Position numbers and translations under genes: made by a program
From: Calditrichia bacterium
GTDB lineage: Bacteria; Calditrichota; Calditrichia; RBG-13-44-9; J075
Reading direction: 5' to 3'
NCBI GenBank assembly: GCA_020635015.1
Contig: JACKAP010000011.1
Coordinates: 39,025-103,024, forward strand
Length of the DNA: 64,000 bases
The notes under the pieces: generated by a model
What the model saw: only the letters and a program-made list of their open reading frames with translations
The model's database searches: none
What the model was told of the DNA's origin: nothing
Shown: positions 1 to 64,000 of the stretch, one piece after another
Layout of the letters: each line of letters begins with the position of its first letter
Position numbering within the stretch: position 1 is the stretch's first letter

Positions 1-710
1 ATGCCGCGGATGACCAGATCGGCGGTGTCGGCACAAAAAGTCTCGTCTTCCACCTCGCCGGCGGTACCGCCATCGATGGTGTAGGCATATTTAGCACCAA
101 AGGCTTTCACGTCAAAATGTTTGACGCCAGCACCCACTTCTTCATCCACTGTAAAAGCGATCTTTATCTCCCCGTGGGGCACCTCCGGATGCGCCTGCCA
201 ATACGCCACCGCGCTCATGATCTCCGCCACGCCGGCCTTGTTGTCCGCTCCCAGCAGGGTGGTGCCGTCGCTGGTGATGATGTCATGGCCGATGCAGTCG
301 CGCAGCTCGGGATTTTCCTCCGGATCGATCACCTGCTGCGTGTCGCCGGGCAGCACGATGTTTCCTCCGTCGTAGTTGCGGTGAATTACCGGCTTGACAC
401 CGGCACCGCTGACGTCCGGCGAGGTGTCGACATGGGCGATCAACCCGACCGCCGGCACCGCCACCGGGTGATCCGCGGGAAGGTTCGAAGGCAGGCTTGC
501 AAAGACATAGCCGTGCTCGGTCAGATGAGCGTTGTCGATTCCCAGCGCCTTCAACTCTTCCACCAGCAGGCGACTGAGGTCGAGCTGTTTGAGGGTGCTG
601 GGATAGGTGTCGGAGGGATCCTGCGACTGGGTGTCGATGCGCACATAGCGCTGGAAACGATCTACCAGATTCTCGCGGGAGATGGAGATCTTTTTCAGAG
701 TGTCGTTCAT
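1..710 (-). CDS. pepT: Peptidase T (tripeptide aminopeptidase, M20B), N-terminal ~236 codons; the gene continues past the left window edge
   Basis: Absent from the ORF track because it is open at the window edge. My own translation of the minus strand from ATG 710-708 gives MNDTLKKISISRENLVDRFQRYVRIDTQSQ...VGLIAHVDTSPD...TTLLGADNKAGVAEIM...KIAFTVDEEVGAGVKHFDV. This is colinear with E. coli PepT motifs (HVDTSPD, LGADDKAG, DEEVG). GGAG lies just upstream of the ATG. Confidence 0.85.
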   Translation of the reverse strand, partial: MNDTLKKISISRENLVDRFQRYVRIDTQSQDPSDTYPSTLKQLDLSRLLVEELKALGIDNAHLTEHGYVFASLPSNLPADHPVAVPAVGLIAHVDTSPDVSGAGVKPVIHRNYDGGNIVLPGDTQQVIDPEENPELRDCIGHDIITSDGTTLLGADNKAGVAEIMSAVAYWQAHPEVPHGEIKIAFTVDEEVGAGVKHFDVKAFGAKYAYTIDGGTAGEVEDETFCADTADLVIRG

Positions 711-760
711 CCAAAGCTCCTTTCGGATCTAAGACTTAAGGTTGTATGATGACGATTGAT

Positions 761-836
761 GCCCACGAAACACTCGAAAGGATACGAAACGTAACGATTG
801 ATCATTTTTTAGTGCGCTTTCGTGTATTTCGTGGGC
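761..836. repeat. Short inverted-repeat element with arms built from ~9-nt units (CACGAAACA / CTCGAAAGG / ATACGAAAC)
   Basis: The left arm gcccacgaaacactcgaaaggatacgaaacg (761-791) and the right arm gcgctttcgtgtatttcgtgggc (814-836) are reverse-complementary at the outer ~11 nt and partly further in. The element lies in the pepT/protease intergenic region. Confidence 0.8.
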
Positions 837-965
837 TACTTTTGAAGTCTTTATATCGAACTAAGGCAAAGATAAGATTTCTGAGGGTGAATTGCCAATT
901 GATTGTTTTTCGGGATAAGCCTGCGTATTTTGGCGCGTATATGAAAGGATCGTCAGATTTTTTTT

Positions 966-1038
966 ACATCCCCCCTGTCCCCCCTTCGAAGGGGGGAAGT
1001 GCAGAATCCCCCTTTCGAAGGGGGGACGGGGGGGATGT
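966..1038. repeat. Nested palindrome rich in C6/G6 runs
   Basis: acatcccccctgtccccccttcgaagggggg (966-996) and ccccctttcgaaggggggacgggggggatgt (1008-1038) are near-perfect reverse complements. The left arm contains the perfect 18-bp palindrome CCCCCCTTCGAAGGGGGG (979-996); the right arm has an imperfect copy. Both strands translate to IPPVPPSKGG in the ORF track, a symptom of the symmetry. Confidence 0.9.
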
Positions 1039-1054
1039 TCGCAATTATAAATAT

Positions 1055-3286
1055 TTGATATTGTTCATTTTTTTGATGACCTTCCCCTTGTACCTGCCCG
1101 CTCAGGGACTGCCGGACCGTGCCGCGCCCGCCCGGCTGTGTGCCACCCCGTTTACCGGGGGCGAAGGGCCGGTAAACGCTTGGAAAATCCTTCACCGTAA
1201 TCGCCCGGCCTTTTACCGGCAATTGCTTGCCGATGACGCTCTACTACAGCGGCAGAATTCTGCTCGCAGTGACGTCCGCACCTTCTGGGCGGTGAAGGTG
1301 GGCGACCTCAGTCAGCCAATCGAACCGGAAGATTTTTACCGCGTGGAAGCCACCCGGCGGGCGGAAGGGGAGGGGGTGGTGATCTGGGTGGAGGATGAGA
1401 GCTGGGCACAGGAATACGTCACCCAGGTTGAGGTCGACCGGATCTTCGACGCCCTCACTCGGGAGACCGGCGCCGGCAGCCTCGATCCCGGAGAAGGTAT
1501 TATCGCGATCGAGCGTTCGGTCTTCGGCGAGACGCCCAATAAAGGGGACGACGGGCTGATCCATTTCCTGATCCTGGATATTCAGGACACCTATGATCCC
1601 GATAACAACGTGAGCACTTTCATCGCCGGCTATTTTTTTGCCAATGATCAGGGCGACGGCCCGCGCAGCAACCGCCTCGACCTGCTGTATATCGATGCCT
1701 ACCCGGGCATCTACCGCAAGGAAGGGGACCGCCGCACCGGCACCGTGCTGGCTACCACCGCTCATGAGTTGCAGCATCTGATCCACTACCGCCAGGATCG
1801 CGACGAGGCGACCTGGGTTAACGAAGGCCTTTCCGAACTGGCGGCCTCACTGTGCGGCTACGGCATCGGCCGCCCGCAGCGTTACCTGGAGGATACCGCT
1901 CCGGCGCTGGACGGTTGGGCAAACACCCTGGCCGACTACAGCCGGGCGGGCCTGTGGACGCTCTACCTGGAGGAGCAGTTCGGCACGGAATTCATCCGGG
2001 CGCTCACCGCTGATCCTGCCAACGGCATTGCCGGGATTGAAGCGGCGTTGGCCGTTAGTGGCTTCGGCGAGACATTTAGCAGTGTGTTTGCCGATTGGAA
2101 CATTGCCAACTATCTCAACAATAGCAGCATCAGCGGAGGCCGTTTCGGCTACCGCTCGCCGGATCTGCACGGGCTGCGCGCGAGGGTCCGGGAAGAAACC
2201 GATCGCTTTCCGGCGCGACTGAATGTCGATCTGGAGGAAAACAGCGCGGCCTACTACCGCCTCAGCGGGCGCGATTCCCTGGTACTGGATTTCCAGGGGT
2301 TCTATCACCGTGGTACGCTGATCCGACAAAGGGCTGATACAGCAGAAGTGCTGGATGCATCGGGCGATATGTTCCAACTGCACGGTATTGCTGAAGATGA
2401 CCGGCTCACTCTGGTGCTGAACAACACGTCCGGCGCATCGCAATATGATCTGTGCGCCTACGCCCCATTTGCCCTGCCGCTCCGCCGGGTGGCGTATGAT
2501 GACGGTGAATTCACATCAGGCATTACCGGCCGGGCGCAGGCGGCGCAGCGCTTTGCGGTGCCGGCAGAAGGGGCGGCGCTCACCCGGATCGAATTTTTTA
2601 GCCTGCAGCGCCGCCGGCGGGTGCGGGTGCAGGTGTTTGGAGAGGAGAACGGTCTTCCCGGCCCGGCACTGTACGTACCGCTCGACACCCTTTTTGCCGC
2701 CCGCCGCAGTTGGGTGGAATTGGACCTTCGCCAACCGTTGACCGGCCTTAGTGCCGGGCAGACGCTGTATGTGGCGGTGGAAGCGGACACCCTGGCTTAC
2801 GCCGGCAGCCCATCCGGCAGCGGCATCGCTTACTATCGCCCGGAAGGAGAAGATTGGCGCCCTCTGGAAAATGAAACCAACAGCGCCGGCGAACCGCTGC
2901 GCGGGGTATGGATGATCCGGGCGGTCTTTGCCGGCCCGGCGACCGCTGCTTCCGCTCCCGGCTGCGATCCCGACACCCCGCTGCGTTTTGTCCCGGAAGC
3001 CCTCTATCCCAACCCCTCTCGCGGCGAGCTGACCCTGGAACTGCCCGTCACCGCTGCCGGCGAGGTGCGCCTGACCCTCTACAATCTGCTTGGTCAGCCA
3101 GTTAGCGAATTTCGCCGGGAAGTGCCCGGCGCCGCCCGTCTGATCCGCATTACCTGGCCGAACATCCGCTCCAGCAACGGCCAAACCCTTCCCAGCGGCA
3201 TCTATTTCCTGCGCGCGAAATTCATCGACCGCGCCAGCGGTGCCACCCAAATGGCCGATCCGCAAAAACTGGTGTTGATCCGGTAG
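1055..3286 (+). CDS. Secreted HEXXH zinc metalloprotease (gluzincin-like) with a T9SS C-terminal sorting domain
   Basis: Part of ORF 746..3286. It has HEXXH in TAHELQHLIH followed by NEGLSE, a candidate third zinc ligand. The last ~80 aa look like a T9SS type-A sorting domain (LYPNPSRGELTLEL...SGIYFLRAKF...KLVLIR). Codons 746-1054 read through two palindromic repeat elements, so I moved the start to TTG 1055, which gives the signal-like MILFIFLMTFPLYLPAQG. ATG 1076 is an alternative start. Confidence 0.7.
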   Translation: MILFIFLMTFPLYLPAQGLPDRAAPARLCATPFTGGEGPVNAWKILHRNRPAFYRQLLADDALLQRQNSARSDVRTFWAVKVGDLSQPIEPEDFYRVEATRRAEGEGVVIWVEDESWAQEYVTQVEVDRIFDALTRETGAGSLDPGEGIIAIERSVFGETPNKGDDGLIHFLILDIQDTYDPDNNVSTFIAGYFFANDQGDGPRSNRLDLLYIDAYPGIYRKEGDRRTGTVLATTAHELQHLIHYRQDRDEATWVNEGLSELAASLCGYGIGRPQRYLEDTAPALDGWANTLADYSRAGLWTLYLEEQFGTEFIRALTADPANGIAGIEAALAVSGFGETFSSVFADWNIANYLNNSSISGGRFGYRSPDLHGLRARVREETDRFPARLNVDLEENSAAYYRLSGRDSLVLDFQGFYHRGTLIRQRADTAEVLDASGDMFQLHGIAEDDRLTLVLNNTSGASQYDLCAYAPFALPLRRVAYDDGEFTSGITGRAQAAQRFAVPAEGAALTRIEFFSLQRRRRVRVQVFGEENGLPGPALYVPLDTLFAARRSWVELDLRQPLTGLSAGQTLYVAVEADTLAYAGSPSGSGIAYYRPEGEDWRPLENETNSAGEPLRGVWMIRAVFAGPATAASAPGCDPDTPLRFVPEALYPNPSRGELTLELPVTAAGEVRLTLYNLLGQPVSEFRREVPGAARLIRITWPNIRSSNGQTLPSGIYFLRAKFIDRASGATQMADPQKLVLIR

Positions 3287-3295
3287 GAAAATTAT

Positions 3296-3419
3296 CTGCG
3301 CTTTGCGCGATGTTTGTTCGCTTCGCTCCGGTAGCGCGATGTTTTTCGCTCATCTTAATTTGCGTTTTGCGCCCGATGAAACATCGAACAAACATCGAGG
3401 CAGCGAACAAACATCGAGG
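3296..3419. repeat. GATGTTTG(Y)TCGC-family units in inverted arrangement (relative of the 23-bp array at 12575)
   Basis: Forward units are gcgcgatgtttgttcgcttcgctc (3305-3328) and gcgcgatgtttttcgctcatc (3334-3354). Reverse-orientation units lie in gaaacatcgaacaaacatcgaggcagcgaacaaacatcgagg (3378-3419). cgatgtttgttcg and cgaacaaacatcg are exact reverse complements. Confidence 0.85.
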
Positions 3420-3424
3420 TCTTT

Positions 3425-4039
3425 ATGCCTTTCCCCAAACCCTTTTACCGCTGGCGGCCCCATCCCTGGCACGGGCTGGATACCGGAAGCAATCCTCCGG
3501 AGATCGTGCACGCCTATATCGAGATCACCCCCTTCGATTCCATTAAATATGAAGTCGATAAAGCGACCGGCTATATCCGGGTCGACCGCCCTCAGCGCAG
3601 CTCTTCGCAGCCGCCGGCATTGTACGGCTTCATTCCCCGAACCTATTGCGGCCCCCGGGTGGGTGCGCTCTCACCCAAAGCCAAGCAAGGCGACGGCGAT
3701 CCCCTGGATATCTGCGTGGTCAGCGAACGTCCGATCAACCGGGTGGAGGTGATCCTTAACGCCCGGGTAGTGGGCTGCCTGCAGGTGCTCGACGGCGGTG
3801 AGGCCGATGATAAGATCGTGGCGGTGCTGGAAAATGACAACATCTGGGGGGCGGCGCGTGACATCTCCGACCTGCCCGACGTGCTGGTAGAGCGCCTGCG
3901 CCACTACTTCAGCACCTACAAGCTGGTGCCGGGGCAGCCTCACAATACCATTTCGGTAGAGGCCATCCTGGGCGCCGAGCATGCCCAGAAGGTGGTGAAG
4001 GCGTCGATGCTGGATTATGAGGATGAGTTTGGGGGGTGA
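3425..4039 (+). CDS. ppa: Inorganic pyrophosphatase, family I
   Basis: ORF of 204 aa with [30 protein letters not shown] and [12 protein letters not shown], the classic family I PPase acidic motifs. Confidence 0.93.
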
Positions 4040-4042
4040 TTT

Positions 4043-4091
4043 GAATGCGGAATGCGGATTTCGGAGTGCGGAGTGCGGAATGAAAATCTGC
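4043..4091. repeat. Tandem degenerate heptamers GA(A/G)TGCG x7
   Basis: gaatgcg gaatgcg gatttcg gagtgcg gagtgcg gaatgaa aatctgc fills the gap between the convergent ppa and GH1 stop codons. The reverse complement of the same heptamers recurs at 21075-21109. Confidence 0.85.
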
Positions 4092-4099
4092 GTGCCATT

Positions 4100-5404
4100 T
4101 TACCCCGAAAAATACCGCTGAAGCATCTCGTCCGTCACCCCGCCTTCCTTGCAGATCTCCCCGTAAAACTGCCCACTGGAGCGGATAGTGCGCTGCTGGG
4201 TAGCGAAATCGACCTCGATCAGACCGAAGCGGGCGCTGAGGCCTTCCGCCCACTCGAAGTTGTCCATCAGCGTCCAGTGGTAGTAACGCTGAATGTCGAT
4301 GCCCGTTTCGATCGCCCGGTTGACCTGGGCGAGGTGGTCGTAGATGTAGCGGGTACGGAAGGCGTCGCGGGCGTCGCAAGTGCCGTTCTCGGTGATGTAG
4401 ATCGGGATCCGGTAGCGCCGGTAATATTTTTTGCAGAGCCGGAAGAGTCCCTCGGGATAGATCTCCCAGCCCAGATCGTTGACTGCTGCCCCTTCCTTCA
4501 CACTCAGCGATCCGAAGAGGGTAAGCGGATTAAGCCGGGCGCTGACCATGTCCCGCGAGTAGTAGTTGATCCCGAAGAAATCCTGGTAACGCCCCCGCCC
4601 CAGCGGTGCGCCGATGCCGGCGGGAGGCAGCAGGATGCCCTCACCCATGCCGTGTATAAAGATCTCCTGAAAAAGCCTCTCGTGCAGGGCGGCACTGCGC
4701 TTTTCCCGCCAACGGCCACGCTTTGGCTCGAAGATGCGCAGGTGATAGGCTACCCCCACCTGGGTATCGCTTCTGCCCATCCGCTCCCGCACCGCGTGCA
4801 GGGTGCGGTAGGCGCGGATGTGGGCCAGAATCATGTTCCGGGCTCCCTTGAAATAGTCGATCATGCGATTCTGCTTTCCCGGGGGCCAGATCCCGGCGAT
4901 GTAGCCGAAGGTCAGGTAGACATTCGGCTCGTTGATGGTGATCCAGTCCGAGACCAGGTCGCCTAACTGTTCTGCGGTATAGGCGACATAGCGCTCAAAC
5001 CAGTCTCCGGCTTTGGGATTCAACCAAGCTCCCCGGTCTTCCAGCCAGAGCGGATTGGAAAAATGATGCAGGGTCACCAGCGGGCGGATACCGGTGGCCA
5101 GCAGGCGGGAAATCTCATCGCGGTAGTGGGCGATGGCGGCAGAATTAAACTTTCCTGCCTCCGGCTCGATACGGCTCCACTCCAGCCCCAGCCGGTAGGT
5201 GCGGCAGTTCAACGCCTGCATCAACGCCATATCCTCCTCCATCCGGTTCCAGTGATCGCAGGCGGTGATGCAATGACTGCCATCCTGGATATGCCCCTGT
5301 TCCGCCCAGCGGAACCAGCTGTTATTGCGGTCACCGCCTTCGATCTGCAAGGCCGCAGTGGCGGTGCCGAGGAGGAAGTTCTTGGGTAGCTTGAATGATT
5401 TCAT
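4100..5404 (-). CDS. GH1 beta-glucosidase
   Basis: Part of ORF 4100..5434. It shows FLLGTATAALQIEGG, TLHHFSNPLWL, ITINEPNVY (acid/base NEP) and YITENG (nucleophile). I set the start at ATG 5404 (MKSFKLPKNF) because AAGAGG sits 6 nt upstream. Confidence 0.9.
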   Translation of the reverse strand: MKSFKLPKNFLLGTATAALQIEGGDRNNSWFRWAEQGHIQDGSHCITACDHWNRMEEDMALMQALNCRTYRLGLEWSRIEPEAGKFNSAAIAHYRDEISRLLATGIRPLVTLHHFSNPLWLEDRGAWLNPKAGDWFERYVAYTAEQLGDLVSDWITINEPNVYLTFGYIAGIWPPGKQNRMIDYFKGARNMILAHIRAYRTLHAVRERMGRSDTQVGVAYHLRIFEPKRGRWREKRSAALHERLFQEIFIHGMGEGILLPPAGIGAPLGRGRYQDFFGINYYSRDMVSARLNPLTLFGSLSVKEGAAVNDLGWEIYPEGLFRLCKKYYRRYRIPIYITENGTCDARDAFRTRYIYDHLAQVNRAIETGIDIQRYYHWTLMDNFEWAEGLSARFGLIEVDFATQQRTIRSSGQFYGEICKEGGVTDEMLQRYFSG

Positions 5405-5414
5405 AAGGCCTCTT

Positions 5415-5638
5415 AATAGAACACGGATGACCATTAGAATAAAAAAGGTGTCTATTCAATCTTGCGGATTCTCGCGGATTACTGATTCAGTTAAAAGACA
5501 AAAACAAAGACAAATGAAAGTTTCATGGTCATTTCATTCGTTTTACTACCTGTGTAATAAATCTTCGATAAGACCACGCGAAGCACATCAAAATAAATCA
5601 GCGGGAATCCGCGTCATCCGCGTCATCCGCGTTCTATT
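5415..5638. repeat. MITE-like element with AATAGAAC(A/G)CGGATGAC terminal inverted repeats (ACGCGGATG 9-mer family), copy 1
   Basis: The left end is aatagaacacggatgacc. The right end gaatccgcgtcatccgcgtcatccgcgttctatt is its reverse complement. Interior blocks gttaaaagacaaa and gataagaccacgcgaagca are shared with the copy at 31939-32123. Confidence 0.75.
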
Positions 5639-7442
5639 CCCTCTCCGCTTGCATTTCATTTCTAAAAAAGACTTCTGTCTCCTCTAATACCTGCTTCTCA
5701 TTATAGCGCAGGAAGTAGAGCCCGGCGAGGAGGCAGAGCAGGGCGCCGCACAGGCCGCTGAGGCGGACGCCCAGATCATGTCCCGGGTCTTTGCCCAGGG
5801 TGGTGAGGGCGGCGAAGAGCAGCACCCCGAAGGTCTGGCCGAACTTCTGCATCAGGGTGCGGGCGGCGAAGAACATTCCCTCCTGCTTGATCCCGCTGGC
5901 CAGGGCGTCGTGCTCGGCGATGTCGGCCAGGATGGCATTGGGGAGAATGCCCAGGAACGAGAGCGGCAGGGCAAAGCAGATCACGATCAGGTAGGCTTGC
6001 AACTGCGAGTCTAACGGCAAGCGGCCCAGGAAGTAGATCATCAGAAAAATACCGCTCATAAATAGGAACGATACCACCACCAGCACTTTTTTGCCGGTTT
6101 TTTTCGCCAGCACATTCACCAGGGGATAAAACAGGAAGGAGGCGATCACCAGCAACGGCAGCAGCACCCCCATCAGGGCCGCCTCCAGACGTAACAGCAC
6201 GGTGATGTAATAAAGCAGGCCGGTCATGATGATGGTCAGCCCCATGAAGTAGGTAAAATCAGCCGCTACGTAATAGATGAAGTGGCGGTTATGGAAGGTG
6301 CGGCGCAGTGCCTCCCGCAGCGGGATTTCTGCCCGGCCGCTCTGGCAGTAAGTCTTCTCGTCGATAAACCATACCGGAAAGAACATGAACAGGGCCGCAA
6401 CCAGGGCGATTAGACCGATGGTCAGTTGCAGGGCGGGCACCTTGCCGCCCAGCACCAGGCTTCTCTGCAGTACCTCAGCCAGCAGTGGCACCTGAGAGGC
6501 GAGGATGATCCCCAGGGCGTAGGTGATGGAGATCCAGGTGGAGAGGTTAAGCCGCTCCTCTGCAGTATGCCCCAGCTCCGGCAGCAGGGCGAAGTAGGGC
6601 GTGACGTAGATGGTCAGGAAGAGGTAGAACAGTAATTGCATCAGCACCAGCCAGTCGCCGATCGCCTGCTGGTACCCGTCGTCGATCTGGAAGAAGTCGA
6701 GCGGAATTTGCCGCTCTTGGAAAGCATGCAGATTCTCCAGAATGATCGTCTCGCTGATCCCGGTATAATAACGATACCAGCTGGTCCAGCCGCATGCCGC
6801 TGTTGCGCGCGGCCGGGGAATGCCCATCGAATCAAAATATTCAGTAGCAATAGTTTCCACGGCACCATAGCCGATAAAAAGATCGAACAGCCGATAGGAT
6901 TGGTCGATTTCCAGGCGGGCGCAGTCCTTGCGAATGGTCAGCGTTTTTTGCCGGGTGTCATGTTCGAAAATGGTAAACCCTTCTTTTTCCGACAGTGAAC
7001 CGAGCCATTCCGCCTGTGTGCCTCGCCGGATATAAGTGTAGGTATGACTGTGCAGCACCCCCGGTTTTGCCGGATAAGGATAGAAGTATTCATCGCCATA
7101 ATCGGCCAGGTGATAGCGCCGTGTCACCGGTTTGAACAGCGGGCGCAGACCGGGCAGGCGCTCATCAATGCGATATTCCCGGCTTTCGCTCCAGCTCTGG
7201 TAGCCGTTGATCATCAAGCGCTCATCCGGGTGATAATTTCTGGTTGCCGTGATGATGCAACTCTCCAGCTTCAACATGGCTTTGGGATGGATAAAAAGGG
7301 TGAGCCGCTCCCCGCCGGTAACCGCGGTTATGTCTGAGGTAAGGGTAAATTCTACGCAGGCTGCATTTGATTGTAGGGCAACTGCGAAACGATAGAGATC
7401 GCGATCGGTACGGATGGTGAGTTGCTGGAAAATTGAGCCCAT
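5634..7442 (-). CDS. Chimeric ORF: N-terminal ~260 aa of a GH36-type alpha-galactosidase fused in frame to the C-terminal ~340 aa of a GPH/MFS sugar:cation symporter (probable deletion product)
   Basis: The N-terminal part reads ...[15 protein letters not shown]...[18 protein letters not shown] and stops inside the GH36 catalytic barrel. It then switches to multi-TM transporter sequence ([28 protein letters not shown]...[18 protein letters not shown]...) that lacks the first helices of the transporter. The junction is near nt 6640-6655. Confidence 0.6.
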
Positions 7443-7534
7443 AAATTAAACCGTTCAGCAGAAATTCCTCGGAAAATTTGAATTTGTCCCTCCAATTGTG
7501 GTAAATTCTCCCGGGCTTAATGTATGAGGCAACC

Positions 7535-8461
7535 ATGACAAAGACAATCCTTTTCCAACGGGGAAAACTCGGAATGCTCCTGGCGATGTTGATACTGGCG
7601 ATATCCTTTCCAGGCGCGGGTCAGGAATCGGCTGCGACCGTAGTGACTCCCAATTCATCCGGCAGCGAGTTGCGAACGATGTCGTTCAATATTCGCTACG
7701 ATAATCCCGGCGACAGCGTTAACGCCTGGCCGTACCGCATTCGCCGGGTGGCGGGGATCTTTCGCCTGTTTGAGCCGGATGTGGTGGGTGTTCAGGAGGC
7801 ATTGAAGTCGCAAATCAACGGACTTCAGGCAGAGATCCCGGAATATGACTGGTATGGCGTCGGCCGTGATGACGGGGAGGATGGCGGGGAATTTTGTCCT
7901 GTTTTTTACCGCCGCGAACGCCTGGAATTGCTGGAGAAAGCCACCTTCTGGCTTTCTGAAACCCCCGACACCCCTGGTAGCCGGGGCTGGGATGCGGTCT
8001 GCAACCGGGTGGTGAGCTGGGGGAAATTTCGAGATAAAGCCACCGAAAACGAATTCTATTTTTTCAACACCCATTTCGACCATGCCGGCCCCAAGGCTCG
8101 GCTGGAGAGCGCAAAATTGCTCCGGAGGGAAATCGGCAAGATTGCCGGCCGCACCCCGGTGATCCTGACCGGGGATCTGAACTGCCGCGACACCAGCGTG
8201 GTTTACAGAACTTTGCTGGAAAATCCAGGTGAGGAGAGTATGCCCTTGCTGGACGCCATCGCCCGCACCCTCACCCCCCATCACGGCCCCACCGGCACCT
8301 TTCACGGATTTACCGGGGTGACCGAGCCGGGCGGGCGGATCGATTATATTTTTGTCACTCCGGCCTGGCAGGTGCGCCAGCATGCCATCCTGGCCGACCA
8401 CTGGGACGGCCGCTATCCCTCCGACCACCTGCCGGTGCTGGCCGTGTTACGCCTGGAGTGA
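7535..8461 (+). CDS. Endonuclease/exonuclease/phosphatase (EEP) family secreted protein
   Basis: Part of ORF 7520..8461. It has a signal-like MTKTILFQRGKLGMLLAMLILAISFPGAGQ, then MSFNIRYDN, VVGVQE, FNTHFDH, LTGDLN, GRIDYIF and PSDHLPV. I prefer ATG 7535 because GAGG lies 8 nt upstream. Confidence 0.85.
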   Translation: MTKTILFQRGKLGMLLAMLILAISFPGAGQESAATVVTPNSSGSELRTMSFNIRYDNPGDSVNAWPYRIRRVAGIFRLFEPDVVGVQEALKSQINGLQAEIPEYDWYGVGRDDGEDGGEFCPVFYRRERLELLEKATFWLSETPDTPGSRGWDAVCNRVVSWGKFRDKATENEFYFFNTHFDHAGPKARLESAKLLRREIGKIAGRTPVILTGDLNCRDTSVVYRTLLENPGEESMPLLDAIARTLTPHHGPTGTFHGFTGVTEPGGRIDYIFVTPAWQVRQHAILADHWDGRYPSDHLPVLAVLRLE

Positions 8462-8477
8462 TGGTCACGATTGTTTA

Positions 8478-8637
8478 TTGCACGCAGATTCCACAGATTC
8501 AGCAGATTTTCACAGATCATTCCGTGACATTATAGCATGTGAAGCATCAGTGATGGTCGTATAAACAATGAAATCAATAAACTGATTCTAAAGTCGTATC
8601 TGCGGAAATCTGTTGAATCTGTGAAATCTGCGTGCAA
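8478..8637. repeat. TIR hairpin element of the C(A/G)CAGATT 9-mer type
   Basis: The left arm is ttgcacgcagattccacagattcagcagattttcacagatc. The reverse complement of the right arm is ttgcacgcagatttcacagattcaacagatttccgcagatac. The element sits between the convergent EEP and helicase stop codons. Confidence 0.85.
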
Positions 8638-8645
8638 TTAAGCTT

Positions 8646-11600
8646 TTAAAACAGCTTCAACTGCGAATCATCCTTCGGTTTGGCGGGTTTGTGCGGAGGG
8701 GCTTTTTTGAGCTCTTTGAGGGCGGTTTCGATGTTGCCGAGATAGCGCGAGGGGGTGGGGGCGTGTTTCTTGCCGGCCATGGTGCGCGATTGGGCATGGG
8801 TCAGGATCAGGTGCTCCTGCGCCCGGGTCATACCGACATAGAACAAACGCCGCTCTTCCGCTTCATCGATTTTCATGCCCGGGCGGCGGAAGGGAATCAG
8901 CCCCTCCTCGCAACCCACAATGAATACCACCGGAAATTCCAGCCCCTTGGAGGCGTGCAGGGTCATCAGTGTCACCCGGTCGGCCCGGGGATCATATTGA
9001 TCGATCGCGGTTTGCAGGGCGATATCCTCTAAAAAATCGCCCAGGCGTTTCTCGAAGGGGCGGGCGTGCTGCACCAGGCGGCGGATGAGATAAAGCTCAT
9101 CCCCATCTACCGCTCGCGACTGATCCAGCAGGATAAAAGAGTGGATCTTTGAGATCAACTCGGCCAGCGGCAACTCCATCCGCGCTGCCTGATACTGCTG
9201 CAGGGCCGGCACGATGGTGCTCAGGCGCTTTTCCTGCCCGGCACTGAACAACTGATGCGCTCGGCAATGTTGTACCGCCTCGCGAAAGCCCACGCCGTCC
9301 TGTGCCTGGAAAAGCCCGCCCTGCCGGTCGATCCTTTCCTGCACCTGCGGCAGTGCTTCTCCCAAGATCGTCTCCAGATGAAACAGCGCCGTGGGATTAT
9401 GCAGCAACTGCAGGTAGGCCAGCAGTTCCCGTACCGGCTTTTGTTCAAATATCGGCAATTGTCCAACACTCTGGTAGGGGATGCCGGAGCGCTGGAATGC
9501 CTCGCTGAGCAGTGCATTCTGCGCGCTGAGCCGGTAGAGCACCGCCACATCGCCAAAGCCGCGCTGCGGGGGTTGCCTCATCGGGATCGACCCGCCCGGA
9601 GTCGTGGGAAAAATAGCTGGTGCCGCCAACCATCCGCTCTACCTGATGTACCGCATATTCCGCTTCTGCCCGGTCGGTTGGCGCTTGATAGATCTCCACC
9701 TTGTAGCGCCCGGCAATCCCGGTCCAGATATCCTGCCCCGGGAGGCCGCTGCCGGCGTCGATCACCTGGCGAGAGGCGCTGAGGATCGGCCGGCTGGAGC
9801 GGTAGTTCTGGCGCAGGCGGATTTCCCGGGCAGCGGGATAATCTTCCTGAAACTTCAGGAAATAACTGCGATCCGCTCCCCGGAAGCCGTAGATGGCCTG
9901 ATCCGGATCGCCGATGACACATAGATTCACTTCCGGTGGAGTGAGCAGGCGCAGCAGGCGGTACTGGGCGTAGTTGACATCCTGGTATTCATCCACCGAG
10001 ATCCAGCGGAAGCGGGCCTGGATGCGCTGAAGTATCTCTGGATGGCTCTCCAGCATGGTGGCCGGGAGCAGCAGCAGATCGTCATAGTCGAGCATCTCCC
10101 TTGCTGTCAGGGCGGCCTGATAGGCGTGGTAAACTTCAGGAAAATTTTCCGGAGCGGATATCTGAGCGTTCAATTCCGGATGGCCCGGTGGGAGCAGCAA
10201 ATTCTTGGCTTCGGAAATGGAGGCGAGAAGCCGTCTGGATTTGCGTTCGCCGAGATTCGGGAAGCAGCGTTGGAAAAAGGATTCCCGGTTCCGCTCCCGG
10301 AGGATGGTGAAATTGGGCCCCATGCCGATGACGCCGCCCTCCTCGCGCAGCAGTAATGCGCCGAAGGCGTGGAAGGTGCGGATAACCATTTGCGCCGCAA
10401 TTTCCTCGCCGGTGAGGGCTGCCAGTCGTTCGCGCATTTCCCGGGCGGCCTTGTTGGTGAAAGTGATGGCCAGGATCGCATCCGCTGTGGCTTTGCCGTC
10501 AGCCAGCAGCAGCGCAATCCAGTGGGTGAGTGTGCGGGTTTTGCCGGTTCCCGGCCCGGCGAGAATGAGCAGGTTTTGCTCGTGGCATAGCGCCGCCGCC
10601 TGCTGCTCGGGATTCAAACCGGCCAGCAGCGCTTCGGCGGTTATGCTCGATTGATCCGGCAGCGCTGCTGGAGATCCGGCGAGCATGTTTTGGGGCTTCT
10701 GCGTTTGTTTGCGCCTTGCCGCGTCTACATTCGCCTTCGCAGATTTCTTCGGAAAAGCGGCGGTGGTTTCGGCTGCCGGCGGCGGTTGATCCATCCCGGC
10801 CGGCCGGGTTTTTCCAAACAGATCCAGTTGGGGAGTGAAGATGTCTCTTTCGGATTTTTCGAACAGCTTGATGATCCCAAACTCTCCGTCATAGCCGGCG
10901 TCAATATGCACTTCGCCCCGGCGCATGCGGCGGATCGCTTCTTTGAGCCGGGCACCGCCCAGCCGTTCCAGCTCTTCCAGGGGGGCGTCTTGCAGAATGC
11001 TTAACTCCGGGCCGAGTTTGGCCAGCAGATTGGCATGCAGCCGGCGAACCCCTTTTCGAAGCGGGCCCGACGCCGAGCACCTCCGCCAGCACTTCCGGCA
11101 AGGGTATCAGGCTGACATAAGGATGCCAGCGCTCCGGTTTGACGCCTTCCGGACGGTCGGCCAACTCTGCCACCCGGTGCATCACTCCAACCGTCACCGG
11201 CCGTCCGCAGACCGGGCAGCGGCTATCGTGATCGCGAGTGGTCTGCGGAGCCCAGCGAATGCCGCATTTGCGGTGTCCGTCAAAGTGATATTTCCCTCCT
11301 CCGGAAAAACTCGATCGTGCCCTTGAAACGATCCGGATCGCCGTTTTTCAAAGCATCAAAAATCGCCGGGTAGGAGAGCTCGGTCTCAAAATGGTTTGCC
11401 TCCCGGGCCAGCTTGGGTGGGGAGTGGGCATCGGAATTGGAAACCAGGGTGAAGCGGTCGAGTGCGGAAAGCTGCCAGTTCATCGGCGGATCGGAGGAAA
11501 GGCCGGTCTCCAGGGCAAAAATGTGCGGGGTGAGGTCTTCGAAACATTCCTCGATCCGGTCAAACCCGGATTTGGAGCCAAAGAGAGAAAACCAGGGGTC

Positions 11601-12097
11601 CAAATATGAGCCGGGATCAGGTAGGCCTGGGGATCGGTTTCCAATACGATCTCGAACAGATCGCGGGCGTCCAGCCCCAGGATGGGGCGGCCGTCGGAAC
11701 GGATGTTGCCGATTTTTTCCAGCTCGATCTGGAATGTCTCCACCGCTTCCAGGGAGGGGAGGAACACCACATTGTGGATCTTGCGGACTTTATCGAATTT
11801 CTTGTAGATATTGCTGATCTCGCCGGCCAGCATAAAGCGCACTTCTCCCCGGCAGGCCGGCGGGATTTCCGGATCGACGTCGGCCGCAACCTCCGCTTTG
11901 AGGCGGAACAGCCCGGCCTCCGCCGGTTCCAGCTTTTCGCGCATCTCCTCCAGCCAGCCGGGATGGGCGATGTCGCCGCTGCCCACCACTTGCACTCCCT
12001 TCAGTTGCGCCCATTTGTAAAGCTGCTCAAAATTGAGATCCTTGCTGGTCGCCCGCGAATAATGGGAGTGGATGTGCAGATCGGCGATAATCTTCAT
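8646..12097 (-). pseudogene. EndoQ-like PHP-domain endonuclease fused to a UvrD/PcrA-type SF1 helicase (~1,150 aa if repaired), interrupted by four frameshifts
   Basis: Five ORF-track pieces are colinear with one protein. 11480..12097 carries MKIIADLHIHSHYS...IPAHIWTP. 11280..11603 carries PWFSLFGSKSGFD...ALETGLSSDP...VSNSDAHSP...GTIEFF. 10901..11197 carries a zinc-finger region and VGVMHRVAEL. 9445..10926 carries RMRRGEVHIDAGYDGEFG then LILAGPGTGKT...VDEYQD...IGDPDQAIYGFRGA. 8646..9629 carries FGDVAVLYR...LMTLHASKGLEFP...LFYVGMTRA. Frame changes map to homopolymer runs at 11595-11598, 11294-11304, 11049-11052 and about 9568-9572. Confidence 0.8.
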
Positions 12098-12117
12098 CGG
12101 TTATCCCTAACCCTTGT

Positions 12118-12513
12118 TTAATCTTTGATCAGCATTCCCAGCGCCGCGCCGGCCGCGGTCGCTTCGATCATGGTGCCCAGAAACCAGACCAGGGCCATGT
12201 AATAGTCGATCGGCATGGTGGCGTAGGTGCCGTAACCCATTGAAATGCCGGCACCGACGCCGAAAACCAGCCCGTAAATTACCCCCGGCATCATCCCTTT
12301 ATCTTTGAGCAGTTGAGCGTAAATATAGACGAAAGTAAAGGCTGAGACCAGCCGCACAAAATTCAGCAGCCCCATCTTCATGTCTTCCATGGTGCGGTAG
12401 AGTTCCGGATGATTGGCATAACTGCTTCCCAGGATCATCCCATGTATCACATAATCCAGCACAAACCAGATGATAAACACCACAACGGTACCCAATGCAA
12501 GCTTTTTGGCCAT
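12118..12513 (-). CDS. Small integral membrane protein (about 4 TM; possibly DUF1761-like)
   Basis: ORF of 131 aa with clear hydrophobic helices (LGTVVVFIIWFVLDYVIHGMIL, FVRLVSAFTFVYIYAQ, GVIYGLVFGVGAGISMG, YYMALVWFLGTMIEA). The family assignment is tentative. Confidence 0.6.
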   Translation of the reverse strand: MAKKLALGTVVVFIIWFVLDYVIHGMILGSSYANHPELYRTMEDMKMGLLNFVRLVSAFTFVYIYAQLLKDKGMMPGVIYGLVFGVGAGISMGYGTYATMPIDYYMALVWFLGTMIEATAAGAALGMLIKD

Positions 12514-12574
12514 GATTAACCTCCAATATTGGTTAGTGGGAGAATGTAGTAAACTCGGGGGAAATATGAAAGGA

Positions 12575-12956
12575 CGATGTTAGCTCGCTGTCGCTCGCGA
12601 TGTTAGCTCGCTGTCGCTCGCGATGTTAGCTCGCTGTCGCTCGCGATGTTAGCTCGCTGTCGCTCGCGATGTTAGCTCGCTGTCGCTCGCGATGTCGCTG
12701 TCGCGATGTTAGCTCGCTGTCGCTCGCGATGTTAGCTCGCTGTCGCTCGCGATGTTAGCTCGCTGTCGCTCGCGATGTTAGCTCGCTGTCGCTCGCGATG
12801 TTAGCTCGCTGTCGCTCGCGATGTTAGCTCGCTGTCGCTCGCGATGTTAGCTCGCTGTCGCTCGCGATGTTAGCTCGCTGTCGCTCGCGATGTTAGCTCG
12901 CTGTCGCTCGCGATGTTAGCTCGCTGTCGCTCGCGATGTTAGCTCGCTGTCGCTCG
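12575..12956. repeat. Tandem array of 16 identical 23-bp units CGATGTTAGCTCGCTGTCGCTCG plus one 14-nt truncated unit
   Basis: Counted by hand. Units start at 12575 and repeat every 23 nt. One short unit cgatgtcgctgtcg lies at 12690-12703, and the array resumes at 12704 and ends at 12956. There are no spacers, and the period is not divisible by 3. Confidence 0.95.
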
Positions 12957-13124
12957 CGTTCATAATGATCGCCGAAGGCAAATATCGTCGGCGTAGCCGA
13001 CAAACATCGTGAGCGAAGCGAGCAAATATCGCGCGCAGCGCAAACATCGTGAGCGAAGCGAACAAACATCGCGCGCAGCGCAAACATCGTGAGCGAAGCG
13101 AGCAAACATCGCCGGCTACGCCGG
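12957..13124. repeat. Block of degenerate, opposite-orientation relatives of the 23-bp unit (18- and 22-nt units forming a ~40-nt higher-order repeat)
   Basis: The block contains tgagcgaagcgagcaaatatcg cgcgcagcgcaaacatcg tgagcgaagcgaacaaacatcg cgcgcagcgcaaacatcg tgagcgaagcgagcaaacatcg gccggctacgccggc. The reverse complement of a 22-nt unit matches the 23-bp unit at about 20 of 23 positions. The block ends exactly at the ggt stop codon. Confidence 0.9.
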
Positions 13125-14837
13125 CTAATACCCCACCGCCGCCCCATCCGCGCTGCGCGGGTCGCAGCCGCCGGTTCGCAGATTGCTTTCCGGGTCGATA
13201 TAAATGCCCATCGCCTGGCCCTGGGCACGGCGCCAGCGGATGTGGTGACCTCTGGCTTCCAGCTTCTCCACCGAGTCGTTGGTCGTGCCCCATTTTTCGA
13301 TCCTGGTAACATCGGGCAGCCATTGGTGGTGAAAGCGCGGTGCGTTGACTGCCTCGAAAATATTCATGTCAAAATCGACCACGTTGAGGATGCATTGCAG
13401 CACTGTGTTGATGATGGTGCGCCCGCCCGGCGTGCCGATCAGCATAATCGTCTTGCCGTCCTTCGCCAGAATGCTTGGGGTCATCGAGGAAAGCATCCGC
13501 TTATCCGGCTGCACCAGGTTGGGTTGGGTGCCGATCAAACCAGTCGAATCGGTATGGCCGGGCCAGGGATTGAAATCGCCCATCTCATTGTTGAGCAGGA
13601 AGCCGGCGCCGTTGAGCACGATCCGCGAGCCATAGCTGTATTCCAGGGTATAGGTGTTGGAAACGGCGTTGCCGTCTTTATCCACTACCGAAAAATGGGT
13701 GGTCTCTTCCGATTCCTCTCCCCAGTCGAAAGATGCCGGGTCGCTGACCGAGGTTTTTTCCATGCTGATGGTGCGGCGCAGCGCCTCGGCATAGGATTTG
13801 TCGAGCAGTTTTTCCAACGGCAGGTCGGGATTAAAATCCGGATCGCCCAGGTGCTCGGCGCGGTCGGCGTAGGCCCGGCGCATCGCTTCGGTGACCACAT
13901 GAATATAGTCGGCGGAATTATGCCCCATCTTTTCCAGATTATATCCTTCCAAAATATTAAGCATGATCGACAGGGTGATGCCGCCGGAACTGGGTGGCGC
14001 CATGGAATAGAGGGTATAGCCGCGGTAACTGTTTTCTACCGGTTTCCGCTCCACCGCCTGGTAGGCGGCGAGATCCGCGCGAGTGATCAACCCCCCGTTC
14101 GCTTTCATCTCAGTTTCAAATATTTCCGCAGTTTTGCCTTTGTAAAATCCGTCGCGACCTTTTTCGGCAATACGCCGCAGGGTAGCGGCCAGATCAGGCT
14201 GCTGCCAGATCTCATCCATCTCGTAGAAGCTGCCGTCCGGTTTGGAGAACTTCTTTACCGACCCGGGATAATCGGCAAATTGCGGGGCGAGGTATTGAAA
14301 ATCGCGCACCAGGTTGTAGGAGAGCACAAAGCCGTTTTCGGCGAGTTCAATTGCGGGCTGCAGCACCTCCGCCAGCGTCATGGTGCCATATTTTTCCAGG
14401 GCCGCGGCGAAGCCGGCCACGGTGCCGGGCACGCCCACCGCCAGGTAGCCGTCGTGGTTGAGATTGCGGACCAGTTGGCCATTCTCATCCAAATACATCT
14501 TCTCATGGGCGGCTTTGGGCGCTTTTTCCCGGTAGTCGAAAGTGGTGCAGGTGCCGTCGGCCAGGCGGATGACCATGAACCCGCCGCCTCCGATGTTCCC
14601 GGCGCTGGGATGCACCACTGCCAGGGCAAAGCCGGTCGCCACCGCTGCGTCCACCGCATTGCCGCCACGCTTGAGGATTTCCGTTCCGACCTCCGAGGCG
14701 ATACGGTTGGTGGAAACCACCATGCCGTGTTTGGCATACACCGGCCATTTCTGAGCCTGAAGTGTAGTTACAGAAAATAATGTCAGGATAACAAATAGTG
14801 TAATCCGGAAAAGCAAATCGGTAAATCGACGACTCAT
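13125..14837 (-). CDS. ggt: Gamma-glutamyltranspeptidase
   Basis: Part of ORF 13125..14936. It shows GGNAVDAAVATGFALAVVHPSAGNIGGGGFMV, the autoprocessing-site context ETTHFSVVDKDGNAVS, and GTPGGRTIINTV. I set the start at ATG 14837 (MSRRFTDLLFRITLFVILTLFSVTTLQA signal peptide). Confidence 0.92.
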   Translation of the reverse strand: MSRRFTDLLFRITLFVILTLFSVTTLQAQKWPVYAKHGMVVSTNRIASEVGTEILKRGGNAVDAAVATGFALAVVHPSAGNIGGGGFMVIRLADGTCTTFDYREKAPKAAHEKMYLDENGQLVRNLNHDGYLAVGVPGTVAGFAAALEKYGTMTLAEVLQPAIELAENGFVLSYNLVRDFQYLAPQFADYPGSVKKFSKPDGSFYEMDEIWQQPDLAATLRRIAEKGRDGFYKGKTAEIFETEMKANGGLITRADLAAYQAVERKPVENSYRGYTLYSMAPPSSGGITLSIMLNILEGYNLEKMGHNSADYIHVVTEAMRRAYADRAEHLGDPDFNPDLPLEKLLDKSYAEALRRTISMEKTSVSDPASFDWGEESEETTHFSVVDKDGNAVSNTYTLEYSYGSRIVLNGAGFLLNNEMGDFNPWPGHTDSTGLIGTQPNLVQPDKRMLSSMTPSILAKDGKTIMLIGTPGGRTIINTVLQCILNVVDFDMNIFEAVNAPRFHHQWLPDVTRIEKWGTTNDSVEKLEARGHHIRWRRAQGQAMGIYIDPESNLRTGGCDPRSADGAAVGY

Positions 14838-14938
14838 ATTGCCCAAAATTATCCTCCATTCTGCCGTGATAAGGCGTGAATTGATCGTTGATGGGAAGCG
14901 TGATAAATGAAAGAGCGCTCTGCGTACCATCTGCATAT

Positions 14939-14979
14939 AAATAATCCTACCCGGCGCCGTTTGCCGGGTAGGATTATTT
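14939..14979 (-). terminator. Candidate intrinsic terminator hairpin downstream of the TonB-dependent receptor gene
   Basis: A 17-bp perfect stem, aaataatcctacccggc (14939-14955) paired with gccgggtaggattattt (14963-14979), encloses a 7-nt loop. The stem ends are A/T rich. It lies 40 nt after the stop at 15019 on the minus strand. Confidence 0.6.
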
Positions 14980-15018
14980 AATGATTCAAAAGCTCAAAAT
15001 CAAGCTTTACCACAGGAA

Positions 15019-17823
15019 TCAGCGGCTGAAATTCAAGCGGGCATAAATGCTCCGGCCAAAGAAGCCGAAGGGGGAGAGGCCGTCATAGGGGAAAATCCCG
15101 TTGAAGCTGTTCGCTTTAATCTGCTTGTCCGGGTAGACGTCGAAAAGGTTCTCCACTCCCAGGGCGATGGAGAGGTTCTGCACCAGCTTGTAGCCGGCTT
15201 CGAAGTCGGTGACCCACTTGGCGCCGAAAGTTTCATCCAATGGATTCACACCGGTGGACGGATCGGGATCGGAGGAGTTCAGGTCGGTCACTTCGCCGTA
15301 GAACTGGGTGCGCAGCATGAATTTGAAGTTGTTGAGGTCATAGTTGCCGGTGAAGTTGAATTTCTGCTTCGGCTGACCTACTTCAAAACGGCCCTGCTCC
15401 ACTCGGCCGAACAGCGGAATGTCGGTTACGGCCTGAATTTCCGCCGGGGTTTCGATCTCATCTTTGTTGGTGATCTCGGTTTCGTTGAAGTTCAGTGCAG
15501 CGGTGAAGTGGAAGGTGCCCGGGCCTAAAGGCAGAGCGACCCGGCCGGTAATATCCAGACCCTGGGTGCGGGTGTCGACCGCATTGGTGAAGTAGCGACC
15601 GCCGTTGGCGTTGATCCCCCGGTCGGACAGGAATTGGGCAATGCCGCTGCCGGTGAAGTTCTCGGTGAAGACCACCCGGTCCTTGATATCGATCTGGTAG
15701 GCGTCGATCGTCATGGAGACGTTGTTTTTGGAGAAGGTAATGCCGGCGCTCAGGTTAATCGACTTCTCGGCATCGAGGTCTTTGGCGCCGAGGGCTCGGG
15801 CTACCGGGCTGTTGACCGGGAAAGTGCCGACTTCGAAAGGCACACCGTTGATGAAGTTGGTGGCGATAGAGGAGTAGTAAGCCTGAGCCAGCGAGGGAGC
15901 GCGGAAACCGCTGCTGACCCCGCCGCGCAGCGCCAATTCCGGAGTTAATTCGAAGCGCCCGGTCGCTTTTCCGGTGACCGTCGAACCGAAGTCGCTGTAG
16001 TTTTCAAAACGTCCCGCAACCCCAACCAGGAATTTACTGGTGAGATTGTTTTCCAGATCAACATAAACCCCGATATTGGTGCGGGAGGTGTCGGTTTCGT
16101 TGCGGGGAGAATATCCCGGGAAGCACTGGGCGCCGGCCGCAGCGGCATCACCGGCATTGGGGCCGTCGAGCACCGGCACTTCGCCGTTGAGGTAAGAGGC
16201 TTCTTCTCCGGGTTCGATCTTGTAGTTATCATAGCGGAATTCCGCGCCGATGGCCACATTCAGCGGCGAGGCGCTGCCGATATCCATGCTGCGGAAGAAG
16301 TCCAGATTAGTGGTCGCCTGGGCGAACTTCAGGGTGCCGGCATCGAATTCCGTGGGACTGTCGTCGCCCATGGAGGTGTTGTTGCTCTGGATGACGCCCC
16401 AGTCAAAACTATTGGTGCCGAAAGTCTCACTGAAGTCATACGCCCACGCCCCGACGGTACCCTTAACGCCGGCGGCGGCAGAGACGTCCTGTAAGGTATT
16501 TTCCAGGATGGGCAGGAAGCCGTCGGGGTGGATGGAACGCACGGTGCGGTTGTCGTTGGCCCGGCGAAAGAAGCAGCCGCTCTGCCCCAGGCGGTGATTG
16601 TAGCCGCCGAAGGTGTAAAATTGGGTGCCGGAAGTACCCAACGGGAAGTTGCCGTTGAAGAAGAAGCTGGCGTTGTCGAACTCGCCGTTACCGTAGCGGT
16701 GGTTCAGGCGGTCGAAGCTGTCTTCCCGGGGATCGTTGTCAAAATACTGCTGGCGGGGATCGAGGCCGGCGCGGTTGGCGTAACCGCTGCTGCGCAGTTG
16801 GGCGGAGAGATAGAGGTTGCCGCCGCCCAGAGGAACCCCGTACCCGAGGTGCAGATTGACCGCTTTGCCATCTTTATAAGTTACATCTTCCGGACCGCCG
16901 AGACCGCTGCCGTCCCAGTCGTAAGCGCCGGCGTCATTGCCGTCGGGGCGATTGCCCTCATCTTCCGTGTACCCACGGTCGACAGAGCTATAGTATTGCG
17001 AATAGGTGGCAGTGACATCGAGGCCGGCCTTTTCTTTCAGCACGATGTTGATCACCCCGGAGATGGCATCAGAGCCGTACTGGGCTGCCGCGCCATCGCG
17101 CAGCACTTCGATCTTGGCGATTGCCGAGGCCGGGATGGCGTTCAGGTCGACGCCAGTCGAGCCACGCCCCACCGAGCCGTTGACATGCACCAGGGCGCTG
17201 GTATGGCGGCGTTTGCCGTTGACCAGGATCAGCACCTGGTCCGGTCCCAGACCGCGCAAGGTGGCCGGGCGCATGTGGTCGGAACCGTCGGTAATGGAGG
17301 GGCGGGGTGCATTATAAGAAGGGATCAGTTGTTGTAGAATCTGGGTCGTTTCAGACATCCCGGATGCGCGAATCTCCTCTTCGCTGATCACATCGATCGG
17401 CACCGGCGATTCCACCACAGTGCGTCCGGAGCGTCGGGTACCGAGCACCACCACTTCGTTGGCGCCGATGTAGTCGGTGCGGAGGGTAACGTCATTGGTC
17501 GCGGTTTCCCCGGCACTTACCGTCACTTCCGTGGTAACCGTCTTGTATGAGATATAATTGATGCGTACTTGATATTTGCCGGGGGGCAGCTTGAGACTGT
17601 AAAAGCCGTCCAGGTCGGTGGAAGTGCCCATAATCGTGCCCAGGATAAACACGTTGGCACCGGGCAGGGGATCGCCGGACTTGGCATCGGTGACCCGCCC
17701 GGCCAGGGTGCCGGTGCTTTGGGCCAGCGCCGGGGACAAACCGAAAGCCGTGGTTAAAACCAAAATTAGCAAACCCCGAAACATGCTGCGGGTGGGGCAA
17801 AGCATTTTAGCGATACATTGCAT
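15019..17823 (-). CDS. TonB-dependent receptor with an N-terminal CarboxypepD_reg domain
   Basis: Part of ORF 15019..17865. It shows GRVTDAKSGDPLPGANVFILGT..TDLDGFYSLKLPPGKYQVRINYISYK, a plug region (VVLGTRR...IDVISEEEI...LRGLGPDQVLILVNG), and a long beta-barrel. I set the start at ATG 17823, which is preceded by AGGAGG. Confidence 0.88.
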   Translation of the reverse strand: MQCIAKMLCPTRSMFRGLLILVLTTAFGLSPALAQSTGTLAGRVTDAKSGDPLPGANVFILGTIMGTSTDLDGFYSLKLPPGKYQVRINYISYKTVTTEVTVSAGETATNDVTLRTDYIGANEVVVLGTRRSGRTVVESPVPIDVISEEEIRASGMSETTQILQQLIPSYNAPRPSITDGSDHMRPATLRGLGPDQVLILVNGKRRHTSALVHVNGSVGRGSTGVDLNAIPASAIAKIEVLRDGAAAQYGSDAISGVINIVLKEKAGLDVTATYSQYYSSVDRGYTEDEGNRPDGNDAGAYDWDGSGLGGPEDVTYKDGKAVNLHLGYGVPLGGGNLYLSAQLRSSGYANRAGLDPRQQYFDNDPREDSFDRLNHRYGNGEFDNASFFFNGNFPLGTSGTQFYTFGGYNHRLGQSGCFFRRANDNRTVRSIHPDGFLPILENTLQDVSAAAGVKGTVGAWAYDFSETFGTNSFDWGVIQSNNTSMGDDSPTEFDAGTLKFAQATTNLDFFRSMDIGSASPLNVAIGAEFRYDNYKIEPGEEASYLNGEVPVLDGPNAGDAAAAGAQCFPGYSPRNETDTSRTNIGVYVDLENNLTSKFLVGVAGRFENYSDFGSTVTGKATGRFELTPELALRGGVSSGFRAPSLAQAYYSSIATNFINGVPFEVGTFPVNSPVARALGAKDLDAEKSINLSAGITFSKNNVSMTIDAYQIDIKDRVVFTENFTGSGIAQFLSDRGINANGGRYFTNAVDTRTQGLDITGRVALPLGPGTFHFTAALNFNETEITNKDEIETPAEIQAVTDIPLFGRVEQGRFEVGQPKQKFNFTGNYDLNNFKFMLRTQFYGEVTDLNSSDPDPSTGVNPLDETFGAKWVTDFEAGYKLVQNLSIALGVENLFDVYPDKQIKANSFNGIFPYDGLSPFGFFGRSIYARLNFSR

Positions 17824-17938
17824 AAAGCCTCCTGAATAATTGATGGCGTCTTTTTCAGCGTTCATTGAAAAATAAACGCAATCGGAATGAAATAACCAAA
17901 TTTTCTAACGATTTTTTTTTCACCTGCGGATGGGGGAG

Positions 17939-19069
17939 TTATTGGCGGTGGTTCAGCAGGTTGTGCCGGCGAAGAATTTCCTTCACTTTCTCATGGGGTA
18001 ATGCTTTGATATCTCCGCGGTGGCCGCGCATATCTTCCGCCGCAAACAAGGAATGGTAGATCGCTTCCTCAGTCGCTTCCGCGGCTGCTAAAAAGAGGGG
18101 AGATAGATGATCGTCGCGGAGAATCTTTCTGGAAACTGTGCTGGCATCCGATTGATAGGGGTATCGAAGGTCCGGCGTGGTGGAAAAAGCAATCACATAA
18201 TCACCGCTGCCATGGGTGGAGACGCCTCCGGCTTTCACCAGGCCGTAGAGCGCCCGCCGGGCCAGGCGCTTGAGTTGGCGGGCATCCAGCGGGGCATCGG
18301 TCGCCACGATGATCATGCAGGAGCCGTCATGGATTGCTTCAAGGGTTTCGCGCAGGTAGTATTGCTGCAGTTCCTGTCCGACCGGCGCGCCGTTGATCTG
18401 CAGGATCCCGCCAAAATTGGTCTGCACCAGCACTCCCACGGTATACCCTCCCAACTTGTCGGGCAGTTGTCGTGAGGCAGTGCCGATCCCGCCCTTGAAA
18501 CCGAAACAGATCGTACCGGTGCCGGCGCCGACATTGCCCTCCGAAACCGGCCCTCCGGCCGCAGCTTGCAGTGCCTGCAGCACATGTGTTTCCTTCACGT
18601 AGCCGGCGCGGATGTTGTTGAGATAGCCGTCGTTGGTCTCTCCCACCAGCGGATTGACCGAACGAACCGCCTCGTTTCCGGGTAGATTCAGGGTATAATC
18701 GATCAGCGCTTTGGCGGCGACCGGCACGCTGAGTGTATTGGTGAGAACGATCGGCGTCTCCAGATTTCCCAATTCTTCTATCTGGGTCGATCCGGCCAAC
18801 TTGCCGAAACCATTGGCGACATAGATTGCAGCGGGCACTTTTTCCTGGAAAATGTTACCCGGGTGAGGCACAATCGCGGTGACGCCGGTGCGGCAATCAT
18901 TTCCTTCGATCAGGGTGACCTGCCCCACGGTCACCCCGGCCACATCGGTGATGCTGTTGAGCGGCCCCGGCGGCAGCACTCCGGTCTTCAGTTGCCGCCA
19001 CCAGGGTGCTCCCCCCTGGGCATTCACAACAATCGACATAATTAATACCAACCAAATACATTTAGCCAC
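17939..19069 (-). CDS. P1-family peptidase (DmpA / L-aminopeptidase D-esterase-like, S58)
   Basis: Part of ORF 17939..19246. It shows GPLNSITDVAGVTVGQVTL, GETNDGYLNNIRAGYV and GAGTGTICFGFKGGIGTASR. The long ORF overlaps nhaC and reads through a repeat element. I propose GTG 19069, which gives the signal-like AKCIWLVLIMSIVVNAQG. ATG 19039 is an alternative. Confidence 0.75.
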   Translation of the reverse strand: MAKCIWLVLIMSIVVNAQGGAPWWRQLKTGVLPPGPLNSITDVAGVTVGQVTLIEGNDCRTGVTAIVPHPGNIFQEKVPAAIYVANGFGKLAGSTQIEELGNLETPIVLTNTLSVPVAAKALIDYTLNLPGNEAVRSVNPLVGETNDGYLNNIRAGYVKETHVLQALQAAAGGPVSEGNVGAGTGTICFGFKGGIGTASRQLPDKLGGYTVGVLVQTNFGGILQINGAPVGQELQQYYLRETLEAIHDGSCMIIVATDAPLDARQLKRLARRALYGLVKAGGVSTHGSGDYVIAFSTTPDLRYPYQSDASTVSRKILRDDHLSPLFLAAAEATEEAIYHSLFAAEDMRGHRGDIKALPHEKVKEILRRHNLLNHRQ

Positions 19070-19159
19070 GGATTCACACGGATTTACACTGATTCTGTTG
19101 TTTCCTGGGAACAAGATCATGCTTTCATCCGTGTTTCTCTGGTTAAATCCGTGGCTAAA
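19061..19159. repeat. TIR hairpin element of the CCACGGATT 9-mer type
   Basis: The left arm is tttagccacggattcacacggatttacactgatt. The right arm is catccgtgtttctctggttaaatccgtggctaaa. The right terminus plus flank, aaatccgtggctaaaattcaa, is almost identical to that of the copy at 23426-23519. Confidence 0.8.
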
Positions 19160-19192
19160 ATTCAATATGTCATTGCATTGATAACTTAAAAC

Positions 19193-19226
19193 ACTCTGTG
19201 CTCTCTGTGGCTCTGTGGCAAAAATC
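19193..19226. repeat. Solo arm of the GCCACAGAG 9-mer type
   Basis: cactctgtgctctctgtggctctgtggcaaaaa directly abuts the nhaC stop codon. It has the same motif and the same ttttgccacagag terminus as the arms at 53141-53251. Confidence 0.75.
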
Positions 19227-19229
19227 TGG

Positions 19230-20747
19230 TCACATAAAATGCACATACGAGATCACCACATACAATCCCGCTGAGATCCCCGCCGCCAGCAGGGCCATCG
19301 GCAGCTGGGTCAGCACATGATCCATCAGGTCCGCTCCACAGGCCATGGCGGAAAGGATGGTGGTGTCCGAGATCGGCGAGCACTGGTCGCCAAATACTGA
19401 GCCGCCTAAAATTGCACCGAAGTTCAGGGTGAAATAGAATGAATCCGGACTGAGGGCATAGGCCAGGGGCAGGGCAATGGGGTACATCACCGCGTAGGTG
19501 CCCCAGGAGGAACCGATGGAAAAGGCGATGAACATGCAGATGAACATCAGCGCGCCAGGGAGGATGTAGGGCACTTGCTGCAGAAAGCCGGAGGTGGATT
19601 CGATAATATAATGGGAAGTGCCCAGGGATTCGGAGACATTGCCCAAAGTGACCGCCAGCCCGAGAATGATTGCCCCGACGGTGACCCCCTTGATGCCGTC
19701 GATCACCCCGTCGAAAATATTGTCAAGTGACATGCCGCGGATGCGCGAGGTAATCATTGCTGCCAGCACCGAAAGGCCAAAGGCTTCGAAGATCATCGGC
19801 GAGCCTGCCAGCAGCCAGGGCACGATTGAGAAGCCCAGCAGCACCCCGATCGGCACCAGAAAGTCGATCATGCCCGGCCGGTAGCCTTCCGGCACCCGGG
19901 TCTGGTTCAGTTCTTTGGCCAGCATGGGCTGGGCCTCGTCGCGGTCGAGTTTGCCGGTTTGTTTGACCCGCTCGATGGCCGAACGCATGCGCTTGCCCAC
20001 AAAAAACATCTTGTCGAGAGAGAATAGCAGGGTAAAGAACACCGCGATCCAGCCGTAAAAGTTGAAGGGAATCGCCCGGAAAAACCAGTTGACCGCGGTG
20101 TCGGCATCGACGATGATCCCGCTGAGCGATTCGATGGCGATCAACCCGCCGATATAAGCCGGCCAGGCGTTGAAGGGAATGATCGTCGCCACCGGGGACG
20201 CGGTGGAGTCGACAATATAGGAGAGCTCCTCATGGGAGACATTCTCGCGGTCGGCCACCGGTTTGACGGTGGTGCCGGTGAGCACGGTGCTGATGGTGCC
20301 GCCCTGGTGGAAGATTACTCCCATGATCCAGGTAAACAGTTTTGCCGAACGTCGCGAACTAACGAAGCGCCCGGCCATATAATTGGCAAAATGCAGCGCT
20401 CCGCCGTTTTTGTTCCACATCCCGATCAGGCCGCCGAGGGCCCAGAGGTAGACCAGCAGGATCTGGGCATACTTGCTGCTGCCCAGGCTGGGGATCAGGT
20501 AGGCATTGATGATGTTGTACTGGGCGGTGATCAGCCCGCCCATCAGTACCCCGACGAACAATGCCAGGATGACGTTGCGGGTGTAGAAGCAGATGAACAG
20601 GGTTACCAGCGCCGGAAGCAGGGAGAAAAAATCGTAGTGTTTGGGCGCTTCCCCTGCCGTATCAATCTGCGAAATACCGTGCCAGAGCGCTGCCCCGATC
20701 ATTAATACGATCGGCAGCCACAGCCAGCCGCTTACCTTTTTGCGCAT
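19230..20747 (-). CDS. nhaC: Na+/H+ antiporter NhaC-family transporter
   Basis: ORF of 505 aa, polytopic. The C-terminal region ...FSIGSSWGTYAVMYPIALPLA...FGDQCSPISDTTILSAMACG is typical of the NhaC family. Confidence 0.8.
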   Translation of the reverse strand: MRKKVSGWLWLPIVLMIGAALWHGISQIDTAGEAPKHYDFFSLLPALVTLFICFYTRNVILALFVGVLMGGLITAQYNIINAYLIPSLGSSKYAQILLVYLWALGGLIGMWNKNGGALHFANYMAGRFVSSRRSAKLFTWIMGVIFHQGGTISTVLTGTTVKPVADRENVSHEELSYIVDSTASPVATIIPFNAWPAYIGGLIAIESLSGIIVDADTAVNWFFRAIPFNFYGWIAVFFTLLFSLDKMFFVGKRMRSAIERVKQTGKLDRDEAQPMLAKELNQTRVPEGYRPGMIDFLVPIGVLLGFSIVPWLLAGSPMIFEAFGLSVLAAMITSRIRGMSLDNIFDGVIDGIKGVTVGAIILGLAVTLGNVSESLGTSHYIIESTSGFLQQVPYILPGALMFICMFIAFSIGSSWGTYAVMYPIALPLAYALSPDSFYFTLNFGAILGGSVFGDQCSPISDTTILSAMACGADLMDHVLTQLPMALLAAGISAGLYVVISYVHFM

Positions 20748-20823
20748 ATCCCGATCCCCGCCGGTTAAGTGTCACTGTCTGATCCTCTCCGCAGACATTA
20801 TAACACCCGGAAGGGAGATGTGC

Positions 20824-20990
20824 AAGTTTGTTCGCTGTCGCTCACGATGTTTGCTCGCAGTTGCTCGCGATATTCGTTCGCTGTCGCTCACGATGTTTGC
20901 TCGCAGTTGCTCGCGATATTTGTTCGCTGTCGCTCACGATGTTTGCTCGCAGTTGCTCGCGATATTTGTTCGCTGTCGCTCACGATGTTG
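20824..20990. repeat. About 3.5 copies of a 46-bp (2 x 23) higher-order repeat of the GATGTTTGCTCGC family
   Basis: The unit (gatatttgttcgctgtcgctcac gatgtttgctcgcagttgctcgc) is repeated. It gives rise to the spurious overlapping ORFs 20641-21340 in the track. Confidence 0.9.
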
Positions 20991-21018
20991 ATTTTAGATC
21001 CAATATCAATTACCTTTT

Positions 21019-21067
21019 CCCTTCGCCCTTCGCCCTTCGCCCTTCGCCCTTCGCCCTTCGCCCTTCG
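21019..21067. repeat. Perfect heptamer array (CCCTTCG) x7
   Basis: Counted by hand from 21019 to 21067. Confidence 0.95.
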
Positions 21068-21073
21068 CGCCTT

Positions 21074-21286
21074 TCATTCCGCACTCCGCATTCCGCACTC
21101 CGCATTCGCCTCATCCCTCACCCAGATCCGGCAGAATTTTACCCCGCTGCGGGAATTGATTTGAACATCCGGCGTGCCCGGTGGGATGTCCGAGCCGCAG
21201 ACCATGATCCGTTTGTAACCGTTGCAGCATTTATCGGCGTCGTTGGGCGATTTCCATACATGACGCTTGGTTCGGCAGAAGAACAT
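21074..21286 (-). CDS. Small cysteine-rich protein (70 aa), function unknown
   Basis: ORF MFFCRTKRHVWKSPNDADKCCNGYKRIMVCGSD... The ATG lies 2 nt after the stop of the upstream 4-TM gene (GTC TGA GC ATG), suggesting translational coupling. The C-terminal ~12 codons are encoded by a heptamer repeat, so the native end is uncertain. Confidence 0.4.
   Translation of the reverse strand: MFFCRTKRHVWKSPNDADKCCNGYKRIMVCGSDIPPGTPDVQINSRSGVKFCRIWVRDEANAECGMRSAE
21075..21109. repeat. Heptamers CATTCCG/CACTCCG x5 (reverse complement of the 4043-4091 array)
   Basis: The sequence is cattccg cactccg cattccg cactccg cattcgc. It overlaps the last codons of the small ORF 21074..21286. Confidence 0.9.
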
Positions 21287-21288
21287 GC

Positions 21289-21888
21289 TCAGACCTCCTC
21301 AACCTTATCGGCCGCTTTTACCTTCATCGTGGCCGGTTGAGGTGCGGGGCGAGACGGGGCGGATTTACGGGGCGCCGGCTGCTTCCGCGCCGGGCGGGCG
21401 GCCGGTTTGCGCGTGCCACTGCCACTGCTCTTCTCGCCTTGCTGCCGCAGCGCAATCAAATTCCGCGTGCCAATGGTATCGCACATAACGTATGCCAGGA
21501 TCGGAAAGATCACCGTTCCCGCCAGCCATTGCACCCAGGTAAGGGGATCCAGCGCGCTGAGGGTGTCAAAGGTGAGCTGAATGCCGTAAGCCGACTTGAA
21601 TCCCTCCGACATGTTGGCGATCCCGGAGGCGAAGAGCACGATGCTGGTCACCACCCGCACCATCCAGGCCAGCTCCCCGTCGCGGAGCAGCTCGTCCTTA
21701 AAGATCGACATCGCCACCACCCCGGCATCGATTGCCAGCGCGGCGATACCCCCCAGGATGATGCTCTGGTAAAAAAACTGGCTCATGAACGTGGTGGTAT
21801 GCAGATAAGTCGATGCCAGAATGCCGATCAGGCACAGCGCCCCCGCGCGGTATTTGATCAATTCCCTGAATCTGATAGTCTTGCCCAT
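21289..21888 (-). CDS. Membrane protein with 4 predicted TM helices and a basic Pro/Ala/Arg-rich C-terminal tail; function unknown
   Basis: ORF of 199 aa. The hydrophobic segments are GALCLIGILASTYL, IILGGIAALAIDAGVVAMSI, VRVVTSIVLFASGIANM and WLAGTVIFPILAYVM. The tail reads GTRKPAARPARKQPAPRKSAPSRPAPQP. Confidence 0.6.
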   Translation of the reverse strand: MGKTIRFRELIKYRAGALCLIGILASTYLHTTTFMSQFFYQSIILGGIAALAIDAGVVAMSIFKDELLRDGELAWMVRVVTSIVLFASGIANMSEGFKSAYGIQLTFDTLSALDPLTWVQWLAGTVIFPILAYVMCDTIGTRNLIALRQQGEKSSGSGTRKPAARPARKQPAPRKSAPSRPAPQPATMKVKAADKVEEV

Positions 21889-22169
21889 ACACTTGCCTCC
21901 TTGTGCAGTTGAATTTACGATAAATAGTGAACAAATTTACACTAAATAATGCAACATGAAAATCGAAATGTCAAGCACTTTTGTGAGATATTTTCGGGAG
22001 ACTAATGGCACGCAGATTAAAACCTATCCGCTATAGAAAATTTGATTTCCCGGCCGATATGACGTATATTGTCACGATTTTTTAAAAACCAACTTTTTCT
22101 CGCCGGGACGGTATTTCTATCAGCAATCCAATTTGGCAGTTCACATAAACTTATGCAGAAGGAGCAGGC

Positions 22170-23399
22170 ATGATCTCATTAGGCAAATTCGATCCGGGGA
22201 TTCCCCAGGAGGCGATCCGTAAGTATTTGGAGATAGTCAAGCAGTTGACCGGCTTTACCGGCAGTGATGATGCCGGCAAACTGCGCGGCGATCAGAATAA
22301 TGAAGTGGTCGCTTTCGAGCCGGTCACTCCGGATCAGAGCAAGGGCGAGCTGAGTGTGGCCGAGGTGCAGGGCGTGCTGAAGAATGCCGGCTTCTTCCCC
22401 TTTGGGCAGATCGACGGGATCTGCGGCTACCGCACCACCGCGGCGATCCGTTTTTTCCAGGAGTATGTGCGTACGGTGGAGAAAGATGAAAGCATCGGAA
22501 GCCCGGACGGGATGCTGGGACCGAAAGCCTTTGGCCACATCCGCCGCTGGCGCGACGGCGGCAAGAAAGCCGACTGGGTCGGCGCCGCCAGCGAGCGCCA
22601 TCAGCAGGGGATCGCGCTGCTCAACGCCGTCAAGCAGCGCTGCCTGCAGAGCCCCAACCGCATGCTCCAGATGGTCAATGCCTATAGCGGTAAAGCCGAT
22701 ACCCTGAAAGTGGCGGAGTGGGATTTCAACCCCGACCACATCCACCTGATCGGCATCCGCAAGAATACCCCGGACAGCGAGGGGAAATTCAACGACGTGT
22801 TCTTTCTGCTGATCCGCGGGCTGGTCTATGCCTTCAACGGCTCCACCGATCCCGGCGCCACCTCCGATCCCCGCGGTTTTCCTTTCCTGACCAACGGGCA
22901 ACATCTTTACCGTTTCGGCTGGCACGGATTTAAACATAAGGACCGGATCTATCAGGCGCTGAAACCCCGGGCGCATGGGGTGCTGGTGGTGCGCTCGAAA
23001 AACCGCATCTTAGACGACAGCGACCTGGCCAGCGGCCTGGAGGCCAACGGCAGCATTAACGTGCACTGGGGCGGGGAAGGCTTCAGCGCCGATATCGGCA
23101 CCTGGTCGGAAGGCTGCCAGGTGATTACCGGCAAGGCCTATATCAATCACAAAAACGAGCTGGTCGACCTCGCGAAATACGCCGCAGTTAACTCCGGCGG
23201 GCTGGGAAAATATGTCAATGGAAACTACCAGACCAAAGGAGCCTATACGGTGCTTTCCGATGTGGTGGCAGCCCTCTCCGGCAGTGAAAACATCGTACGA
23301 TATATGCTGCTGACCGAGGAAGACCTGGCGATGAGTCCCGAGGTGGTGGGCATGGTGGAGGGAGCACGCAAGATGTTTGCCGGCATCCGCTGGGCTTAG
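22170..23399 (+). CDS. Peptidoglycan-binding (PG_binding_1-like) domain protein with a C-terminal His...Cys motif resembling YkuD-fold L,D-transpeptidases; no visible signal peptide
   Basis: ORF of 409 aa. LSVAEVQGVLKNAGFFPFGQIDGICGYRTTAAIRFFQEYV fits the PG_binding_1 pattern. INVHWGGEGFSADIGTWSEGCQVITG has a His-to-Cys spacing of 17 residues, like HG...SxGC(I/V)R. GGAG lies upstream of the ATG. Confidence 0.7.
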   Translation: MISLGKFDPGIPQEAIRKYLEIVKQLTGFTGSDDAGKLRGDQNNEVVAFEPVTPDQSKGELSVAEVQGVLKNAGFFPFGQIDGICGYRTTAAIRFFQEYVRTVEKDESIGSPDGMLGPKAFGHIRRWRDGGKKADWVGAASERHQQGIALLNAVKQRCLQSPNRMLQMVNAYSGKADTLKVAEWDFNPDHIHLIGIRKNTPDSEGKFNDVFFLLIRGLVYAFNGSTDPGATSDPRGFPFLTNGQHLYRFGWHGFKHKDRIYQALKPRAHGVLVVRSKNRILDDSDLASGLEANGSINVHWGGEGFSADIGTWSEGCQVITGKAYINHKNELVDLAKYAAVNSGGLGKYVNGNYQTKGAYTVLSDVVAALSGSENIVRYMLLTEEDLAMSPEVVGMVEGARKMFAGIRWA

Positions 23400-23425
23400 G
23401 ATGATTTTGGAGAGAATTTACTGAT

Positions 23426-23519
23426 TTGGCCACGGATTTTCACAGATAAACACGGATTAAAACCTTTTTATTGTTAATAAACGAAAAATCCGTGAGAATC
23501 CGTGTAAATCCGTGGCTAA
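23426..23519. repeat. TIR hairpin element of the CCACGGATT 9-mer type
   Basis: The left arm is ttggccacggattttcacagataaacacggatt. The reverse complement of the right arm is ttagccacggatttacacggattctcacggatt. It occupies most of the gap between the PG-binding gene and the caspase gene. Confidence 0.85.
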
Positions 23520-23539
23520 AAATTCAATTGGAGAACCGG

Positions 23540-26500
23540 ATGCCGGAACGAAAACCTACTCCCCAATTCCCCTTCGAGCGCAGCTTTGCCTTTATTGTGG
23601 GGATCGATGATTACGACCAGCAAGGCGACGCCCCGCCGCTGCAAACCGCGGTGAGCGACGCCCGCGCCCTGGCCCGGGTGCTGAAGCAGAAGCCCCATGA
23701 ATTTTCGGTGACCCTGCTGGAAAATCCCAACGGCGCGCAGCTGCGCGAGTTGCTGGATGTGACGATCCCGGAATTGAACATCGGGGCAAGCGACCGGGTG
23801 CTGTTCTACTTCGCCGGTCACGGCATCGCTGATGACGCCGAGGGCCGCCCGGAGGGCTACCTGCTGCCCGCCGACGCCCGGCTGGATGCGGTGGATTCGT
23901 TCCTGCCGATGAAGCGCCTCTACGAAGCGCTGCGCCCCCTGGAATGCCCCCACCTGCTGCTGGTGCTCGATTGCTGCTTTGCCGGGGCCTTCCGCTGGGC
24001 CACCAAAGAACGCGCCGCCCGCCCGCGGGTGCCCCAGCGCATCACCGAATACCGCCTGCGCCGCTTCTGCGAGGACCACGCCTGGCAGGTGATCACCTCC
24101 ACTTCCTACTATCAGAAAGCGCAGGATGTCTCCAGCCTGAAGACCCGCGCCCTGGGCAAGCGCGAGCAACTGCTGCAGGCCAAAACCGACGGCGCCGCCG
24201 AACACTCGCCCTTCGCCAAAGCCCTGCTGGAAGGCCTGGCCGGGCTGGCTGACGCCCGGGTGGGGGAACGGGGCGACGGGGTGATCACCGGCAGCGAGCT
24301 CTACAGCTTTATCCGCGACCGGATCTCGGAAGACGCCGCGCCAGGAAGCGGGGGCGAGGCCCAGAAACCGAATCATATCTTCCTGGAAAAGGATAAGGGC
24401 GGGGAATTCATCTTCCTGCATCCCAAACATCCCCTTAATCCATTGCCCGATGTGGAGCGAAATCCCTACAAAGGCCTGGCCTCCTACGATGAGAGCGACC
24501 AGGAGCTGTTCTTCGGCCGCTCGGCAGCGATTGAAAAACTGCAGCAACTGGCGGCGCAGCAACAGTTCTTGGTGATCAGCGGGGTCTCCGGCAGCGGCAA
24601 GTCTTCCCTGATCAAGGCCGGGCTGCTGCCGGAACTGCGCGAGGCCGGCTGGCGCATCCTGCCGGTGCTGCGCCCGGGGGCCCATCCGCTGCGCTCCCTG
24701 GGAAAAAGGTTTCGGGAGTGGCAGGTTTTCTCTCTGAGTGAAGCTTCCCTGGCAGCGCTGGATAAGGAGGAACTTCCGGAAGATGCGCTGGCAAATTTAC
24801 AGGCAATCGTGGGACAGGAAGCGGTAGGCGAACACGCCTTCGCCCTGCTGCTGAAGCAGGCGCTGGCGGATGTGCGCGGGATGCCGCTCTGCCTCAGCAC
24901 CGCAGCGCATCGGGCGCTCCAAAGCGCCGGAATTTCCCCCAATCTGCTGGAAAAGCTGACCGGTTTGATCGATCGCCGCTTTGCCCAGGAAGCGGATTTC
25001 TGGTCGGCGGTAAGTGAAGCGACCGGAAAGCAGCCGGAGCGGGAGGACCAGTTGATCATCCTGGCCTACGCCGCCGCCGGGCTGGTCTGGCAGCATGCCG
25101 AAGCAGCGCCGCTTTTCCCGGCCCTCTCATCACTAAATCCGCAAAACCTGTCGCCGCTGTTGAATGAGCTGAAGCAGCAGAAAACCGTTTTGCTGATCGA
25201 TCAATATGAAGAGTTGATTACCCGCTGCCAGGATAAGCAGGAGCGCCAGCAGTACGAGGAACTTCTGCAAGCCCTGCTTGAAGGCACCGCCAGCGATGAC
25301 TTCAAGCTAATCCTCACCGTGCGGGCCGATTTCGAGCCGCTGCTGGACAAAGGGCCGCTGGAGGATGCCTGGGAGGCGGGGCGCTTCCTGGTGACGGCGC
25401 TTTCTCCCGATGAATTGAAGGAAGTGATCGAGATGCCCGCCTACCAGGAGGTGCTGGATTTCGAGCCGGGTCTGGTGGAGGAGATCGTCAACGAGGTCAG
25501 CCAATCGCCCGGTGCCCTGCCGCTGCTCTCCTACACCCTGAGCCAGCTTTACGAAGCCTTCCGCGCTCGCCCGGCCAAAGGAGGCCAGCGCACCCTCAGC
25601 CGGGCGGATTACGAGGCCCTGGGCAAGGTGCGCGGCGCCCTGAGCAGCGGGGCCGACCGCCTCTATCGCCAGCTCGACGCGCCCCATCAGGCCACCTTGA
25701 AGAAGATCATGCTGCGCCTGGTCTCTCTGGAAGGGGGCGAGCCGGCCAGCCGGCGGGCGCTGCTGGAGGAGCTGGAATATCCCGATGACGCCGAAAATCT
25801 CCGGGTGGCGCACATCCTGGAACAGTTCCTGGAGGCGCGCCTGCTGGTGCGGGGCCGCGACAGCAGCGGCGAGGTCTACGTGGAGCCGGCCCACGATGCT
25901 CTGGTGAAAGCCTGGCAGACCTTGAGCGACTGGATCGAGGCCGACGGCCAGGACACCATCCTGCTGCAGCGCCGCCTCAGCCGGGCGGTGCGGGAGTATC
26001 ACCATCCCACCCTGCCGGTGGAAGCGCAGCAGGACGAAAAGCAGTTGCGCGACTATCGCAAGCGCTCTCTCTGGAACGACAATCCCCGCCTGGCCCAACT
26101 GGTGGAGATCCAGCGCAGCAAAGATCCTAATGACAACTGGCTCAACCGCCAGGAGCTGGATTTCGTGACCGAGAGCGACAACCGCAAGAAGTTCCGCAGC
26201 CGGGTGCTGCGTGCCACCGTGATCGCGGTGCTGGCGCTCCTGACCGTCCTGTCGGTGTGGGCGCTGCTGAAGTCGGCGGAAGCGCTGGACAACTCCCGCA
26301 AGAATCTCGCCAGCAGCCTCGCCGCTAATGCCCGCCTGACCCTCTCCGAAGACCGCACCCGCGCCATCCGTCTGGCCCAGGCCGCCTACGCCATCCCGGA
26401 GGCGGAGCCGGGCAGTAGGGCGATTGCCGCCAAGGTGATGAGCGAGGCGATGCTGCCGTTCCAGCAAGCGCAGCAGCCGTTTTATGCCGCCCGTCTGAAA

Positions 26501-29467
26501 TATGTGAATTATATAAGCCAGGTTCGATTTTCTCCCGACGGAGGGATACTGGTGTTTGCCGGACGCGGGCATCGTACGGAAAATGTGCAAATGGCGGCGC
26601 TTTGGAATATTCACCGTCAGGCGTTGTCGGAAATGATTTTATCCAAGTATGATAATACCAATTTTGTTTTTTCGAAGGATGATACGAAACTGTTGAGCCT
26701 TGACGGCAAAATCCGCGACCTGAAAGGCCGCATTGAATTTGACCCCTTCCGTTTTTACCTCGCCAACATTTTCGGAAGCGCGGACAACCAGGTAGAATAT
26801 TCGGATATCATCGATCCTTTCGATTTCGAGTGCGGTATCTCGCCGGCAAGGGACCTTTTGCTGACATATTACCGGGAAGCCAGAGATGACACCGTGGTGC
26901 GGATCTGGAACCTGCAGGGAGAACCAGTGGCCGATTTGCCCCATGCGGAAGGGATCGCCTTTGCGACCTTCTCTCCGGATGGGCGGGCGGTATTGACCCG
27001 GGGAGAAGACGATTATCGTAGCGGCCTGCTACGGGTGTGGGATTTGCAGGGCCGCCCGGCCGACAGTCTTCTGCGTTTCCAACTGTATCGAGAGGATGAA
27101 TACCGAAGCGACATGGCGGTAATGAAAGGGGTCAGCATATCGCCGGACCGCCGGCGCACCCTGGTTTGGGTGGATGATACGCTACGCCTGGTGCAGTCCT
27201 GGATACCCCTGCGCATGAAAGACCTGACCTCGGAAGCAGATTATCGGCTGTTTTCCCCTGCCGGCGGGATCATCCTGACCGCCGCCGACAGCAGCGCCCA
27301 ATTATGGGACAGCACCGGCATGAAGCTGGCGTCACTGAAACATCCGGCGCCGATCGATTCCCTGCTGTTTTCTCCTGACGGCGCAACCATCCTGGTGGTG
27401 AGCGATAGCGCCTGCCGCTTCTGGGATGTGCAGGGAAATCCACGCAGTCCGCTGATGACGCCCGATTCCGCCCTGAAATCACTCCATTTCTTCCCGGACG
27501 GAAAGCGGGTTCTGGCGCGATTCGAGCGTGACGTGCAACTATGGAATATCGCCGGTCAAGTCGTGTTGGACGGCCTTCAACCGGCAGATTCCTCCACCCA
27601 GGCAGCAGCAGATCCGCAGTTGGCCCAGCCGGAGGCGCCAACGAGCAAAGCAGCCTTCGATGAAATATTCAATTCCTCCATGACAGAGCCCGATTCCATT
27701 TCGACTGCCACTGCCACTGCCACTGCCACTGCCACTGCCACTGCCACTGCTACTATGCCACCGACCCCGCTCCTGCCTCGCATAAACCAGGCCCGTATCC
27801 TCCCCGGCGGCGACCGTTTCCTGACCATCAGCGACAGCACCGCCCAAATCTGGGACCTGCAGGGCAGGCCGCTCGGCGCGCAAATGACCCACCGGGAATT
27901 TGACTCCGATGGCCCGTCGGTATTTATCTCACCCGGGGGAGACCGGATCATTACCGTGGAGATCCGGCAGGGACTCAATCGCGCCGCCCTGGCCGAGCTC
28001 CCCGCTGAACTGAAGGAAAATCTGCCGGTCGACAGCCGGGTATCGGTCGACCGCCAGACCCTTCACGGCCGTTACGAGCTGTGGGACCGGAACGGTCAAC
28101 GGCTGGCGCTGTTGTATGACGGCTGGGTCAGCGAGAGAATTGCGCGCTACGAGGGGAACAAAATCATTTTTTTCCCGGATGGAGAAAGGTTCCTCACGAT
28201 AGCCCCGGATCATACCGTTTATATGTGGGACTTGCAGCCGGAGGAACTGGCTACTTTCTACCGGGAGGGCGAATCGCCTTTCGGGACGTACGACCGGGCG
28301 GTGCTCTCCCCCGACGGGCGGAAGCTGGCGACTCTCACGGAAGCGCGCCTCGAGCGGGAGCTGAAGATCTGGGATACGGTTAATGGAGAACTGCTGGCAC
28401 AACGGCGCCTGGCCTTCGATTTTCCGGATTTTGCTCAGCCTTCAACCATCTATATGAAAGGCCCGGACTACTTCGGGTTTGATGCCGGCGGCGGGCATGT
28501 CCTGGTGACCGGGTATTTTTTTGCAGACCAACACTATATGCTAAAAGGCGTTCAAGCCGACAATGTTTTGAACCTGGAAGGAGAACCGGTATGGCGCGAT
28601 ACCAGCAACCAAGATGGCCTGATCGGAACCGCTTCTCCGCCGGCAATCTCTCCTGACGGCGCTAAGTTGTTCCGGGTACTGCCTGAGAAAATGCCGGAGA
28701 TCATCGATTTGGCCGGGGAAACTGCGCCGGTCAAATTTGCTTTGAAACGCGATACGACCCGGTTTGATCGCAGTGAGTTCCAGGCCGCCTGTGTTTCGGA
28801 TGATTTTACCCGGGTGTTGACCGCAATGGAAATGGCTGACGGTGATCTTAAGGTCATATTATGGTCGGGAGAAACCGGCGATTCTCTCCGTGCCTACTCG
28901 CTCGGCCTGGCGTTGAAAGCCGTCGAACGCATCTGTTTCCTGCCCGACGGCGAGCATTTTCTGACGGTGTATCACGATTCTACTGTGATCAAGCTTTGGG
29001 ATCTGAAAGGCAAACACCTGGCCAATCTTTCCGGGCATAGCGGCCAGATCCGCGCCCTGATCTTCTCCCCGGATCAAACCCGGCTGCTCAGCGCCTCGCT
29101 GGACGGCAGCGCCCGGCTGTGGGATCTGCAGGGGCGGCCGCTGGCCGTGATGCCGATGGGCGGCGCGGTAACCGCCGCAACTTTCTCCCCGGACGGGCGG
29201 ACGATCCTGACCGCCTCGCAGCTCGATCCCGGCCGAACTCTGGCCGCTGGCAACAACCTGGCAATCTTATGGGATCTCCACGGCAATCGTTTGAGCGAGA
29301 TCCAAACTCTCAATCCCAATGCGGTGGTCTTTTCCCACGACAGCAAATATATCTTCACCGCAGAAGGCAAGCGCTATTGGACGCCGGATGCGATCAACGA
29401 ATGGCTGCAGGATGCCCCGGTGTATAATTTCAGCCCGGAGGAGCGGGCGGGGTTGGGGATAGATTAG
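23540..29467 (+). CDS. Giant multidomain protein: caspase-like C14 peptidase - STAND P-loop NTPase - single TM helix - two WD40-like beta-propellers
   Basis: Part of ORF 23471..29467; I set the start at ATG 23540 (GGAGAA upstream). The caspase dyad is YFAGHGIADD / LLLVLDCCFAGAF. The NTPase shows NPYKGLASYDESDQELFFGR, Walker A GVSGSGKSS and Walker B LLIDQYEEL. The TM helix is ATVIAVLALLTVLSVWALL. There are many (F/I)SPDG...(L/I)WD(L/V)QG blades, ending in the canonical LSGHSGQIRALIFSPDQTRLLSASLDGSARLWDLQG. Confidence 0.9.
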   Translation: MPERKPTPQFPFERSFAFIVGIDDYDQQGDAPPLQTAVSDARALARVLKQKPHEFSVTLLENPNGAQLRELLDVTIPELNIGASDRVLFYFAGHGIADDAEGRPEGYLLPADARLDAVDSFLPMKRLYEALRPLECPHLLLVLDCCFAGAFRWATKERAARPRVPQRITEYRLRRFCEDHAWQVITSTSYYQKAQDVSSLKTRALGKREQLLQAKTDGAAEHSPFAKALLEGLAGLADARVGERGDGVITGSELYSFIRDRISEDAAPGSGGEAQKPNHIFLEKDKGGEFIFLHPKHPLNPLPDVERNPYKGLASYDESDQELFFGRSAAIEKLQQLAAQQQFLVISGVSGSGKSSLIKAGLLPELREAGWRILPVLRPGAHPLRSLGKRFREWQVFSLSEASLAALDKEELPEDALANLQAIVGQEAVGEHAFALLLKQALADVRGMPLCLSTAAHRALQSAGISPNLLEKLTGLIDRRFAQEADFWSAVSEATGKQPEREDQLIILAYAAAGLVWQHAEAAPLFPALSSLNPQNLSPLLNELKQQKTVLLIDQYEELITRCQDKQERQQYEELLQALLEGTASDDFKLILTVRADFEPLLDKGPLEDAWEAGRFLVTALSPDELKEVIEMPAYQEVLDFEPGLVEEIVNEVSQSPGALPLLSYTLSQLYEAFRARPAKGGQRTLSRADYEALGKVRGALSSGADRLYRQLDAPHQATLKKIMLRLVSLEGGEPASRRALLEELEYPDDAENLRVAHILEQFLEARLLVRGRDSSGEVYVEPAHDALVKAWQTLSDWIEADGQDTILLQRRLSRAVREYHHPTLPVEAQQDEKQLRDYRKRSLWNDNPRLAQLVEIQRSKDPNDNWLNRQELDFVTESDNRKKFRSRVLRATVIAVLALLTVLSVWALLKSAEALDNSRKNLASSLAANARLTLSEDRTRAIRLAQAAYAIPEAEPGSRAIAAKVMSEAMLPFQQAQQPFYAARLKYVNYISQVRFSPDGGILVFAGRGHRTENVQMAALWNIHRQALSEMILSKYDNTNFVFSKDDTKLLSLDGKIRDLKGRIEFDPFRFYLANIFGSADNQVEYSDIIDPFDFECGISPARDLLLTYYREARDDTVVRIWNLQGEPVADLPHAEGIAFATFSPDGRAVLTRGEDDYRSGLLRVWDLQGRPADSLLRFQLYREDEYRSDMAVMKGVSISPDRRRTLVWVDDTLRLVQSWIPLRMKDLTSEADYRLFSPAGGIILTAADSSAQLWDSTGMKLASLKHPAPIDSLLFSPDGATILVVSDSACRFWDVQGNPRSPLMTPDSALKSLHFFPDGKRVLARFERDVQLWNIAGQVVLDGLQPADSSTQAAADPQLAQPEAPTSKAAFDEIFNSSMTEPDSISTATATATATATATATATMPPTPLLPRINQARILPGGDRFLTISDSTAQIWDLQGRPLGAQMTHREFDSDGPSVFISPGGDRIITVEIRQGLNRAALAELPAELKENLPVDSRVSVDRQTLHGRYELWDRNGQRLALLYDGWVSERIARYEGNKIIFFPDGERFLTIAPDHTVYMWDLQPEELATFYREGESPFGTYDRAVLSPDGRKLATLTEARLERELKIWDTVNGELLAQRRLAFDFPDFAQPSTIYMKGPDYFGFDAGGGHVLVTGYFFADQHYMLKGVQADNVLNLEGEPVWRDTSNQDGLIGTASPPAISPDGAKLFRVLPEKMPEIIDLAGETAPVKFALKRDTTRFDRSEFQAACVSDDFTRVLTAMEMADGDLKVILWSGETGDSLRAYSLGLALKAVERICFLPDGEHFLTVYHDSTVIKLWDLKGKHLANLSGHSGQIRALIFSPDQTRLLSASLDGSARLWDLQGRPLAVMPMGGAVTAATFSPDGRTILTASQLDPGRTLAAGNNLAILWDLHGNRLSEIQTLNPNAVVFSHDSKYIFTAEGKRYWTPDAINEWLQDAPVYNFSPEERAGLGID
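27704..27754 (+). repeat. In-frame hexanucleotide microsatellite (ACTGCC)x7 + ACTGCT + ACT encoding a (Thr-Ala)n linker
   Basis: Counted by hand. It lies inside the giant ORF between the two propeller regions. The opposite-strand frames give the (Ser-Gly)n and (Val-Ala)n artefacts seen in the ORF track. Confidence 0.95.
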
Positions 29468-29478
29468 AGGGTGCTTAG

Positions 29479-29552
29479 CGCCTCCTTTGCATTAAAAACA
29501 GCTACTGAAAACCGCAAAGGGCGCAAAGGAGGCGCAGAGAACCGCAGAGAAG
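29479..29552. repeat. Left flanking hairpin/arm of the GxxExxY unit (GCGCAAAGG / CCGCAGAGA 9-10-mers)
   Basis: gcgcctcctttgc (29479-29491) pairs with gcaaaggaggcgc (about 29523-29535). The arm ccgcaaagggcgcaaaggaggcgcagag is the reverse complement of the right-flank sequence at 29946-29982. The direct repeat ggcgcagagaaccgcagagaa is also present at 30013-30035. Confidence 0.85.
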
Positions 29553-29562
29553 GAAATGAAAA

Positions 29563-29940
29563 ATGGATGAAAATCGAATATCACAGGAAGTTCTCGGGGC
29601 TGCAATCGAGGTTCATAGAATATTAGGCCCCGGACTTTTAGAATCGGCTTATGAAACAAGTCTGGAGAGGGAGTTGCAGATTCGGGAATTGAACGTGCAG
29701 CGACAGGTGGGACTCCCGCTGATTTATAAGGATATAAAATGTGATATGGGTTATCGAGTCGATCTCTTGGTTGAAAATCGTGTTATCGTCGAAATAAAAT
29801 CGGTTGATGCATTAAATGATATTCATGTCGCACAGGTTTTGACCTATTTGAAACTGAGTAATCTCAAATTGGGTTTACTTCTCAATTTCAATGTTACGCT
29901 TTTGAAAAACGGAATCAAAAGATTGGTAAATAAACTCTAA
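29563..29940 (+). CDS. GxxExxY protein (PD-(D/E)XK nuclease superfamily, TIGR04256-like)
   Basis: ORF of 125 aa with GPGLLESAYE (the GxxExxY signature), RVDLLVENRVIVEIKS (a D...E.K nuclease core) and AQVLTYLKLSNLKLGLLLNF. Confidence 0.9.
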   Translation: MDENRISQEVLGAAIEVHRILGPGLLESAYETSLERELQIRELNVQRQVGLPLIYKDIKCDMGYRVDLLVENRVIVEIKSVDALNDIHVAQVLTYLKLSNLKLGLLLNFNVTLLKNGIKRLVNKL

Positions 29941-29945
29941 AAAAA

Positions 29946-30035
29946 CTCTGCGCCCTTTGCGCCTCCTTCGCGCCCTTTGCGGTAAAAAAGCAGAACCGCA
30001 AGTTCGCAAAGTAGGCGCAGAGAACCGCAGAGAAC
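29946..30035. repeat. Right flanking hairpin/arm of the GxxExxY unit
   Basis: ctctgcgccctttgcgcctccttcgcgccctttgcgg (29946-29982) is followed by cgcaaagtaggcgcagagaaccgcagagaa. The region is self-complementary and also complementary to the left flank. Confidence 0.85.
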
Positions 30036-30055
30036 AACTTACATGTTTCAATGAC

Positions 30056-30238
30056 TTATTTGAGCAGCTGTATTTTCCCCGCCAGCAGCGCCTCTCCAAA
30101 ATCAAGCACGCAGACGTAAAATCCGGAAGCCGCCAGCGCGCCGCTTTGATCCCGCCGTCCCAGGTGATCTGGTATTCGCCGGGGCCGCTCACCTGCAGGA
30201 TCAGCGCCCGCACCAACTGGCCGAGGGCGCAGCAGGTC
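30056..30238 (-). pseudogene. Orphan fragment of a T9SS C-terminal sorting domain (last ~60 codons of a lost secreted-protein gene), with one frameshift
   Basis: Two minus-strand frames join to give LGQLVRALILQVSGPGEYQITWDG / RDQSGALAASGFYVCVLDFGEALLAGKIQLLK*. This matches the usual ...G.H.I.WDG.D..G..(L/V)ASG(I/V)YF..L......(K)(M/I).LLK tail. The upstream part is replaced by the IR element at 30245-30309. Confidence 0.6.
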
Positions 30239-30244
30239 CGTTTT

Positions 30245-30309
30245 TTGTCCACGGATTACACGGATTAACACTGATGTTCAAAATCAGTGTTAATCCGTGT
30301 AATCCGTGG
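30245..30309. repeat. Compact perfect hairpin of the CCACGGATT 9-mer type
   Basis: The sequence is ttgt ccacggattacacggattaacactgat gttcaaa atcagtgttaatccgtgtaatccgtgg, a 27-bp perfect stem with a 7-nt loop. The arms are nearly identical to the termini of the 140-bp element at 41427-41566. Confidence 0.95.
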
Positions 30310-30347
30310 TTCATCAGTTCAAAGCGTCATATAGCTTAAACAGATAT

Positions 30348-30399
30348 CGCTCAAAACGCTCATTTTGTTTGCATCCCGGCGAATTTACAGTTATATTTG
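30348..30399 (+). promoter_or_regulatory. Candidate promoter with an upstream direct repeat: CGCTCAAAACGCTCA - TTTG(-33) - TATATTTG(-7)
   Basis: The region reads atatCGCTCAAAACGCTCAttttgTTTGcatcccggcgaatttacagtTATATTTGaat. It is almost superimposable on 37874-37926 upstream of the CarH-like gene. TAnnTTTG and TTTG about 20 nt upstream fit the Bacteroidetes-type promoter consensus. Confidence 0.55.
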
Positions 30400-30442
30400 A
30401 ATAAATGTCTGTTGAATTGTTTATTTTTGGTAAGGAATGATC

Positions 30443-31168
30443 ATGGAGAATTTTCGCAATAAAAACATCCTGGTCGTCGGGGGCAGCTCCGGGATCGGGC
30501 TGGCGCTGGTTAAGCAGTTGCTGGCCCGGGAGGCTAATGTGTTCACGGTTTCCCGCCGTGAGGCGCCGGAGGACCTGCCGCCGGCCGCAAAACATCTTTC
30601 CCTGGATATCACCTCCGATAATGTGACCCCACTACAGAATTTTTTGCCGGAAGTGCTGCATGGGCTGGCCTATTGTCCCGGCACCATCACCCTCAAGCCG
30701 TTTCACCGGTTGCAGATTCGCGATTTTCAGCATGATCTGGAGGTAAACTTGCTCGGCGCAGTAAGATCGATCCAGTGCGCTCTGCCGCCCCTGAAGCAAA
30801 GCGGCGGCGCCGGGGTGATCCTGTTCAGTACCGTGGCCTCCCGGGTCGGGATGAATTTTCATGCCTCGATCGCGGCCGCCAAGGCAGCGGTGCAGGGGCT
30901 TGCGGTTTCCCTGGCGGCGGAATTGGCGCCCCAGCATATTCGCGTCAACGTGATTGCGCCGTCGATTACCATGACCCCCCTGGCCGGGCAGTTGCTCTCC
31001 AGCGAGCAAAAGCAGGACGCTTCGGCTCAGCGCCATCCCTTGAAGCAGATCGGGCAGCCCGGGGAGATGGCCGCCATGGCAGTACATTTGCTCTCGCCGG
31101 ATGCCGGCTGGATCACCGGCCAGGTGATCGGCGTTGACGGCGGCATGTCAACTTTGCGACCAATATAA
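30443..31168 (+). CDS. Short-chain dehydrogenase/reductase (SDR) family oxidoreductase
   Basis: Part of ORF 30437..31168. It shows NILVVGGSSGIGLALVKQL, a catalytic region ...ASIAAAKAAVQGL..., and TGQVIGVDGGMS. I prefer ATG 30443 because AAGGA lies 7 nt upstream. Confidence 0.85.
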   Translation: MENFRNKNILVVGGSSGIGLALVKQLLAREANVFTVSRREAPEDLPPAAKHLSLDITSDNVTPLQNFLPEVLHGLAYCPGTITLKPFHRLQIRDFQHDLEVNLLGAVRSIQCALPPLKQSGGAGVILFSTVASRVGMNFHASIAAAKAAVQGLAVSLAAELAPQHIRVNVIAPSITMTPLAGQLLSSEQKQDASAQRHPLKQIGQPGEMAAMAVHLLSPDAGWITGQVIGVDGGMSTLRPI

Positions 31169-31183
31169 CGAGAGGAACTATTT

Positions 31184-31933
31184 ATGACCCGTGCCATCCT
31201 TAATCTTGTAGCGCTGGCCGTCACCATCCTGATCAATTTCCTGGCCAACGCCCTGCCGCTGAACGGGAAAACCACTGGAGAGATTTCCGACAGCTTTGCG
31301 GTCTTTTTCGTCCCGGCCGGATATGCGTTTTCTATCTGGGGCCTGATCTACCTCGGGCTGCTGGCGTATGCGGTTTATCAACTCCTTCCGCCGCAACGGA
31401 ATGACCCTGCCCTGCGCAGCATCGATACTTTTTTCCTGGTTAGCTGCGCCGCCAATATCCTCTGGCTTTTCCTGTGGCATTACGAACTGTTCGTGCTGAC
31501 CCTCCTGGCGATGATTGTTCTGTTACTGTCGCTGATTGCAATCTATTTGCGCCTGGATATCAACCGGGCACCGGTATCCGGCACCTTTAAATGGCTGGTT
31601 CACCGCCCCTTCAGCATCTACCTGGGATGGATCACGGTGGCGACCATTGTCAATGTCACCGTTGTATTGGATGATCTCAAATGGGGAGGCTGGGGAGTGA
31701 GCCCGGAAGTGTGGACGGTAATCGTACTTATTACCGGTGCGGCGATTGCCGGGGTGGTGCTCTTCCAGCGCAGGGATCTGGCCTACGGGCTGGTGATCCT
31801 CTGGGCCTATATCGCCGTAGCCATAAAGAATACCGGCGTGCCGCTGGTGGGAACGGCTACAGTGATCGCGTCGGTGTTGGTCGCGGCGCTGCTGCTCGGC
31901 ACCCTGCTGCGGCCGGGGGTTGCAAAGCTATGA
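31184..31933 (+). CDS. TspO/MBR-related (tryptophan-rich sensory protein-like) membrane protein
   Basis: ORF of 249 aa, polytopic. The N-terminal LINFLANALPLNGKTTGEISDSFAVFFVPAGYAFSIWGLIYLGLLAYAVYQLLP matches proteins I recall being annotated as tryptophan-rich sensory protein. It starts 15 nt after the SDR stop, so it is probably co-transcribed. Confidence 0.6.
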   Translation: MTRAILNLVALAVTILINFLANALPLNGKTTGEISDSFAVFFVPAGYAFSIWGLIYLGLLAYAVYQLLPPQRNDPALRSIDTFFLVSCAANILWLFLWHYELFVLTLLAMIVLLLSLIAIYLRLDINRAPVSGTFKWLVHRPFSIYLGWITVATIVNVTVVLDDLKWGGWGVSPEVWTVIVLITGAAIAGVVLFQRRDLAYGLVILWAYIAVAIKNTGVPLVGTATVIASVLVAALLLGTLLRPGVAKL

Positions 31934-31938
31934 AAGCT

Positions 31939-32123
31939 GAATAGAACGCGGATGACGCGGATGGTGCGGATTTACGCGGATGACTGCTTATGTTAAAAGA
32001 CAAAGACTAAAGGATACTTTGTGGCCTATGCATTTGTTTGCGACGTTTTCGGTAAATTTTTGATAACACCACGCGAAGCATCATAAAAAATCCGTGAGAA
32101 TCCGCGTCATCCGCGTTCTATTC
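31939..32123. repeat. MITE-like element with GAATAGAACGCGGATGACGCGGATG TIRs, copy 2
   Basis: The left end is gaatagaacgcggatgacgcggatggtgcggatttacgcggatgac. The reverse complement of the right end is gaatagaacgcggatgacgcggattctcacggatt. The interior shares gttaaaagacaaa and gataacaccacgcgaagca with copy 1. It lies between the convergent TspO-like and LOV genes. Confidence 0.85.
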
Positions 32124-32145
32124 GCCCCAGCGAGCGGGCAGGATT

Positions 32146-33408
32146 TTAATGTACTTCCAGGGCCATCAGCGATAGATCATCGGCAAAATCGCTATGCCCA
32201 TGCCACTCCTCCAGGCTGGCCAGGATGTTAACCAGGCTCTCCCGTAGAGAAACGTCGCGGGAGCGCTCGATTTCCTGCATCAACCGTTCCCGGCCAAAAT
32301 GTTCGAAATCTGCATTACGTGCCTCGACAACCCCGTCGGTATACATGTAGAGGCGGTCGCCGGGATGCAGTTTGATGCAATGCTGCTTATAAGACGGATG
32401 GTCGACGAAACCGATCGGGTAGGCCGGAAATTGCAGCGCCTTGCCCTGGCGGGCCCGGGGCAATAGCATCGGCCCGGGATGCCCGGCCACGCTGAAGCAG
32501 AATTCGCGCTGAACCGTATCGAGGATCCCGTAGAGAATGGTAAAATATTGCAAGGTGTGGGAGCTCATCGGAAAACGGGCGTTGAGCTTTTCCACTACTT
32601 CCCGGGGCGTAGACAGGGAAAATTCGCCGCTGCCGTTGGCCGCCGGCTTGTAAAGCGAAGAGTGTGCCGGCAGCGGGGAAAGCCAGTGGTTGAGGGTCAC
32701 CGAGAGCAGCGCCGCCGGCACTCCGTGTCCGCTGACGTCTAAAATATAGATACCGTAATGGGTCTCATCGAGTGAAACGATGTTCAGGGTATCGCCGGCC
32801 AGTTCGCTGCAGGGGCGCAGGGTCCAATAAATTTCGATGCCCTCGATCGCCGGCACCTGGCGGGGCAGCAGGGCCTGCTGAATATTCGCCGCCGTTTCCA
32901 GGTCGCGCGTCATGCGGCGATTGACCGTCTCCAACTGCTCTTTGGCCCGGGCCAGGGCCTCTTCGGCGCGCTTGCGCTCGCTGATGTCCGATTGAATCCC
33001 GATAAAATGCGTCACCTTATTGTCGGCATCGCGCACCGGAGTGATGGTCAGGCGGTTCCAGAAGGCGCTGCCATCCTTGCGGTAATTGAGGATGTCTACC
33101 GTGCACTCCCGTTCTTCAGCGATGGCGCTACGGATCTCGGCCACGGTCTGGGGATCGGTATCCGGTCCCTGGAGAAAGCGGCAGTTGTAGCCGATAATCT
33201 CCGCGTCGCTATAGCCGGTCAAACGCTTGAATCCCTCGTTGGCAAAAATGATCGGGTTGTCCGGGAGTGAAACATCGGTGATCGTAATACCTTCCGAGGT
33301 AGCGGCCAGGGCGCGGTTTTTCAGGGCTAACTCATCGGCCAGGCGTTCCCATTCGCTCTGTTCTTCCGGGGAAGGGGGTATTAGCGGCGAAATATGCTTG
33401 GGATCCAT
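32146..33408 (-). CDS. LOV-domain (FMN, blue-light) sensor fused to a PP2C/SpoIIE-type serine phosphatase
   Basis: ORF of 420 aa. The LOV core reads ITITDVSLPDNPIIFANEGFKRLTGYSDAEIIGYNCRFLQGPDTDPQTV, including the photoactive-cysteine motif NCRFLQG. A coiled linker follows, then SpoIIE/PP2C motifs (AGDTLNIV, YILDVSGHGVPAALL, LYMYTDGVVEA). Confidence 0.88.
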   Translation of the reverse strand: MDPKHISPLIPPSPEEQSEWERLADELALKNRALAATSEGITITDVSLPDNPIIFANEGFKRLTGYSDAEIIGYNCRFLQGPDTDPQTVAEIRSAIAEERECTVDILNYRKDGSAFWNRLTITPVRDADNKVTHFIGIQSDISERKRAEEALARAKEQLETVNRRMTRDLETAANIQQALLPRQVPAIEGIEIYWTLRPCSELAGDTLNIVSLDETHYGIYILDVSGHGVPAALLSVTLNHWLSPLPAHSSLYKPAANGSGEFSLSTPREVVEKLNARFPMSSHTLQYFTILYGILDTVQREFCFSVAGHPGPMLLPRARQGKALQFPAYPIGFVDHPSYKQHCIKLHPGDRLYMYTDGVVEARNADFEHFGRERLMQEIERSRDVSLRESLVNILASLEEWHGHSDFADDLSLMALEVH

Positions 33409-33526
33409 AACTTATCCGGTCTGCATCTTCCAATACTTGCTACGGACTTTATACAGCTTTTTGGATAATACGCAACCCGTTCGGTATATGCAAATAAAAA
33501 TCTGGGTGGAAATCGCTTCGAAGAGT

Positions 33527-34972
33527 TTATTCCGGCCGATACGCGATTATCTGCTTTATCATCTTTCCAAAGACGATGAAGTGAAACGGCAGCACCGCAT
33601 ACCAATAAAGCCGCCCGCTCAGACCATTGGGGCGGAAGGTGGCGATCTGGTGCAGCACGCCGCCATTTTCGCTCGGGGTGATGCGAAACTCCAGCCAGGC
33701 CTCTCCGGGAAGCTTCATTTCTGCATAGAGCAGCAGACGTTTCTTTTCAGGGTCAGCCAGCAGCACCCGCCAAAAATCCAGGGCGTCGCCCGGCTCCAAA
33801 TGATCCCGGTTGGTGCGCCCGCGGCGCAGGCCGACACCGCCGACCAGTTTATCAAGAAAGCCGCGGATACGCCACAGCCAGTTCGATCCGTACCAGCCCC
33901 GCTCTCCACCGATCGCCCAGATGTTTTCCAACACCTTCTCCGGATCACAGGCAAAGGCGCGATTGCGCCGATCGGTCAGGCAGCCGTGCTCCGGCACCTG
34001 TACAAAATCGCTGTATTTACCGTGGACGGTGCCGCTGACCCAGGCATCTTTCCAACTGGAAATGACCGCATTCTCGGCAATCTTGGAAAAAGCCCGCTTC
34101 ACTGCTGCCTCGTAGGGCAGGCATTGATGCGGGATGATCTGGTGAATGTCATGATTCTTACAAATTACCTCATTGCGCAGGCTGTCCACCAGACTGCGCG
34201 CCAGGGAGAAGGAGGTGGCGGTGACAAAATACAGCCAATACGAGGATAACTGCGGGGTCAGCACCGGTACGTTGATGACATAACGCCGGAGCCGGCGCAC
34301 TTTCGCGAACCGGAGCATCATCTCTTTGTAAGTGAGAATATCCGGACCGCCGATATCAAAGCTGCGATTGAGACACTCGGGATGGCCGATCACCTGGCGC
34401 AGGTAATAGATCACGTCATGAATCGCGATCGGCTGGCTGCGGTTGTTGACCCAGCGCGGCGCGATCATCAGCGGCAGCTTTTCGACCAGGTCGCGGATGA
34501 TCTCGAAGGAAGCACTGCCGGAACCGATGATAATCCCGGCGCGCAGCACCGTCAGGGGAATCCCGGCGCTACCGAGGATTTTTTCCACATTGTGACGCGA
34601 TTTCAGATGGGGAGAGAGATCACGGTCATTGACGATACCGCTCAAGTAAAAGGTCTGTTTCAGGGAGGTATCGCGCATGCGCCGCATGAAATTTTCCGCG
34701 CAGCGCTGCTCCATCTCGGCAAAGTCGCTGGCGGTGTTGCTCATCGAATGCACCAGGTAAAAAGCGGTGTCGATATCGGCGGGAACTTTCTCGAGAGAAG
34801 CGTAATCGAGCAGATCCCCACCGATCACGCTTACCCGACCGCGCAGCCCCTCCGGAACGTTCAGCCGCCGGGGATCGCGCACCAGGCACACCACCTCGTG
34901 CCCGTCCTCCACCAGCACCGGCAGCAGCCGCTTTCCGATGTAGCCGTTGGCGCCGGTCAGTAAAATTTTCAT
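33527..34972 (-). CDS. NAD(P)-binding atypical SDR (NmrA/epimerase-like) fused to a DUF2867-like C-terminal domain
   Basis: ORF of 481 aa with MKILLTGANGYIGKRLLPVLVEDGHEVVCLVRDP (Rossmann GxxGxxG) and a C-terminal ~170 aa of SRPBCC-like character. Confidence 0.8.
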   Translation of the reverse strand: MKILLTGANGYIGKRLLPVLVEDGHEVVCLVRDPRRLNVPEGLRGRVSVIGGDLLDYASLEKVPADIDTAFYLVHSMSNTASDFAEMEQRCAENFMRRMRDTSLKQTFYLSGIVNDRDLSPHLKSRHNVEKILGSAGIPLTVLRAGIIIGSGSASFEIIRDLVEKLPLMIAPRWVNNRSQPIAIHDVIYYLRQVIGHPECLNRSFDIGGPDILTYKEMMLRFAKVRRLRRYVINVPVLTPQLSSYWLYFVTATSFSLARSLVDSLRNEVICKNHDIHQIIPHQCLPYEAAVKRAFSKIAENAVISSWKDAWVSGTVHGKYSDFVQVPEHGCLTDRRNRAFACDPEKVLENIWAIGGERGWYGSNWLWRIRGFLDKLVGGVGLRRGRTNRDHLEPGDALDFWRVLLADPEKKRLLLYAEMKLPGEAWLEFRITPSENGGVLHQIATFRPNGLSGRLYWYAVLPFHFIVFGKMIKQIIAYRPE

Positions 34973-34982
34973 GGGTTACCTT

Positions 34983-35038
34983 TGGGTGTATGGGTTAATG
35001 GGTGTATGGGTTAATGGGTGTATGGGTGTATGGGTGTA
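34983..35038. repeat. Octamer array TGGGT(G/T)(T/A)A x7
   Basis: The array reads tgggtgta tgggttaa tgggtgta tgggttaa tgggtgta tgggtgta tgggtgta. It begins 11 nt upstream of the SDR/DUF2867 start codon (minus strand). A related array lies at 50574-50605. Confidence 0.9.
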
Positions 35039-35039
35039 G

Positions 35040-35059
35040 GGTCGAGTCGCGACTCGACC
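35040..35059. repeat. Perfect 20-bp palindrome GGTCGAGTCGCGACTCGACC
   Basis: All 10 base pairs were checked by hand. It lies between the octamer array and the 14-mer array, inside a putative operon. Confidence 0.95.
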
Positions 35060-35083
35060 TCACGGTGCCAAATTCGACCGTCA

Positions 35084-35125
35084 ACCATTGCGCATTTACC
35101 ATTGCGCATCTACCATTACCCATTA
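35084..35125. repeat. 14-mer array ACCATTGCGCAT(T/C)T x3 (last unit degenerate)
   Basis: The array reads accattgcgcattt accattgcgcatct accattacccatta. The last unit overlaps the stop codon of the SRPBCC gene. A related sequence lies at 50640-50681. Confidence 0.85.
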
Positions 35126-35556
35126 TTTAGCCATCGCCGGTACACCGGCCGGCGATATAAGAACTGTAGTTTCAAAACCGGATAAAGCAGGTAGTCCAAC
35201 AGTTTTATCCGGCCTTGATAGGTAATGTCGTCCACAATCAAGGTCTGTTCCCCCTGGCGGATCAGGCGGTGCCGGTGCCGCCAGGAACGGAACATGAAGG
35301 GCAACTGCCGCCCTTCATCGACAAAATAAATTTCATCTTCTGTCTCCACCAATTCGGTGATGACGCTGATCCAGATCTCTTTGCGGAAGAGAAAATTCAG
35401 CTCCAGGTGCACCTCGTCTCCGGGCTGCATGCCGTCAAAGCGCAGCAGCCGCACCGGCGGGAATGGGGGATTCAGTTGGAGGAACAGATCTCTCCCGAAC
35501 CGGGAAAAAGACCGGCGAAACTCTTGATTGACGCGGGTGGTGACTTGCAGGCGCAT
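35116..35556 (-). CDS. SRPBCC-superfamily (polyketide cyclase/START-like) small protein
   Basis: ORF of 146 aa. Its start ATG immediately follows the photolyase stop (TAA ATG). The family call is from general sequence character only. Confidence 0.55.
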   Translation of the reverse strand: MRLQVTTRVNQEFRRSFSRFGRDLFLQLNPPFPPVRLLRFDGMQPGDEVHLELNFLFRKEIWISVITELVETEDEIYFVDEGRQLPFMFRSWRHRHRLIRQGEQTLIVDDITYQGRIKLLDYLLYPVLKLQFLYRRPVYRRWLNNG

Positions 35557-37089
35557 TTACAAGGTGTCCTGGTTTTCTTGATAATAACGGGCCTGTTGGC
35601 GGATGTTATCTAATTCCTCCGGATCCATCCGATCGAGATTGCGGTAAGCCATGCCCACCCGGGGATTGTTTCCCAGCAACGCCCGGTGACGGTCGAAAAA
35701 GTCCCAATACAAGCTGTTGAAAGGGCAGGCCCCCTCGCCGTAGCGCTTCTGCCGGTCGTAGTGGCAGCCCCGGCAGTAGTTGCTCATCTTGTGAATGTAA
35801 TTCGCCGAGGAGACGTAGGGCTTGGTGGCGGCAATCCCGCCATCGGCGTACTGGCTCATGCCCCGGGTGTTGGTGATCTCTACCCACTGGATGGCGTCGA
35901 TGTAGATTCCCAGATACCAGGCATCGACCGCATCGGGATGCACGCCCAGCAAGTTGGCGAAATTCCCGGTGATCATCAGCCGCTGGATGTGATGGGCGTA
36001 GGCCAGGTCGAGCGACTGGGTAATAGCGTGGCGCAGGCAGTTCATGCGGGTGTCGCCGGTCCAGTAAAATGCCGGCAGCGGGCGCCGGTGATCGAAATAG
36101 TTTAATTGCTCGTATTCCGGCATGGTATCCCAGTAAATGCCGCGCATAAATTCCCGCCAGCCGATGATCTGGCGGATGAAGCCTTCCACCTGGGCGATGT
36201 CGACGGCTTCCGGATGGGCTTGCCAGTAATCGAGCGTCTTCTGCACGATTTCCCGGGGATGGAGCAGCTTGAGGTTCATGGCAAAGGAAAGGCGCGAATG
36301 ATACAGGTAGGGAGACCCGGTATCCATTGCATCCTGGTAGGTGCCGAAGTTCGCCAGGCCGTTGGCCAGAAAGTGGTCAAGCAGTTGCTGCGCTTCATGA
36401 TGATCGAGGGGCCAGGGGAAATGCGCCGCATCGATCCGGCCGATGGTGTCAATCTCCAGCGAGCGGATCAGGTCGACGATCTCGGAGACGTCGTGATCGA
36501 AATTGAGCGGTGCCGGCGGGGTAAGACGCTGCGGAAGCGCTTTGCGGTTCTCCGCATCGTAGTTCCAGCGACCGCTCAAAGGCCGCTCACCGTCCATCAG
36601 AATATCCCACTTGCGGCGCATGTGGCGGTAGAATGCCTCCATCACGAATGTCTTGCGGCCGCGGAAAAATGCGCCGACTTCCTCCCGGGATGAAAGGAAG
36701 TGCTCGCTATCCGCTGCGGCGACCGGGATATCACTCTCAGCTGCAAACTGCTTCAACAGCTGGTCGAGACGGTATTCGTCGGGAAGCAGGTATTCGAATC
36801 GTTCGATCCGGCGCGCATCGATCAGCCGGGTCAGGTTGGCCGGAAAGCTTTGGAGATTTTCCGGATCATTCAGGCGTAGGTAAACAAAATCATGCCCGGC
36901 TTCGGACATTGCCTCAGCAAAGCGGCGCATGGCGGCAAAGAAACCGGCAATTTTCTGAATATGATGGGTTACATAGCGCGTTTCCGGAAGCACTTCCATC
37001 ATGAGGTAAGTGATTTCCGGATCGACCCGGGCAAACCAGCTGTGCCGGTCGTTCAGCTGGTCGCCCAATATTAAACGCAGTTTTCGCAT
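35557..37089 (-). CDS. phrB: Fe-S cluster-containing bacterial cryptochrome/(6-4) photolyase (FeS-BCP; PhrB/CryB type)
   Basis: ORF of 510 aa with long colinear identity to Agrobacterium PhrB as I recall it: LILGDQL, GRWNYDAENR, VEGFIRQIIGWREFMRGIYW, FYWTGDTRMNCLRH, AYAHHIQRLMITGNFA, MSQYADGG, MSNYCRGCHYD...GACPFNSLYWDF. The four Fe-S cysteines are conserved. Confidence 0.9.
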   Translation of the reverse strand: MRKLRLILGDQLNDRHSWFARVDPEITYLMMEVLPETRYVTHHIQKIAGFFAAMRRFAEAMSEAGHDFVYLRLNDPENLQSFPANLTRLIDARRIERFEYLLPDEYRLDQLLKQFAAESDIPVAAADSEHFLSSREEVGAFFRGRKTFVMEAFYRHMRRKWDILMDGERPLSGRWNYDAENRKALPQRLTPPAPLNFDHDVSEIVDLIRSLEIDTIGRIDAAHFPWPLDHHEAQQLLDHFLANGLANFGTYQDAMDTGSPYLYHSRLSFAMNLKLLHPREIVQKTLDYWQAHPEAVDIAQVEGFIRQIIGWREFMRGIYWDTMPEYEQLNYFDHRRPLPAFYWTGDTRMNCLRHAITQSLDLAYAHHIQRLMITGNFANLLGVHPDAVDAWYLGIYIDAIQWVEITNTRGMSQYADGGIAATKPYVSSANYIHKMSNYCRGCHYDRQKRYGEGACPFNSLYWDFFDRHRALLGNNPRVGMAYRNLDRMDPEELDNIRQQARYYQENQDTL

Positions 37090-37104
37090 CGCTTCACCGG
37101 CGGG

Positions 37105-37767
37105 TTATTGAATGATCGAGGACCACTCGTTCAACTGTTTCGACTTCTCGGCCAGATCGTTTAAATCGAGCAGATGGCCGGATTTTTTTGCCTTGGTGAA
37201 CAGGTAGAACTGGTTTGCCGGGTTGGGATCGATCTGCAAGGGGATGCGATTCACCACCGGAATGCCGGCCGCTTTCAGGCCTTCGATCTTTTGGGGATTG
37301 TTGGTGAGGAGGTCGACGGTCTTAACGCCGAGCAGCTTCAGCATCTCCGCGGCAACGTCGTAATTGCGCAGGTCATCGGGGAAGCCCAGGGCATGGTTCG
37401 CTTCCACCGTATCGTAGCCGGCTTCCTGAAGGGCATAGGCGCGGATCTTGTTGCCCAGCCCGATGCCCCGGCCTTCCTGGCGCATATAGAGCACAATGCC
37501 TTTACCGGCCCGGGCCACATGCTTCAACGCGGCGTGCAGTTGCTCCCGGCAGTCGCACTTTAAAGAGCCCAATACTTCACTGGTCAGGCACTCCGAGTGA
37601 ATGCGGGTCGGAATGTTTTCGCCATTACGCACATCACCCTGCACAATCGCCAGGTGTTCTTTATAATCGATATTATTCCGGAAAACGTAGACGTCGAACG
37701 TCCCATGTAAGGTCGGGAGTTTGGTTTTGGCGTATACGAATACGTTTTCTTTGATTTCTGCCAGCAT
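37105..37767 (-). CDS. ribA: GTP cyclohydrolase II
   Basis: ORF of 220 aa with RIHSECLTSEVLGSLKCDCREQL (the zinc Cys triad), LYMRQEGRGIGLGNKIRAY and DTVEANHALGFPDDLRNY. Confidence 0.93.
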   Translation of the reverse strand: MLAEIKENVFVYAKTKLPTLHGTFDVYVFRNNIDYKEHLAIVQGDVRNGENIPTRIHSECLTSEVLGSLKCDCREQLHAALKHVARAGKGIVLYMRQEGRGIGLGNKIRAYALQEAGYDTVEANHALGFPDDLRNYDVAAEMLKLLGVKTVDLLTNNPQKIEGLKAAGIPVVNRIPLQIDPNPANQFYLFTKAKKSGHLLDLNDLAEKSKQLNEWSSIIQ

Positions 37768-37811
37768 GATTGTTCCCTTCAGTTTAGAGATATTGTTTGC
37801 ATGTTTTGCAT

Positions 37812-37829
37812 GCGCGTTTTGAGCGTTTT
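37812..37829 (-). promoter_or_regulatory. Direct-repeat motif AAAACGCTCAAAACGCGC facing ribA (candidate operator)
   Basis: The minus strand reads aaaACGCTCAAAACGCGCAtgcaaaacatgcaaacaatatctctaaactgaagggaacaatcATG(ribA). This is a mirror-image partner of the motif at 37874-37888. Confidence 0.45.
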
Positions 37830-37873
37830 AATGATAGCGAATCAAAAGCCCATAATCAAGTAAAATAAAAAAA

Positions 37874-37926
37874 CGCTCAAAACGCTCATTTTTGGTTGAC
37901 TACCTCCGCGCGGTATGTTATATTTG
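37874..37926 (+). promoter_or_regulatory. Candidate promoter/operator of the CarH-like gene: CGCTCAAAACGCTCA - TTGACT - 17 nt - TATATTTG
   Basis: The region reads aaaaCGCTCAAAACGCTCAtttttggTTGACTacctccgcgcggtatgtTATATTTGaat. The -10/-7 box ends about 40 nt before ATG 37968. It has the same architecture as 30348-30399. Confidence 0.6.
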
Positions 37927-37967
37927 AATGTTCGCAAATTAAGCAATTGTAATAGAAAGGATAGCGT

Positions 37968-38834
37968 ATGGAAGGAATTCGTCACTTTAATAGCATCGAA
38001 GTCGCCCGGATTCTCGGGGTGAATGTTTCGACTGTGAAACGCTGGACCGAAGAGGGCAAGCTGGAATGCATCAAAACCGCCGGCGGCCACCGCAAATTTC
38101 TGATGGCCCATCTCGGCGATTATGTCAAGAATTACAAGAAGAAGCATACGATTATCAATTTATTCCCGATGGAGGATGAGAATGATCTGCAAATCAGCTA
38201 TCGAATTCTGAAACACGACTATCCTTTTTTGATCGATTACGTGGTTACCCAGGCGCTGGAATCCCGCCTGGAGAAGGTGCAGCAGGTGCTTAACGGCCTT
38301 TACCTGGGGCAGCATCCCCTGCACAAGATTTACGACCGCCTGATCACCCCGGCGCTCCACCGCCTGGGACAGATGTGGCATAATGACGAGCTTTCGATTA
38401 TCGAAGAGCATTTCGGCTCCCAGACCATCCGCGATAGCCTGATCCGCCTGCAGGGGATCATCAGCATCCCCTCGGAAAAAATCGGGCGGGCGATCTGTCT
38501 CAATCTCTCGACAGAATTGCACGATATTGCCTTGAAAATGGTGGCGAATATCCTGGAGCTGCGCGGCTATCAGGTCTATTTCAGCGGACAGTTTACCGAC
38601 ATCTTCAAGATCGAATATGCCTTTGAGAAATTCCGCCCGGAGCGGATCTATCTGTCCTGCACCTGGGTGGAAGATCTGGAAAAGACTCAGGCCGAGCTGG
38701 AGAAGATCTTGAAAAATTGCGATATTTACAACACGTCGATGTATCTCGGCGGGCAGGGGGTACGGCTGCTAAAGCTCGACCATCCCCGCATTGCCCGGGT
38801 GATCGATTCTTTCGAGGATGTGCAGCGTTATTAA
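37968..38834 (+). CDS. CarH/LitR-type regulator: MerR/excisionase-type HTH plus a cobalamin-binding domain
   Basis: ORF of 288 aa. The HTH is IEVARILGVNVSTVKRWTEEGKLECIKTAGGHRKF. The B12 module has W-x9-EH (MWHNDELSIIEEH) and ELHDIALKM, with His at the lower-ligand position. A Rossmann-like remainder follows. Confidence 0.8.
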   Translation: MEGIRHFNSIEVARILGVNVSTVKRWTEEGKLECIKTAGGHRKFLMAHLGDYVKNYKKKHTIINLFPMEDENDLQISYRILKHDYPFLIDYVVTQALESRLEKVQQVLNGLYLGQHPLHKIYDRLITPALHRLGQMWHNDELSIIEEHFGSQTIRDSLIRLQGIISIPSEKIGRAICLNLSTELHDIALKMVANILELRGYQVYFSGQFTDIFKIEYAFEKFRPERIYLSCTWVEDLEKTQAELEKILKNCDIYNTSMYLGGQGVRLLKLDHPRIARVIDSFEDVQRY

Positions 38835-38859
38835 CCGTTACATTGCAATAATCTTGCAG

Positions 38860-38935
38860 TTATAGATTTCTCACAAACGACGTTCGAAATGACTGCGTTG
38901 TGTCATTCCGAAGGCGCTAGCCGAGGAATCTATAA
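38860..38935. repeat. Long imperfect hairpin (possible terminator of the CarH-like gene)
   Basis: ttatagatttctc...cgttcgaaatgac tgcgttgt gtcattccgaagg...gaggaatctataa. The outer 13-nt and inner 13-nt segments are each complementary with 1-2 mismatches. Confidence 0.5.
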
Positions 38936-38998
38936 TTCTAAAAGACTCAATAGATAGTGCACCAAATACTACAAATACTAAATGAAAGTAGATTCACA

Positions 38999-41341
38999 AT
39001 GAAACAACATAATCTTCACTTCTACCGCTTTATCGTGCTGGTGATGCTCCTGATGCTGGCCCAGGGCATGTTGGCCCAGGGCAACGGGCGCATCAGCGGG
39101 AAGGTGGTTGATGAGAAAACTCAAGAACCGCTGATCGGGGTCAACATCGAGGTGCTCGGCAGCAATACCGGCACCACGACCGACAGCGAAGGCAGCTTTT
39201 GGCTGGAACAGTTAATCCCGGGCACGTATCGCCTGCGTTTTTCCTATATCGGCTACCAGGATCTGGTGCTGACCGACATCATCGTCAATTCCGCTCGCCC
39301 GGCGATCGTCAACGCCCGGCTGCTGATCGCGCCGGTAGAAGGGGAAGCGGTGACGGTAACCTCCGGCTACTTCTCCGACGCCAGCGACAAGCCGGTCAGC
39401 AACATCACCTTCTCCCGGGAGGAGATCCGCCGCTTTCCCGGCGGTTTCGAAGATGTGGTGCGTACTGTGGCTTCGCTGCCCGGAGTGTCGGTGGTGAACG
39501 AGGGCGGGCGCAATGACCTGCTGGTGCGTGGGGGCGGGCCGAGCGAAAACCTCTACCTGGTCAACAATATCGAAGTTCCCAACATCAACCATTTCGGTTC
39601 CCAGGGCAGCAGTAGCGGATCGCTGAGTTTCGTCAATCTCGATTTTGTAGAGAACGTGGAATTCTCCACCGGCGGCTTCGGGGTGCGTTACGGCGACAAG
39701 ATGTCTTCGGTGATGGCGCTGACCCTGCGCCCGGGGCGGGAGGACCGCCTCGGCGGCAAGGCCACCATCTCCGCCACCCAGTTCGGGCTTAACCTGGAAG
39801 GGCCGCTGGGACAGAAAGGGAATTTCATCTTTTCCGCCCGCAAGAGCTACCTGGACCTGATCTTCAAAGCTGCCGGCCTGCCGTTTATTCCGACATATAC
39901 CGATTTCAACCTGGTCGGTTATTACGACCTTTCCCCCCGCGATAAGCTGACTGTACTGGGCCTGGCGGCAATCGACCGGGTCGACCGCGACCAGAGCACC
40001 CTGGAAAACCGGGTGACCAATGCCGGGATCATGGACAATACCCAGAACCAGTTCATCAGCGGGATCAATTACCGGAGATTAATGAACCGGGGCTTTGTCG
40101 ACCTGACCCTGAACAACAACTATAACGAATTCCGCTTCAGCCAGATCGACGAGCAGGAAGTAGAATACTTTAACAGCCGGGCCAACGAGATCGAGACCGG
40201 TATCAAGCTGACTGCTTACCGCAAACTTTCCGGCAGCGCCGGGCTGTTTGGCGGTTTATCGTACAAGCATATCAGCAATGATAACCGCACCGTATTTGCC
40301 GACACCATCTACAACCGCAGCGGCAACCCGGTTGCGATCAGCGGCACCGATCTGCCGCAGCGGAGCGTTGTCAATACCGCAGCCGGCAAATACGCCGCCC
40401 ATCTGGAGTTGGAAAAACAGTTGCTGAAATCCCTATCCCTCAGCCTGGGAATTCGCGGCGATTATTACAGCTTTCTCGAAGACCCCGCCTACCCGGCGGC
40501 ACGTGCCGCACTGCGCTGGCAGGCCGGGACAAGGATTAGCTTCAAGGCCAGCCTGGGGCGCTATTTTCAGGCCCCGTCCTATGTCTGGGTGGTCAATCCG
40601 GCCAACCGCGACCTGAAAGCACTGCGCAACGACATGGCCATTCTGGGCGGCAGCTACCTGTTCCGCGAGGATCTCCGCCTCTCCCTGGAAACCTATTACA
40701 AGCGCTATCGCGATCTGCCCACCGGCGCCACCCCGGAAACCGCCTACCTGGTGTTGACCAATACCGGGGTCGGCTACGGCGGCCGGGAAGATGATTTCCA
40801 GTCGTTCGGCTACATTCCCCTGACCTCCGCCGCCAGCGGCCGGGCCTACGGAGCGGAGCTGCTGCTGCAAAAGCGTTTTTCCGATCTGCCCCTTTACGGC
40901 CAGATGAGCCTGGCCTGGGGAAAGAGTGAATATACCGCCGGCAATGAGATCACCTATCCCGGCGAATTTGACCAGCGATTCATTTTCAACCTCTCCGGCG
41001 GTTATAAATTCAACCGCAGCTGGGAAGTCAGCGCCAAGTTCCGCCTCTTCAGCGGCGCGCCGTTTACCCCGGTCTACCGCCCGGCGGAAAATGGCGGCAC
41101 GATCCAGAATCTGCCCGGAGAGTATCTCGCCGAACGCCTGGAAACCGGGCACTTGCTCGACGTGCGGATCGACCGCCGCTTCAACTTCCGCGCCTGGAGC
41201 CTGATCCTGTTCGCCGACGTGCAGAATGTCTACAACAATAAGCTGCAATTGCGCCCGCGTTACGATTTCTGGGAGGATGTGGTGGATGACCGGGAAGCAT
41301 TGGGGCTGCTGCCCTCGATCGGCATCAGCGCGGAGTTTTGA
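38999..41341 (+). CDS. TonB-dependent receptor with a CarboxypepD_reg domain
   Basis: Part of ORF 38957..41341. I set the start at ATG 38999 (MKQHNLHFYRFIVLVMLLMLAQGMLAQG). It shows GKVVDEKTQEPLIGVNIEVLGS..TDSEGSFWL, a plug region, a barrel, and a terminal ...GISAEF. Confidence 0.88.
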   Translation: MKQHNLHFYRFIVLVMLLMLAQGMLAQGNGRISGKVVDEKTQEPLIGVNIEVLGSNTGTTTDSEGSFWLEQLIPGTYRLRFSYIGYQDLVLTDIIVNSARPAIVNARLLIAPVEGEAVTVTSGYFSDASDKPVSNITFSREEIRRFPGGFEDVVRTVASLPGVSVVNEGGRNDLLVRGGGPSENLYLVNNIEVPNINHFGSQGSSSGSLSFVNLDFVENVEFSTGGFGVRYGDKMSSVMALTLRPGREDRLGGKATISATQFGLNLEGPLGQKGNFIFSARKSYLDLIFKAAGLPFIPTYTDFNLVGYYDLSPRDKLTVLGLAAIDRVDRDQSTLENRVTNAGIMDNTQNQFISGINYRRLMNRGFVDLTLNNNYNEFRFSQIDEQEVEYFNSRANEIETGIKLTAYRKLSGSAGLFGGLSYKHISNDNRTVFADTIYNRSGNPVAISGTDLPQRSVVNTAAGKYAAHLELEKQLLKSLSLSLGIRGDYYSFLEDPAYPAARAALRWQAGTRISFKASLGRYFQAPSYVWVVNPANRDLKALRNDMAILGGSYLFREDLRLSLETYYKRYRDLPTGATPETAYLVLTNTGVGYGGREDDFQSFGYIPLTSAASGRAYGAELLLQKRFSDLPLYGQMSLAWGKSEYTAGNEITYPGEFDQRFIFNLSGGYKFNRSWEVSAKFRLFSGAPFTPVYRPAENGGTIQNLPGEYLAERLETGHLLDVRIDRRFNFRAWSLILFADVQNVYNNKLQLRPRYDFWEDVVDDREALGLLPSIGISAEF

Positions 41342-41426
41342 TTATGGATCTGAAGAGATCCGCCGCTTCTGGAACGATTGCAGCCGCATCACCGGCTGGA
41401 GGCCGTCAGAAAAAACGGAAATACTT

Positions 41427-41566
41427 TTGTCCACGGATTACACGGATTGACACGGATGGATTGATGGTGCGAATGATTCGGGAGTTCTTGGAAATAGGTA
41501 TAAAAAGTTTATCTTTTATTTCCGGAACAGAACAAATCAATCAGTGTTAATCCGTGTAATCCGTGG
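41427..41566. repeat. MITE-like 140-bp element of the CCACGGATT 9-mer type
   Basis: The left end is ttgtccacggattacacggattgacacggat. The right end is atcagtgttaatccgtgtaatccgtgg. The termini are nearly identical to the compact hairpin at 30245-30309 but enclose an ~85-bp AT-rich interior. Confidence 0.9.
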
Positions 41567-41595
41567 ATTCAAAAAACAGCTTTGAGGTATATGCC

Positions 41596-42004
41596 ATGCA
41601 TTCTGAAAAAGCGCATCATTGTTTGATCGTCGGAGGCGGCCTGGCCGGGTTGATGGCGGCTCGCAAATTGCATGATGCGGGTATCGGCGTTACTGTGCTC
41701 GACAAGGGGCGGGGGCTGGGAGGAAGGCTGGCGACCCGGCGCTTCAGCCATCCGGAAGTGGGAGATGGTCGCGACGACACTCCTGAAAGCCGCGGCGCCC
41801 TGGGTTAAATCGCCGGTGCTGCGCTACCAATTGCACCGCTGGCGCTACAGTCAGCCGCTCAGCGGCGGCACGCCGGAATATTACCGGACGCTGGGGGCTC
41901 CCGCACCGCTGATCCTCGCCGGAGACGGCTTCAGCGGCGGCCGGGTGGAAGGGGCCGCCTGCTCCGGCCTGGCAGCTGCGGAGGCATTGCTGGCAACGGT
42001 TTAG
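41596..42004 (+). pseudogene. Remnant of a renalase-like NAD/FAD-dependent oxidoreductase: N-terminal ~55 aa and C-terminal ~80 aa joined by an internal deletion and a frame change
   Basis: Frame 1 reads MHSEKAHHCLIVGGGLAGLMAARKLHDAGIGVTVLDKGRGLGGRLATRRF (dinucleotide-binding GxGxxG). Frame 2 (ORF 41672..42004) reads ...HRWRYSQP...LILAGDGFSGGRVEGAACSGLAAAEALL, the typical C-terminal FAD motif. The ~200 aa expected between them are absent. Confidence 0.65.
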
Positions 42005-42062
42005 CCACGAATCCACCCGAATGCTTTAACGGCAGGGAAAAGTCTTAAAGTAGAACTATACT

Positions 42063-42102
42063 CAAAAAAAATCCCCGCAGACAGGGACATGCCTACGGGG
42101 AT
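42063..42102 (-). terminator. Rho-independent terminator of the DUF4397 gene
   Basis: The stem atccccg(c)ag (42071-42080) pairs with ct(a)cggggat (42093-42102) around a 12-nt loop. On the minus-strand transcript it is followed by a U8 run (A-run 42063-42070). It lies about 40 nt after the stop at 42141. Confidence 0.75.
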
Positions 42103-42140
42103 GGGGTGTTGTGAGGGCTACTGAGGGTAAATTAGAGTGC

Positions 42141-43457
42141 TTAGTTGGCGATGATTTCCGCGCCCAGCGCTTTATTGCCGGCGCCGCTGACCAATCCCTT
42201 TGCGAATACAGTGTAAATCTTACCATCTTCCAAAACAATACCGGGCAGGTCAAGCACGACGGTCGAGGTACCGGCCAGCCGAACCTGCAGATTATAGGTA
42301 GCGGCATCCAGCGGGGTAAAGTCGGTCGCTTGCTTAAATTCGTAATTACCGAACACCACGCTGCCGTCGGTCAGGGTGATATCGACCGCCGGGGCATCGG
42401 GCGAAAGGTGGATGAAGCGCACATGGGCTTTACCGGCTGCCGGGGCGGTCAGGTCGTCTTCGAACACCAGCGGGGTGATCTTGCTGAGCACGTCAACCGC
42501 GAAGATCGAGTAGTTCTGATCAGCCGTAAATACCAGGTCGGCTTCGATCACGGTCTGGGAAGTACCGCTCGCATTTACCTTGATGTTGCGGGTGCCGGGA
42601 TTCACTTCCAGGTAGCCGGTGTTGGCGGGAAATTCCAGGGCGGCGCTGTTTACCACCGCGTCATCCAGCAGCAGGTCGACACCGGGCGCATCGGGAGAAG
42701 CATGAATCACCATCACATTGGCCCGGGCATCGGTGGTCAGATCGACGAAGGCATCACCGGCATTATTGTCGACAAACACCCGCACAGCAAAGGGATAGTT
42801 GGTGTCGGTCAGGGTGCCGTGCGCCACTACGGTGTAAACCGAGCCGTTGGTCACCGTGATCGGATCAAATACCACCACTTCGGTATCCGAACCGGTCGGC
42901 GTTACCACGAAGGTATAAGTGCCGGCATCGACTTCGATATAGTCGGTGAACTGCTCAAAGGGCACATTTGTGAACACCGCCGGGCCGCTGCCGCTATTCA
43001 GTTTCACATCCACCGCCGGGGCATCGGGAGCGGTGTGCACCAGGCGCACTTTTGCTTTGCTGCTATTGGCGCTGCGGGCATCTTCACTCACGATGGCACC
43101 GATATTGGCCAGCTCATTGACGGCATATACCGTATATTCTTTATCCTGCTCCAGCGTCAGATCCACATCGATCACGATCGGGCTGGTCGCGCCGGTAGGG
43201 GATACCTGAATGTTACGAGTGCCGGCGGGTACCTCGGCATAACCGGAAGTTTCGCCATACGCGAGGTTGGCAATCGCCACGCTTCCGTCAACCCATATAT
43301 CAACTGCCGGGGCATCGTAGCTGGTGTGAATGACACGCACCTTCGCATTGCCGTCCGGCTCATTGTTGTTTACCGGGTTGCTGTCACTATCGCACGCAGT
43401 CAGCATGATTGCGGCCATCGCGACCATCACCACACTAAAAAACTTAAAACGCTTCAT
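42141..43457 (-). CDS. Lipoprotein made of four DUF4397-like repeats
   Basis: ORF of 438 aa with the lipobox MLTAC. A repeated module, (V/L)R(V/F)IH(T/A/L)SPDAP(A/G)VD(I/V/L)...Y.E(V)..G.....V...G, occurs four times. Confidence 0.8.
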   Translation of the reverse strand: MKRFKFFSVVMVAMAAIMLTACDSDSNPVNNNEPDGNAKVRVIHTSYDAPAVDIWVDGSVAIANLAYGETSGYAEVPAGTRNIQVSPTGATSPIVIDVDLTLEQDKEYTVYAVNELANIGAIVSEDARSANSSKAKVRLVHTAPDAPAVDVKLNSGSGPAVFTNVPFEQFTDYIEVDAGTYTFVVTPTGSDTEVVVFDPITVTNGSVYTVVAHGTLTDTNYPFAVRVFVDNNAGDAFVDLTTDARANVMVIHASPDAPGVDLLLDDAVVNSAALEFPANTGYLEVNPGTRNIKVNASGTSQTVIEADLVFTADQNYSIFAVDVLSKITPLVFEDDLTAPAAGKAHVRFIHLSPDAPAVDITLTDGSVVFGNYEFKQATDFTPLDAATYNLQVRLAGTSTVVLDLPGIVLEDGKIYTVFAKGLVSGAGNKALGAEIIAN

Positions 43458-43545
43458 AGCTTGCTCCTTTGGTTTGTTTGAACAAATCGGTTGAATAAAT
43501 AGCTAAGTCCACTTACTACCTCCTTGTATGATGAAAACCCCAATA

Positions 43546-43642
43546 TGAGCGTTTTGAGCGTTTTCGAAAGCAATAATATAACGGTGGAGTTCAAATGTCA
43601 AGCAAAAAATCAAAAATATCGCTCAAATCGCTCAAATTTGAG
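43546..43642. repeat. Inverted pair of the (A)ACGCTCAA 9-mer direct repeat
   Basis: The left arm tgagcgttttgagcgtttt (43546-43564) is the reverse complement of AAAACGCTCAAAACGCTCA. The right arm is atcgctcaaatcgctcaaa (43618-43636), followed by tttgag. The motif is the same as at 30348, 37812 and 37874. Confidence 0.85.
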
Positions 43643-43837
43643 TTTTTGGGGCACTCACACCATCGGAAGCAGTGCCGGTTTGAGCAGGCGCATTTTCACC
43701 ATCGTCATAAAAAAAAATCTGCCAGAGTGGAATTTAAAAATCATGGGAACGATCTAGGCGTGTTGACATTTAGCCGGTCGGATTGGTGGTGGAGAAGGGC
43801 AGGGGGAGGGGCGGGCTGTGGGCGTGTATTTTTGAAA

Positions 43838-43914
43838 GGATGAAGGATGAAGGATAAAGGATGAAGGATGAAGGATGAAGGATAAAGGATGAAGGATGAA
43901 GGATGAAGGATGAA
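43838..43914. repeat. Heptamer array (GGATGAA / GGATAAA) x11
   Basis: Counted by hand: 2 x ggatgaa, ggataaa, 3 x ggatgaa, ggataaa, 4 x ggatgaa. Confidence 0.95.
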
Positions 43915-43967
43915 GAAAATCTTGCGAAAAGTGCTTGGTCATGGAAATAGATTTCGTTTTGTTCTAA

Positions 43968-44037
43968 CATCCAACATCCAACATCCAATATCCAACATCC
44001 AACATCCAACATCCAACATCCAACATCCAACATCCAG
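43968..44037. repeat. Heptamer array (CATCCAA) x10, partly complementary to the GGATGAA array
   Basis: Counted by hand; the variants are tatccaa and catccag. It ends 6 nt from the aminotransferase stop codon. GGATG pairs with CATCC in every unit (5 of 7 positions). Confidence 0.95.
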
Positions 44038-44043
44038 CATCTG

Positions 44044-45339
44044 CTACAACTGCTTCAAATGCTTCTTCAGCAGATTTCCCATTATCTCAATACCTTCAAA
44101 TATCCGCTCTTTCGGCACTGCGGAGAAGGAAAGACGCATGCCGTTGGTATGCGGTTTGGCCGACACCAATTTGCCCCGCGCATCGACCACCAGCCCTTCC
44201 GGCGGGAAGAAAGCATGGGAGGGCACAAAGAGCAGATTGTTTGGTATCGCCACCTTCTCATTGAAGGTCTTCGAGTCAAAATTAACCCCGGGCAGGGTTT
44301 CCCACCAGACGAAGAAGCCCCCGGTGGGCCGGGTCATGATGCCTTTCGGGAAAAAGCTTCCCAGCGCTTCCAGCATCGCCCCGCAGCGTTCCCGGTAGAT
44401 GCCCAGCACTTCCCCGAGGATCTGGTCGAGGTCCAGGGAATAGTAGCGCTCGGCAATGACCTGGTTGAGTACCGGGCTGCACAGGTCGTAATAGCCCTTG
44501 GCTTTTTCCACCATATCACCGATCTCTGCCGGATATACCCCATAGCCGATGCGCAGCACCCCGGCTTCTTTGCTGGTGGAGGCGAGATATACCACCACCC
44601 GGTTCTCGGTGTCGTAGGCTTTAATCGGATTGAGACGCTTCTTGCCGAATTGGATTTCCTTGTAGGCGCCGTCCTCTACAATCAGGATGTTTTCCCGTTG
44701 CGCGATCTCGAAAAAGGCTTTGCGGCGGTCTTGCGGCAGGGTGGTGCCGGAGGGATTGTCGCTATCGGAGACGATATAGAGAATCTTCGGCACCGTTCCG
44801 GCTTCGCGCTTGACCGCGGCGATGGCTTTCTCTACTCCCTCCACCGTCAAGCCGTTCTCATCGCTAGGGCAGCAGACCACATTCCCGCCCAACTTGACCG
44901 CCGGCGTGACGAAGCCAAGGTAGCTCGGCGCGGCGCTGAGGATGTAATCGCCGGGGTTGATGATGCTGTCGAGCAGCCCGTAGAGCGCCTGTTGAGCGCC
45001 GTTCGTCACCAGCACCCGGTGATAATCGGTTTCCGGATCAAACGGCAGGTGCTGGCGTTCCACCAGCCGCTTCAGAAAAAGCTTCCGCAGGCTGTCCAGA
45101 CCAGGAGTTTTATTGTAGTTGAAGAGTTGCAGCGAGGATGCCTTATTGCCTTCCCCGATATCGCTCAGCAATTCCCGGCCAATCTCTTCGATGATGCCGG
45201 CCAACTGGCGGATCGGCAGCGCACCGGGCAGTCCGCCGCCGAAATAATACTTCACCTGGTACTTCAACAGCCTCCGGATTTCACCTTCCGGGATTCGATA
45301 GGTCCATTCGGCATAAGGCAGCGTTTCTCTTTTTAACAT
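44044..45339 (-). CDS. PLP-dependent aminotransferase (class I/II fold)
   Basis: ORF of 431 aa with VTNGAQQALYGLLDSIINPGDYIL, SDSDNPSGTTL, ILIVEDGAYKEIQF and YLASTSKEAGVLRIGYG (Lys in the SxSK context). Confidence 0.85.
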   Translation of the reverse strand: MLKRETLPYAEWTYRIPEGEIRRLLKYQVKYYFGGGLPGALPIRQLAGIIEEIGRELLSDIGEGNKASSLQLFNYNKTPGLDSLRKLFLKRLVERQHLPFDPETDYHRVLVTNGAQQALYGLLDSIINPGDYILSAAPSYLGFVTPAVKLGGNVVCCPSDENGLTVEGVEKAIAAVKREAGTVPKILYIVSDSDNPSGTTLPQDRRKAFFEIAQRENILIVEDGAYKEIQFGKKRLNPIKAYDTENRVVVYLASTSKEAGVLRIGYGVYPAEIGDMVEKAKGYYDLCSPVLNQVIAERYYSLDLDQILGEVLGIYRERCGAMLEALGSFFPKGIMTRPTGGFFVWWETLPGVNFDSKTFNEKVAIPNNLLFVPSHAFFPPEGLVVDARGKLVSAKPHTNGMRLSFSAVPKERIFEGIEIMGNLLKKHLKQL

Positions 45340-45453
45340 CGGTCACCTCCATTCGATAATCCCGCCACGGGGGTGACAGCGGCAATCGCTACCTGAAAGC
45401 TCCTGCGTTCAGTGTGAGAACCTCCTGCTAACTCCGGTGAATGCCCGCCATCA

Positions 45454-45921
45454 TCATACGCCGTCCGGCGTTTTGATCTCTACCTCGAACGACACTTCCG
45501 TCGTAATCGAATTGGTGATCAGGCATTGCTGATGCGCACGTTCCAGCGTTTGACGGGCTAAGGCAACTGCTTCAGGCGTTTCGACAATGATCGTAGGCGA
45601 TATGATAACTTTGGTAAAACGATAGCTGCCGTCAACAAACTCCAGGATTCCCCGGGCACGGCTGGTATATGATTTTACCGGAAGCGACTTCCGCTCGGCA
45701 AATGCCGAAAAGGTCAATAGCATGCACATATCTATTGAACCGACAAAGAGATCCTCCGGCGTCCATACCCCGGGTTCACCTTTGAATTCCGGCGGACTGG
45801 CGAAGCGGATTTCCGGCTTTTCTGTTCCGCGGATCGTACCGGTCTTACCACCGTTCCAATGCAGGCTGGTTTCGAATGAGAAGGATTTGTGCTTGATGGT
45901 TGGTTTTGCGTCGGATGGCAT
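45454..45921 (-). CDS. OsmC/Ohr-family peroxiredoxin-like protein
   Basis: ORF of 155 aa with WTPEDLFVGSIDMCMLLTF and ERAHQQCLITNSI, the two conserved Cys contexts of the OsmC family. Confidence 0.82.
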   Translation of the reverse strand: MPSDAKPTIKHKSFSFETSLHWNGGKTGTIRGTEKPEIRFASPPEFKGEPGVWTPEDLFVGSIDMCMLLTFSAFAERKSLPVKSYTSRARGILEFVDGSYRFTKVIISPTIIVETPEAVALARQTLERAHQQCLITNSITTEVSFEVEIKTPDGV

Positions 45922-46045
45922 CTGCTAACTCCCTTTTATAACTATATGAACTAGCGTTTCAAGCTTGTTCTATGTTATGACAAATCCCCAATCCAAACCA
46001 TGAGATCGGTTAGCCGGAAATATGATTTTTGTCAGATGCAACATC

Positions 46046-46939
46046 TCAGCGGGATTTGAGTTCGCTGAGCTTATCGATGGCGGGCATGTATAATGGTTCG
46101 ATTCGCAATACCGTCTCATAGTAGCGGATTGCGGTATTGCGCGACTGTCGGGCAACCGCCTGATCGCCCTGCTCCATGTAGAATTTGATGATTTTTTGCT
46201 TCATCTTGAGGATGTAGTTGTTCTCCGGATCGATCGCCAGAATTTCTTCGATATACATCAGCGCATTATTGTCTTCCGGTGTGAGGTAATTTCCCCCCTG
46301 GAAAGCTTGAATCGCTTTGTCGACCAGTTCCGGAAGCCTTTTCTGAAGCATCAGGTGCCGCGCTTCCACCGCCAGGAGGGAGTCCTGAATCTCTGCCGTG
46401 CGCAGCAGCGACAGGGAGGCGAAGTCACCTTCCGGATATTGCCGGAGGTAATCCTGATATACCTGCTTGGCATCGCTGTATTTGCCTTGCTGATATAGCA
46501 TCTCCCCTTTGCTGAACAGGGATTTGCTTTCCTGAAATTCGAACCAGTCGATCATATACCACACGCCGCTGACCAGCAGGGCGGTGGTGACCAATGCCAC
46601 CAGCAGCACGAAACGGCGTTTCTCTTTTGTCACGGTGGGAATCGTCGATGCGCCATAGGCTTCAGGCGCGGCCGGTCTTGCGGTATTGGGCCGCCTATCC
46701 GCCGTCTGTTGCGGTCGGCTGGAAAGCGGTGACGACTGCCGGGGCGAGATTGTCTCCGGCGGCTGCTGCCGCACAGCGGGATTGACCGGTAGATCCGGTC
46801 GGCTCTCGCCGATCACCCGTAACGGGGTCTGCACCACCTCAGGATCACCGGAAATTGATTCGCTCAACGTCTGTTTACAGCGGATGCATGTCACGCGGCT
46901 ATTGCTGTTAATTGCACCGCAATGATTGCAGACAATCAT
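46046..46939 (-). CDS. Zinc-ribbon / Pro-rich linker / single-TM / TPR-repeat protein
   Basis: ORF of 297 aa. It starts MIVCNHCGAINSNSRVTCIRCKQTL (CxxC...CxxC), has the TM helix FVLLVALVTTALLVSGVWYMI, and then shows TPR-like helices (YQQGKYSDAKQVYQDYL..., AIRYYETVLRIEP). Confidence 0.7.
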   Translation of the reverse strand: MIVCNHCGAINSNSRVTCIRCKQTLSESISGDPEVVQTPLRVIGESRPDLPVNPAVRQQPPETISPRQSSPLSSRPQQTADRRPNTARPAAPEAYGASTIPTVTKEKRRFVLLVALVTTALLVSGVWYMIDWFEFQESKSLFSKGEMLYQQGKYSDAKQVYQDYLRQYPEGDFASLSLLRTAEIQDSLLAVEARHLMLQKRLPELVDKAIQAFQGGNYLTPEDNNALMYIEEILAIDPENNYILKMKQKIIKFYMEQGDQAVARQSRNTAIRYYETVLRIEPLYMPAIDKLSELKSR

Positions 46940-47206
46940 GTATCATCCTTTTTGAATTCTCTCCTCAAAACTGCTCAAGCCCCCGGTGATGGATGTTGCT
47001 TTGGGGTGGTGGTGTTTGAAATGAGCCGGGCGGCATACTCCCCTATATACTGACAGGCACACATACGACAAAAACCGGAGGATGGGCAGGTCGCAGTATC
47101 GCCGCCAAGAATGCCCTAAAGTTCACGAACTTCCAGTGAATCATCGTGATATCGGTCAATAGAATCAGGATTAATTGTATAATTCTCTCACACGCTGTGA
47201 GGCGGG

Positions 47207-48283
47207 TTACTGGCCAATATATCGCCCAATTGCCCGCTCTTTCAGGCTGCCGAGATACAGGGTGTCGCCGTCCGCCTGCACGCTGGTGATCATGCCATAG
47301 GGTTTGCCGTCCGGCGATTGCAGATTGTCGGTGATTCGCCCTTCCATATCCAGGCCGATGACAAAACCGTAAGGTATCGCATCGGGCTGCAGCGCATCCG
47401 GCAGGCGGGCGATCATTTTACGCAGGAAAGGCTGTTGCGCCAGCTTGTCGACCAGCGGATTGCGCGGGGAGGCCAGGGCCAGCCAGAAACGGTCTTTGCC
47501 GTTGCAGGAGATGCCGTCGGGAAAGCCGGGGAGCCGGTCGATGAAAATATCGCTCTGCCCGGCCCGATCTCCGGCCAGCCAGTAGCGCCGTACCCGGTAT
47601 TTCCAGGTTTCATTGACCAGCACAAACTGCTGGTCCGGGCTGACCGCCACCCCGTTGGCAAAGTAGAGGCTGTCGAGCAGGATGCGGGTCTGACCGGTGG
47701 TGGGATCGTAGACCAGCAGGCGGCCGTTGGGACGGTGCTCAAGCGCATCCAGCCGGTATTCCGCCTGGGAAAATTTGTGGGAGGCGTCGCTGAAGTAGAT
47801 CTTGCCATCGCGGGCGATATCGACATCATCGGTAAAGCGGAAGGGCACCCCGCCGGCGGAGTTGACCAGCAAAGCAATCTTGCCATCCGGATGCACCGCC
47901 AGCAGGCCGCGGTAAGCATCGGCAACAATCAGGTTGCCGCGGCGGTCGAAATGCAGTCCCAGCGGCCGCCCGCCGGTGTTAGCAAATACTTCCGCACCGC
48001 TGCCGTCCGGTTGGAAGCGGTAGATCCGCCCATCCTGCACACCGCCGTAAATGCGCCCCAGCGAATCGAGCGCGACATCCTCCGGACCGTGCCCGTCGGG
48101 CAGTTCCAGGCGCTCTACCACTGCCAACCGCTCGTTGGGGGTCAGCAGGCCGGTCAGCGGAACGGCCGGGTCAGGTGTCCAGGCCGCCGGATCGACCCGC
48201 ACCGGCCAGAGCAGGAGGTAGAGAATGCCGGCCAGCAATATCGCCAGAATTGTATAAATCGATTTGTAAGTGAATTTTGTCAT
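47207..48283 (-). CDS. Strictosidine synthase-like / SMP-30-gluconolactonase family beta-propeller protein, N-terminally membrane anchored
   Basis: Part of ORF 47207..48307. It shows GPEDVALDSLGRIYGG, GRPLGLHFDRRGNLIVADA, FTDDVDIARDGKIYFSDAS, NGVAVSPDQQFVLVNET and GFPDGISCNG. I set the start at ATG 48283 (MTKFTYKSIYTILAILLAGILYLLLW) because the first 8 tracked codons lie in a heptamer repeat. Confidence 0.85.
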   Translation of the reverse strand: MTKFTYKSIYTILAILLAGILYLLLWPVRVDPAAWTPDPAVPLTGLLTPNERLAVVERLELPDGHGPEDVALDSLGRIYGGVQDGRIYRFQPDGSGAEVFANTGGRPLGLHFDRRGNLIVADAYRGLLAVHPDGKIALLVNSAGGVPFRFTDDVDIARDGKIYFSDASHKFSQAEYRLDALEHRPNGRLLVYDPTTGQTRILLDSLYFANGVAVSPDQQFVLVNETWKYRVRRYWLAGDRAGQSDIFIDRLPGFPDGISCNGKDRFWLALASPRNPLVDKLAQQPFLRKMIARLPDALQPDAIPYGFVIGLDMEGRITDNLQSPDGKPYGMITSVQADGDTLYLGSLKERAIGRYIGQ

Positions 48284-48290
48284 AATGCTC

Positions 48291-48318
48291 CATCCTTCAT
48301 CCTTCATCCTTTATCCTT
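48291..48318. repeat. Heptamers CATCCTT x3-4 (reverse complement AAGGATG; same family as 43838-43914)
   Basis: The array reads catcctt catcctt catcctt tatcctt. It encodes the last codons and the TGA stop of the NAD(P)-binding gene (…GKKEKDKG*). Confidence 0.9.
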
Positions 48319-48975
48319 TTCCTTTTTGCCATGCCCCTGAATTTCATCCGACTCATAGATCCGCACTCCGCTGGGTGCTTTTTGCGCGGCAGCCAGAATT
48401 GCCGCCGCCACCGTTCCGGCGTGGATGGGGCGGTAGCGGGCCGGGATCAAAGGATTGAACAGGCTGGCCAGGGGTTTGAACAGTTCCTCCTTCCAGCGGA
48501 ATTCCTGCCGTTCGCCGAGCAGCAGGGAGGGGCGGAAGATGCTCACGGCAGGGTAGCCCAGCGACTGAACCGCTGCCTCGATCTCCCCCTTCACCCGGCT
48601 GTAGAAGATGCGTGATGTTGCATCCGCACCGCTGGAGGAAACCAGCAGGAAATGTTCTGCTCCGTTCTCCCGGGCGGCCCGTGCCATCTCCAGGGGGTAG
48701 GTATAATCGACCCGGTAGAATGCCTCCTGCGAACCGGCTTTTGCAATGGTGGTGCCCAGGGCGCAAATCACTTGATCCACCGCCGTGTAGGCGCGATAGC
48801 TTTCCGGGCGGTCAAAATCGACCATCCGGATCTCCAGGCGGGGATGGGGAGCGATCACCCCCTCCCGGCGGGTGAACACCACGATGCGCTCATACCCCGG
48901 TTCCACCAGCAGCCGGCGCAAACACTCTCCCCCCACCAACCCGCTGGCTCCAAGCAATAGTACGGATTTCTTCAT
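48304..48975 (-). CDS. NAD(P)H-binding atypical SDR (HTATIP2/NmrA-like)
   Basis: ORF of 223 aa starting MKKSVLLLGASGLVGGECLRRLL (a Rossmann fold), with VSSSGADATSRIFYSRVKGE. Confidence 0.8.
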   Translation of the reverse strand: MKKSVLLLGASGLVGGECLRRLLVEPGYERIVVFTRREGVIAPHPRLEIRMVDFDRPESYRAYTAVDQVICALGTTIAKAGSQEAFYRVDYTYPLEMARAARENGAEHFLLVSSSGADATSRIFYSRVKGEIEAAVQSLGYPAVSIFRPSLLLGERQEFRWKEELFKPLASLFNPLIPARYRPIHAGTVAAAILAAAQKAPSGVRIYESDEIQGHGKKEKDKG

Positions 48976-49001
48976 GACATTTTCTCTTGTCGAAACAATT
49001 T

Positions 49002-49178
49002 AAATAGAACGCGGATGACGCGGATGACACGGATTCTCGCAGATAAGAGTTGGTTACATTGTTAACTGTCACATTGCTAAGCTTTCGTTTGTATTCCACT
49101 TAATGTGGTTGAAATACGACAAGCAATGTAAACATGTAATCTTTCATCTGTGTAAATCCGCGTCATCCGCGTTCTATT
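49002..49178. repeat. Element with AATAGAACGCGGATGACGCGGAT TIRs, copy 3 (different interior)
   Basis: The left end is aaatagaacgcggatgacgcggatgacacggattctcgcagat. The reverse complement of the right end is aatagaacgcggatgacgcggatttacacagatg. The interior is unrelated to copies 1 and 2. Confidence 0.85.
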
Positions 49179-49194
49179 GTAGTAAACCACGATA

Positions 49195-50508
49195 CTACAA
49201 AAACGCCTCCAACGCATCCGACAGATCCGGCTTGCCGATTTCCTGCACCTCATAGCGCACCTGCACCGCCGGCTTGTTGATCTTGAGCAGTTTGCGCAGG
49301 TCGATCGGGGTGCCGATGATCACCGCATCGCACTCGGTGGCGTTGATGGTCGCTTCCAGGTCGGCGATTTGTTGATCGCCATACCCCATCGCCGGCAACA
49401 GGGTGCCGATGTCGGGATATTTCTCGAAGGTCTCGCTGATGCTGCCGACGGTGTAAGGCCGGGGATCGACGATCTCCGCCGCGGCGAATTTTTCCGCCGC
49501 CACTACCCCGGCGCCGTAGGTCATCTCGCCGTGGGTGAGGGTGGGACCGTCTTCGATCACCAGCACCCGGCGATTGCGGATCAGGTTGAAGTCATCGACG
49601 AAGATCGGCGAGGCGGCATCGATCACCAGCGCCTCCGGATTGACTTCCTGGATCGATTCCCGCACCTGATTGATGCCATCGGGTTCGGCGGTGTCGATCT
49701 TATTGATCAGCACCACGTCGGCCATGCGCAGGTTGGCTTCACCGGGATAATAAAACAGCTCGTCTCCCGGGCGGTGGGGATCGACCACCGTGATGTGCAG
49801 GTCGGTTTGGTAGAAGGGCAGGTCGTTATTGCCGCCGTCCCATACGATCACATCGGCTTCCTTCTCCGCCTCACGCATGATTGCCTCATAATCCACCCCG
49901 GCATAGATCACGTTGCCGCGCACGATATGCGGCTCATATTCCTCCCGCTCCTCGATGGTGCATTTGTGGCGGTCGAGATCGGCCAATTCGGCGAAGCGCT
50001 GCACCCGCTGGGCCACCAGGTTGCCGTAGGGCATCGGATGGCGGATGGCGGCGACCTTTTTGCCCGCAGCCTTGAGCAGCTCCACCACCCGGCGGGTCAC
50101 CTGGCTCTTGCCGCATCCGGTGCGCACCGCACAGACTGCGATCACCGGTTTGCTCGATTTAATCATGGTGCGCTCCGGGCCCATCAGCTTAAAGTCCGCC
50201 CCGGCGGCATTGACCCGCGCCGCCAGCGACATCACATAGTCGTAAGGCACGTCGGAGTAAGCGAACACCGCCTCCTCCACACCCAGATCACGGATCAGGT
50301 CTTCCAGTTCGCTTTCCGGATAGATCTTAATCCCTTCCGGATAGAGGTTGCCGGCCAGCTCGGCGGGATATTTTCGTCCGTCAATATTGGGAATCTGGGT
50401 AGCGGTAAAAGCCACCACATTATAGGCCTCATTATCGCGGTAAAACGTGTTGAAATTATGAAAATCCCGACCCGCCGCGCCAAGGATGAGGGTGTTGATA
50501 GCTGACAT
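49195..50508 (-). CDS. COG2403-type P-loop GTPase (family often annotated as cyclic 2,3-diphosphoglycerate synthase-like)
   Basis: ORF of 437 aa with ILGAAGRDFHNFN, VVAFTATQIPNIDGRKYP, CAVRTGCGKSQVTR (P-loop), IRHPMPYG, CTIEEREEYEPH, WDGGNNDLPF, IEDGPTLTHGEM and LPAMGYG. Confidence 0.78.
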   Translation of the reverse strand: MSAINTLILGAAGRDFHNFNTFYRDNEAYNVVAFTATQIPNIDGRKYPAELAGNLYPEGIKIYPESELEDLIRDLGVEEAVFAYSDVPYDYVMSLAARVNAAGADFKLMGPERTMIKSSKPVIAVCAVRTGCGKSQVTRRVVELLKAAGKKVAAIRHPMPYGNLVAQRVQRFAELADLDRHKCTIEEREEYEPHIVRGNVIYAGVDYEAIMREAEKEADVIVWDGGNNDLPFYQTDLHITVVDPHRPGDELFYYPGEANLRMADVVLINKIDTAEPDGINQVRESIQEVNPEALVIDAASPIFVDDFNLIRNRRVLVIEDGPTLTHGEMTYGAGVVAAEKFAAAEIVDPRPYTVGSISETFEKYPDIGTLLPAMGYGDQQIADLEATINATECDAVIIGTPIDLRKLLKINKPAVQVRYEVQEIGKPDLSDALEAFL

Positions 50509-50573
50509 GAGATTACCTCCTGAAGTGATTAAAAATGTGTGATTGAGAAATCCGTATTCGTTTTAATGTCGTG

Positions 50574-50605
50574 TTAATGGGTGAATGGGTTGATGGGTTA
50601 ATGGG
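50574..50605. repeat. Octamer array T(T/G)(A/G)ATGGG x4
   Basis: The array reads ttaatggg tgaatggg ttgatggg ttaatggg and is related to the array at 34983-35038. Confidence 0.85.
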
Positions 50606-50639
50606 TAAATACAATTTCAAAGATCGATAATCTACCCCA

Positions 50640-50681
50640 CCAATTTACCATTGCGCAATGACCATTAAGCATTTACCATTA
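50640..50681. repeat. ACCATTGCGCA-type units (relative of 35084-35125)
   Basis: ccaatttaccattgcgcaatgaccattaagcatttaccatta. It has the same left/right pairing with an octamer array as in the 34983-35125 intergenic region. Confidence 0.75.
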
Positions 50682-50793
50682 TAATCCCCTTCCGGCAACT
50701 GTGCCCGCCGTATACCGGAAAGGTTCCCCAAATTAATCTCCGGAGGTTGTGGAAACAATGAGTAAGTTCAGCAGGTGTGATGACTTTTGTCAT

Positions 50794-50980
50794 GATGTTT
50801 GCTCGCCGGCGCAGCCAGCAAATATCACGAGTGACGCGAGTAAACATCGCCGAAGGCAAACATCGTGAGCGAAGCGAACCAACATCGCTGGCGCAGTCAG
50901 CAAATATCGCCGCAGGCAAATATCACGAGCGCAGCGAGTAAACATCGCGCGGAGCGCAAACATCGCCGGCGCCGCCGGCA
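50794..50980. repeat. Degenerate array of the GATGTTTGCTCGC / GCGAGCAAACATCG family ending at the glgX stop codon
   Basis: One forward unit (gatgtttgctcgcc) is followed by about 8 reverse-orientation units ending in (a/t)atc(g/a). The terminal aaacatcgccggcgccgccggcaCTA parallels aaacatcgccggctacgccggCTA at the ggt stop. Confidence 0.85.
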
Positions 50981-53110
50981 CTACCCCGCAATCAACACCA
51001 CCACAGATCGCGGAGCGGCGGTATAACGCGAGGGATCGGGCAGGCGCTCCTCCCGGCCCGGCTCGACGATATCGCGCGGGGCATCGAAGGCGGTGTCGAG
51101 CACCCGGAGCCACTGCTGGCGGAAGAGAAGGCGGGGAAGCTGGAAGGTGAGGGGACCGTGGTAGGCATTGACGATGATGTAAATATCGCGGTCGGCGGGA
51201 TTGCCGTAGAGCTCCAGGGCCAGGGAGCGGGAGTGCTCCGACCAATCCGGCTGGTTAGCCTGAATCCCGTGCCAGCGGATGTGGGGGTGGTTCTCTCCGT
51301 GATGGTAGTCGAAGCTGGAGCGGCGCAGGTTGGGATGCTGCTTGCGGAACTCGATCAGCCGCTTGAAGAAGCGCAGCAGATCCTGCGATTCCCGGGTGGG
51401 CTGCCAGTTAATCCAACTGATGGGATTGTCGTGGCAGTAAGCGTTGTTGTTGCCGCCCTGGGTGCGGCCGAATTCATCGCCGGCCAGGATCATCGGCACC
51501 CCATGGGAGAGCAGCAGCAGGGCGGCATGATTTTTCATCTGCCGCCGGCGCAGGGCGTTGATCTCCGGATCGTCGCTCGGGCCCTCCTCGCCGCAGTTCC
51601 AACTGAAATTGGCATCGCTGCCGTCGCGGTTTTCTTCCCCGTTCTCCCAGTTATGCTTTTCGTTATAAGATACCAGGTCGCGCAAAGTAAAGCCATCGTG
51701 ACTGGTAATAAAGTTGATGCTGTGATAAGGCGCCCGCCCGCTGCCCTGGTAGAGATCGGCGCTGCCGCTCAGGCGAGTGGCCAGGGCGGAGACCAGCCCG
51801 TCTTCACCGCGCAGGAAGCGGCGGACGTCATCGCGGAAATGACCGTTCCATTCCGCCCAGCGCCCCCAGGCCGGGAAGCGCCCCACCTGGTAGAGCCCGG
51901 CGGCGTCCCAGGCCTCGGCGATCAGCTTGGTGTTGGCCAGGATCGGATCGTGGGCGATGCGTTCGATCAGCGGGGGATCGGCCAGCACCGATCCGTCGCG
52001 TCCCCGCCCCAGGATGGCGGCGAGATCGAAACGGAAGCCGTCGACGTGCATCTCGGTGACCCAATAATGCAGACACTCCAGGATCAGATCGCGCACGTTG
52101 GGATGGTTACAGTTAACGGTGTTGCCGCAGCCGGAATAGTTGTGATACATGCCGGTCACCGGATCGATGATGTAATAAATCGAATTGTCCAACCCTCGGA
52201 AGGAATAAGTCGTGCCGCGCTCATCCCCTTCGCCGGTGTGGTTGAAGACGATATCCAGAATCACCTCGATGCCGGCTTTGTGCAGGGCTTTGACCATCTC
52301 CTTGAACTCCCGCACCGGATTGCTGTCGCGGTTGCGGCTGGCGTAGGAAGCCTTGGGCGCAAAGAAGCCGATGGTGTTGTACCCCCAGAAATTGAGCAGC
52401 GGGGCACCGGAGTCGGGATGGAAGCGGTCGCTGTCCATCTCGTCAAATTCGTTGATCGGCAACAGTTCCACTGCCGTCACGCCCAGCTCTTTCAGGTAGG
52501 GAATCTTCTCGATCACTCCCCGGTAGGTGCCGGGGTGGGCCACTCCGGAGGAGGGATCGATGGTAAAGCCGCGCACGTGCATCTCGTAGATCACCGCATC
52601 GTGCAGCGGCAGGTTCAGCGGCTGATCGTATTCCCAGTCAAACGCATCGTTTACCACGATGGAGCGGCGATGATTGCGGGTAGGCGGGGTGCCGTTCTCT
52701 CCATTGCGCCGGTAAAGCTGTCCCCACTCCGGCGCGCCGGTATACGCTTTGGCGTAGGGGTCCAACAACACGATCTCCGGCTGGTAGCGGTGCACCAGCG
52801 GCTGCAGGTTGGGCTGACGGTCGACCCGGTAGCCGTAGCGGATCTCCCGGGAGATGCCCTGAATGAACATATGCCAGATGTCGCCGGTCTTATTGAAACG
52901 GGGATCGAAGGGCAATTCCAGCACCGATTCATTCTCCATCGGAAGATAGATCACCAGCGTCACCGCAGTGGCGTGTTTGGAGAGGAGTGCAAAATTGATT
53001 CCGTTCTCCCGGATTTCGCTGCCAAACGGCCGCGGCGATCCGCGCATGATCTGAAAATCGCTGCCGATGATGGTGTCGAGTTTTTCCTGCTTTGGCGTGC
53101 TTTCCCGCAT
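50981..53110 (-). CDS. glgX: Glycogen debranching enzyme (GH13 subfamily, GlgX type)
   Basis: Part of ORF 50981..53275. It shows GYNTIGFFAPKASYAS, VILDIVFNHTGEG, GFRFDLAAILGR, LIAEAWD and NFITSHDGFTLRDL. I set the start at ATG 53110 (MRESTPKQ...) because the upstream tracked codons read through a repeat element. Confidence 0.92.
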   Translation of the reverse strand: MRESTPKQEKLDTIIGSDFQIMRGSPRPFGSEIRENGINFALLSKHATAVTLVIYLPMENESVLELPFDPRFNKTGDIWHMFIQGISREIRYGYRVDRQPNLQPLVHRYQPEIVLLDPYAKAYTGAPEWGQLYRRNGENGTPPTRNHRRSIVVNDAFDWEYDQPLNLPLHDAVIYEMHVRGFTIDPSSGVAHPGTYRGVIEKIPYLKELGVTAVELLPINEFDEMDSDRFHPDSGAPLLNFWGYNTIGFFAPKASYASRNRDSNPVREFKEMVKALHKAGIEVILDIVFNHTGEGDERGTTYSFRGLDNSIYYIIDPVTGMYHNYSGCGNTVNCNHPNVRDLILECLHYWVTEMHVDGFRFDLAAILGRGRDGSVLADPPLIERIAHDPILANTKLIAEAWDAAGLYQVGRFPAWGRWAEWNGHFRDDVRRFLRGEDGLVSALATRLSGSADLYQGSGRAPYHSINFITSHDGFTLRDLVSYNEKHNWENGEENRDGSDANFSWNCGEEGPSDDPEINALRRRQMKNHAALLLLSHGVPMILAGDEFGRTQGGNNNAYCHDNPISWINWQPTRESQDLLRFFKRLIEFRKQHPNLRRSSFDYHHGENHPHIRWHGIQANQPDWSEHSRSLALELYGNPADRDIYIIVNAYHGPLTFQLPRLLFRQQWLRVLDTAFDAPRDIVEPGREERLPDPSRYTAAPRSVVVLIAG

Positions 53111-53140
53111 TATCGATCCGTTCCCTCTGTTTAAGGTCTT

Positions 53141-53251
53141 TTGCCACAGAGGCACAGAGAACACAGAGAGCTGACAAATGACAACGAACAACTGACAACT
53201 GACAACTGACAACTGATAACTAACTCTGTGATCTCTGTGCCTCTGTGGCAA
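53141..53251. repeat. Inverted repeat of GCCACAGAG 9-mers enclosing a CAACTGA heptamer array
   Basis: The left arm is ttgccacagaggcacagagaacacagaga. The reverse complement of the right arm is ttgccacagaggcacagagatcacagagtta. The loop contains caactga x4 plus variants. It lies in the divergent glgX/amylase region. Confidence 0.9.
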
Positions 53252-53431
53252 AGTTGTTTTACAGATTTTCAACACCGCTAAAGCGGATATTATAATTGTA
53301 GAAGCGGCTGAAAAAAAGAGCGATTATTTTTTTGCCTGATGAAAAAAGCTTGCTTTGTTTTTCCGGGATTGGTATGTTCCTGTCTTTTTTGAGAGGAATG
53401 AGGAAACCCGGATTGAGAACGGAGGCCTGAG

Positions 53432-55315
53432 ATGAGTAGAGGCACGATCCTTGGCATTTTTATGTTTCTGGTCCTGGTGTATAGCTTTAAACGGCTGCCC
53501 AATGACACCGATACCCCGCCGGAATGGGCCAGGCAGGCGGTATGGTACCAGATCTTCCCGGAACGCTTTTGGAACGGGGATACCCGTAATGACCCGCAAC
53601 TGCGCGACATGGAAGGCGGCTGGCCGTATTTTTTTCCGGCAAATTGGCAGGTCAGCCCCTGGACCAGCGACTGGTATGAGCTGCAGCCCTGGGAAAAGGG
53701 AATCGACTGGCACGAGCATTTCGACTGGGCTCAGCCCGGCGAAGCGAATTTTAACGCAGTGGCCGGCTTGCGCCGCTATGGAGGCGACCTGCAGGGGGTG
53801 ATCGACCGCCTGGATTACCTTCAAGACCTCGGCATTACCGCGATTTATTTCAATCCTCTGTTCGAAGCGGCTTCGCTGCATAAGTACGATGCCAGCATGT
53901 TCCACCATATCGACAACAATTTCGGGCCCGATCCGGAAAAGGATCGGGAGATCTGGGCCGCCGAGAACCCCGGCGATCCGGCCACCTGGCGCTGGACCAC
54001 CGCCGACAGCCTTTTCCTGAATTTGATCGATCAATGCCACCGGCGCGGTATCCGGGTGATCATCGACGGGGTGTTTAACCACACCGGCCGCGCTTTCTGG
54101 GCGTTTCAGGATCTGCTGAAGCACCAGCAGGATTCTCCCTATAAGGACTGGTACACGGTGCTTTCCTGGGACGATCCCAAAACCCCTGAGAACGAATTCG
54201 ATTACGCCGGCTGGGCCGGGGTGAAGGATCTGCCGGAAATTCGCGAAGATGAAAACGGCTTGCTGGAAGGGCCGCGCCGGCACATCAAGGCGGTGGTGCA
54301 TCGCTGGATGGATCCCAACGGCGACGGCGATCCCTCCGACGGAATCGACGGCTGGCGGCTGGATGTGGCGGAGAAGGTCAGCATCCATTTCTGGAAAGAT
54401 TTTTACCGCTGGGTGAAGGAGGTCAATCCCGAAGGGTATATCACCGGGGAGCTGTGGTGGGAAGACTGGGGGAAAAACAAAATGTATAATGCCGCCCCCT
54501 GGTTTGAAGGCGCATTCGATGCAGTGATGAACTACCGCTTTGCCCGGGCGGTCAAGAAGTTTGTGATCGATCAGAAAGATCAGATCCCGGCCTCTGCCTT
54601 TGCCGATTCCCTGCGGGCCCAGTACCGGGATTATGAGTGGAGCAATCTGCTGGTGTGTCAAAATCTCATGGGAAGCCATGATGTAGACCGGGTGGCTTCC
54701 CAGGTGGTCAATCCCGACCGCTGGTACGATCACGACGCCAATCCCATGCAAAATCCCGCGTACGATCCCCGCAAACCGAATGCGGAGGAATACCGCCGGC
54801 TGCGCCTGATCAGCGGCCTGCAGATGACCCTGCCTGGTGCGCCGATGATCTATTACGGTGACGAGGCCGGGATGTGGGGCGGGGATGACCCCGATCCGCG
54901 CAAGCCGATGGTCTGGCCGGAGCTGGAATACCAGCCGGAAAAGAACCATCCCCTGGGCCGCCCGCGTGATCCCGATCCGGTAACGTTCGACCGGGAATTG
55001 TTTGAGTGGCACCGCCGGCTGATCGCCCTGCGTAAAGCCCATCCGGCCCTTTCCCTGGGAGCAGTCGATTTCTTCCTGACCGATGATGAAAACCGGGTGC
55101 TGGGGTATCGGCGCTATCTGGATGGACAGGACCTTTTTGTGGTGGTGAACAACTCAGCGGAGACTGTATCGCTTCATCTAAACCTGGAGGCTTATGTTTC
55201 CGGCGATGTCCGTCTGACCAATTTGCTGGATGATCACCCGTTCCAGGGGCCGGGTGTTTCGCTGCCGGTTCAGTGCGAACCATATGAGATTCTGGTGCTG
55301 AAAGTCCAACCCTAA
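53432..55315 (+). CDS. Secreted GH13 alpha-amylase-family enzyme (neopullulanase/cyclomaltodextrinase-like)
   Basis: ORF of 627 aa with a signal-like MSRGTILGIFMFLVLVYSF, then GGDLQGVIDRLDYLQDLGITAIYFNPLF, RVIIDGVFNHTG, DGWRLDVAEKV, GELWWED and LMGSHDVDR. Confidence 0.9.
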   Translation: MSRGTILGIFMFLVLVYSFKRLPNDTDTPPEWARQAVWYQIFPERFWNGDTRNDPQLRDMEGGWPYFFPANWQVSPWTSDWYELQPWEKGIDWHEHFDWAQPGEANFNAVAGLRRYGGDLQGVIDRLDYLQDLGITAIYFNPLFEAASLHKYDASMFHHIDNNFGPDPEKDREIWAAENPGDPATWRWTTADSLFLNLIDQCHRRGIRVIIDGVFNHTGRAFWAFQDLLKHQQDSPYKDWYTVLSWDDPKTPENEFDYAGWAGVKDLPEIREDENGLLEGPRRHIKAVVHRWMDPNGDGDPSDGIDGWRLDVAEKVSIHFWKDFYRWVKEVNPEGYITGELWWEDWGKNKMYNAAPWFEGAFDAVMNYRFARAVKKFVIDQKDQIPASAFADSLRAQYRDYEWSNLLVCQNLMGSHDVDRVASQVVNPDRWYDHDANPMQNPAYDPRKPNAEEYRRLRLISGLQMTLPGAPMIYYGDEAGMWGGDDPDPRKPMVWPELEYQPEKNHPLGRPRDPDPVTFDRELFEWHRRLIALRKAHPALSLGAVDFFLTDDENRVLGYRRYLDGQDLFVVVNNSAETVSLHLNLEAYVSGDVRLTNLLDDHPFQGPGVSLPVQCEPYEILVLKVQP

Positions 55316-55331
55316 TCCGGACGCCGCTCCG

Positions 55332-57401
55332 ATGAAAGCACAAGCTGCATCCTCCAATGGGCCAAACTTGACACCGCGCCGGCGCCGCTGGTTCACCGTG
55401 GTGATGTTCCTGCTGCCGCTGCTGGCGCTGGCGCTGGCCGAAGCGTTGCTGCGCCTGGGCGGATACGGCGACCGCTATCCGCTGGTGTTCCAGGAAGAAC
55501 GTTTCGGCCGGGAAAAATACGTGGTCAACTCGCTGGTTACCCGGCGTTATTTTTCGCTTTCCGATGACCTGATCCCGGAGGCCGCCGACGAGGCGTTCGA
55601 TTTTGAAAAACGTCCCGGCGCACTGCGGGTCTTCTGCCTGGGCGGGTCCACTACCGCCGGTTTCCCCTTCGAGGTCAATGCCACTTTCCCTTTTCAATTG
55701 CAATACCGTCTGCGAGAGGCGCTGCAAAATAATTATGTCGAGGTGGTCAACCTCGGCATTTCCGCGATCAACAGCTACACCGTCTTGGACCTGATGCCGG
55801 AAATTCTGGCGCTGGCGCCGGATGTGCTGATCATCTATATGGGGCATAATGAGTTTTACGGCGCCCTCGGCAGTGCTTCCACCCAACGGTTGATTGGTGG
55901 GAGCCGGGGATTTATCCGCTTTTACCTGACCCTGCGCAAATTCCGCCTGGTGCAGCTATTGGAGTCGCTGATCGCGCAGATCTCGTCCGCCGGTTCAACT
56001 GCGCCGGATGCCCCGAACCGCTCCCTGATGCAAACCCTGGCCGGTGAAAACACGATATCCTATGATTCGGATCTCTACCGCACTACCGTCGAAAATTTCC
56101 GGGAGAACCTGAGCGAAATCCTGCTAATGGCTCGAAAGCAAGGAATCGCGGTATTGACCTCGACCCTGGTAAGCAACCTGCGCGATTTCCGCCCGTTTGT
56201 TTCGTCTTTTAGTGCTGCCGACACGCTGACCCGCAACCGCTGTGAGGCCCTTCTGCTGAAGGGGCGCAGCCTTCAGCAGCAGGGGGCATACGGCCCGGCA
56301 CTGGAGGTTTTTGCGCAGATCGCGCAACTCGACAGCACCGCCGCCGACCTGTCTTATTTCCAGGCCCGCTCCCTGGCTGCGCTGGGGGATACCCTGGCAG
56401 CACGTCGGGCGTATGAGCGGGCGCGCGACCTCGACAAGTTGCGTTTCCGTGCCGGCAGCGATTTTAACCGGGTGATCCGCGAAGTATCGCAGGCTGCCGA
56501 CATGCCGCTGGTCGATCTGGAAGCCGTTTTCCGCGCCGCCAGCCCGCAGGGAATCCCGGGCAGCAATCTTTTCGTGGAGCATCTCCATCCGAACTTCCCC
56601 GGATACCAGTTGATGGCCGAGGCGTTTTTCGAAGCGTTGAAGACCCTGCAGGTGATCAATCCGCCTGAGCCGATCGGTTGGCAAGATCCGCTGCTCGGCG
56701 TGCCGCAGGTGCGGGATGTCATCGCCCGCTACCGGGAAAAAAATGGGGGGGTGACCGAGCTGGACCTGGAGTTCGGACGGATGCGTAGCTTTTTCCTGAT
56801 GCACCGCTGGCCGTTCAGCGATTATCCGATGGGGATCGACGATTATATTACTGCAGCCTCCGATACGGTCAAAATGCTGGCGTCCCGCCATCTCAAAGGC
56901 GAACTCTTCTGGGACGGCGCACATTACAAACTGGCCACGCATTATGCCGGGCAGGAAGCGTTTGAGAAAGCCTTTGAAGAATACCTGGCGGTATACCAGG
57001 CGTTTCACGAAAATTACTTCCCGGCGATGAAGCTGGGGGATTTGTATTTCCGCCAGCAGAATTTTGCCGCTGCTCTGACCTGGTATGAACGGGCGCTCCG
57101 GGCCGATCCGGAGAATCCCCATCTTCTGGCCAAAGCCGGCAATGTGCAGGTGATGCGCAGCCGCCTGCCGGAGGCGATTGAATATCTGAGCCGGGCACTG
57201 CAAATCGATGCCGCACATCCGGTGCTTGACAACCCGCAAAAAACCACGGCCTACTACCTCCTCGGAATCAGCTATGCCAACCTGAAAGACTGGGCCGGCG
57301 CCGACCGTGCACTCGATCAGGCATTGGCAATTACGCCGAATTTTCCCCCTGCCCACCAACTGAAGGATCAGATTCGCAATTTTCAATCACAGAAGAAATA
57401 G
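55332..57401 (+). CDS. Membrane-anchored SGNH/GDSL-like hydrolase domain fused to C-terminal TPR repeats
   Basis: ORF of 689 aa. The N-terminal anchor is WFTVVMFLLPLLALALA. It shows RVFCLGGSTTAGFPF (a block-I-like motif) and IIYMGHNEFYG, and the C-terminal half consists of TPR-like helices. Confidence 0.72.
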   Translation: MKAQAASSNGPNLTPRRRRWFTVVMFLLPLLALALAEALLRLGGYGDRYPLVFQEERFGREKYVVNSLVTRRYFSLSDDLIPEAADEAFDFEKRPGALRVFCLGGSTTAGFPFEVNATFPFQLQYRLREALQNNYVEVVNLGISAINSYTVLDLMPEILALAPDVLIIYMGHNEFYGALGSASTQRLIGGSRGFIRFYLTLRKFRLVQLLESLIAQISSAGSTAPDAPNRSLMQTLAGENTISYDSDLYRTTVENFRENLSEILLMARKQGIAVLTSTLVSNLRDFRPFVSSFSAADTLTRNRCEALLLKGRSLQQQGAYGPALEVFAQIAQLDSTAADLSYFQARSLAALGDTLAARRAYERARDLDKLRFRAGSDFNRVIREVSQAADMPLVDLEAVFRAASPQGIPGSNLFVEHLHPNFPGYQLMAEAFFEALKTLQVINPPEPIGWQDPLLGVPQVRDVIARYREKNGGVTELDLEFGRMRSFFLMHRWPFSDYPMGIDDYITAASDTVKMLASRHLKGELFWDGAHYKLATHYAGQEAFEKAFEEYLAVYQAFHENYFPAMKLGDLYFRQQNFAAALTWYERALRADPENPHLLAKAGNVQVMRSRLPEAIEYLSRALQIDAAHPVLDNPQKTTAYYLLGISYANLKDWAGADRALDQALAITPNFPPAHQLKDQIRNFQSQKK

Positions 57402-57514
57402 AGTTAACTATAGATATTGTTGGATTTAAGCCCTGTTTGTTAAGGGGCCGGTAACGCCGGGTTTGGAAAAATGCCATTAATTGTTCATGAAAATGTTACA
57501 ATTAAAATTTTCTC

Positions 57515-57543
57515 TTGACTAATTCGTAATAATTTGTAAATTT
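57515..57543 (+). promoter_or_regulatory. Weak candidate promoter TTGACT - 16/17 nt - TAAATT
   Basis: tctcTTGACTaattcgtaataatttgTAAATTt lies in the AT-rich spacer upstream of the PPIase gene. It is followed by the hairpin gtcactct atgt agagtgac and a GC hairpin plus T-run near 57612-57635. Confidence 0.3.
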
Positions 57544-57703
57544 TTAGTCACTCTATGTAGAGTGACGCTTTGATTCCGGAGGAAAAGTCAGTGAGGTCTG
57601 CCACGATGTCCCGTCCCCGCGGCGGGGGTTCTTTTTCCTTTTGCTGGATCGGCTTCCTTCCTATTCCCGGGCGGGACCCTATAATGGGAAGGAACGATCG
57701 CGG

Positions 57704-59401
57704 ATGAGATGCTTTCCGGCCCAAATAATAGCGCTTGCCGGTTTATTGCTGCTATTTGCCTGTGGGGGAGATGACACTGCACATACCGCACTGGCAACAG
57801 TTGATGGTGCGACAATTGATGCGGATGAGTTCCGACCCCGGCTGCAGGAATTCCTCAACAGTTCCGGCCTGGAAGATTCACCGCAAGTACGTAGCCGTAT
57901 TCTTGATAATGTCGTCAATGAGTATGTGCTGGAAGACTACGTCGATGCATCCGGCTTGAAGCGCGATCCCAAATTACAGGCATTACTCGACTATCACCGC
58001 AAGAAAACCATCCTGGCTGCCTGGAAACAGGCGGAAATCAAAGATAAAATCGACTTAAGTGACGCCGATATTCGCGCCGAATTTCAGAAATCCCGGACTC
58101 GAATTCGGGCCCGTCACCTTTTTGCGCCGACTGAAAAAGCCGCCGACAGCCTGCGGCAGCTACTGCTGAACGGCGCTGCCTTCGAGGACCTGGCCCGCCA
58201 GGTATTCCGCGATCCCCGGCTTTCCCTGAACGGCGGGGACCTGGGCTACTTTACGGCCGGCGAAATGGATCCAGCCTTCGAGGAAGCGGCGTTTAACCTC
58301 CCACCTGGTGAGGTCTCCGTCCCGGTTCAAACTGAAAACGGCTACAGCATCATCCGGGTGGAGGATCGCCAGGTTGCCCCGCTGGTTACCGAAACCGAAT
58401 ATGCCAATCAGAAGAAAATCATCCGCCGCTACCTGCGTTGGAAGCGGGAAAAGCTGGGGGAGCGCGGCTATATCCGGGACGTTTTGAAAACCGCCGATCC
58501 CCGCTTTGACCGATCGGGGCTGTCGGCGCTTTTGGCGATCATCAAAGATCTCCAGGCCAACCCCTCCAGTCTGGATACCCTTTATATCAATCTTCCCCGG
58601 GATGTGCAGGATCAGTACGGCAGCCTATCCTGCGTTCAATTTGAGAACGAGAAATGGGATGTGCAGGCGGTTGTTGCCCGGTTAGCCCAGGTAGCGCCTA
58701 AACATCTCCAATTGGTGCAGGACGAAGCCAGCCTGAAAATGCTGCTGCAGGGCCTGGTAGCCCGGGAACTGCTCTACCAACGGGCGCTGGACATGGGCGT
58801 TGATGACCTGAAATCCACCCGGGAAGCGCTGGCGAAGGCGCAGCGTTATGCCAAATCCCGTTATATGCGCCTCATGGTGTACGATACGGTCGCGGTTCCG
58901 GAAGCTGAACTCCGCGAAGCTTATGAAAAGCGGCGTCATGAATACTACTTCCCGGAAGAAGTCCGGGTGCAGGTGCTGATTGCCGGCGATTCCCTGACGG
59001 CGCTACGTTTGCGCAAAATGGCGCTGGAGGGCAGCGATTTCACCGCACTGGTTCACCAACATTCGCTAGGAATAGGGGAGCGGAACCCCGATGGTATTTT
59101 TGACTGGTCGCCGCGCGGAAAATTTGGTACATTCGCCGATCAGATCTTTGAATTAAAGGTGGCGCAAATAACCGCTCCGGTGAAGGGGGAAGGATATTAT
59201 CTGCTGTTTAAGCTTCTTGACCGCCGGCCCCGGCGCGACAAGACCTTCTCGGAAGCCCGGGGTCAGATAGAAGCTGAATTGCTGCCACCGCGGCAGCGCG
59301 ACCGTTTTCTGGAATTTATCCGCCGCGAGCGCCGGCAGCGCCAGATCGTCAAAGATCCGGATGCACTGGCAAAAATGCCGCTGATAAAATCGGCTGCTTG
59401 A
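57704..59401 (+). CDS. Parvulin-type peptidyl-prolyl isomerase lipoprotein (SurA/PrsA-like)
   Basis: Part of ORF 57641..59401. I set the start at ATG 57704 (MRCFPAQIIALAGLLLLFACGG lipobox). The parvulin core is RARHLFAP...GGDLGYFTAGEMDPAFEEAAFNLPPGEVSVPVQTENGYSIIRV. Confidence 0.85.
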   Translation: MRCFPAQIIALAGLLLLFACGGDDTAHTALATVDGATIDADEFRPRLQEFLNSSGLEDSPQVRSRILDNVVNEYVLEDYVDASGLKRDPKLQALLDYHRKKTILAAWKQAEIKDKIDLSDADIRAEFQKSRTRIRARHLFAPTEKAADSLRQLLLNGAAFEDLARQVFRDPRLSLNGGDLGYFTAGEMDPAFEEAAFNLPPGEVSVPVQTENGYSIIRVEDRQVAPLVTETEYANQKKIIRRYLRWKREKLGERGYIRDVLKTADPRFDRSGLSALLAIIKDLQANPSSLDTLYINLPRDVQDQYGSLSCVQFENEKWDVQAVVARLAQVAPKHLQLVQDEASLKMLLQGLVARELLYQRALDMGVDDLKSTREALAKAQRYAKSRYMRLMVYDTVAVPEAELREAYEKRRHEYYFPEEVRVQVLIAGDSLTALRLRKMALEGSDFTALVHQHSLGIGERNPDGIFDWSPRGKFGTFADQIFELKVAQITAPVKGEGYYLLFKLLDRRPRRDKTFSEARGQIEAELLPPRQRDRFLEFIRRERRQRQIVKDPDALAKMPLIKSAA

Positions 59402-59471
59402 GCGTGCTTCTCGAACATGTTCTTGAATCGAGATATGTTATTGTAAAAGCTAAATTAACAGGAGAGATTTT

Positions 59472-62216
59472 ATGCAGACACGCGTTATCGGCTTGATGTT
59501 GCTGGTCCTGACGCTTTTGGTAAACGGCCTGTTTTCCGGTACTACCGGGAAAATTGCCGGTGTCGTGAAGGATAAGGAGAATGGCGAGCCCCTGATTGGT
59601 GCGAATATCATTCTCGATGGCCATCCCCTCGGCGCTACGACGGATCTGGACGGCAGTTACTTCATTCTGAACGTGCCTCCTGGCACTTATGATGTCGTTG
59701 TGCAATACATCGGCTACCAGGACGTGCGGGTAAATGGTGTTAGTGTATCGATCGACCTGACCACCCGGCAGAATTTCGAACTCTCCTCCGCCACGATTGA
59801 ATTGGGGGATGAAGTGGTGGTGGTGGCCGACCGCGACGTGGTGCAGAAAGACCTTACTTCATCGGAATCCCGGGTTTCCAGCGAAAAGATCGAATCGCTG
59901 CCGGTGGAAGAAATCGATGACGTGCTGCAGATTCAGTCCGGCGTAACCCGCGGGGCGGACGGCAGCTTTCACATCCGCGGCGGCCGCTCGTCGGAAATCG
60001 CCTATTGGGTAAACGGCTCTTCCATCACCGACGGTTTTGATAATTCCCGGGGTCTGAATATTGAGAACGAGTCGATCCAGGAGCTGCAGGTGATCAGCGG
60101 AACGTTCAATGCGGAGTTCGGCAACGCCATGTCCGGGATCGTCAATGTGGTCACTAAAGAAGGCGGCAGCGATTTTCACGGCAGCATCAAAGCCTATACC
60201 GGCGACTATGTTACGAACGATGATGATATTTTCTATAATCTGGATCAGGTGCAGCCGAAAGATAATTACAGCGTGCAGGCCTCACTCAGTGGGCCGGTGC
60301 CGCTGCTGGGCAGCAAGCTGCGCTTCTTCGCCACCGGCCGGCATAATTATGATGACGGCTACTTCTATGGCCGGCGGGTGTTCAATCCCGACGGCAGCTT
60401 TTTCGTGGATGAATATAATCAGGATTCTACCTTTAACGCCGACCGCCCCGTGGATGTGCTACGCAGCCAGGAATTCCTTGACCAATACCAGGCGGTCTCC
60501 ATGAACTGGCGCCGTCGCTGGAGCGGTCAATCGAAGTTGACCTTCCAGGCCACACCGACCTTGAAGTTTAATCTGGAAGGCATCGCCAGCACCGAGCATT
60601 ATCGCGATTACAACCACGGCTGGAAATATAATCCCGACGGTGACGTGGAAAAATTCTTCGACAATCGCAGCCTGGACTTCCTGGTCAACCATACCCTCTC
60701 CGGGCGCACATTTTATACTTTCAAGCTGAGCTACCTCAACCGGGAGTTTAACGAATATGCCTTCAAGGATATTAACGATCCCCGCTACCAGATCGATGTC
60801 TTTAATATTCCCACCATCGAACCGGGCAACTTTTCCCAGGGCGGCCTGAATCTGCACCGCTATGAACGATCGACCAATAATTATATCGCCAAGTTTGATC
60901 TGAGTAGTCAGGTGCATAATGCCCACCTGATCAAGGCCGGTGTGGAATTCCAGTATTCCGAGCTGTCGCAGGATGATTATAACCTGATCCCGGCGGACCC
61001 GGGGGTTGCTGGAGCCACGATACCGGATTTGACCACACCGGGGCGCGACCGCTTTAGCCGCGATCCGGTGCAATATGCAGTTTATATTCAGGATAAGATC
61101 GAACTGGATAATGTGATTATTAACGCCGGCCTGCGGTTTGATTACTTCTATTCCAAGGGGCTGGTGTTGGAAGATCCGCGCGATCCGGATATCTACCGTC
61201 CGCTGCTGCCGGCGCATCAGGCGATGACTTTCGAAGAGCGGCAGTCAATCTGGTACCGTAAAGCCGATCCCAAATACCAGATCAGCCCGCGTCTGGGAGT
61301 TGCCTATCCGATCAGTCAGACCGGGGTAATCCACTTCAGCTTCGGACAGTTTTTGCAGATTCCCCCCCTGCGCCTGCTCTACCAGCATTCCGAGTACAAG
61401 ATCTCTACGGTGAGCGGCGCCTCCAGCCCCTTCGGCAACCCCGATCTGGATGCGCAAAACACGGTTCAGTATGAGTTGGGCCTTCAGCAGCAATTGACCG
61501 ACGACGTTAAAATTGATGTCACCGGTTTCTACCGGGATATCCGCGACTGGGTCTCCACCGGCCCGCAAATCGATACCTATCTGGCCGGTACCCGCTATAA
61601 TCAATACACCAATAAAGACTATGCCAATGTGCGCGGCATTGCCCTCTCGTTGACCAAGCGGATGAGCAATCATTTTGCCGCCGACTTCGTGTATCAATTC
61701 CAGGTGGCAGAAGGGACCAACTCCAGTGCCGAGGAGGAATTCTTCCAGCAGAACAGCGGCTATGAGCCGACCATTCAGCTCTCGCCCCTGGATTGGGACC
61801 AGTCGCATAATGTGAACGCCTCCCTGACCTACGGAGGTAATACCTGGAACGCCAGCGTTTTGGGACGTTTCAATACCGGCCTGCCTTATACGCCGGCGAC
61901 CAATATCGACGAAGCGGTGGTGATCGGTCCCAACGCCACCAACGATTCGCCCAAGAACAGCCGCCGCCGGCCGACCAACTTTGTAGTCGACTTGCGCGCA
62001 CACAAATCGATGCGGGTTCATGACTTTAATTTTATCCTTTTTGCCCGGGTATTTAATCTGCTCGACCGCCGTAACGAAGTCAATGTATTTTCCGATACCG
62101 GCCGGTCTGATGTGACGTTGACGGCCGCAGCCACCACCGATCCGCAGTTCCTGATCCGCCCGGATTTCTACGACCGCCCGCGGGAAGTGCAGGTTGGTCT
62201 CGAATTTGAATTTTAA
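59472..62216 (+). CDS. TonB-dependent receptor with a CarboxypepD_reg domain
   Basis: ORF of 914 aa. It has a signal peptide, then GKIAGVVKDKENGEPLIGANIILDG..TDLDGSYFILNVPPGTYDVVVQYIGY, a plug region (...IRGGRSSEIAYWVNG), a barrel, and a terminal ...QVGLEFEF. Confidence 0.9.
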   Translation: MQTRVIGLMLLVLTLLVNGLFSGTTGKIAGVVKDKENGEPLIGANIILDGHPLGATTDLDGSYFILNVPPGTYDVVVQYIGYQDVRVNGVSVSIDLTTRQNFELSSATIELGDEVVVVADRDVVQKDLTSSESRVSSEKIESLPVEEIDDVLQIQSGVTRGADGSFHIRGGRSSEIAYWVNGSSITDGFDNSRGLNIENESIQELQVISGTFNAEFGNAMSGIVNVVTKEGGSDFHGSIKAYTGDYVTNDDDIFYNLDQVQPKDNYSVQASLSGPVPLLGSKLRFFATGRHNYDDGYFYGRRVFNPDGSFFVDEYNQDSTFNADRPVDVLRSQEFLDQYQAVSMNWRRRWSGQSKLTFQATPTLKFNLEGIASTEHYRDYNHGWKYNPDGDVEKFFDNRSLDFLVNHTLSGRTFYTFKLSYLNREFNEYAFKDINDPRYQIDVFNIPTIEPGNFSQGGLNLHRYERSTNNYIAKFDLSSQVHNAHLIKAGVEFQYSELSQDDYNLIPADPGVAGATIPDLTTPGRDRFSRDPVQYAVYIQDKIELDNVIINAGLRFDYFYSKGLVLEDPRDPDIYRPLLPAHQAMTFEERQSIWYRKADPKYQISPRLGVAYPISQTGVIHFSFGQFLQIPPLRLLYQHSEYKISTVSGASSPFGNPDLDAQNTVQYELGLQQQLTDDVKIDVTGFYRDIRDWVSTGPQIDTYLAGTRYNQYTNKDYANVRGIALSLTKRMSNHFAADFVYQFQVAEGTNSSAEEEFFQQNSGYEPTIQLSPLDWDQSHNVNASLTYGGNTWNASVLGRFNTGLPYTPATNIDEAVVIGPNATNDSPKNSRRRPTNFVVDLRAHKSMRVHDFNFILFARVFNLLDRRNEVNVFSDTGRSDVTLTAAATTDPQFLIRPDFYDRPREVQVGLEFEF

Positions 62217-62245
62217 TGATACCTAAATCTGAAGAGGTCTCTCTT

Positions 62246-64000
62246 ATGTGGAACTCACATTTTCTTAGATTTACGTTGATTCTGTTGTGGTGCGCGACCG
62301 GCGGACTGTTGGCGCAGCATGTGCCCAGTAAGGAACGGGCGGATGAATCCCTGCGCCGCAAGACCGATATCGACGGCAACAACGTTCGTGCGACCACTTT
62401 CAATACCGGCCTGACCGGCCGCACCGGAGGCACTGCAACCGATGAGATTGCTTATGAATGGCCCAAGAACAGCGACCATGAACACGTCGCTTTGACCGCA
62501 GTGTGGGTCGGTGCGGAATTTCCCGACATCATGGATCTCGACGGCGATCCGCTGCGTATCCTGGATGCAATCCAATATCGCGAATCCCCCGATGGCGAAT
62601 CCTGGAATTTCGAACCGGTGCCCGGTTACAACAATGCCAGCTATCTGGAAGAACTGGATGTGGATGGCGTGCCCACCGGCAATAAAAAAGTCGGTATCGC
62701 CAAGAGCACCGACCCCAACAGCTGGCCTTCCGGTGGCTGGGCGGATAAATTCGAGGATGATAACGATCCAGGTTGGATCGGCTCCTGGAACGGGTTCTTC
62801 GGCAAAAACGTGTTTAATGCCGACCAGGAATTATTCTACAAAATGGGGGATGATCTCTACGATCGCAAACTGGGCATCTTTCAGCCGGATTCGACCGACC
62901 TGACCCGGGGCGGCCTGGGAATTCTCGGGGAAGTACGCATCATGTCCTGGTCGCAGATCTTGATCAACGATGTGGTCTTCGTGATCACCAACTACCAGAA
63001 TGACGGCACCACCGATATCGGAAAGATGTCCTTTACCATCTGGCTGGCCGATGTGATCGGCAATAACACCCAGAATGACCGGATGAACTATGACCTGCTC
63101 AACGACCTTGCCACCATGGATGACGATGAACAGGGCTGGGGGTCGGTCGGGGTGGCCTTCCTGGAAACACCCGGCAATAACGAAGACCGGATCGATAATG
63201 ACGGCGACGGAGAAGTCGGACCGATCGTTACCGAATCGATGTTGGTGGGTGAAATTCGCGGTAATTACATCGATGATAACGGCAATGGCCTGATCGATGA
63301 AGACACCACCCACATTGCCTTCTCCAGCTCCAGCGGTACTGCCGAGGGGGTTACCTACGCCGACCGGATCGACAATGACGGCAATGGGGAAGCCAACAGC
63401 CCGCTGATCACCAGCACCATGATCTCCCAGGCCAGCATCGACGTGTGGAAGCGCTGGCCCCCCAATCCGGCGGGCGATCCGCTGCAGAACGGCGCGATCC
63501 ATCTGTTGCTGGTTGAAGAAGATGATGAAGGCTTTGCCTTTAAGGATTTTATCGATAATGACGGCAATGGGGAAGACAGCAGCAATGTGGTCACCCAGGC
63601 GATGATCGATGAAGCCGCCGGCGATTTCTACCGCCGCTATAAGGTGCCCGGCACCAACATCATTCTCTATGACCTTGGCCAGGAAGACCTGGGCCATATC
63701 TATGCCGACGGGATCGATAACGATCACGATGGCGCGATCGATGAAGGCATCGACGAAGGTATCGACGAGATGGTCGACGAGTCGCGCGATGACGGCGTCG
63801 ACAACGACGGCGACTGGGATCCGGTCACCGATGACGTCGGTCTCGACGGGGTGGCCGATACCGGCGATCGCGGCGAAGGCGACGGCATACCGACCAGCGG
63901 TTCCGGAACCCCTTTCCCCGGTGAACCGAATGTAGATAAAACCGACGTGTCCGAATCGGATCAATTGGGGATCACCAACGTGCAGCGTTTCCCTGCGGGC
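62246..64000 (+). CDS. Secreted protein with multiple DxDxDG-type (IDNDGNG) calcium-binding repeats; partial, continues past the right window edge
   Basis: Not in the ORF track because it is open at the window edge. My own translation from ATG 62246 (GAAGAGG upstream) gives MWNSHFLRFTLILLWCATGGLLAQ (a signal peptide) ...DRIDNDGDGEV...YIDDNGNGLIDED...DRIDNDGNGEA...FIDNDGNGED...DGIDNDHDGAIDEGIDEGIDE...DGVDNDGDWDP... It starts 29 nt after the TBDR stop. Confidence 0.75.
   Translation, partial: MWNSHFLRFTLILLWCATGGLLAQHVPSKERADESLRRKTDIDGNNVRATTFNTGLTGRTGGTATDEIAYEWPKNSDHEHVALTAVWVGAEFPDIMDLDGDPLRILDAIQYRESPDGESWNFEPVPGYNNASYLEELDVDGVPTGNKKVGIAKSTDPNSWPSGGWADKFEDDNDPGWIGSWNGFFGKNVFNADQELFYKMGDDLYDRKLGIFQPDSTDLTRGGLGILGEVRIMSWSQILINDVVFVITNYQNDGTTDIGKMSFTIWLADVIGNNTQNDRMNYDLLNDLATMDDDEQGWGSVGVAFLETPGNNEDRIDNDGDGEVGPIVTESMLVGEIRGNYIDDNGNGLIDEDTTHIAFSSSSGTAEGVTYADRIDNDGNGEANSPLITSTMISQASIDVWKRWPPNPAGDPLQNGAIHLLLVEEDDEGFAFKDFIDNDGNGEDSSNVVTQAMIDEAAGDFYRRYKVPGTNIILYDLGQEDLGHIYADGIDNDHDGAIDEGIDEGIDEMVDESRDDGVDNDGDWDPVTDDVGLDGVADTGDRGEGDGIPTSGSGTPFPGEPNVDKTDVSESDQLGITNVQRFPAG

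Follow-up and report, generated by a model that had tools for sequence, protein, structure and literature searches.

The window, by which we mean the whole stretch of 64,000 nt that was analysed (Calditrichia bacterium, GCA_020635015.1, JACKAP010000011.1, positions 39,025-103,024), carries a series of intergenic nonamer elements with inverted tandem-repeat arms and the unit logo C-R-C-R-G-A-K, referred to here as CRC elements. One of them encloses a gene. Genes, their strands and the subtypes of arms were called by crude procedures of our own. In window positions the features are:

761-836, unstranded: CACGAAA-type hairpin (arms 761-789/808-836, 18-nt loop; fold -28.4 kcal/mol, z -4.9)
5415-5632, unstranded: ACGCGGATG-family element with a core of ~110 nt; the loop belongs to a 27-copy core cluster (cluster 4)
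8474-8641, unstranded: CGCAGATT/CACAGATT hairpin between convergent genes (arms 8474-8517/8598-8641, 44 nt, 89% complementary; 80-nt loop)
19061-19159, unstranded: CACGGATT hairpin with flanks TTTAGC...GCTAAA (arms 19061-19093/19127-19159; fold z -5.5)
19192-19219, unstranded: solo 3′-type arm, CTCTGTG three times plus GGCAAAAA, with no 5′ partner within 800 nt
23425-23520, unstranded: CACGGATT/CACAGAT hairpin (arms 23425-23458/23487-23520; fold z -8.0) occupying the whole gap from a stop codon at 23399 to the next gene
29470-30035, + strand: gene-bearing GxxExxY cassette (arms 29511-29551/29944-29983)
29563-29940, + strand: GxxExxY protein gene, 125 aa, PD-(D/E)XK (PF13366 E 2.6e-42; TIGR04256 E 2.7e-43)
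30249-30309, unstranded: near-perfect CACGGATT hairpin (arms 30249-30278/30280-30309, 30 nt, 97% complementary, 1-nt gap; -48.2 kcal/mol, z -14.3)
31939-32123, unstranded: ACGCGGATG-family element between convergent genes, termini AATAGAAC...GTTCTATT, core ~110 nt
41430-41567, unstranded: CACGGATT hairpin (arms 41430-41462/41535-41567, 33 nt; 72-nt loop; fold z -8.9)
49003-49178, unstranded: mixed-arm element, termini AATAGAAC...GTTCTATT
53140-53252, unstranded: CACAGAG hairpin with 8-9-nt units and flanks TTTGC...GCAAA (arms 53140-53168/53224-53252; fold z -8.9)

In the element at 5415-5632 the left terminus, AATAGAAC plus ACGGATG, is followed by degenerate 5′ units (5455-5480), and the 3′ arm (5605-5632) is made of three copies of ATCCGCGTC and abuts the stop of a gene at 5634. 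The 5′ arm of the cassette (29511-29551) reads CGCAAAGGG CGCAAAGGAGG CGCAGAGAAC CGCAGAGAA; a 3′-type fragment lies at 29470-29490 and an additional 5′-type arm at 29996-30035. The loop of the hairpin at 53140-53252 is itself an array of CTGACAA/AACTGAC heptamers (53171-53221). The hairpins also give rise to spurious ORFs, CACGGATTA repeats being read as HGLTRI-type peptides.

Every position at which the original prediction placed inverted-repeat elements with 9-nt repeats carries the feature it described, and the repeats are enriched over shuffled sequence as the prediction required. The window has 35 cases of successive C[AG]C[AG][AG]A cores 8-10 nt apart, whereas 200 dinucleotide-preserving shuffles average 3.0 and never exceed 8. 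Spacings of 8, 9 and 10 nt are found 500, 1038 and 534 times in the whole genome (2,072 in total) and 18, 23 and 29 times (70 in total) in a Markov-3 simulated genome. A period of 9, occasionally 10 nt had been proposed; 9 is indeed the most frequent spacing, but the real range is 8-10 nt. The accompanying remark that such a period is not codon-like is not strictly right because 9 is a multiple of three, although the elements are nonetheless intergenic.

The elements have a uniform anatomy. The modal number of units per arm is three (421 of 695 arms), and the CRC arm ends in a 2-nt clamp, the sequence around it being rich in T on the 5′ side and in A on the 3′ side. Loop cores are family-specific. 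The CRCRGA arm always lies 5′ and the TCYGYG arm always 3′: in the genome studied here the ratio of canonical to reversed order is 60:0 for ACGCGGATG, about 70:0 for CACGGATT, 69:0 for CACAGAG and 88 to 0 for short-loop hairpins, and in viral contigs it is 7:0. The unit flavours had been regarded as otherwise unrelated and maintained in parallel, which does not hold, since units mix within arms and a CGCGGA>CGCAGA change segregates in the population. A single arm at 49010-49046 (CGCGGATGA CGCGGATGA CACGGATTCT CGCAGATAA) combines CGCGGAT, CACGGAT and CGCAGAT units, and another at 29513-29551 combines CGCAAAGG and CGCAGAGA; the segregating change is found in the element at 31939-32123, whose 3′ arm also shows an indel of one unit (9 nt). 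The CRC flavours are variants of one superfamily and interconvert by transitions. Three-unit arms, fixed polarity and conservation of sequence across phyla form a shared design that points to one recognising or generating machinery, as the prediction had supposed.

The same architecture occurs in the window with other units:

12575-13112, unstranded: ~16 tandem 23-nt units facing ~6 inverted 20-22-nt units
34983-35117, unstranded: ATGGGTGT/ATGGGTTA octamer arm, gggtcgagtcgcgactcgaccc mini-hairpin and diverged partner arm
43836-44041, unstranded: 11 AAGGATG units facing 11 AACATCC units (5 of 7 positions complementary per unit)
50558-50681, unstranded: GTTAATGG/ATGGGTTG octamer arm and ACCATT-type partner
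20826-21107, unstranded: unpaired array of 23-nt units, then eight CCCTTCG units and CATTCCG/CACTCCG heptamers
4043-4082, unstranded: unpaired GAATGCG/GAGTGCG heptamer array

The first four of these have the sister architecture. Genome-wide, ~1,036 paired hairpins have tandem-repeat arms (median arm 26 nt, median loop 48 nt, loops of 12-260 nt), the CRC elements being a subset; the others have units of 6, 7, 8 or 23 nt. Arrays with periods of 7, 8, 14, 16 and 23 nt share the hairpin layout and outnumber the CRC type. Among non-coding arrays an inverted partner is present in 61 of 225 (27%) at period 10 and up to 470 of 744 (63%) at period 8, compared with less than 1% in the control. In the sister architecture, arms of 6-8-nt units carry a gene for a four-helix-bundle '23S rRNA IVS protein' (IVP, PF05635) instead of the GxxExxY gene. 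At another place in the genome, a PF05635 gene is flanked by the 23-nt unit type of 12575-13112. We take the four-helix-bundle IVS proteins to be relatives of the DGR protein Avd.

The GxxExxY gene in the window scores 144 and 147 bits against PF13366 and TIGR04256 (curated cut-offs 22 and 35), and its translation has intact GPGLLESAY and D..ExK motifs. Its GC content is 39% in a genome of 56%; cargo genes as a whole have 33-48% against 55.8%. A structure model of moderate confidence (pLDDT 76) found no significant neighbour in the PDB, and we know of no solved GxxExxY structure that is detectable by sequence. To our knowledge, GxxExxY is no known transposase, and it and the IVS protein are very large families, often multicopy per genome, to which no function has been assigned. 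Homologues with 63-78% identity occur in other phyla, and those at 63-67% in Flavobacterium, Aureibaculum and Azospira have CGCAAAG/CGCAGAG/CACAAAG arms. Arms and gene travel together, also between phyla.

The link between CRC arms and GxxExxY suspected from the window is borne out by several comparisons. In the genome studied here inverted tandem-repeat arms lie on both sides of 3 of 3 PF13366 and 4 of 5 PF05635 genes; the fifth PF05635 gene, on contig C6, has a downstream array only, within the 160 nt examined. In relatives the best period is 9-10 nt in 13 of 20 GxxExxY arms versus 0 of 26 IVP arms (Fisher p = 7.6e-7), the latter having periods of 6-8 nt. GxxExxY similarity also tracks the arm subtype, with 48.0% identity within and 40.5% between subtypes, a difference reached in 0 of 5,000 permutations. 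Abundance is correlated as well: in 86 genomes of the phylum, those richer in arrays tend to have more PF13366 genes (rho 0.41, kinship being ignored). Even so, PF13366 genes are present in 22 of 24 genomes that lack CRC arrays, and the association of arm and cargo could reflect common descent of the cassettes rather than recognition by the protein. GxxExxY cassettes share the arm type and an ATAGAAC terminus with gene-less copies, which outnumber the nuclease genes by ~100:1; the genome's one cognate cassette, itself degenerate, lacks the 110-nt core that the ACGCGGATG miniatures have.

The cassettes sit co-oriented inside host operons. Co-orientation with host genes is 33:5 for GxxExxY and 36:7 for IVP, and complete (20 of 20) where the genes on both sides lie on one strand, which suggests that the cassette gene may be expressed by read-through; no promoter of its own was noticed.

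We lean, without great firmness, towards reading the gene-less nonamer hairpins as miniatures of a selfish IVS-like foldback cassette, all members of one superfamily, with a mechanism that we infer from these associations. The full-length form is a small cassette whose two arms bracket a predicted GxxExxY nuclease gene, and one such cassette lies in the window. The gene-less CRC copies (~350 in the genome, 11 in the window) would be miniature derivatives that were amplified in this lineage and that change by unit slippage and transitions.

The distribution of the elements is patchy. The exact 30-base CACGGATT hairpin is present at at least 118 loci in more than 15 phyla and one archaeon (Methanoperedens), and also in viral contigs. 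Between genera the position of elements is not conserved: a gene junction that is occupied in one genus lacks any element at the orthologous place in another, and corresponding gaps can differ in flavour, as in the relative G013, where the gap orthologous to 41430-41567 holds arrays of another flavour. Within the population the window elements are fixed in place in 10 metagenome contigs, across which the cassette at 29470-30035 is invariant, and these same contigs yielded no transposition event or strain-level pair of empty and filled sites. Comparison of the flanks of 322 CRC elements revealed palindromic extension only; direct repeats of at least 3 nt, the sign of a target-site duplication, gave no signal at any offset.

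An alternative is that the hairpins benefit the host as RNA elements, their stems serving as RNase III sites, 3′-end stabilisers or operon insulators and their genes being passengers. The stems are highly stable in RNA folds (z-scores from -4.9 to -14.3 for six window elements), a quarter of the arms start no more than 9 nt from a stop codon, the cassettes share the orientation of host genes, and the equivalent stem of the 23S rRNA IVS is cut by RNase III (PMC4990558). We nevertheless think this unlikely. Mismatches show no bias towards G.U on the sense strand over the A.C mismatches that are G.U on the antisense strand (529 versus 503), so the CRC stems are not sense-strand RNA structure alone; elements are present in 26% of divergent intergenic regions and vary in position between genera and in flavour at orthologous gaps, and structure alone would require neither a constant polarity nor that more than 15 phyla share one 8-mer.

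Conservation of sequence beyond what pairing demands, and three sites per arm spaced by about one helical turn, would also suit binding-site arrays for a global regulator or nucleoid-associated protein of the host, and such a reading has been proposed for Geobacter metallireducens. There, paired inverted arrays were listed as binding sites of a "putative global regulator" in classes 1-3, namely three tandem 9-mers TCTCCGTS[Y], four octamers and five heptamers, all intergenic and multicopy (Aklujkar et al. 2009, PMC2700814). The reverse complement of the 9-mer is CACGGAGA and fits C-R-C-R-G-A, and in both organisms arrays are paired on opposite strands at variable distance, with several unit lengths per genome. 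Compared with the published description alone, the elements studied here have the features of class 2. The supposition that they belong to no described repeat class therefore does not wholly hold, although the Geobacter sites were published only as supplement alignments and read as regulator sites, in a work without a link to GxxExxY or IVS proteins, a polarity or a cross-phylum survey (PMC2700814). As an explanation, host-regulator sites seem to us improbable. The 86 genomes of the phylum have between 0 and 307 arrays each, ours the most, and the number varies 8-fold within the genus; the same sequence recurs across more than 15 phyla as well as in one archaeon and in viral contigs; and elements are commonest in convergent gaps, which have no promoters (39%, compared with 26% of divergent and 24% of tandem gaps by our own gene calls). 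The window does contain a probable operator, the TGAGCGTTT pairs at 37810-37889 and 43546-43637, which is position-conserved in relatives, unlike the CRC elements.

Tandem heptamers of another kind were reportedly described by Mazel et al. in 1990 as the STRR repeats of cyanobacteria. Together with the TAACTGA repeats of Beggiatoaceae, which are intergenic and spread patchily across phyla (MacGregor 2015, PMC4679880), they resemble the arrays described here in being intergenic tandem heptamers whose cross-phylum pattern suggests horizontal spread by a mechanism that is not known. The AACTGAC/AACTGAT heptamer is in fact the loop array of the CACAGAG hairpins (53171-53221). The STRR and TAACTGA repeats were described as direct, however, and their description includes neither inverted partners nor a fixed polarity nor cargo. 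That all these arrays arose neutrally, as slippage during replication and palindrome-prone repair acted on AT-rich spacers without any recognising machinery, would account for the unit-number polymorphism in the population, the many unpaired arrays and the many differing unit sequences, but is very improbable given that it leaves unexplained the identical units in distant phyla, the strict polarity, the modal three units per arm, the family-specific loop cores and the cargo-specific periods.

It is hardly tenable that the elements are ordinary intrinsic terminators or belong to a REP family with a RAYT transposase. These intergenic palindromes do often lie just past stop codons and the genome has one Y1 transposase gene, but no U/T run follows the stem, the flanks being T-rich 5′ and A-rich 3′ on both strands, 26% of divergent gaps carry elements where terminators belong at gene 3′ ends only, and the repeat flanking the only intact PF01797 gene (C2:59905-60252) is another, REP-like palindrome, ccccgacctg.cggtcgggg.... 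The prediction was thus right to set independent terminators aside, and the REP family with a RAYT transposase that might have overturned it is not what we found. Like MITEs (Correia/NEMIS, ERIC, RUP) and REP/BIME, the elements are short, multicopy, intergenic, palindromic and non-coding, occur in either orientation and show lineage-specific expansion. They share with MITEs inverted termini, small size and a high copy number (1,036 paired), but each arm, instead of being a unique inverted repeat, is built from 7-10-nt units in an array, arm sequence is common to several phyla, and neither a recognisable transposase nor a target-site duplication was found with them.

The selfish IVS-like cassette that we favour has a counterpart in the S23p/IVS-protein elements of Coxiella and Leptospira, in which a small ORF lies within a terminal-inverted-repeat stem of ~28 bp (PMC4990558); arms flank 7 of 8 cargo genes on both sides in the genome studied here. 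Co-orientation with the transcript, atypical GC content and sporadic, apparently horizontal spread are further common traits (PMC4990558), and in Coxiella the 28-bp stem is cut in its middle by RNase III (Warrier et al. 2016, PMC4990558). All copies examined here, however, lie between protein-coding genes and not in helix 25 or 45 of 23S rRNA, and the gene of the nonamer class, most copies of which are gene-less, encodes a PD-(D/E)XK and not a four-helix-bundle protein. In Drosophila, Foldback (FB) transposons likewise end in long inverted repeats composed of short tandem repeats, and most copies are non-coding; the resemblance is an analogy only, and host domain, size and proteins differ.

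At the DNA level, the three-unit arrays of the cassette and its miniatures would be bound by the cassette's own protein, which would promote copying or insertion. In the transcript, the arms would pair as a 27-33-bp stem to be cut by RNase III as in the 23S rRNA IVS, and because RNase III could cut the stem, the cassette may be tolerated inside operons. A bolder proposal, possible rather than probable in our judgement and drawn by analogy with introns and homing endonucleases, is that GxxExxY proteins are the nucleases of unrecognised mobile intervening-sequence-like cassettes of bacteria and archaea. Host RNase III would then remove the arm stem from the RNA, so that the cassette could live inside operons, while the nuclease would read the three 9-10-bp units of each arm as duplex, hairpin or cruciform and drive copying into new intergenic sites. 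IVS proteins would act likewise on 7-8-bp units, and thousands of gene-less hairpins would be non-autonomous offspring.

These hairpins break assemblies and can pass for terminators or regulator sites, and gene-less forms can fill one fifth of a genome's intergenic DNA. The hairpin arms give the GxxExxY family its first testable context, each of the two families being tied to a repeat geometry, GxxExxY to units of 9-10 nt and the IVS protein to units of 6-8 nt. With arm geometry, co-travel of gene and arms and operon setting in hand, a blank in annotation therefore becomes a matter for the bench, where binding or cleavage of the arrays and processing by RNase III can be assayed.

Hairpins with CRC-type tandem-repeat arms form one family in this genome, and every locus listed in the original prediction was found on inspection to carry the described repeats. 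Cores of the form C[AG]C[AG][AG]A that follow one another on one strand at a spacing of 8-10 nt number 35 in the window, while 200 dinucleotide-preserving shuffles gave a mean of 3.0 and a maximum of 8, placing both the common core and its periodicity above shuffled expectation. Over the whole draft genome (5.68 Mb, 56 contigs, 55.8% GC; the window is 39025-103024 of its contig C3) such cores lie 8 nt apart 500 times, 9 nt apart 1,038 times and 10 nt apart 534 times, versus 18, 23 and 29 times in a Markov-3 simulated genome. These counts in window and genome identify the 9 nt initially proposed as the mode of the period, the true range being 8-10 nt. A secondary peak at 19 nt stems from arms with a decayed middle unit. 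The unit logo drawn from 695 arms in the genome reads C-R-C-R-G-A-K-n-n, with three units per arm in 421, two in 255 and four in 19, and six elements of the window have RNA-fold z-scores of -4.9 to -14.3. The calls of genes and strands and the labels of arm subtypes are simple in-house ones throughout, and statistics across genomes take no account of kinship.

The unit types had been taken as otherwise unrelated, a view contradicted by the mixing of units inside single arms and by variants in the natural population. The arm at 49010-49046 reads CGCGGATGA CGCGGATGA CACGGATTCT CGCAGATAA and that at 29513-29551 reads CGCAAAGGG CGCAAAGGAGG CGCAGAGAAC CGCAGAGAA. Ten metagenome contigs from the same population all have the window's elements in place; among them the 31939-32123 element varies by a G-to-A transition converting one CGCGGA unit to CGCAGA, and by an indel in the 3′ arm that spans precisely one unit of 9 nt. 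This transition and this indel imply that flavours, as we call the unit-sequence variants, interconvert by transitions and that arm length shifts by whole units. Strain-level presence or absence of window elements was sought in the ten contigs and not found, the differences being just the one-unit indel and point changes. The flavours are thus one family.

The nonamers in turn belong to a larger set of tandem-repeat-armed hairpins. Tandem Repeats Finder detected 1,266, 831, 1,038 and 330 arrays of period 7, 8, 9 and 10 in the whole genome; periods 7-9 exceed the simulated genome 5- to 10-fold and period 10 shows no whole-genome enrichment (330 vs 245 simulated). By crude in-house gene calls, intergenic arrays make up about 80% of those with period 7 or 8 and 40% of those with period 9, the remainder of the latter being coding triplet repeats. 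An inverted partner within 800 nt was present for 27% (61/225, period 10) to 63% (470/744, period 8) of the non-coding arrays, compared with less than 1% when the partner was reversed without being complemented. After merging, 1,036 paired hairpins (median arm 26 nt, median loop 48 nt) occupy ~147 kb of the ~814 kb of intergenic DNA. Further unit types in the genome are GGGGCAT, GGATGCT, AAGGATG, GGTTGTT, AATGGGTG and 23-mers, and hairpins with units outside the CRC class lie in the window at the following positions.

12575-13112, hairpin with non-CRC units
34983-35117, hairpin with non-CRC units
43836-44041, hairpin with non-CRC units
50558-50681, hairpin with non-CRC units

At 12575-12958 about sixteen 23-nt units form two perfectly identical runs with one imperfect unit between them near 12696; as read from the sequence, ~380 nt of such identity suggests that the array expanded very recently or else was collapsed in assembly. 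Loop families are tied to arm type. A core of ~110 nt is found in 27 ACGCGGATG elements, including that at 31939-32123, and the 5415-5632 loop resembles it by eye; loop cores occur equally often in both orientations. Arrays of the heptamers AACTGAC/AACTGAT, present at 53171-53221 and ~118 times genome-wide, are usually found as the unpaired loop in CACAGAG hairpins. A perfect hairpin with 18-nt arms (TAAATAATCCTACCCGGC / GCCGGGTAGGATTATTTA) lies at 14938-14980 between two minus-strand genes; it lacks tandem units and belongs to another class than the family studied here.

The elements have a fixed polarity. For every unit type counted in this genome one strand of the unit forms the 5′ arm, with ratios of 60:0 for ACGCGGATG, ~70:0 for CACGGATT, 69:0 for CACAGAG, 62:0 for AATGGGTG and 45:0 for GGATGCT, GGGGCAT being the sole type with exceptions (128:2). 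The short-loop pattern was canonical in 88 cases and reversed in none in the same genome, and likewise 7:0 in viral contigs. The phylum's other 85 genomes gave 41 canonical and 25 reversed cases. Of these 25, 20 come from two genomes, and the majority of those listed can be read as a place where neighbouring elements meet.

Several identities were considered for such hairpins. No Rfam family matched the window at gathering thresholds. A REP family with its own transposase had been named as a possible identity; the sole intact Y1 (RAYT-like) transposase gene of the genome, located outside the window (contig C2, 59905-60252), has on both sides a separate REP-like palindrome family (ccccgacctgacggtcgggggaaacgtgggacgcc) that differs from the arrays studied, and a REP/RAYT identity was rejected. 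Intrinsic terminators were dismissed on flank composition and on the spread of the elements over types of intergenic region, in line with the earlier view that these are not independent terminators: on both strands the 5′ flank is T-rich and the 3′ flank A-rich, without a trailing U-run, and 39% of convergent gaps, 26% of divergent ones and 24% of tandem ones contain an element (in-house gene calls). Among 706 elements situated between co-directional genes there was no sense-strand G.U bias (529 sense vs 503 antisense G.U-compatible mismatches), and so no mark of selection acting on a single transcript strand. Locus-specific covariation was also absent: pairing between the two arms of one element is scarcely better than pairing with arms taken from other same-flavour copies, so covariation provides no evidence for a selected structure. 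We found no target-site duplication around the elements. In 96-97% of copies the palindrome continues 2 nt past the outermost unit; it falls to background by ~8 nt. Nesting, looked at as an insertion preference, is rare (25/1,036 hairpins).

Some elements enclose a gene. The genome has three GxxExxY (PF13366) and five PF05635 (‘23S rRNA IVS protein’) genes, and seven of these eight are bordered on both sides by inverted tandem-repeat arms; the PF05635 gene on contig C6 has an array downstream only (160 nt examined). The arms of the three GxxExxY genes are of the CRC type (CGCAAAGG/CGCAGAGA, CGCAGAGGG and ACGCGGATG), while those of the PF05635 genes have 6-, 7-, 8- or 23-nt units. We compared arm periods at 40 loci per gene family, all taken from elsewhere in the phylum, scoring arms where inverted arms were detectable. 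The period proved specific to the cargo: 13 of 20 GxxExxY arms scored best at 9-10 nt, the others mostly at 8 and one at 7, as opposed to none of 26 PF05635 arms (period 7 in eleven, 8 in fourteen, 6 in one; Fisher p = 7.6e-7, ignoring kinship of genomes). Nearly all GxxExxY arms outside period 9-10 consist of purine-rich units that begin with CAC or CGC. Arms and gene are also co-inherited, GxxExxY identity being 48.0% within the same arm subtype vs 40.5% between different ones (a difference reached in 0 of 5,000 label permutations); the nearest GxxExxY neighbour shares the arm subtype in 23 of 29 cases, with subtype labels assigned in-house from arm sequences. Both kinds of cargo gene are co-oriented with their host neighbours (33:5 for GxxExxY, 36:7 for PF05635, and 20/20 where the flanking genes share a strand, by in-house strand calls), and their GC content is 33-48% vs 55.8% for the genome.

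The window's own GxxExxY protein (gene 29563-29940) has homologues with 63-78% identity in Cloacimonadota, Ignavibacteria, Flavobacterium, Aureibaculum and Azospira. Three homologous cassettes were read; all have CGCAAAG/CGCAGAG/CACAAAG arms in the correct polarity and lie within operons, amid batA-batB-like genes, nuoF-nuoG, and a deoxyhypusine-synthase gene adjoining argS. At positions 300-880 of the locus L234 from an Azospira MAG, the gene lies between two complete short hairpins in direct orientation, not in one big stem, in the order 5′ arm, 3′ arm, gene, 5′ arm, 3′ arm, a partial version of which is seen in the window cassette at 29470-30035. A short minus-strand ORF fragment (30056-30252) is found between that cassette and a perfect hairpin at 30249, and the entire 29470-30309 stretch may be an inserted island. 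The AlphaFold model of the GxxExxY protein (pLDDT 76) has no significant neighbour in the PDB, and no solved structure of a relative was detectable by sequence. Its weak best matches (E ≥0.1) are Bax1, VRR-NUC, FAN1 and a Cas4-like protein; the likeness to the structure-specific PD-(D/E)XK nucleases among them (Bax1, VRR-NUC and FAN1) is no more than a hint.

The elements are spread across phyla. The exact pattern CACGGATTnCACGGAT...ATCCGTGnAATCCGTG occurs at no fewer than 118 loci (at least) of the reference-genome collection, the hosts among the matches listed being Bacteroides (stercorirosoris, congonensis and a thetaiotaomicron MAG), Flavobacteriia, Verrucomicrobiota, Acidobacteriota, Chloroflexota, Planctomycetota, Desulfobacterota, Alpha- and Betaproteobacteria, Nitrospirota, Gemmatimonadota, Ignavibacteriales and the archaeon Candidatus Methanoperedens. 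Candidate cultured carriers of this exact CACGGATT hairpin among the matches are Bacteroides stercorirosoris DSM 26884, B. congonensis and Mariniflexile maritimum. All matches listed have the T-rich/A-rich palindromic flanks, and just one of the 118 adjoins a GxxExxY gene. Amplification is lineage-specific: three-unit CRC arrays range from 0 to 307 per genome in the window's phylum, this genome being the highest and its congener having 38. The suggested correlation of abundance with GxxExxY genes was borne out (Spearman 0.41, p = 1e-4 with PF13366 counts) and was weaker with PF05635 counts (Spearman 0.27), kinship being ignored in both.

At orthologous gene junctions the position of elements is not conserved. 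The photolyase-related/GTP-cyclohydrolase-II junction measures 15 nt in the window and the congener, and at this junction two genomes from a different genus have an octamer hairpin. Behind the TonB receptor, the window has a CACGGATT hairpin and the other-genus genomes have different arrays. Unlike the hairpin elements, inverted pairs of the 9-mers TGAGCGTTT/AAAACGCTC (37810-37889 and 43546-43637) keep their position in three relatives (G013, G010 and G001). They adjoin the gene of a MerR/B12-binding (LitR/CarH-like) regulator and the gene at 42141-43457, and look like a true operator of a light-responsive regulon that would include a photolyase-related gene and GTP cyclohydrolase II. Also encoded in the window are proteins sorted by the T9SS and TonB-dependent receptors that carry CarboxypepD_reg domains, a content that fits the FCB group. 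One such T9SS-sorted protein (ORF 746-3286) has inside its nominal 5′ end a palindrome with 32-nt arms and C and G runs (966-1038; ACATCCCCCCTGTCCCCCCTTCGAAGGGGGGA / ...GGGGGGACGGGGGGGATGT), and its true start is probably downstream of this palindrome. A UvrD/Rep-type helicase at 8646-10926 is split in two overlapping ORFs, which reflects a frameshift in the gene or, alternatively, an error of assembly.

9445-10926, minus strand, N-terminal helicase domain
8646-9629, minus strand, UvrD_C domain

Comparable arrays have been described before. Aklujkar et al. (2009; PMC2700814) reported paired inverted arrays in Geobacter metallireducens, named as putative global-regulator sites and comprising four octamers, three nonamers TCTCCGTS[Y] (reverse complement CACGGAGA) and five heptamers, and the 2010 G. 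bemidjiensis paper of Aklujkar et al. described families of multicopy intergenic sequences. MacGregor (2015; PMC4679880) found TAACTGA heptamer repeats in Beggiatoaceae, Cyanobacteria and Bacteroidetes, and no mechanism of transfer was evident; in the present genome this heptamer makes up the loops of CACAGAG hairpins. Searches with the unit sequences returned primers only, and in the searchable literature we found no paper tying such arrays to GxxExxY or IVS-protein genes.

These data can be arranged in a model in which the gene-less hairpins would descend from cassettes and the three-unit arrays would be read by the cassette protein. A direct origin of the ~110-nt ACGCGGATG core by internal deletion of the cognate cassette was rejected, just the arms and ~15 nt being matched, and comparison of the ten same-population contigs gave no evidence of an actual insertion event. 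Since the two unrelated cargo proteins have arms of different periods, a recognition geometry is favoured over a generic stem. Alternatively, the match between arm and cargo might come from common descent of each cassette lineage instead of protein recognition. In the Coxiella IVS, RNase III cuts a 28-bp stem in its middle (PMC4990558). By analogy, the model of cassette-derived hairpins would have the 27-33-bp stem cut by RNase III in transcripts.

Follow-up and report, generated by a model that had tools for sequence, protein, structure and literature searches.

An expanded 23-bp repeat array behind a ggt gene in a Calditrichia bacterium belongs to a genome-wide family of intergenic tandem DNA mini-hairpins

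The closest described counterparts of the repeats analyzed here are the REP, BIME and REPIN sequences of E. coli and Pseudomonas, short extragenic imperfect palindromes that are present in hundreds of copies as singlets, inverted doublets forming larger hairpins, and ordered tandem clusters; in Pseudomonas fluorescens SBW25, tandem REP arrays switch orientation with genome position (PMC3116915). The BrickBuilt MITE of Porphyromonas gingivalis (19 copies, confined to Porphyromonas) carries intergenic spacerless tandem 23-nt repeats in 1 to 22.8 copies, with strain-variable copy number, predicted long stem-loops, and no Rfam match (PMC4596501). The TAACTGA heptamers of Beggiatoaceae, Cyanobacteria, and Bacteroidetes form pure intergenic arrays that can reach 43 copies and usually lie directly upstream of start codons, and their patchy phylogeny suggests horizontal spread by a mechanism that is not known (PMC4679880). 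In addition, the 23S rRNA intervening sequences with an S23p ORF found in Coxiella and Leptospira are regarded as selfish elements (PMC4990558), and the published DNA mini-hairpins occur singly, at promoters and single-strand origins of phages or plasmids (PMC13037366).

The window, a 64,000-nt stretch of one contig of a Calditrichia bacterium, contains an element of two inverted repeat arms between two genes. The relevant features of the window are as follows.

13125..14936, minus strand: ggt, gamma-glutamyltranspeptidase gene (Pfam G_glu_transpept, PF01019, E = 1.9e-168), upstream of the element
13111..13125, minus strand: outermost hairpin GCCGGC-GTA-GCCGGC, whose first G is also the final G of TAG, the ggt stop codon
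12971..13125, plus strand: short arm, 8 mini-hairpin bodies and 7 AAAYATC linkers
12957..12970, no strand: unique 14-nt centre CGTTCATAATGATC between the two arms
12575..12956, minus strand: expanded arm, 16 units of 23 nt each, linker TAACATC plus body GCGAGC-GACA-GCGAGC
12690..12703, minus strand: 14-nt truncated unit CGATGTCGCTGTCG, lacking two small pieces (9 nt in total) of the full unit
12118..12513, minus strand: orf131, a 131-aa predicted membrane protein, downstream of the element on the ggt strand
20826..20990, plus strand: second family array, 7 units with a 46-bp two-unit period, reverse orientation
50842..50962, plus strand: third family member, 5 forward units
3298-3320: single family unit

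An exact scan found CGATGTTAGCTCGCTGTCGCTCG in 16 exact copies, five at 12575-12689 and 11 at 12704-12956, and Tandem Repeats Finder gave a period of 23 with 100% matches on either side of the 14-nt unit; both agree with the original prediction of 16 perfect units plus one of 14 nt at 12575-12956. This array had zero matches in 100 dinucleotide-preserving shuffles. The expanded arm is in the "forward" (F) orientation on the strand shared by ggt and orf131. The short arm is F on the plus strand, hence the "reverse" (R) arm on the gene strand, where its units read as a hairpin followed by GAUGUUU or GAUAUUU. Its bodies are 9, 11, or 15 nt long, so together with the 7-nt linker they give units of 16, 18, and 22 nt. 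The earlier description gave about seven inverted units of 16-22 nt; the block starts at 12971, after the 14-nt centre, and contains seven linkers and eight bodies. The mini-hairpins named within it are present. The reverse-complement match to the 23-mer at about 20 of 23 positions applies only to the GTGAGCGAAGCGAGC-type units (one indel and 1-2 mismatches), whereas the remaining bodies differ. The centre is identical in the independent assemblies L015 and L016; unique centres of other composite loci are ~20-90 nt long.

The element occupies 551 of the 611 bp separating ggt and orf131, both on the minus strand as had been proposed, and the orf131 leader at 12514-12574 (61 nt, with a GGAGG ribosome-binding site) is the sole spacer remnant beyond it. 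At the other end, the element supplies a base of the ggt stop codon, and of 212 outer ends in the genome, 18 have a terminal linker that provides the stop codon for the gene next to it. Since TAG on the plus strand and TAA on the minus strand occur in every unit, coding by the array is impossible, as was also concluded earlier. Shortened units were also seen within other long arrays of the same kind (C8:134503 and C12:638351); the unit at 12690-12703 is either a true slippage product or a consensus error.

The 23-mer is better read on the strand opposite to that originally written, as a 7-nt linker followed by a self-folding mini-hairpin. Units run head-to-tail in both arms, and each comprises the linker (AAAYATC on the "forward" strand), which is the most conserved part, and then a hairpin with a stem of 3, 4, or 6 bp closed by either a GNA or a GNNA loop. 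Two sheared G.A mismatches are frequent in the longer stems. GNA loops were found in 86% of the 15-nt bodies and GNNA loops in the 16-nt bodies, and a C-G closing pair in 81 of 90 distinct units. The fold is maintained in the family, as shown by covariation. Among 90 distinct 22-nt units, the stem changes on both sides at all 6 pairs, with 73 compensatory cells versus 29.6 +/- 4.0 in shuffles (0/500 as high) and a covariation score of 0.374 versus 0.206 in shuffles and at most 0.084 with slid partners. At stem positions 3 and 4 the units have Watson-Crick pairs or, within a Y-GA-R context, G.A/A.G.

The hairpin cores of the units are the DNA mini-hairpin motifs GCGNAGC, GCGNNAGC, and CCGAAGG, and they have the same C-G closing pair and sheared G.A in the loop as the published mini-hairpins (motif definition in PMC13037366). 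The window 23-mer includes GCGACAGC, and the body of the expanded arm, with its GCGNNAGC core and tandem G.A mismatches, is of a type common to 282 other 16-nt bodies genome-wide. In contrast to the single hairpins published previously, the family repeats them ~900 times, in tandem arrays and with extended covarying stems (PMC13037366). Mini-hairpins, so far described at a few promoters and single-strand origins, here make up a high-copy bacterial repeat family. Nearest-neighbour DNA folding, in which sheared G.A pairs are unmodelled, fails to predict the G.A-type hairpins (-1.7 to -3.1 kcal/mol), and their presumed stability is taken from published work on the core motifs, not on these exact sequences. 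Under the mini-hairpin reading, d(GCGAGCGACAGCGAGC) and d(GTGAGCGAAGCGAAC) are predicted to be folding oligonucleotides. It is conceivable, though unlikely, that arrays of such presumably ultra-stable hairpins in the leading-strand template also signal SSB-free priming or restart, by analogy with the ssi hairpins of phage G4 and RSF1010.

A genome-wide search with the 23-mer, allowing up to 4 mismatches, gave 296 matches at more than 120 places. The array is thus not singular but forms an arm of a single element within a family of ~195 loci with about 860-900 units (864 structured units in 195 loci versus 11 in a reversed-genome control). The units lie almost all between gene calls, and their spacing peaks at 16, 18, 22, and 23 nt. 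The majority of loci are single arms. An arm usually has 2-10 units, the forward arm at 12575-12956 being far longer, and the longest family array in the assembly has 37. A sister family with the linker YAATGAC is also present; AAAYATC and YAATGAC are the only linker families that join tandem GNA hairpins genome-wide. Outer ends of the elements are linkers (GATRTTT ... AAAYATC). No multi-unit element was found copied intact between loci, and copy-paste of composite elements was rejected because the long inter-locus matches are merely homogeneous arrays. A search for a clean empty site, a target duplication, or a mobilising enzyme of the family revealed none.

It is probable that the region 12575-13125 is a copy of a small non-coding repeat element whose forward arm was overgrown by slippage, and that its family is selfish or neutral, of horizontal origin, and represented here by a gene-less cassette form. 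This copy is probably co-transcribed with ggt and orf131 and would then place an imperfect double-stranded stem of ~150 bp and a run of weak hairpin-U-tract terminators right behind ggt. The family is a variant of REP/BIME-like extragenic repeats, with which it shares extragenic imperfect palindromes in hundreds of copies, occurring as singlets, inverted doublets, and ordered clusters. Its units are far shorter than REPs (16-23 nt including the linker) and abut without spacers; they lack a GTAG-type tetranucleotide, the constant part being the linker AAAYATC (YAATGAC in the sister family), and the arms are direct arrays with one orientation switch rather than alternating units. Like BrickBuilt, the family has intergenic spacerless tandem repeats, strain-variable copy number, and predicted long stem-loops. 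Unlike BrickBuilt, its elements have no leader or tail, the arms being the repeats themselves, and it crosses phyla; a BrickBuilt-type MITE was rejected, since the outer ends are linkers and no obvious duplication was seen at the elements. Similarly to the TAACTGA heptamers, it iterates a short constant 7-mer between genes and is patchily distributed, but its 7-mers are separated by hairpins and set in inverted arms.

Composite loci consist of a reverse arm, a unique centre, and a forward arm. This polarity is strict: close reverse-forward pairs outnumber forward-reverse pairs 21 to 2 in this genome, 13 to 0 in the YAATGAC sister family, and 27 to 4 on metagenome contigs. The forward strand of the arrays tends to be the locally C-rich strand (Fisher p = 4e-7), and concordance with GC skew rises with array size, from 17 of 36 single units to 26 of 36 arrays of 2-3 units and 51 of 63 with at least 4. 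The four most lopsided elements (long arms of 37, 16, 14, and 11 units), the window locus among them, are all skew-concordant; where the two arms of a composite differ little, the longer one agrees with the skew at just 8 of 14 loci. Array orientation showed no bias with respect to transcription (60 vs 51, p = 0.45), and the GC-skew bias of the YAATGAC family is not significant. Replication direction was inferred from GC skew on a 56-contig draft in which origin and terminus are not located; the skew forms coherent domains, is correlated with gene strand (rho = 0.36), and equals +0.02 to +0.03 at the window locus.

The rise of the bias with array length suggests that slippage is more likely while the hairpin strand is being made as the lagging strand. 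The array behind ggt would have grown by replication slippage or by unequal exchange between identical units, preferentially with the strongly folding forward strand as the nascent lagging strand, as appears to be the case at this locus; hairpins in Okazaki fragments would then add units instead of removing them. The instability of repeats that form hairpins (CTG/CAG in E. coli and yeast) reportedly depends on their orientation (Kang et al. 1995; Trinh & Sinden 1991), and in cloned triplet repeats the structure-prone strand is said to delete as lagging-strand template and expand as nascent lagging strand. The orientation of the family arrays implies the same pattern, except that the CTG/CAG rule is experimental and concerns cloned triplets, while here it is deduced from the genome-wide orientation of natural 16-23-nt units (for a general framework, see PMC12708500). 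A replication-strand bias rising with array length offers a natural genome-wide test of the triplet-repeat orientation rule.

Comparison with other genomes points to arrival from outside the phylum. The family pattern gave 386 matches in this genome versus 0 in 85 other genomes of the phylum. The ggt orthologues of related genera (64-72% identity) have no array behind them, and the ggt loci of six related genera showed neither the array nor conserved synteny. The family is present in Paludibacter-like genomes, which gave the only real hits among the matches listed in a loose-pattern scan; the strict two-linker pattern was detected in 3 of 401 Bacteroidales genomes, where the family is sparse. 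At least 103 metagenome contigs, none of this species, carry the family (median GC 39%), and no match was found in viral contigs. Because the 85 other genomes of the phylum lack the family, whereas it is common in Bacteroidales-like genomes of low GC, this species probably acquired it horizontally, judging from presence/absence and GC content. Recent expansion or turnover, as proposed originally, is plausible, since sister loci are strain-variable and related genera are array-free behind ggt.

Family arms enclose or flank a gene for a four-helix-bundle protein (23S-rRNA-IVS-protein, PF05635) in three examples.

C56:101662-102497, this genome: PF05635 gene between inverted family arms
G087:C5:151230, Paludibacteraceae genome: PF05635 gene between inverted family arms
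L226, metagenome contig: PF05635 gene with direct family arms

All four-helix-bundle genes examined, here and in Paludibacter-like genomes, lie between arms of phased 6-8-nt motifs. At C56 the protein (C56:101964-102284) is 125 aa long. The copy at C56 resembles the 23S rRNA intervening sequences in nesting a small PF05635 gene within long-stem inverted arms, but the family lies between protein genes, is mostly ORF-less, and has arms of linker-plus-hairpin tandems (PMC4990558). The window element, like most loci, lacks the gene; since its 14-nt centre has no ORF, it may be considered a gene-less relative of the PF05635 cassettes. It is conceivable, though on balance unlikely, that the arrays are non-autonomous arms of cross-phylum hairpin cassettes with four-helix-bundle Avd/IVS-protein-like genes, passed between phyla (for example from Bacteroidota-like donors to this Calditrichota species) through a single-stranded DNA intermediate at the fork, with the linker as a putative enzyme site. 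Patchy spread across phyla, strict arm polarity, and the link with four-helix-bundle genes in three unrelated genomes point to a mode of spread beyond the known mobile-element mechanisms.

A strict REP/REPIN element, in which the units are recognition hairpins spread by a Y1/HUH (RAYT- or IS200-like) transposase that sets their orientation at the fork, would account for short extragenic hairpins in hundreds of copies, for inverted doublets building larger hairpins, and for the patchy cross-phylum distribution. The orientation of IS200/IS605 elements is tied to the replication strand, as is that of the present arrays, and the tandem REP arrays of SBW25 likewise switch orientation with genome position. 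The family, however, has a constant 7-nt linker in place of a GTAG-like tetranucleotide, and no RAYT gene flanked by it was found, PF01797 giving two matches in this genome (83.6% complete). The sole intact Y1_Tnp gene found (C2:59905-60252) has copies of an unrelated GC-rich repeat beside it, AAAYATC units being absent for 1.4 kb around, and the second match is weak and has an internal stop, so the RAYT hypothesis is unsupported; a cognate Y1/HUH enzyme could have been missed given the incompleteness of the genome. Inverted doublets favour the reverse-forward order, yet single arms account for the majority of loci and no intact second copy of a composite was seen. Single units are unbiased (17/36) and the bias appears only as arrays grow, which fits growth and loss dynamics better than oriented insertion, and the lagging-strand template, expected to be single-stranded, bears the weaker-folding reverse strand. 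We therefore consider this explanation unlikely.

Equally doubtful is a selected RNA-level role, in which the element would be an intercistronic stem of the ggt-orf131 transcript acting in termination, insulation, or stabilisation or as a substrate of RNase III, its copy number tuning downstream expression. The placement is suggestive, as the element starts at the ggt stop codon and stops 61 nt short of orf131. According to the folding of the gene-sense RNA, the 150-nt inverted block pairs with the first ~7 array units, with a minimum free energy of -285.9 kcal/mol versus -230.4 +/- 7.6 in shuffles (z = -7.3), which bears out the original prediction that the two blocks can form an imperfect hairpin of ~150 bp. 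Reverse-arm units consist of a hairpin and a U-rich tract, and the short arm gave 5 terminator-like matches on the minus strand versus 1.4 expected. With reverse-then-forward polarity, transcripts from either side first meet hairpin-U units, and REPs and BrickBuilt are reported to influence transcripts (PMC4596501). Rfam gave no match across 11500-14000, even at E up to 1. Against such a role, single-arm arrays have no orientation preference relative to flanking co-directional genes (60 vs 51), units occur in all intergenic contexts including divergent ones, and unit number at other loci varies between strains with no sign of constraint; in addition, GNA loops and Y-GA-R mismatches are the rule in exceptionally stable hairpins of DNA rather than in RNA hairpins. 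More probably, the family consists of selfish or neutral DNA that does not serve the ggt operon.

An assembly artefact could also explain why the array is so long and so uniform; the true locus would then contain a smaller or larger number of units, or a more diverse set. The same inverted block, centre, and 23-mers occur in ten independent short-read metagenome assemblies of this species, all of which end or have an N gap within the array, so the 16 copies and the 14-nt unit are resolved only in the window assembly. Scaffold gaps imply a spacer of ~420-460 bp instead of 611 bp, although these sizes are rough estimates. Compared with a short-read assembly, the window assembly shows four indels of 1-2 nt in a nearby gene, which is intact elsewhere; consensus errors within the array are conceivable, and the 14-nt unit might be a polishing error. 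Every assembly nevertheless contains the array, the contig ends showing at least 3-6 identical units, and family arrays of up to 37 units occur in the window assembly. Differences in unit number at a sister locus are real: next to a four-helix-bundle gene, gap-free assemblies show an arm of 8, 9, 10, or 11 units, compared with 13 in this genome. Between strains, unit number at the msrB locus is 3, 4, or 7, and at the bcp locus at least 15 or only one half. An artefact is improbable, and growth by slippage is the preferred explanation of the array length. The arrays break short-read assemblies of the lineage and are usable as length-variable strain markers.

A phased protein-binding array, in which the linkers are iterated sites, for example for the four-helix-bundle protein, and the hairpins mere spacers, appears very improbable. 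The linker is indeed the most conserved part, only two linker families join tandem GNA hairpins genome-wide, and the four-helix-bundle genes examined sit between arms of phased motifs. The spacing, however, varies (16, 18, 22, and 23 nt), so the sites are not helically phased, and the strong covariation of the stems means that the supposed spacers are themselves constrained. Most loci, the window included, have no four-helix-bundle gene nearby, and we know of no DNA- or RNA-binding specificity of PF05635 proteins.

A CRISPR array, already dismissed in view of the absence of spacers, was rejected because the units abut and vary only in palindromic hairpins that belong to a limited common set, as was an iteron array because the repeats occur at ~195 loci and the neighbours (ggt, a TonB-dependent receptor, the small membrane protein, and a UvrD-type helicase) are non-replicative, in line with the earlier remark that no replication gene is nearby. 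The protein encoded by orf131 had no Pfam match; its exact sequence was detected in 14 contigs from other assemblies.

The array lying next to the gamma-glutamyltranspeptidase gene (ggt) in the window is real, and it belongs to a REP-like family of canonical DNA mini-hairpins, named here the AAAYATC family after its 7-nt linker. The main interest lies in this family and less in the single locus: its arms keep a strict polarity, its growth appears to be linked to replication, it occurs across phyla, and some copies carry a four-helix-bundle gene. As described in the original prediction, 16 perfect 23-mers CGATGTTAGCTCGCTGTCGCTCG are present at 12575-12956, arranged as 5 + 11 and divided by one 14-nt unit (12690-12703); shuffled sequence gave no such match. 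The oppositely oriented block proposed to follow the array was also recovered at 12971-13125 and comprises 7 linkers and 8 small hairpins. The other features of the locus are as follows:

12957-12970: unique centre of 14 nt between the array and the inverted block
13125-14936, minus strand: ggt (Pfam G_glu_transpept), whose TAG stop overlaps the outermost hairpin by one base
12118-12513, same strand as ggt: ORF of 131 aa, starting 61 nt beyond the other end of the element

On the strand of ggt and the ORF, the 23-mer consists of the linker TAACATC and the self-folding body GCGAGC-GACA-GCGAGC. The arms, with 7 and 16 linkers, have the same build as in other composites of the family. The array was correctly judged to be non-coding: every unit contains a stop triplet on each strand (TAG and TAA, respectively), which limits read-through to ~22 codons. 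In the sense-RNA fold, the short arm is predicted to pair with the first ~7 units of the long arm (MFE -285.9 vs. -230.4 ± 7.6 kcal/mol for shuffles, z = -7.3), so that the giant hairpin suggested earlier is a real possibility. In the sense orientation the short arm represents a string of hairpins plus U-rich segments (5 terminator-like matches vs. 1.4 expected). Rfam contained nothing for the window element.

The genome-wide search for the 23-mer that had been suggested gave 296 matches (≤4 mismatches) spread over more than 120 places of the genome (5.68 Mb, 56 contigs, 55.8% GC). Linker-to-linker distances show sharp peaks at 16, 18, 22 and 23 nt, corresponding to bodies of 9, 11, 15 and 16 nt with stems of 3, 4 or 6 bp and a 3- or 4-nt loop. 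A strict structural search found 864 units in 195 loci, compared with 11 in the reversed-genome control.

The units have kept their hairpin fold. In a set of 90 distinct 22-nt units, two-sided changes were observed at all six stem pairs, with 73 compensatory cells vs. 29.6 ± 4.0 after shuffling (none of 500 shuffles was equally high) and a covariation score of 0.374 vs. 0.206 for shuffled units and ≤0.084 with slid partners. At stem positions 3 and 4 there are Watson-Crick pairs or a tandem G.A/A.G mismatch, the latter always in a pyrimidine-GA-purine context. Of the 15-nt bodies, 86% have a GNA loop; the 16-nt bodies have GNNA, and the closing pair is C-G. These rules are those of the DNA mini-hairpins d(GCGNAGC), d(GCGNNAGC) and d(CCGAAGG), which owe their stability, much higher in DNA than in RNA, to two G-C pairs and a sheared G.A pair (PMC13037366). 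Standard nearest-neighbour folding of the units misses this stability. Since the complement would have TNC loops and pyrimidine mismatches, only the forward strand, reading linker and then hairpin, is the structured one.

The same species was retrieved from many metagenome assemblies using exact-protein look-ups. The window locus has an identical short arm, centre and 23-mers in other assemblies, and every short-read assembly stops or has Ns within the array; the array is therefore real and longer than assemblers can span, and the count of 16 belongs to this assembly alone. Unit numbers vary at other loci: 8, 9, 10 or 11 in gap-free assemblies of the four-helix-bundle locus, with 13 in this genome, and 3, 4 or 7 in an arm at msrB. 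Upstream of the bcp peroxiredoxin gene there are two strain haplotypes (loci L160 vs. L161 and C1:461003-461520 of this genome), one with at least 15 units and ~600 bp of stacked repeat elements, the other with ~70 bp of unrelated, unique DNA that terminates in only half a unit. At the four-helix-bundle locus, one assembly (L140, compared with L141-L149) has a shorter arm and joins the element on the right to a DAO/FAD oxidoreductase gene, not DUF885; this junction reflects either rearrangement at the repeat or chimerism of the assembly. Compared with one metagenome assembly, the window shows 1.7% substitutions and four 1-2-nt indels within a gene intact there, which suggests that it represents a different strain, contains consensus errors from long reads, or both. 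The gene, for a PHP/UvrD-type helicase (8646-12097), is split in the window and is a single intact 1151-aa gene in metagenome assemblies L015 and L016; the indels lie partly in homopolymers, and the split may reflect assembly errors rather than a pseudogene.

On either strand, composites read as a reverse arm, a unique centre and a forward arm. Close reverse-forward pairs outnumber forward-reverse pairs 21 to 2 in this genome and 27 to 4 in metagenome contigs. The outer ends are usually linkers themselves; in 18 cases out of 212, the abutting gene takes its TGA stop from the terminal linker. A sister family, in which the linker YAATGAC (reverse GTCATTR) lies between 3-5-bp GNA mini-hairpins (~300 units in 96 arrays genome-wide), shows 13 reverse-forward pairs and no forward-reverse pair. 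Examples outside the window are:

C34:8090-8260: sister-family repeats
C12:293480-293620: sister-family repeats

Single-arm arrays between co-directional genes carry the forward orientation on the sense strand in 60 cases and the reverse in 51 (p = 0.45). The forward strand falls on the locally C-rich strand far above chance (Fisher p = 4e-7, local GC skew). Contigs are divided into coherent domains of GC skew, and the skew correlates with gene strand (rho = 0.36), which speaks for using it as a leading-strand proxy; array orientation tracks replication, as read from this proxy, and not transcription. The bias is lacking in single units (17/36 concordant), is seen with 2-3 units (26/36) and is strong with ≥4 units (51/63). 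The longest concordant array has 37 units, discordant ones have at most 9, and the four most lopsided composites, including the window element, are all concordant. Hairpins on the nascent lagging strand would favour unit gain, and those on the lagging-strand template unit loss; this rule would give the size-dependent bias observed. It was reportedly established for CTG/CAG repeats by Kang et al. in 1995 and Trinh & Sinden in 1991. A general framework for orientation-dependent instability of hairpin repeats is available (PMC12708500). The replication case is weakened by the short arrays of the sister family, which show no GC-skew bias, and by composites with small arm differences, concordant in only 8 of 14 cases.

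One AAAYATC element (C56:101662-102497) encloses a gene for a 125-aa four-helix-bundle protein (PF05635, the "23S rRNA intervening-sequence protein" family). The genome has five PF05635 genes:

C12:27751-28062
C6:62497-62787
C56:148114-148434
C12:438252-438512
C56:101964-102284

The other four also lie between inverted arms, built of other short tandem motifs, and the motif differs for each gene (GGCAGT, GATGGGTG, GTTGGAT and others). Ten PF05635 genes examined in Paludibacter-like genomes are likewise located between such arms, one with GATATTT/AAATATC linkers, and one metagenome contig has AAATATC arrays flanking a PF05635 gene. Homologues sharing 65-72% identity were found in several phyla; most of them lie on contigs of very small size. 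These elements recall the intervening sequences of 23S rRNA, considered to be selfish elements (PMC4990558).

A two-linker pattern gave 386 hits in this genome and none in 85 further genomes of the phylum, among them the other species of the genus; no array accompanies the ggt orthologues of six related genera. In Paludibacter-like and other Bacteroidales genomes, units with identical linker and bodies (GCGAACGAAGTGAGC, GTGAGCGAAGCGAAC, GCCGAAGGC) are present in low copy number, a strict pattern being matched by only 3 of 401 sampled Bacteroidales genomes. Metagenome contigs with such units number at least 103, and this species accounts for none of them (median GC 39%, arrays of up to 19 units); the viral contigs searched gave no match.

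No enzyme able to move the units was found in the genome, nor were a clean empty site or a composite intact at two loci. A Y1 transposase is not supported as the mover, as its sole intact gene carries its own, different repeats. This RAYT-like gene (within the locus C2:59300-60700, L001) is flanked on both sides by GC-rich GGCCCGAAGGGCCAC...GCCCCGTCAGGGGCGTCCCAAG repeats, which also occur within the centre of one AAAYATC element (C5:93563-93825). No description of the family was found in the searchable literature. The nearest described are REP/BIME/REPIN elements; the 23-nt minisatellite MITE BrickBuilt from Porphyromonas gingivalis, with IS5-type ends plus leader and tail segments; and TAACTGA heptamer repeats, which have a patchy distribution.

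Other repeats were observed in the window. Within 20826-21109, an AAAYATC-family array (7 units, 46-bp period) is directly followed by (CCCTTCG)x7.7 and (CATTCCGCACTCCG)x2.4, so that one intergenic gap accumulates different repeat families. At 43836-43915 and 43966-44041, heptamer arrays (AAGGATG)x11 and (AACATCC)x11 face each other across ~50 nt, and AACATCC resembles the AAACATC linker of the AAAYATC family.

Follow-up and report, generated by a model that had tools for sequence, protein, structure and literature searches.

A caspase-nSTAND1-WD40 protein with one predicted membrane helix as a candidate outside-in death switch in an FCB-group bacterium

The 64,000-nucleotide stretch of DNA analysed here, the window, contains a real gene at 23540..29467 (stop codon included; + strand, as are all the protein features described below) whose translation predicts a caspase-like protease, an NTPase switch, one transmembrane (TM) helix and a degenerate propeller array. 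The product is probably a single-pass STAND (NLR-like) membrane receptor, an outside-in caspase switch causing arrest or death, and NTP-gated, outside-in control of the caspase is its most likely working mode. The gene was delimited from the list of open reading frames, the translation and an alignment with homologues. One uninterrupted frame runs from 23471 to 29467, and the ATG at 23540, which gives a protein of 1,975 aa, places the N-terminus in line with the N-termini of the homologues. When the 1,975-aa protein was searched against Pfam, the Peptidase_C14, nSTAND1 and WD40 domains all passed their thresholds. These profile matches, together with hydropathy and the alignment, bear out the four-part architecture (caspase, NTPase, TM helix, propellers) read by an earlier note on this DNA, and recomputing its motif coordinates moved them by a few bases at most.

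The C14 caspase-like protease domain (aa ~9-305; 23564..24454) was defined by Pfam PF00656, a family HMM and residue conservation. Peptidase_C14 matched aa 15-156 with E 4e-14 and 53.2 bits against a cut-off of 21.4, the family HMM gave 340 bits for the domain and the PADLOC 'caspase' model matched the 1,975-aa protein with E 1e-11. The YFAGHG motif begins at nt 23807, with the His94 codon at nt 23819-23821, and LDCCFAG begins at nt 23966, where Cys145 and Cys146 are neighbours and the codon of the latter is nt 23975-23977. Both motifs sit at the positions where the homologues align, and H94, D144, C145 and C146 were invariant in the 18 sequences compared. The His94/Cys146 dyad of the predicted protease is therefore intact, as first proposed. 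The metacaspase motif is D-x-C-H-x-G and, by analogy with it, the nucleophile is presumably Cys146 rather than Cys145.

The NTPase follows in two parts. Part 1 (aa 304-404; 24449..24751), found by Pfam nSTAND1 and as the first domain of the family HMM, carries NPYKGL and Walker A. Part 2 continues into a helical/winged-helix-like region (aa 534-888; 25139..26203; family HMM, Pfam and alignment); it scored 407 bits as the second domain of the family HMM and holds EPAHDALVKAW in addition to Walker B. The Pfam nSTAND1 model (PF20703) matched with E 2e-96 and 324.6 bits (cut-off 27.1) in two stretches, the better one pairing model positions 59-373 with aa 482-822; together they span most of the 379-position model and the split between them coincides with an insert at aa ~405-533. 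Walker A, GVSGSGKSS, lies at nt 24581-24607 (aa 348-356) and Walker B, LLIDQYEEL, at nt 25190-25216 (aa 551-559), with G351, G353, K354, S355, D554 and E557 invariant among the 18 sequences compared. Both Walker motifs of the predicted nSTAND1 P-loop NTPase are thus intact, A conforming to GxxxxGK[ST] and B to hhhhD...E. A conserved LWNDNPRL...WLN..E..F motif directly precedes the membrane helix.

That helix (aa 892-910; 26213..26269), preceded by the flank NRKKFRSRVLR, is the single TM segment indicated by hydropathy, family conservation and charge bias. Its sequence, ATVIAVLALLTVLSVWALL, has a Kyte-Doolittle 19-residue mean of 2.54; the next-highest peak in the protein, 1.37, is well below this, in agreement with the one strongly hydrophobic helix seen previously. 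Of the 120 best among >2,200 homologues, 106 have an equivalent helix where the NTPase gives way to the WD40 array, and the family median for its hydrophobic core is 21 residues. The flanks of the helix contain 5.8 K+R on the N-side versus 2.6 on the C-side in the family and 6 versus 3 in the window protein, the N-side count being the higher in 102 of 107 proteins (the window protein included). Given this K+R excess on the N flank, the positive-inside rule would place the N-terminus on the cytoplasmic side and the propellers on the other, and the prediction strongly favours an N-in/C-out topology. The proposal that protease and NTPase are cytoplasmic and the propellers external is in this way backed by a helix found family-wide and by its charge bias. 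Hydropathy and the positive-inside rule would here locate the propeller array in the periplasm of an FCB-group (Fibrobacterota-Chlorobiota-Bacteroidota) bacterium.

The predicted ectodomain comprises 1,065 aa beyond the TM helix, compared with a family median of 718. It opens with a juxtamembrane helical segment, predicted to be extracytoplasmic (aa 911-985; 26270..26494; AF2 model and alignment with homologues), whose helices occupy model residues 3-65 with low pLDDT. Propeller region 1 (aa ~987-1344; 26498..27571; Pfam, AF2 and a blade HMM) contains ~6-8 WD40/PD40-like blades, of which the first two are uncertain. A low-complexity linker (aa 1345-1410; 27572..27769) then contains the (Thr-Ala)n run, encoded by (ACTGCC)x8.5 at nt 27704-27754; it was delimited by tandem repeat finder and AF2, and its pLDDT is <50 at model residues 434-503. 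Propeller region 2 (aa ~1411-1955; 27770..29404; Pfam, AF2, Foldseek and the blade HMM) contains ~9-11 blades. Many blades match the WD40 profile poorly in both Pfam and the blade HMM. For the whole protein, WD40 gave E 2e-32 and 110 bits, with its best stretch at aa 1824-1862, and PD40 gave 31.8 bits against a cut-off of 20.9. The Pfam WD40 model was above threshold at aa 985-1345 (56.5 bits for this segment alone, with 33 bits for PD40) and at 1769-1944, and weak, at 20 bits, over 1411-1770. Canonical WD40 sequence is confined to the final three or four blades, aa ~1790-1920, and the earlier reading had likewise placed it last.

The AF2 model was most confident for aa 1095-1343 (pLDDT 70-92) and 1700-1950 (77-96), moderate for 1415-1625 and low for 927-1094 and 1627-1697. 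Its top Foldseek match was the Nostoc 14-blade double propeller 2ymu_A (E 8e-33), and further matches of the propeller region were the Utp tandem propellers and Apaf-1 (3sfz, 3shf). Counting blades from AF2 strand counts and the blade HMM gives a total of about 15-19 WD40/PD40-like blades. The ~1,050 aa of degenerate blades and the (Thr-Ala)n linker of the earlier note stand. Its two propellers may be an undercount, since the segment 1411-1955 with its ~9-11 blades exceeds one propeller. The region from ~960 to 1975 can be aligned along its whole length, in more than one register, with homologues' WD40 arrays. For aa 911-1975 the closest relatives share 27-29% identity over 62-72% of the query, and a strongly hydrophobic helix is present in 103 of the 120 best; wherever the architecture was typed, the array lies C-terminal to it. 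The commonest class of these relatives is a Ser/Thr kinase-TM-WD40 protein, kinase-nSTAND1-TM-WD40 proteins being fewer. The helix-bearing array relatives, PD40 (a TolB-type periplasmic repeat) and the trypsin-like gene found downstream in relatives favour an extracytoplasmic sensor.

The >2,200 homologues are mainly cyanobacterial 'caspase family / nSTAND1' proteins. The membrane-spanning layout is not unusual: it is the default among them and was proposed earlier for cyanobacterial orthocaspases (PMC7475262). The earlier statement that no characterised member is known agrees with the literature searched, which contained no experimentally characterised member of the caspase-nSTAND1-TM-WD40 family. 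This is a family of thousands of members, known so far from sequence, and the window protein is a non-cyanobacterial single-copy member of it. A 99%-identical fragment of 604 aa, P0361, occurs in a separate data set. The gene clusters of relatives contain additional caspase, CHAT-nSTAND1 and toxin-antitoxin genes, and in close relatives the gene that follows encodes a trypsin-like protein of 523 aa whose N-terminus resembles a signal peptide. The C14-DUF7379 and 523-aa trypsin-like genes of relatives are absent from the window, and without this extra caspase and trypsin-like protein the window protein is possibly a cleaner test construct.

A sequence of events can be proposed by analogy with Apaf-1, Avs proteins and KrAvs12. 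Binding of a ligand to the external propellers would relieve autoinhibition, after which the nSTAND1 modules would take up NTP and assemble into oligomers within the membrane plane. Clustering would render the caspase domains active, and cleavage of cytoplasmic targets would then lead to growth arrest or cell death. Such a response might act in abortive infection, or as programmed cell death that protects kin. If this outside-in model holds, the proteins of the family would be the closest counterpart in bacteria to a death receptor joined to an apoptosome.

It is the family context that points to a death or defence role. The caspase, CHAT-nSTAND1 and toxin-antitoxin clusters of relatives support this part of the earlier proposal, but around the gene in the window itself lie housekeeping genes, which encode a TonB-dependent receptor, an S58 peptidase, a Na+/H+ antiporter, an SDR and a PAS-SpoIIE protein. 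The suggestion that the gene sits in a genomic island is accordingly weak. No tRNA gene was found as an island boundary, no integrase-type domain was present in the scanned neighbours, PADLOC gave no match for three neighbouring genes, and the 'repeat arrays' said to bound the island are short intergenic tandem repeats.

The likeliest alternative is a non-lethal TM signalling receptor, in which the periplasmic propellers would detect an envelope, nutrient or cell-cell signal and the caspase would be a specific regulatory protease that processes, for instance, a regulator. The best relatives of the array are joined to Ser/Thr kinases, and some to XRE-HTH, on the TM chassis; given that the nSTAND1-TM-WD40 chassis bears Ser/Thr kinase or XRE-HTH outputs in relatives, ordinary signalling fits as well as killing. 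The housekeeping context, with the three genes that PADLOC left unmatched, and the nearby PAS-SpoIIE phosphatase gene (32146-33408) point the same way. Against this, the closest relatives lie in caspase, CHAT-STAND and toxin-antitoxin clusters typical of conflict systems, those bacterial caspase-STAND fusions that have been characterised act as anti-phage death switches (PMC12642450) and the definition of nSTAND1 came from predicted counter-invader systems (PMC8195603). Non-lethal signalling is a possible but rather unlikely reading.

The gene directly upstream suggests another reading. PGB-409 (22170..23399; 409 aa), described from PG_binding_1, AF2 and neighbourhood surveys, combines a peptidoglycan-binding domain with an uncharacterised beta-rich domain. 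Its PG_binding_1 match is weak, it also matches phrog_3000 and it has 677 homologues. The protein is soluble, without a signal peptide, and the beta domain carries an invariant His/Cys. The AF2 model has a pLDDT of 89, and the structure search found no solved relative of the C-terminal domain. The HWGG...WSxGCQV motif had raised the suspicion of a YkuD-type L,D-transpeptidase, which was rejected as Foldseek against the PDB returned no YkuD structures; the sole match was the PG-binding/amidase 4xxt (E 6e-4), and against BFVD it was one unnamed 196-aa viral protein. Homologues were not found in viral contigs, and the search of phage genomes gave nothing beyond one weakly matching crAss-like hypothetical protein. 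A copy of the 22170..23399 gene, 94% identical, exists elsewhere. The 140-bp spacer between the two genes contains a REP-like imperfect palindrome (23425..23520, no strand assigned) with 34-nt arms that are 82% complementary; its AATCCGTG motif occurs at 5 sites in the window versus 0.01 expected.

PGB-409 was considered as a general caspase partner and rejected: among 80 species-genome loci of its homologues, C14-DUF7379 adjoins in five (six loci when two metagenome contigs are added) and a STAND gene in one, the remaining loci having unrelated housekeeping neighbours. It was beside none of 80 metagenomic relatives of the 1,975-aa protein in flanks retrieved up to 10 kb. The co-occurrence of the two genes that the earlier note had thought worth surveying is therefore restricted, with the caspase link confined to one small clade, and a partnership of PGB-409 with the caspase protein is possible at that level. 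In the 'extrinsic death receptor' version of the model, the propellers would sense an external cue (for example damage to the cell wall, a signal from kin, or the adsorption or injection machinery of a phage), the signal would cross the single helix, an NTP-gated oligomer would form and switch on the caspase, and the caspase would license the adjacent PGB-409, taken here to be cytoplasmic, as a cell-wall effector. We regard this as quite unlikely. If true, PGB-409 would found a new class of cell-wall effectors activated by a protease, alongside EACC1, Pepco and MBL.

The gap between the Walker motifs, already remarked on as long, measures 200 aa from the Walker A Lys to the Walker B Asp, compared with a family median of 74, and is the longest among 107 members. 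The excess is made up of a rare helical repeat of ~55 aa, present twice (insert at 24752..25138, from the homologue alignment and Walker spacing; its size is put at 125-165 aa). The consensus is roughly F.L(S/T)..SL..L....(I/L)P..(I/L)L..L..L....F..E..F...L, then LIL.HA at the end. A Pfam profile search gave no match to the insert, and an exhaustive HMMER search of 1.84 billion representative proteins found only 8 relatives, including the tandem-repeat proteins P0363 and P0366, both with marginal similarity to DUF2795. The repeat is partly common to P0001 and P0002 in the alignment. The insert is a lineage-specific gain of two helical repeats and probably acts as an additional regulatory or interaction surface. 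It could instead be read, with the degenerate blades and the linker, as the product of relaxed selection on a decaying or inactive paralogue, and the poor WD40 scores of many blades, the Walker spacing and the absence from the window of the relatives' C14-DUF7379 and trypsin-like partner genes are consistent with decay. However, the 5.9-kb frame is unbroken, every catalytic and nucleotide-binding residue is retained, the 99%-identical fragment P0361 was recovered in another data set and the insert is a structured repeat shared in part with P0001 and P0002, so that decay is quite improbable.

Least probable of all is a wholly cytoplasmic, Apaf-1-like protein, in which the hydrophobic segment does not span the membrane or the part beyond it stays inside the cell; the helix is indeed missing from 14 of the 120 best homologues and cytosolic caspase-STAND-WD40 'bacterial Apaf-1' proteins are known (PMC13581612), but the hydropathy of 2.54 over 19 residues, the family's 21-residue median core, the positive-inside bias in 102 of 107 proteins, the kinase-TM-WD40 relatives and the PD40-type repeats all argue against it. 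The 14 homologues without a helix indicate that the propellers are evidently able to work in the cytoplasm too.

The outside-in caspase switch favoured here can be compared with several known systems. Caspase-STAND KrAvs12 is activated by a phage protein, requires its catalytic Cys and cleaves EACC1 with its caspase-like domain, and 'transmembrane STAND ATPases' are listed among protease-linked sensors in the same 2025 preprint (PMC12642450). In KrAvs12 (with EACC1) and SsAvs4 (with Pepco), as in the window protein, a STAND sensor is fused to a protease of caspase-like or trypsin-like type, but the characterised Avs examples are soluble, with TPR-like sensors that bind cytoplasmic phage proteins (PMC12642450). 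Their proteases cleave a dedicated upstream effector, whereas the window gene has no adjacent EACC1, Pepco, MBL or alpha/beta-hydrolase. Membership of Avs (AVAST) was rejected since Avs4 models match the P-loop only (aa 320-360, E 0.015-0.018). The two-gene EACC1-caspase system has a small single-TM EACC1 gene 5' of the caspase (Kaur 2020, PMC7159879). It was also rejected, as the upstream PGB-409 has no EACC1 match and NCBIfam caspase_w_EACC1 scores 65 bits over aa 16-263, under the cut-off of 140.

The paper that defined the nSTAND1 clade (Kaur et al. 2021, PMC8195603) placed it in predicted counter-invader systems, mainly EAD/Death-like-domain-coupled and EACC1 systems. This clade's NPYxGL lead-in, Walker A GxSGxGKSS, Walker B hhhDQxEE and EPAHDAL motif all recur in the window protein; unlike in those systems, its effector is fused directly and there is no EAD or EACC1 partner. 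With Apaf-1 and the bacterial Apaf-1-like caspase-STAND-WD40 proteins, which include variants with a fused N-terminal caspase (PMC13581612), it shares a WD40 sensor, a STAND oligomerisation switch and a caspase output. Unlike in Apaf-1, the NTPase is nSTAND1 rather than AP-ATPase, there is no CARD adaptor step and a TM helix lies between switch and sensor; since the helix parts the two, the ligand would have to be extracytoplasmic. Receptor Ser/Thr kinases with a WD40 ectodomain, including kinase-nSTAND1-TM-WD40 proteins, have the same order of TM helix then propeller, but a kinase output replaces the caspase and many have no STAND module.

The closest comparison is with the TM orthocaspases with WD40 described in cyanobacteria (for example Ava_0039, Ava_3079 and GEI7407_1667), for which a 2020 review proposed outside-in topology and activation (PMC7475262). 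They have the same p20 caspase, P-loop NTPase (there AAA_16/NACHT), one TM helix and WD40 repeats (PMC7475262), and the cyanobacterial members are direct homologues, with 27-30% identity overall, rising to ~45-50% within the caspase and the NTPase. Existing inferences about the family are left unchanged by the window protein, which differs from the cyanobacterial orthocaspases in its FCB-group-like chromosome, the 125-165-aa repeat insert in its NTPase, an ectodomain longer than the family median (1,065 aa against 718) and more degenerate blades.

The window protein carries caspase, nSTAND1 NTPase and WD40 domains with intact catalytic residues. It is encoded on the + strand by a single unbroken ORF (23471..29467), in which translation from the ATG at 23540 gives 1,975 aa and an N-terminus that lines up with those of the homologues in alignment. 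The motifs quoted in the earlier note were all found, off by a few bases at most: in the translation YFAGHG (His94) starts at nt 23807, LDCCFAG (Cys145/146) at nt 23966, Walker A GVSGSGKSS at nt 24581, Walker B LLIDQYEEL at nt 25190 and EPAHDALV at nt 25883. Pfam matches were to Peptidase_C14 (E 4e-14), nSTAND1 (PF20703; E 2e-96, in two separate stretches) and WD40 (E 2e-32, strongest at aa 1769-1944), with PD40 and eIF2A-type propeller matches both above threshold. The NCBIfam model 'caspase, EACC1-associated type', EACC1 being an effector protein paired with caspases, matched aa 16-263 below threshold, and the Avs4 models matched the P-loop alone. His94, Asp144, Cys145 and Cys146 were invariant in an alignment of 18 relatives, across which Walker A G351/G353/K354/S355 and Walker B D554/E557 also showed no variation; no sign of an inactive protease or NTP switch was seen in the sequence. 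The GC content across 24001-26000, the caspase/NTPase coding part, was 64% versus 54–58% in neighbouring 2-kb bins and about 56–58% in the rest of the window, which could reflect amino-acid composition or a foreign origin; for the latter the rise is suggestive but not decisive.

The hydrophobic segment ATVIAVLALLTVLSVWALL (aa 892-910, nt 26213-26269, + strand) had a Kyte-Doolittle 19-residue mean of 2.54, the second-highest peak in the protein being 1.37. An equivalent helix was present in 106 of the 120 best homologues, in almost all cases ∼360–500 residues past Walker A, and the homologue alignment showed a conserved LWNxNPRL...WFNxxExxF motif and a basic stretch before it. Across the 107 helix-bearing proteins, window protein included, the 15 flanking residues held on average 5.8 Lys plus Arg on the N side and 2.6 on the C side, with the N side richer in 102, a bias that is the signature expected of an N-in/C-out signal anchor. 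As a signal peptide is absent from the N-terminal part, which also depends on NTP in the cytoplasm, an extracytoplasmic position is predicted for the propellers, and we strongly infer that the caspase and NTPase lie in the cytoplasm. Three further observations each agree with extracytoplasmic propellers. The closest relatives of aa 911-1975 were kinase-nSTAND1-TM-WD40 proteins, kinase-TM-WD40 was the most frequent class in the 120 best, and 103 of these 120 had a strong hydrophobic helix; the blades carry an SPDG signature, with matches to the TolB-type periplasmic repeat PD40; and in the closest relatives the gene that follows codes for a trypsin-like protein of 523 aa whose N-terminus resembles a signal peptide. 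The group containing the best relatives of the ectodomain (P0241-P0244 and P0247) has a Ser/Thr kinase in front of nSTAND1-TM-WD40. Since these best relatives carry a kinase, the membrane-spanning STAND chassis serves kinase and caspase outputs alike.

Residues ∼960-1975 aligned wholly to homologue WD40 arrays, in several registers and at about 25% identity. For aa 911-1975, AlphaFold2 run on a 26-sequence alignment produced a model (mean pLDDT 65.7) with confident beta-sheet at aa 1095-1343, 1415-1625 and 1700-1950 and low confidence at aa 927-1094, in the linker 1344-1413 and at 1627-1697. Its top PDB match was the Nostoc 14-blade double propeller 2ymu_A (E 8e-33), followed by tandem-propeller Utp proteins and Apaf-1. 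The proposed number of two propellers may be an undercount, since model strands and a blade HMM together gave about 6–8 blades on the N-terminal side of the (Thr-Ala)n linker and about 9–11 on its C-terminal side. Canonical-looking WD40 was limited by Pfam to aa ∼1790-1920 and ∼1263-1340, in agreement with the earlier note. The linker is encoded in frame on the + strand by (ACTGCC)x8.5 at nt 27704-27754, a hexanucleotide run where in-frame length change by slippage is plausible.

The earlier note rightly saw the spacing between the Walker motifs as long. The distance from the Walker A Lys to the Walker B Asp is 200 residues, the longest among 107 family members (median 74), the runners-up being the closest relatives P0001 and P0002 (141–142 residues). 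The family HMM covered aa 304-404 and 534-888, leaving ∼130 residues unmatched, and Pfam gave no match to this insert, which in the homologue alignment consists of a ∼55-aa helical repeat present twice (24752-25138, + strand). Only 8 relatives of the insert turned up when 1.84 billion representative proteins were searched exhaustively with HMMER; one of them (P0361) is a 604-aa fragment of the window protein, 99% identical. Two others, P0363 and P0366, consist of tandem copies of the same motif (about 8 and 3, respectively), P0363 with a marginal similarity to DUF2795, and in the homologue P0038 the repeat sits elsewhere in the STAND module. As a repeat module, the insert is specific to its lineage, and the whole repeat proteins and the shifted insertion in P0038 suggest that the module is mobile.

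The window looks like part of an FCB-group chromosome, with T9SS-tail proteins, SusC-like and CarboxypepD_reg TonB-dependent receptors, GlgX, gamma-glutamyltransferase and a PcrA-like helicase. On the 5' side of the caspase gene lie an S58 peptidase, a Na+/H+ antiporter, a small membrane protein and the 409-aa gene (22170..23399, + strand). Short tandem repeats fill 20826-21107, between the antiporter and membrane-protein genes (a 46-bp unit x3.5 with 98% matches, CCCTTCG x7.7, then a 14-bp unit x2.4). On the 3' side, a 125-aa GxxExxY gene (PDDEXK_3, TIGR04256; within 29511-29983) is flanked by 29-nt inverted repeats, 93% complementary and made of CGCAAAGG/GCGCAGAG units, and looks like a small self-contained cassette; beyond it come an SDR, a TspO-like protein and a PAS-SpoIIE phosphatase. 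REP-like palindromic elements of AATCCGTG units (5 sites in the window versus 0.01 expected) were found at 30249-30309, 19067-19094, 41539-41556 and 23425-23520, the last occupying the 140-bp spacer between the 409-aa and caspase genes. Another of these elements is a hairpin of 30 nt, 97% complementary, on the 3' side of the GxxExxY cassette. No tRNA gene and no second caspase or STAND gene was found in the window, and no integrase-type domain among the scanned neighbours.

The closest relatives of the window protein lie in a recurrent cluster (L001, L002, L088-L090, L092-L103) that runs from an alpha/beta-hydrolase-like C14-DUF7379 caspase at the upstream end through one to three C14-nSTAND1-TM-WD40 genes and the trypsin-like gene to, often, a CHAT-nSTAND1-WD40 gene, with toxin-antitoxin pairs often nearby. 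The window has a single nSTAND1 gene and lacks the C14-DUF7379 and trypsin-like genes; it could be a reduced form of this cluster. The 409-aa protein combines a PG_binding_1-like domain with a beta-rich C-terminal one and lacks a signal peptide. Its well-conserved family of ∼400-aa proteins (677 matches; 289 species genomes of many phyla, with 45–64% identity across KSB1, Acidobacteriota, Gemmatimonadota, Proteobacteria and Bacteroidota) has invariant His192, Asp209, His245, His252, His299 and Cys316 and a WSxGCQV motif. An AlphaFold2 model of it was confident, with a pLDDT of 89, and a structure search with the C-terminal domain returned no solved relative and one unnamed viral neighbour only. 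In a few close relatives (L002, L003/L004, L007, L009, L011) the gene is directly 5' of a C14-DUF7379 caspase, a different type from the window protein, and at L005/L006 a CHAT-nSTAND1 gene is two genes downstream. Such adjacency was confined to the nearest clade of the window copy, the downstream gene in the wider family being unrelated housekeeping, and the 409-aa gene was seen beside none of 80 metagenomic relatives of the large protein within the retrieved flanks (up to 10 kb). A functional link with the caspase gene is possible, if tenuous.

The best-supported reading is that the window protein is an outside-in, NTP-gated caspase switch. Ligand binding by the periplasmic propellers would be relayed as a conformational signal through the single helix, the nSTAND1 modules would oligomerise in an NTP-dependent manner, and the caspase domains, activated by proximity, would cleave cytoplasmic targets to give arrest or death. 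For the oligomerisation, the kind of ligand and the lethality, this reading draws on analogy with Apaf-1 and Avs-type STAND proteins and on the conflict-type clusters of the relatives. A non-lethal signalling receptor is the chief alternative, which gains weight because kinase and HTH outputs occur on the same TM-propeller chassis and because the window copy is surrounded by housekeeping genes. The observation of the earlier note holds, and its interpretation as a death/defence switch has partial support.

The window protein adds a new and somewhat elaborated member to a large family described from sequence and is not a new kind of system. At E < 1e-10 more than 2,263 homologues, a lower bound, were found among 5.8 billion clustered proteins, the best of the matches listed being 36–37% identical. 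Where named, they are annotated as 'caspase family protein' or as 'nSTAND1 domain-containing NTPase' and come from Nostoc, Moorena, Microcoleus, Scytonema, Fischerella and Lewinella, among others. A literature search found no experimental work on TM caspase-STAND-WD40 members, so the statement that none is characterised stands. The family is worth experiments, but the window contributes little more than one further example, an odd insert in the NTPase and a tentative neighbour with a peptidoglycan-binding domain.

The name of the nSTAND1 clade goes back to Kaur et al. 2021, who defined the clade among predicted counter-invader systems (PMC8195603). A 2025 preprint on protease-effector modules includes 'transmembrane STAND ATPases' among protease-fused sensors and shows that KrAvs12, a soluble caspase-STAND protein, has a phage protein as its trigger and EACC1 as a cleavage target (PMC12642450). 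Bacterial Apaf-1-like caspase-STAND-WD40 proteins are noted in a 2026 Nature paper, in passages that connect no TM helix with them (PMC13581612). Given the number of homologues and a 2020 review of cyanobacterial orthocaspases (PMC7475262), the layout is neither new nor rare. That review describes p20 - AAA_16/NACHT - TM - WD40 proteins (Ava_0039, Ava_3079, GEI7407_1667 and others) and proposes a cytoplasmic caspase under the control of an extracellular WD40 sensor; like the window protein, these orthocaspases have the caspase, NTPase, TM and WD40 parts in that order.
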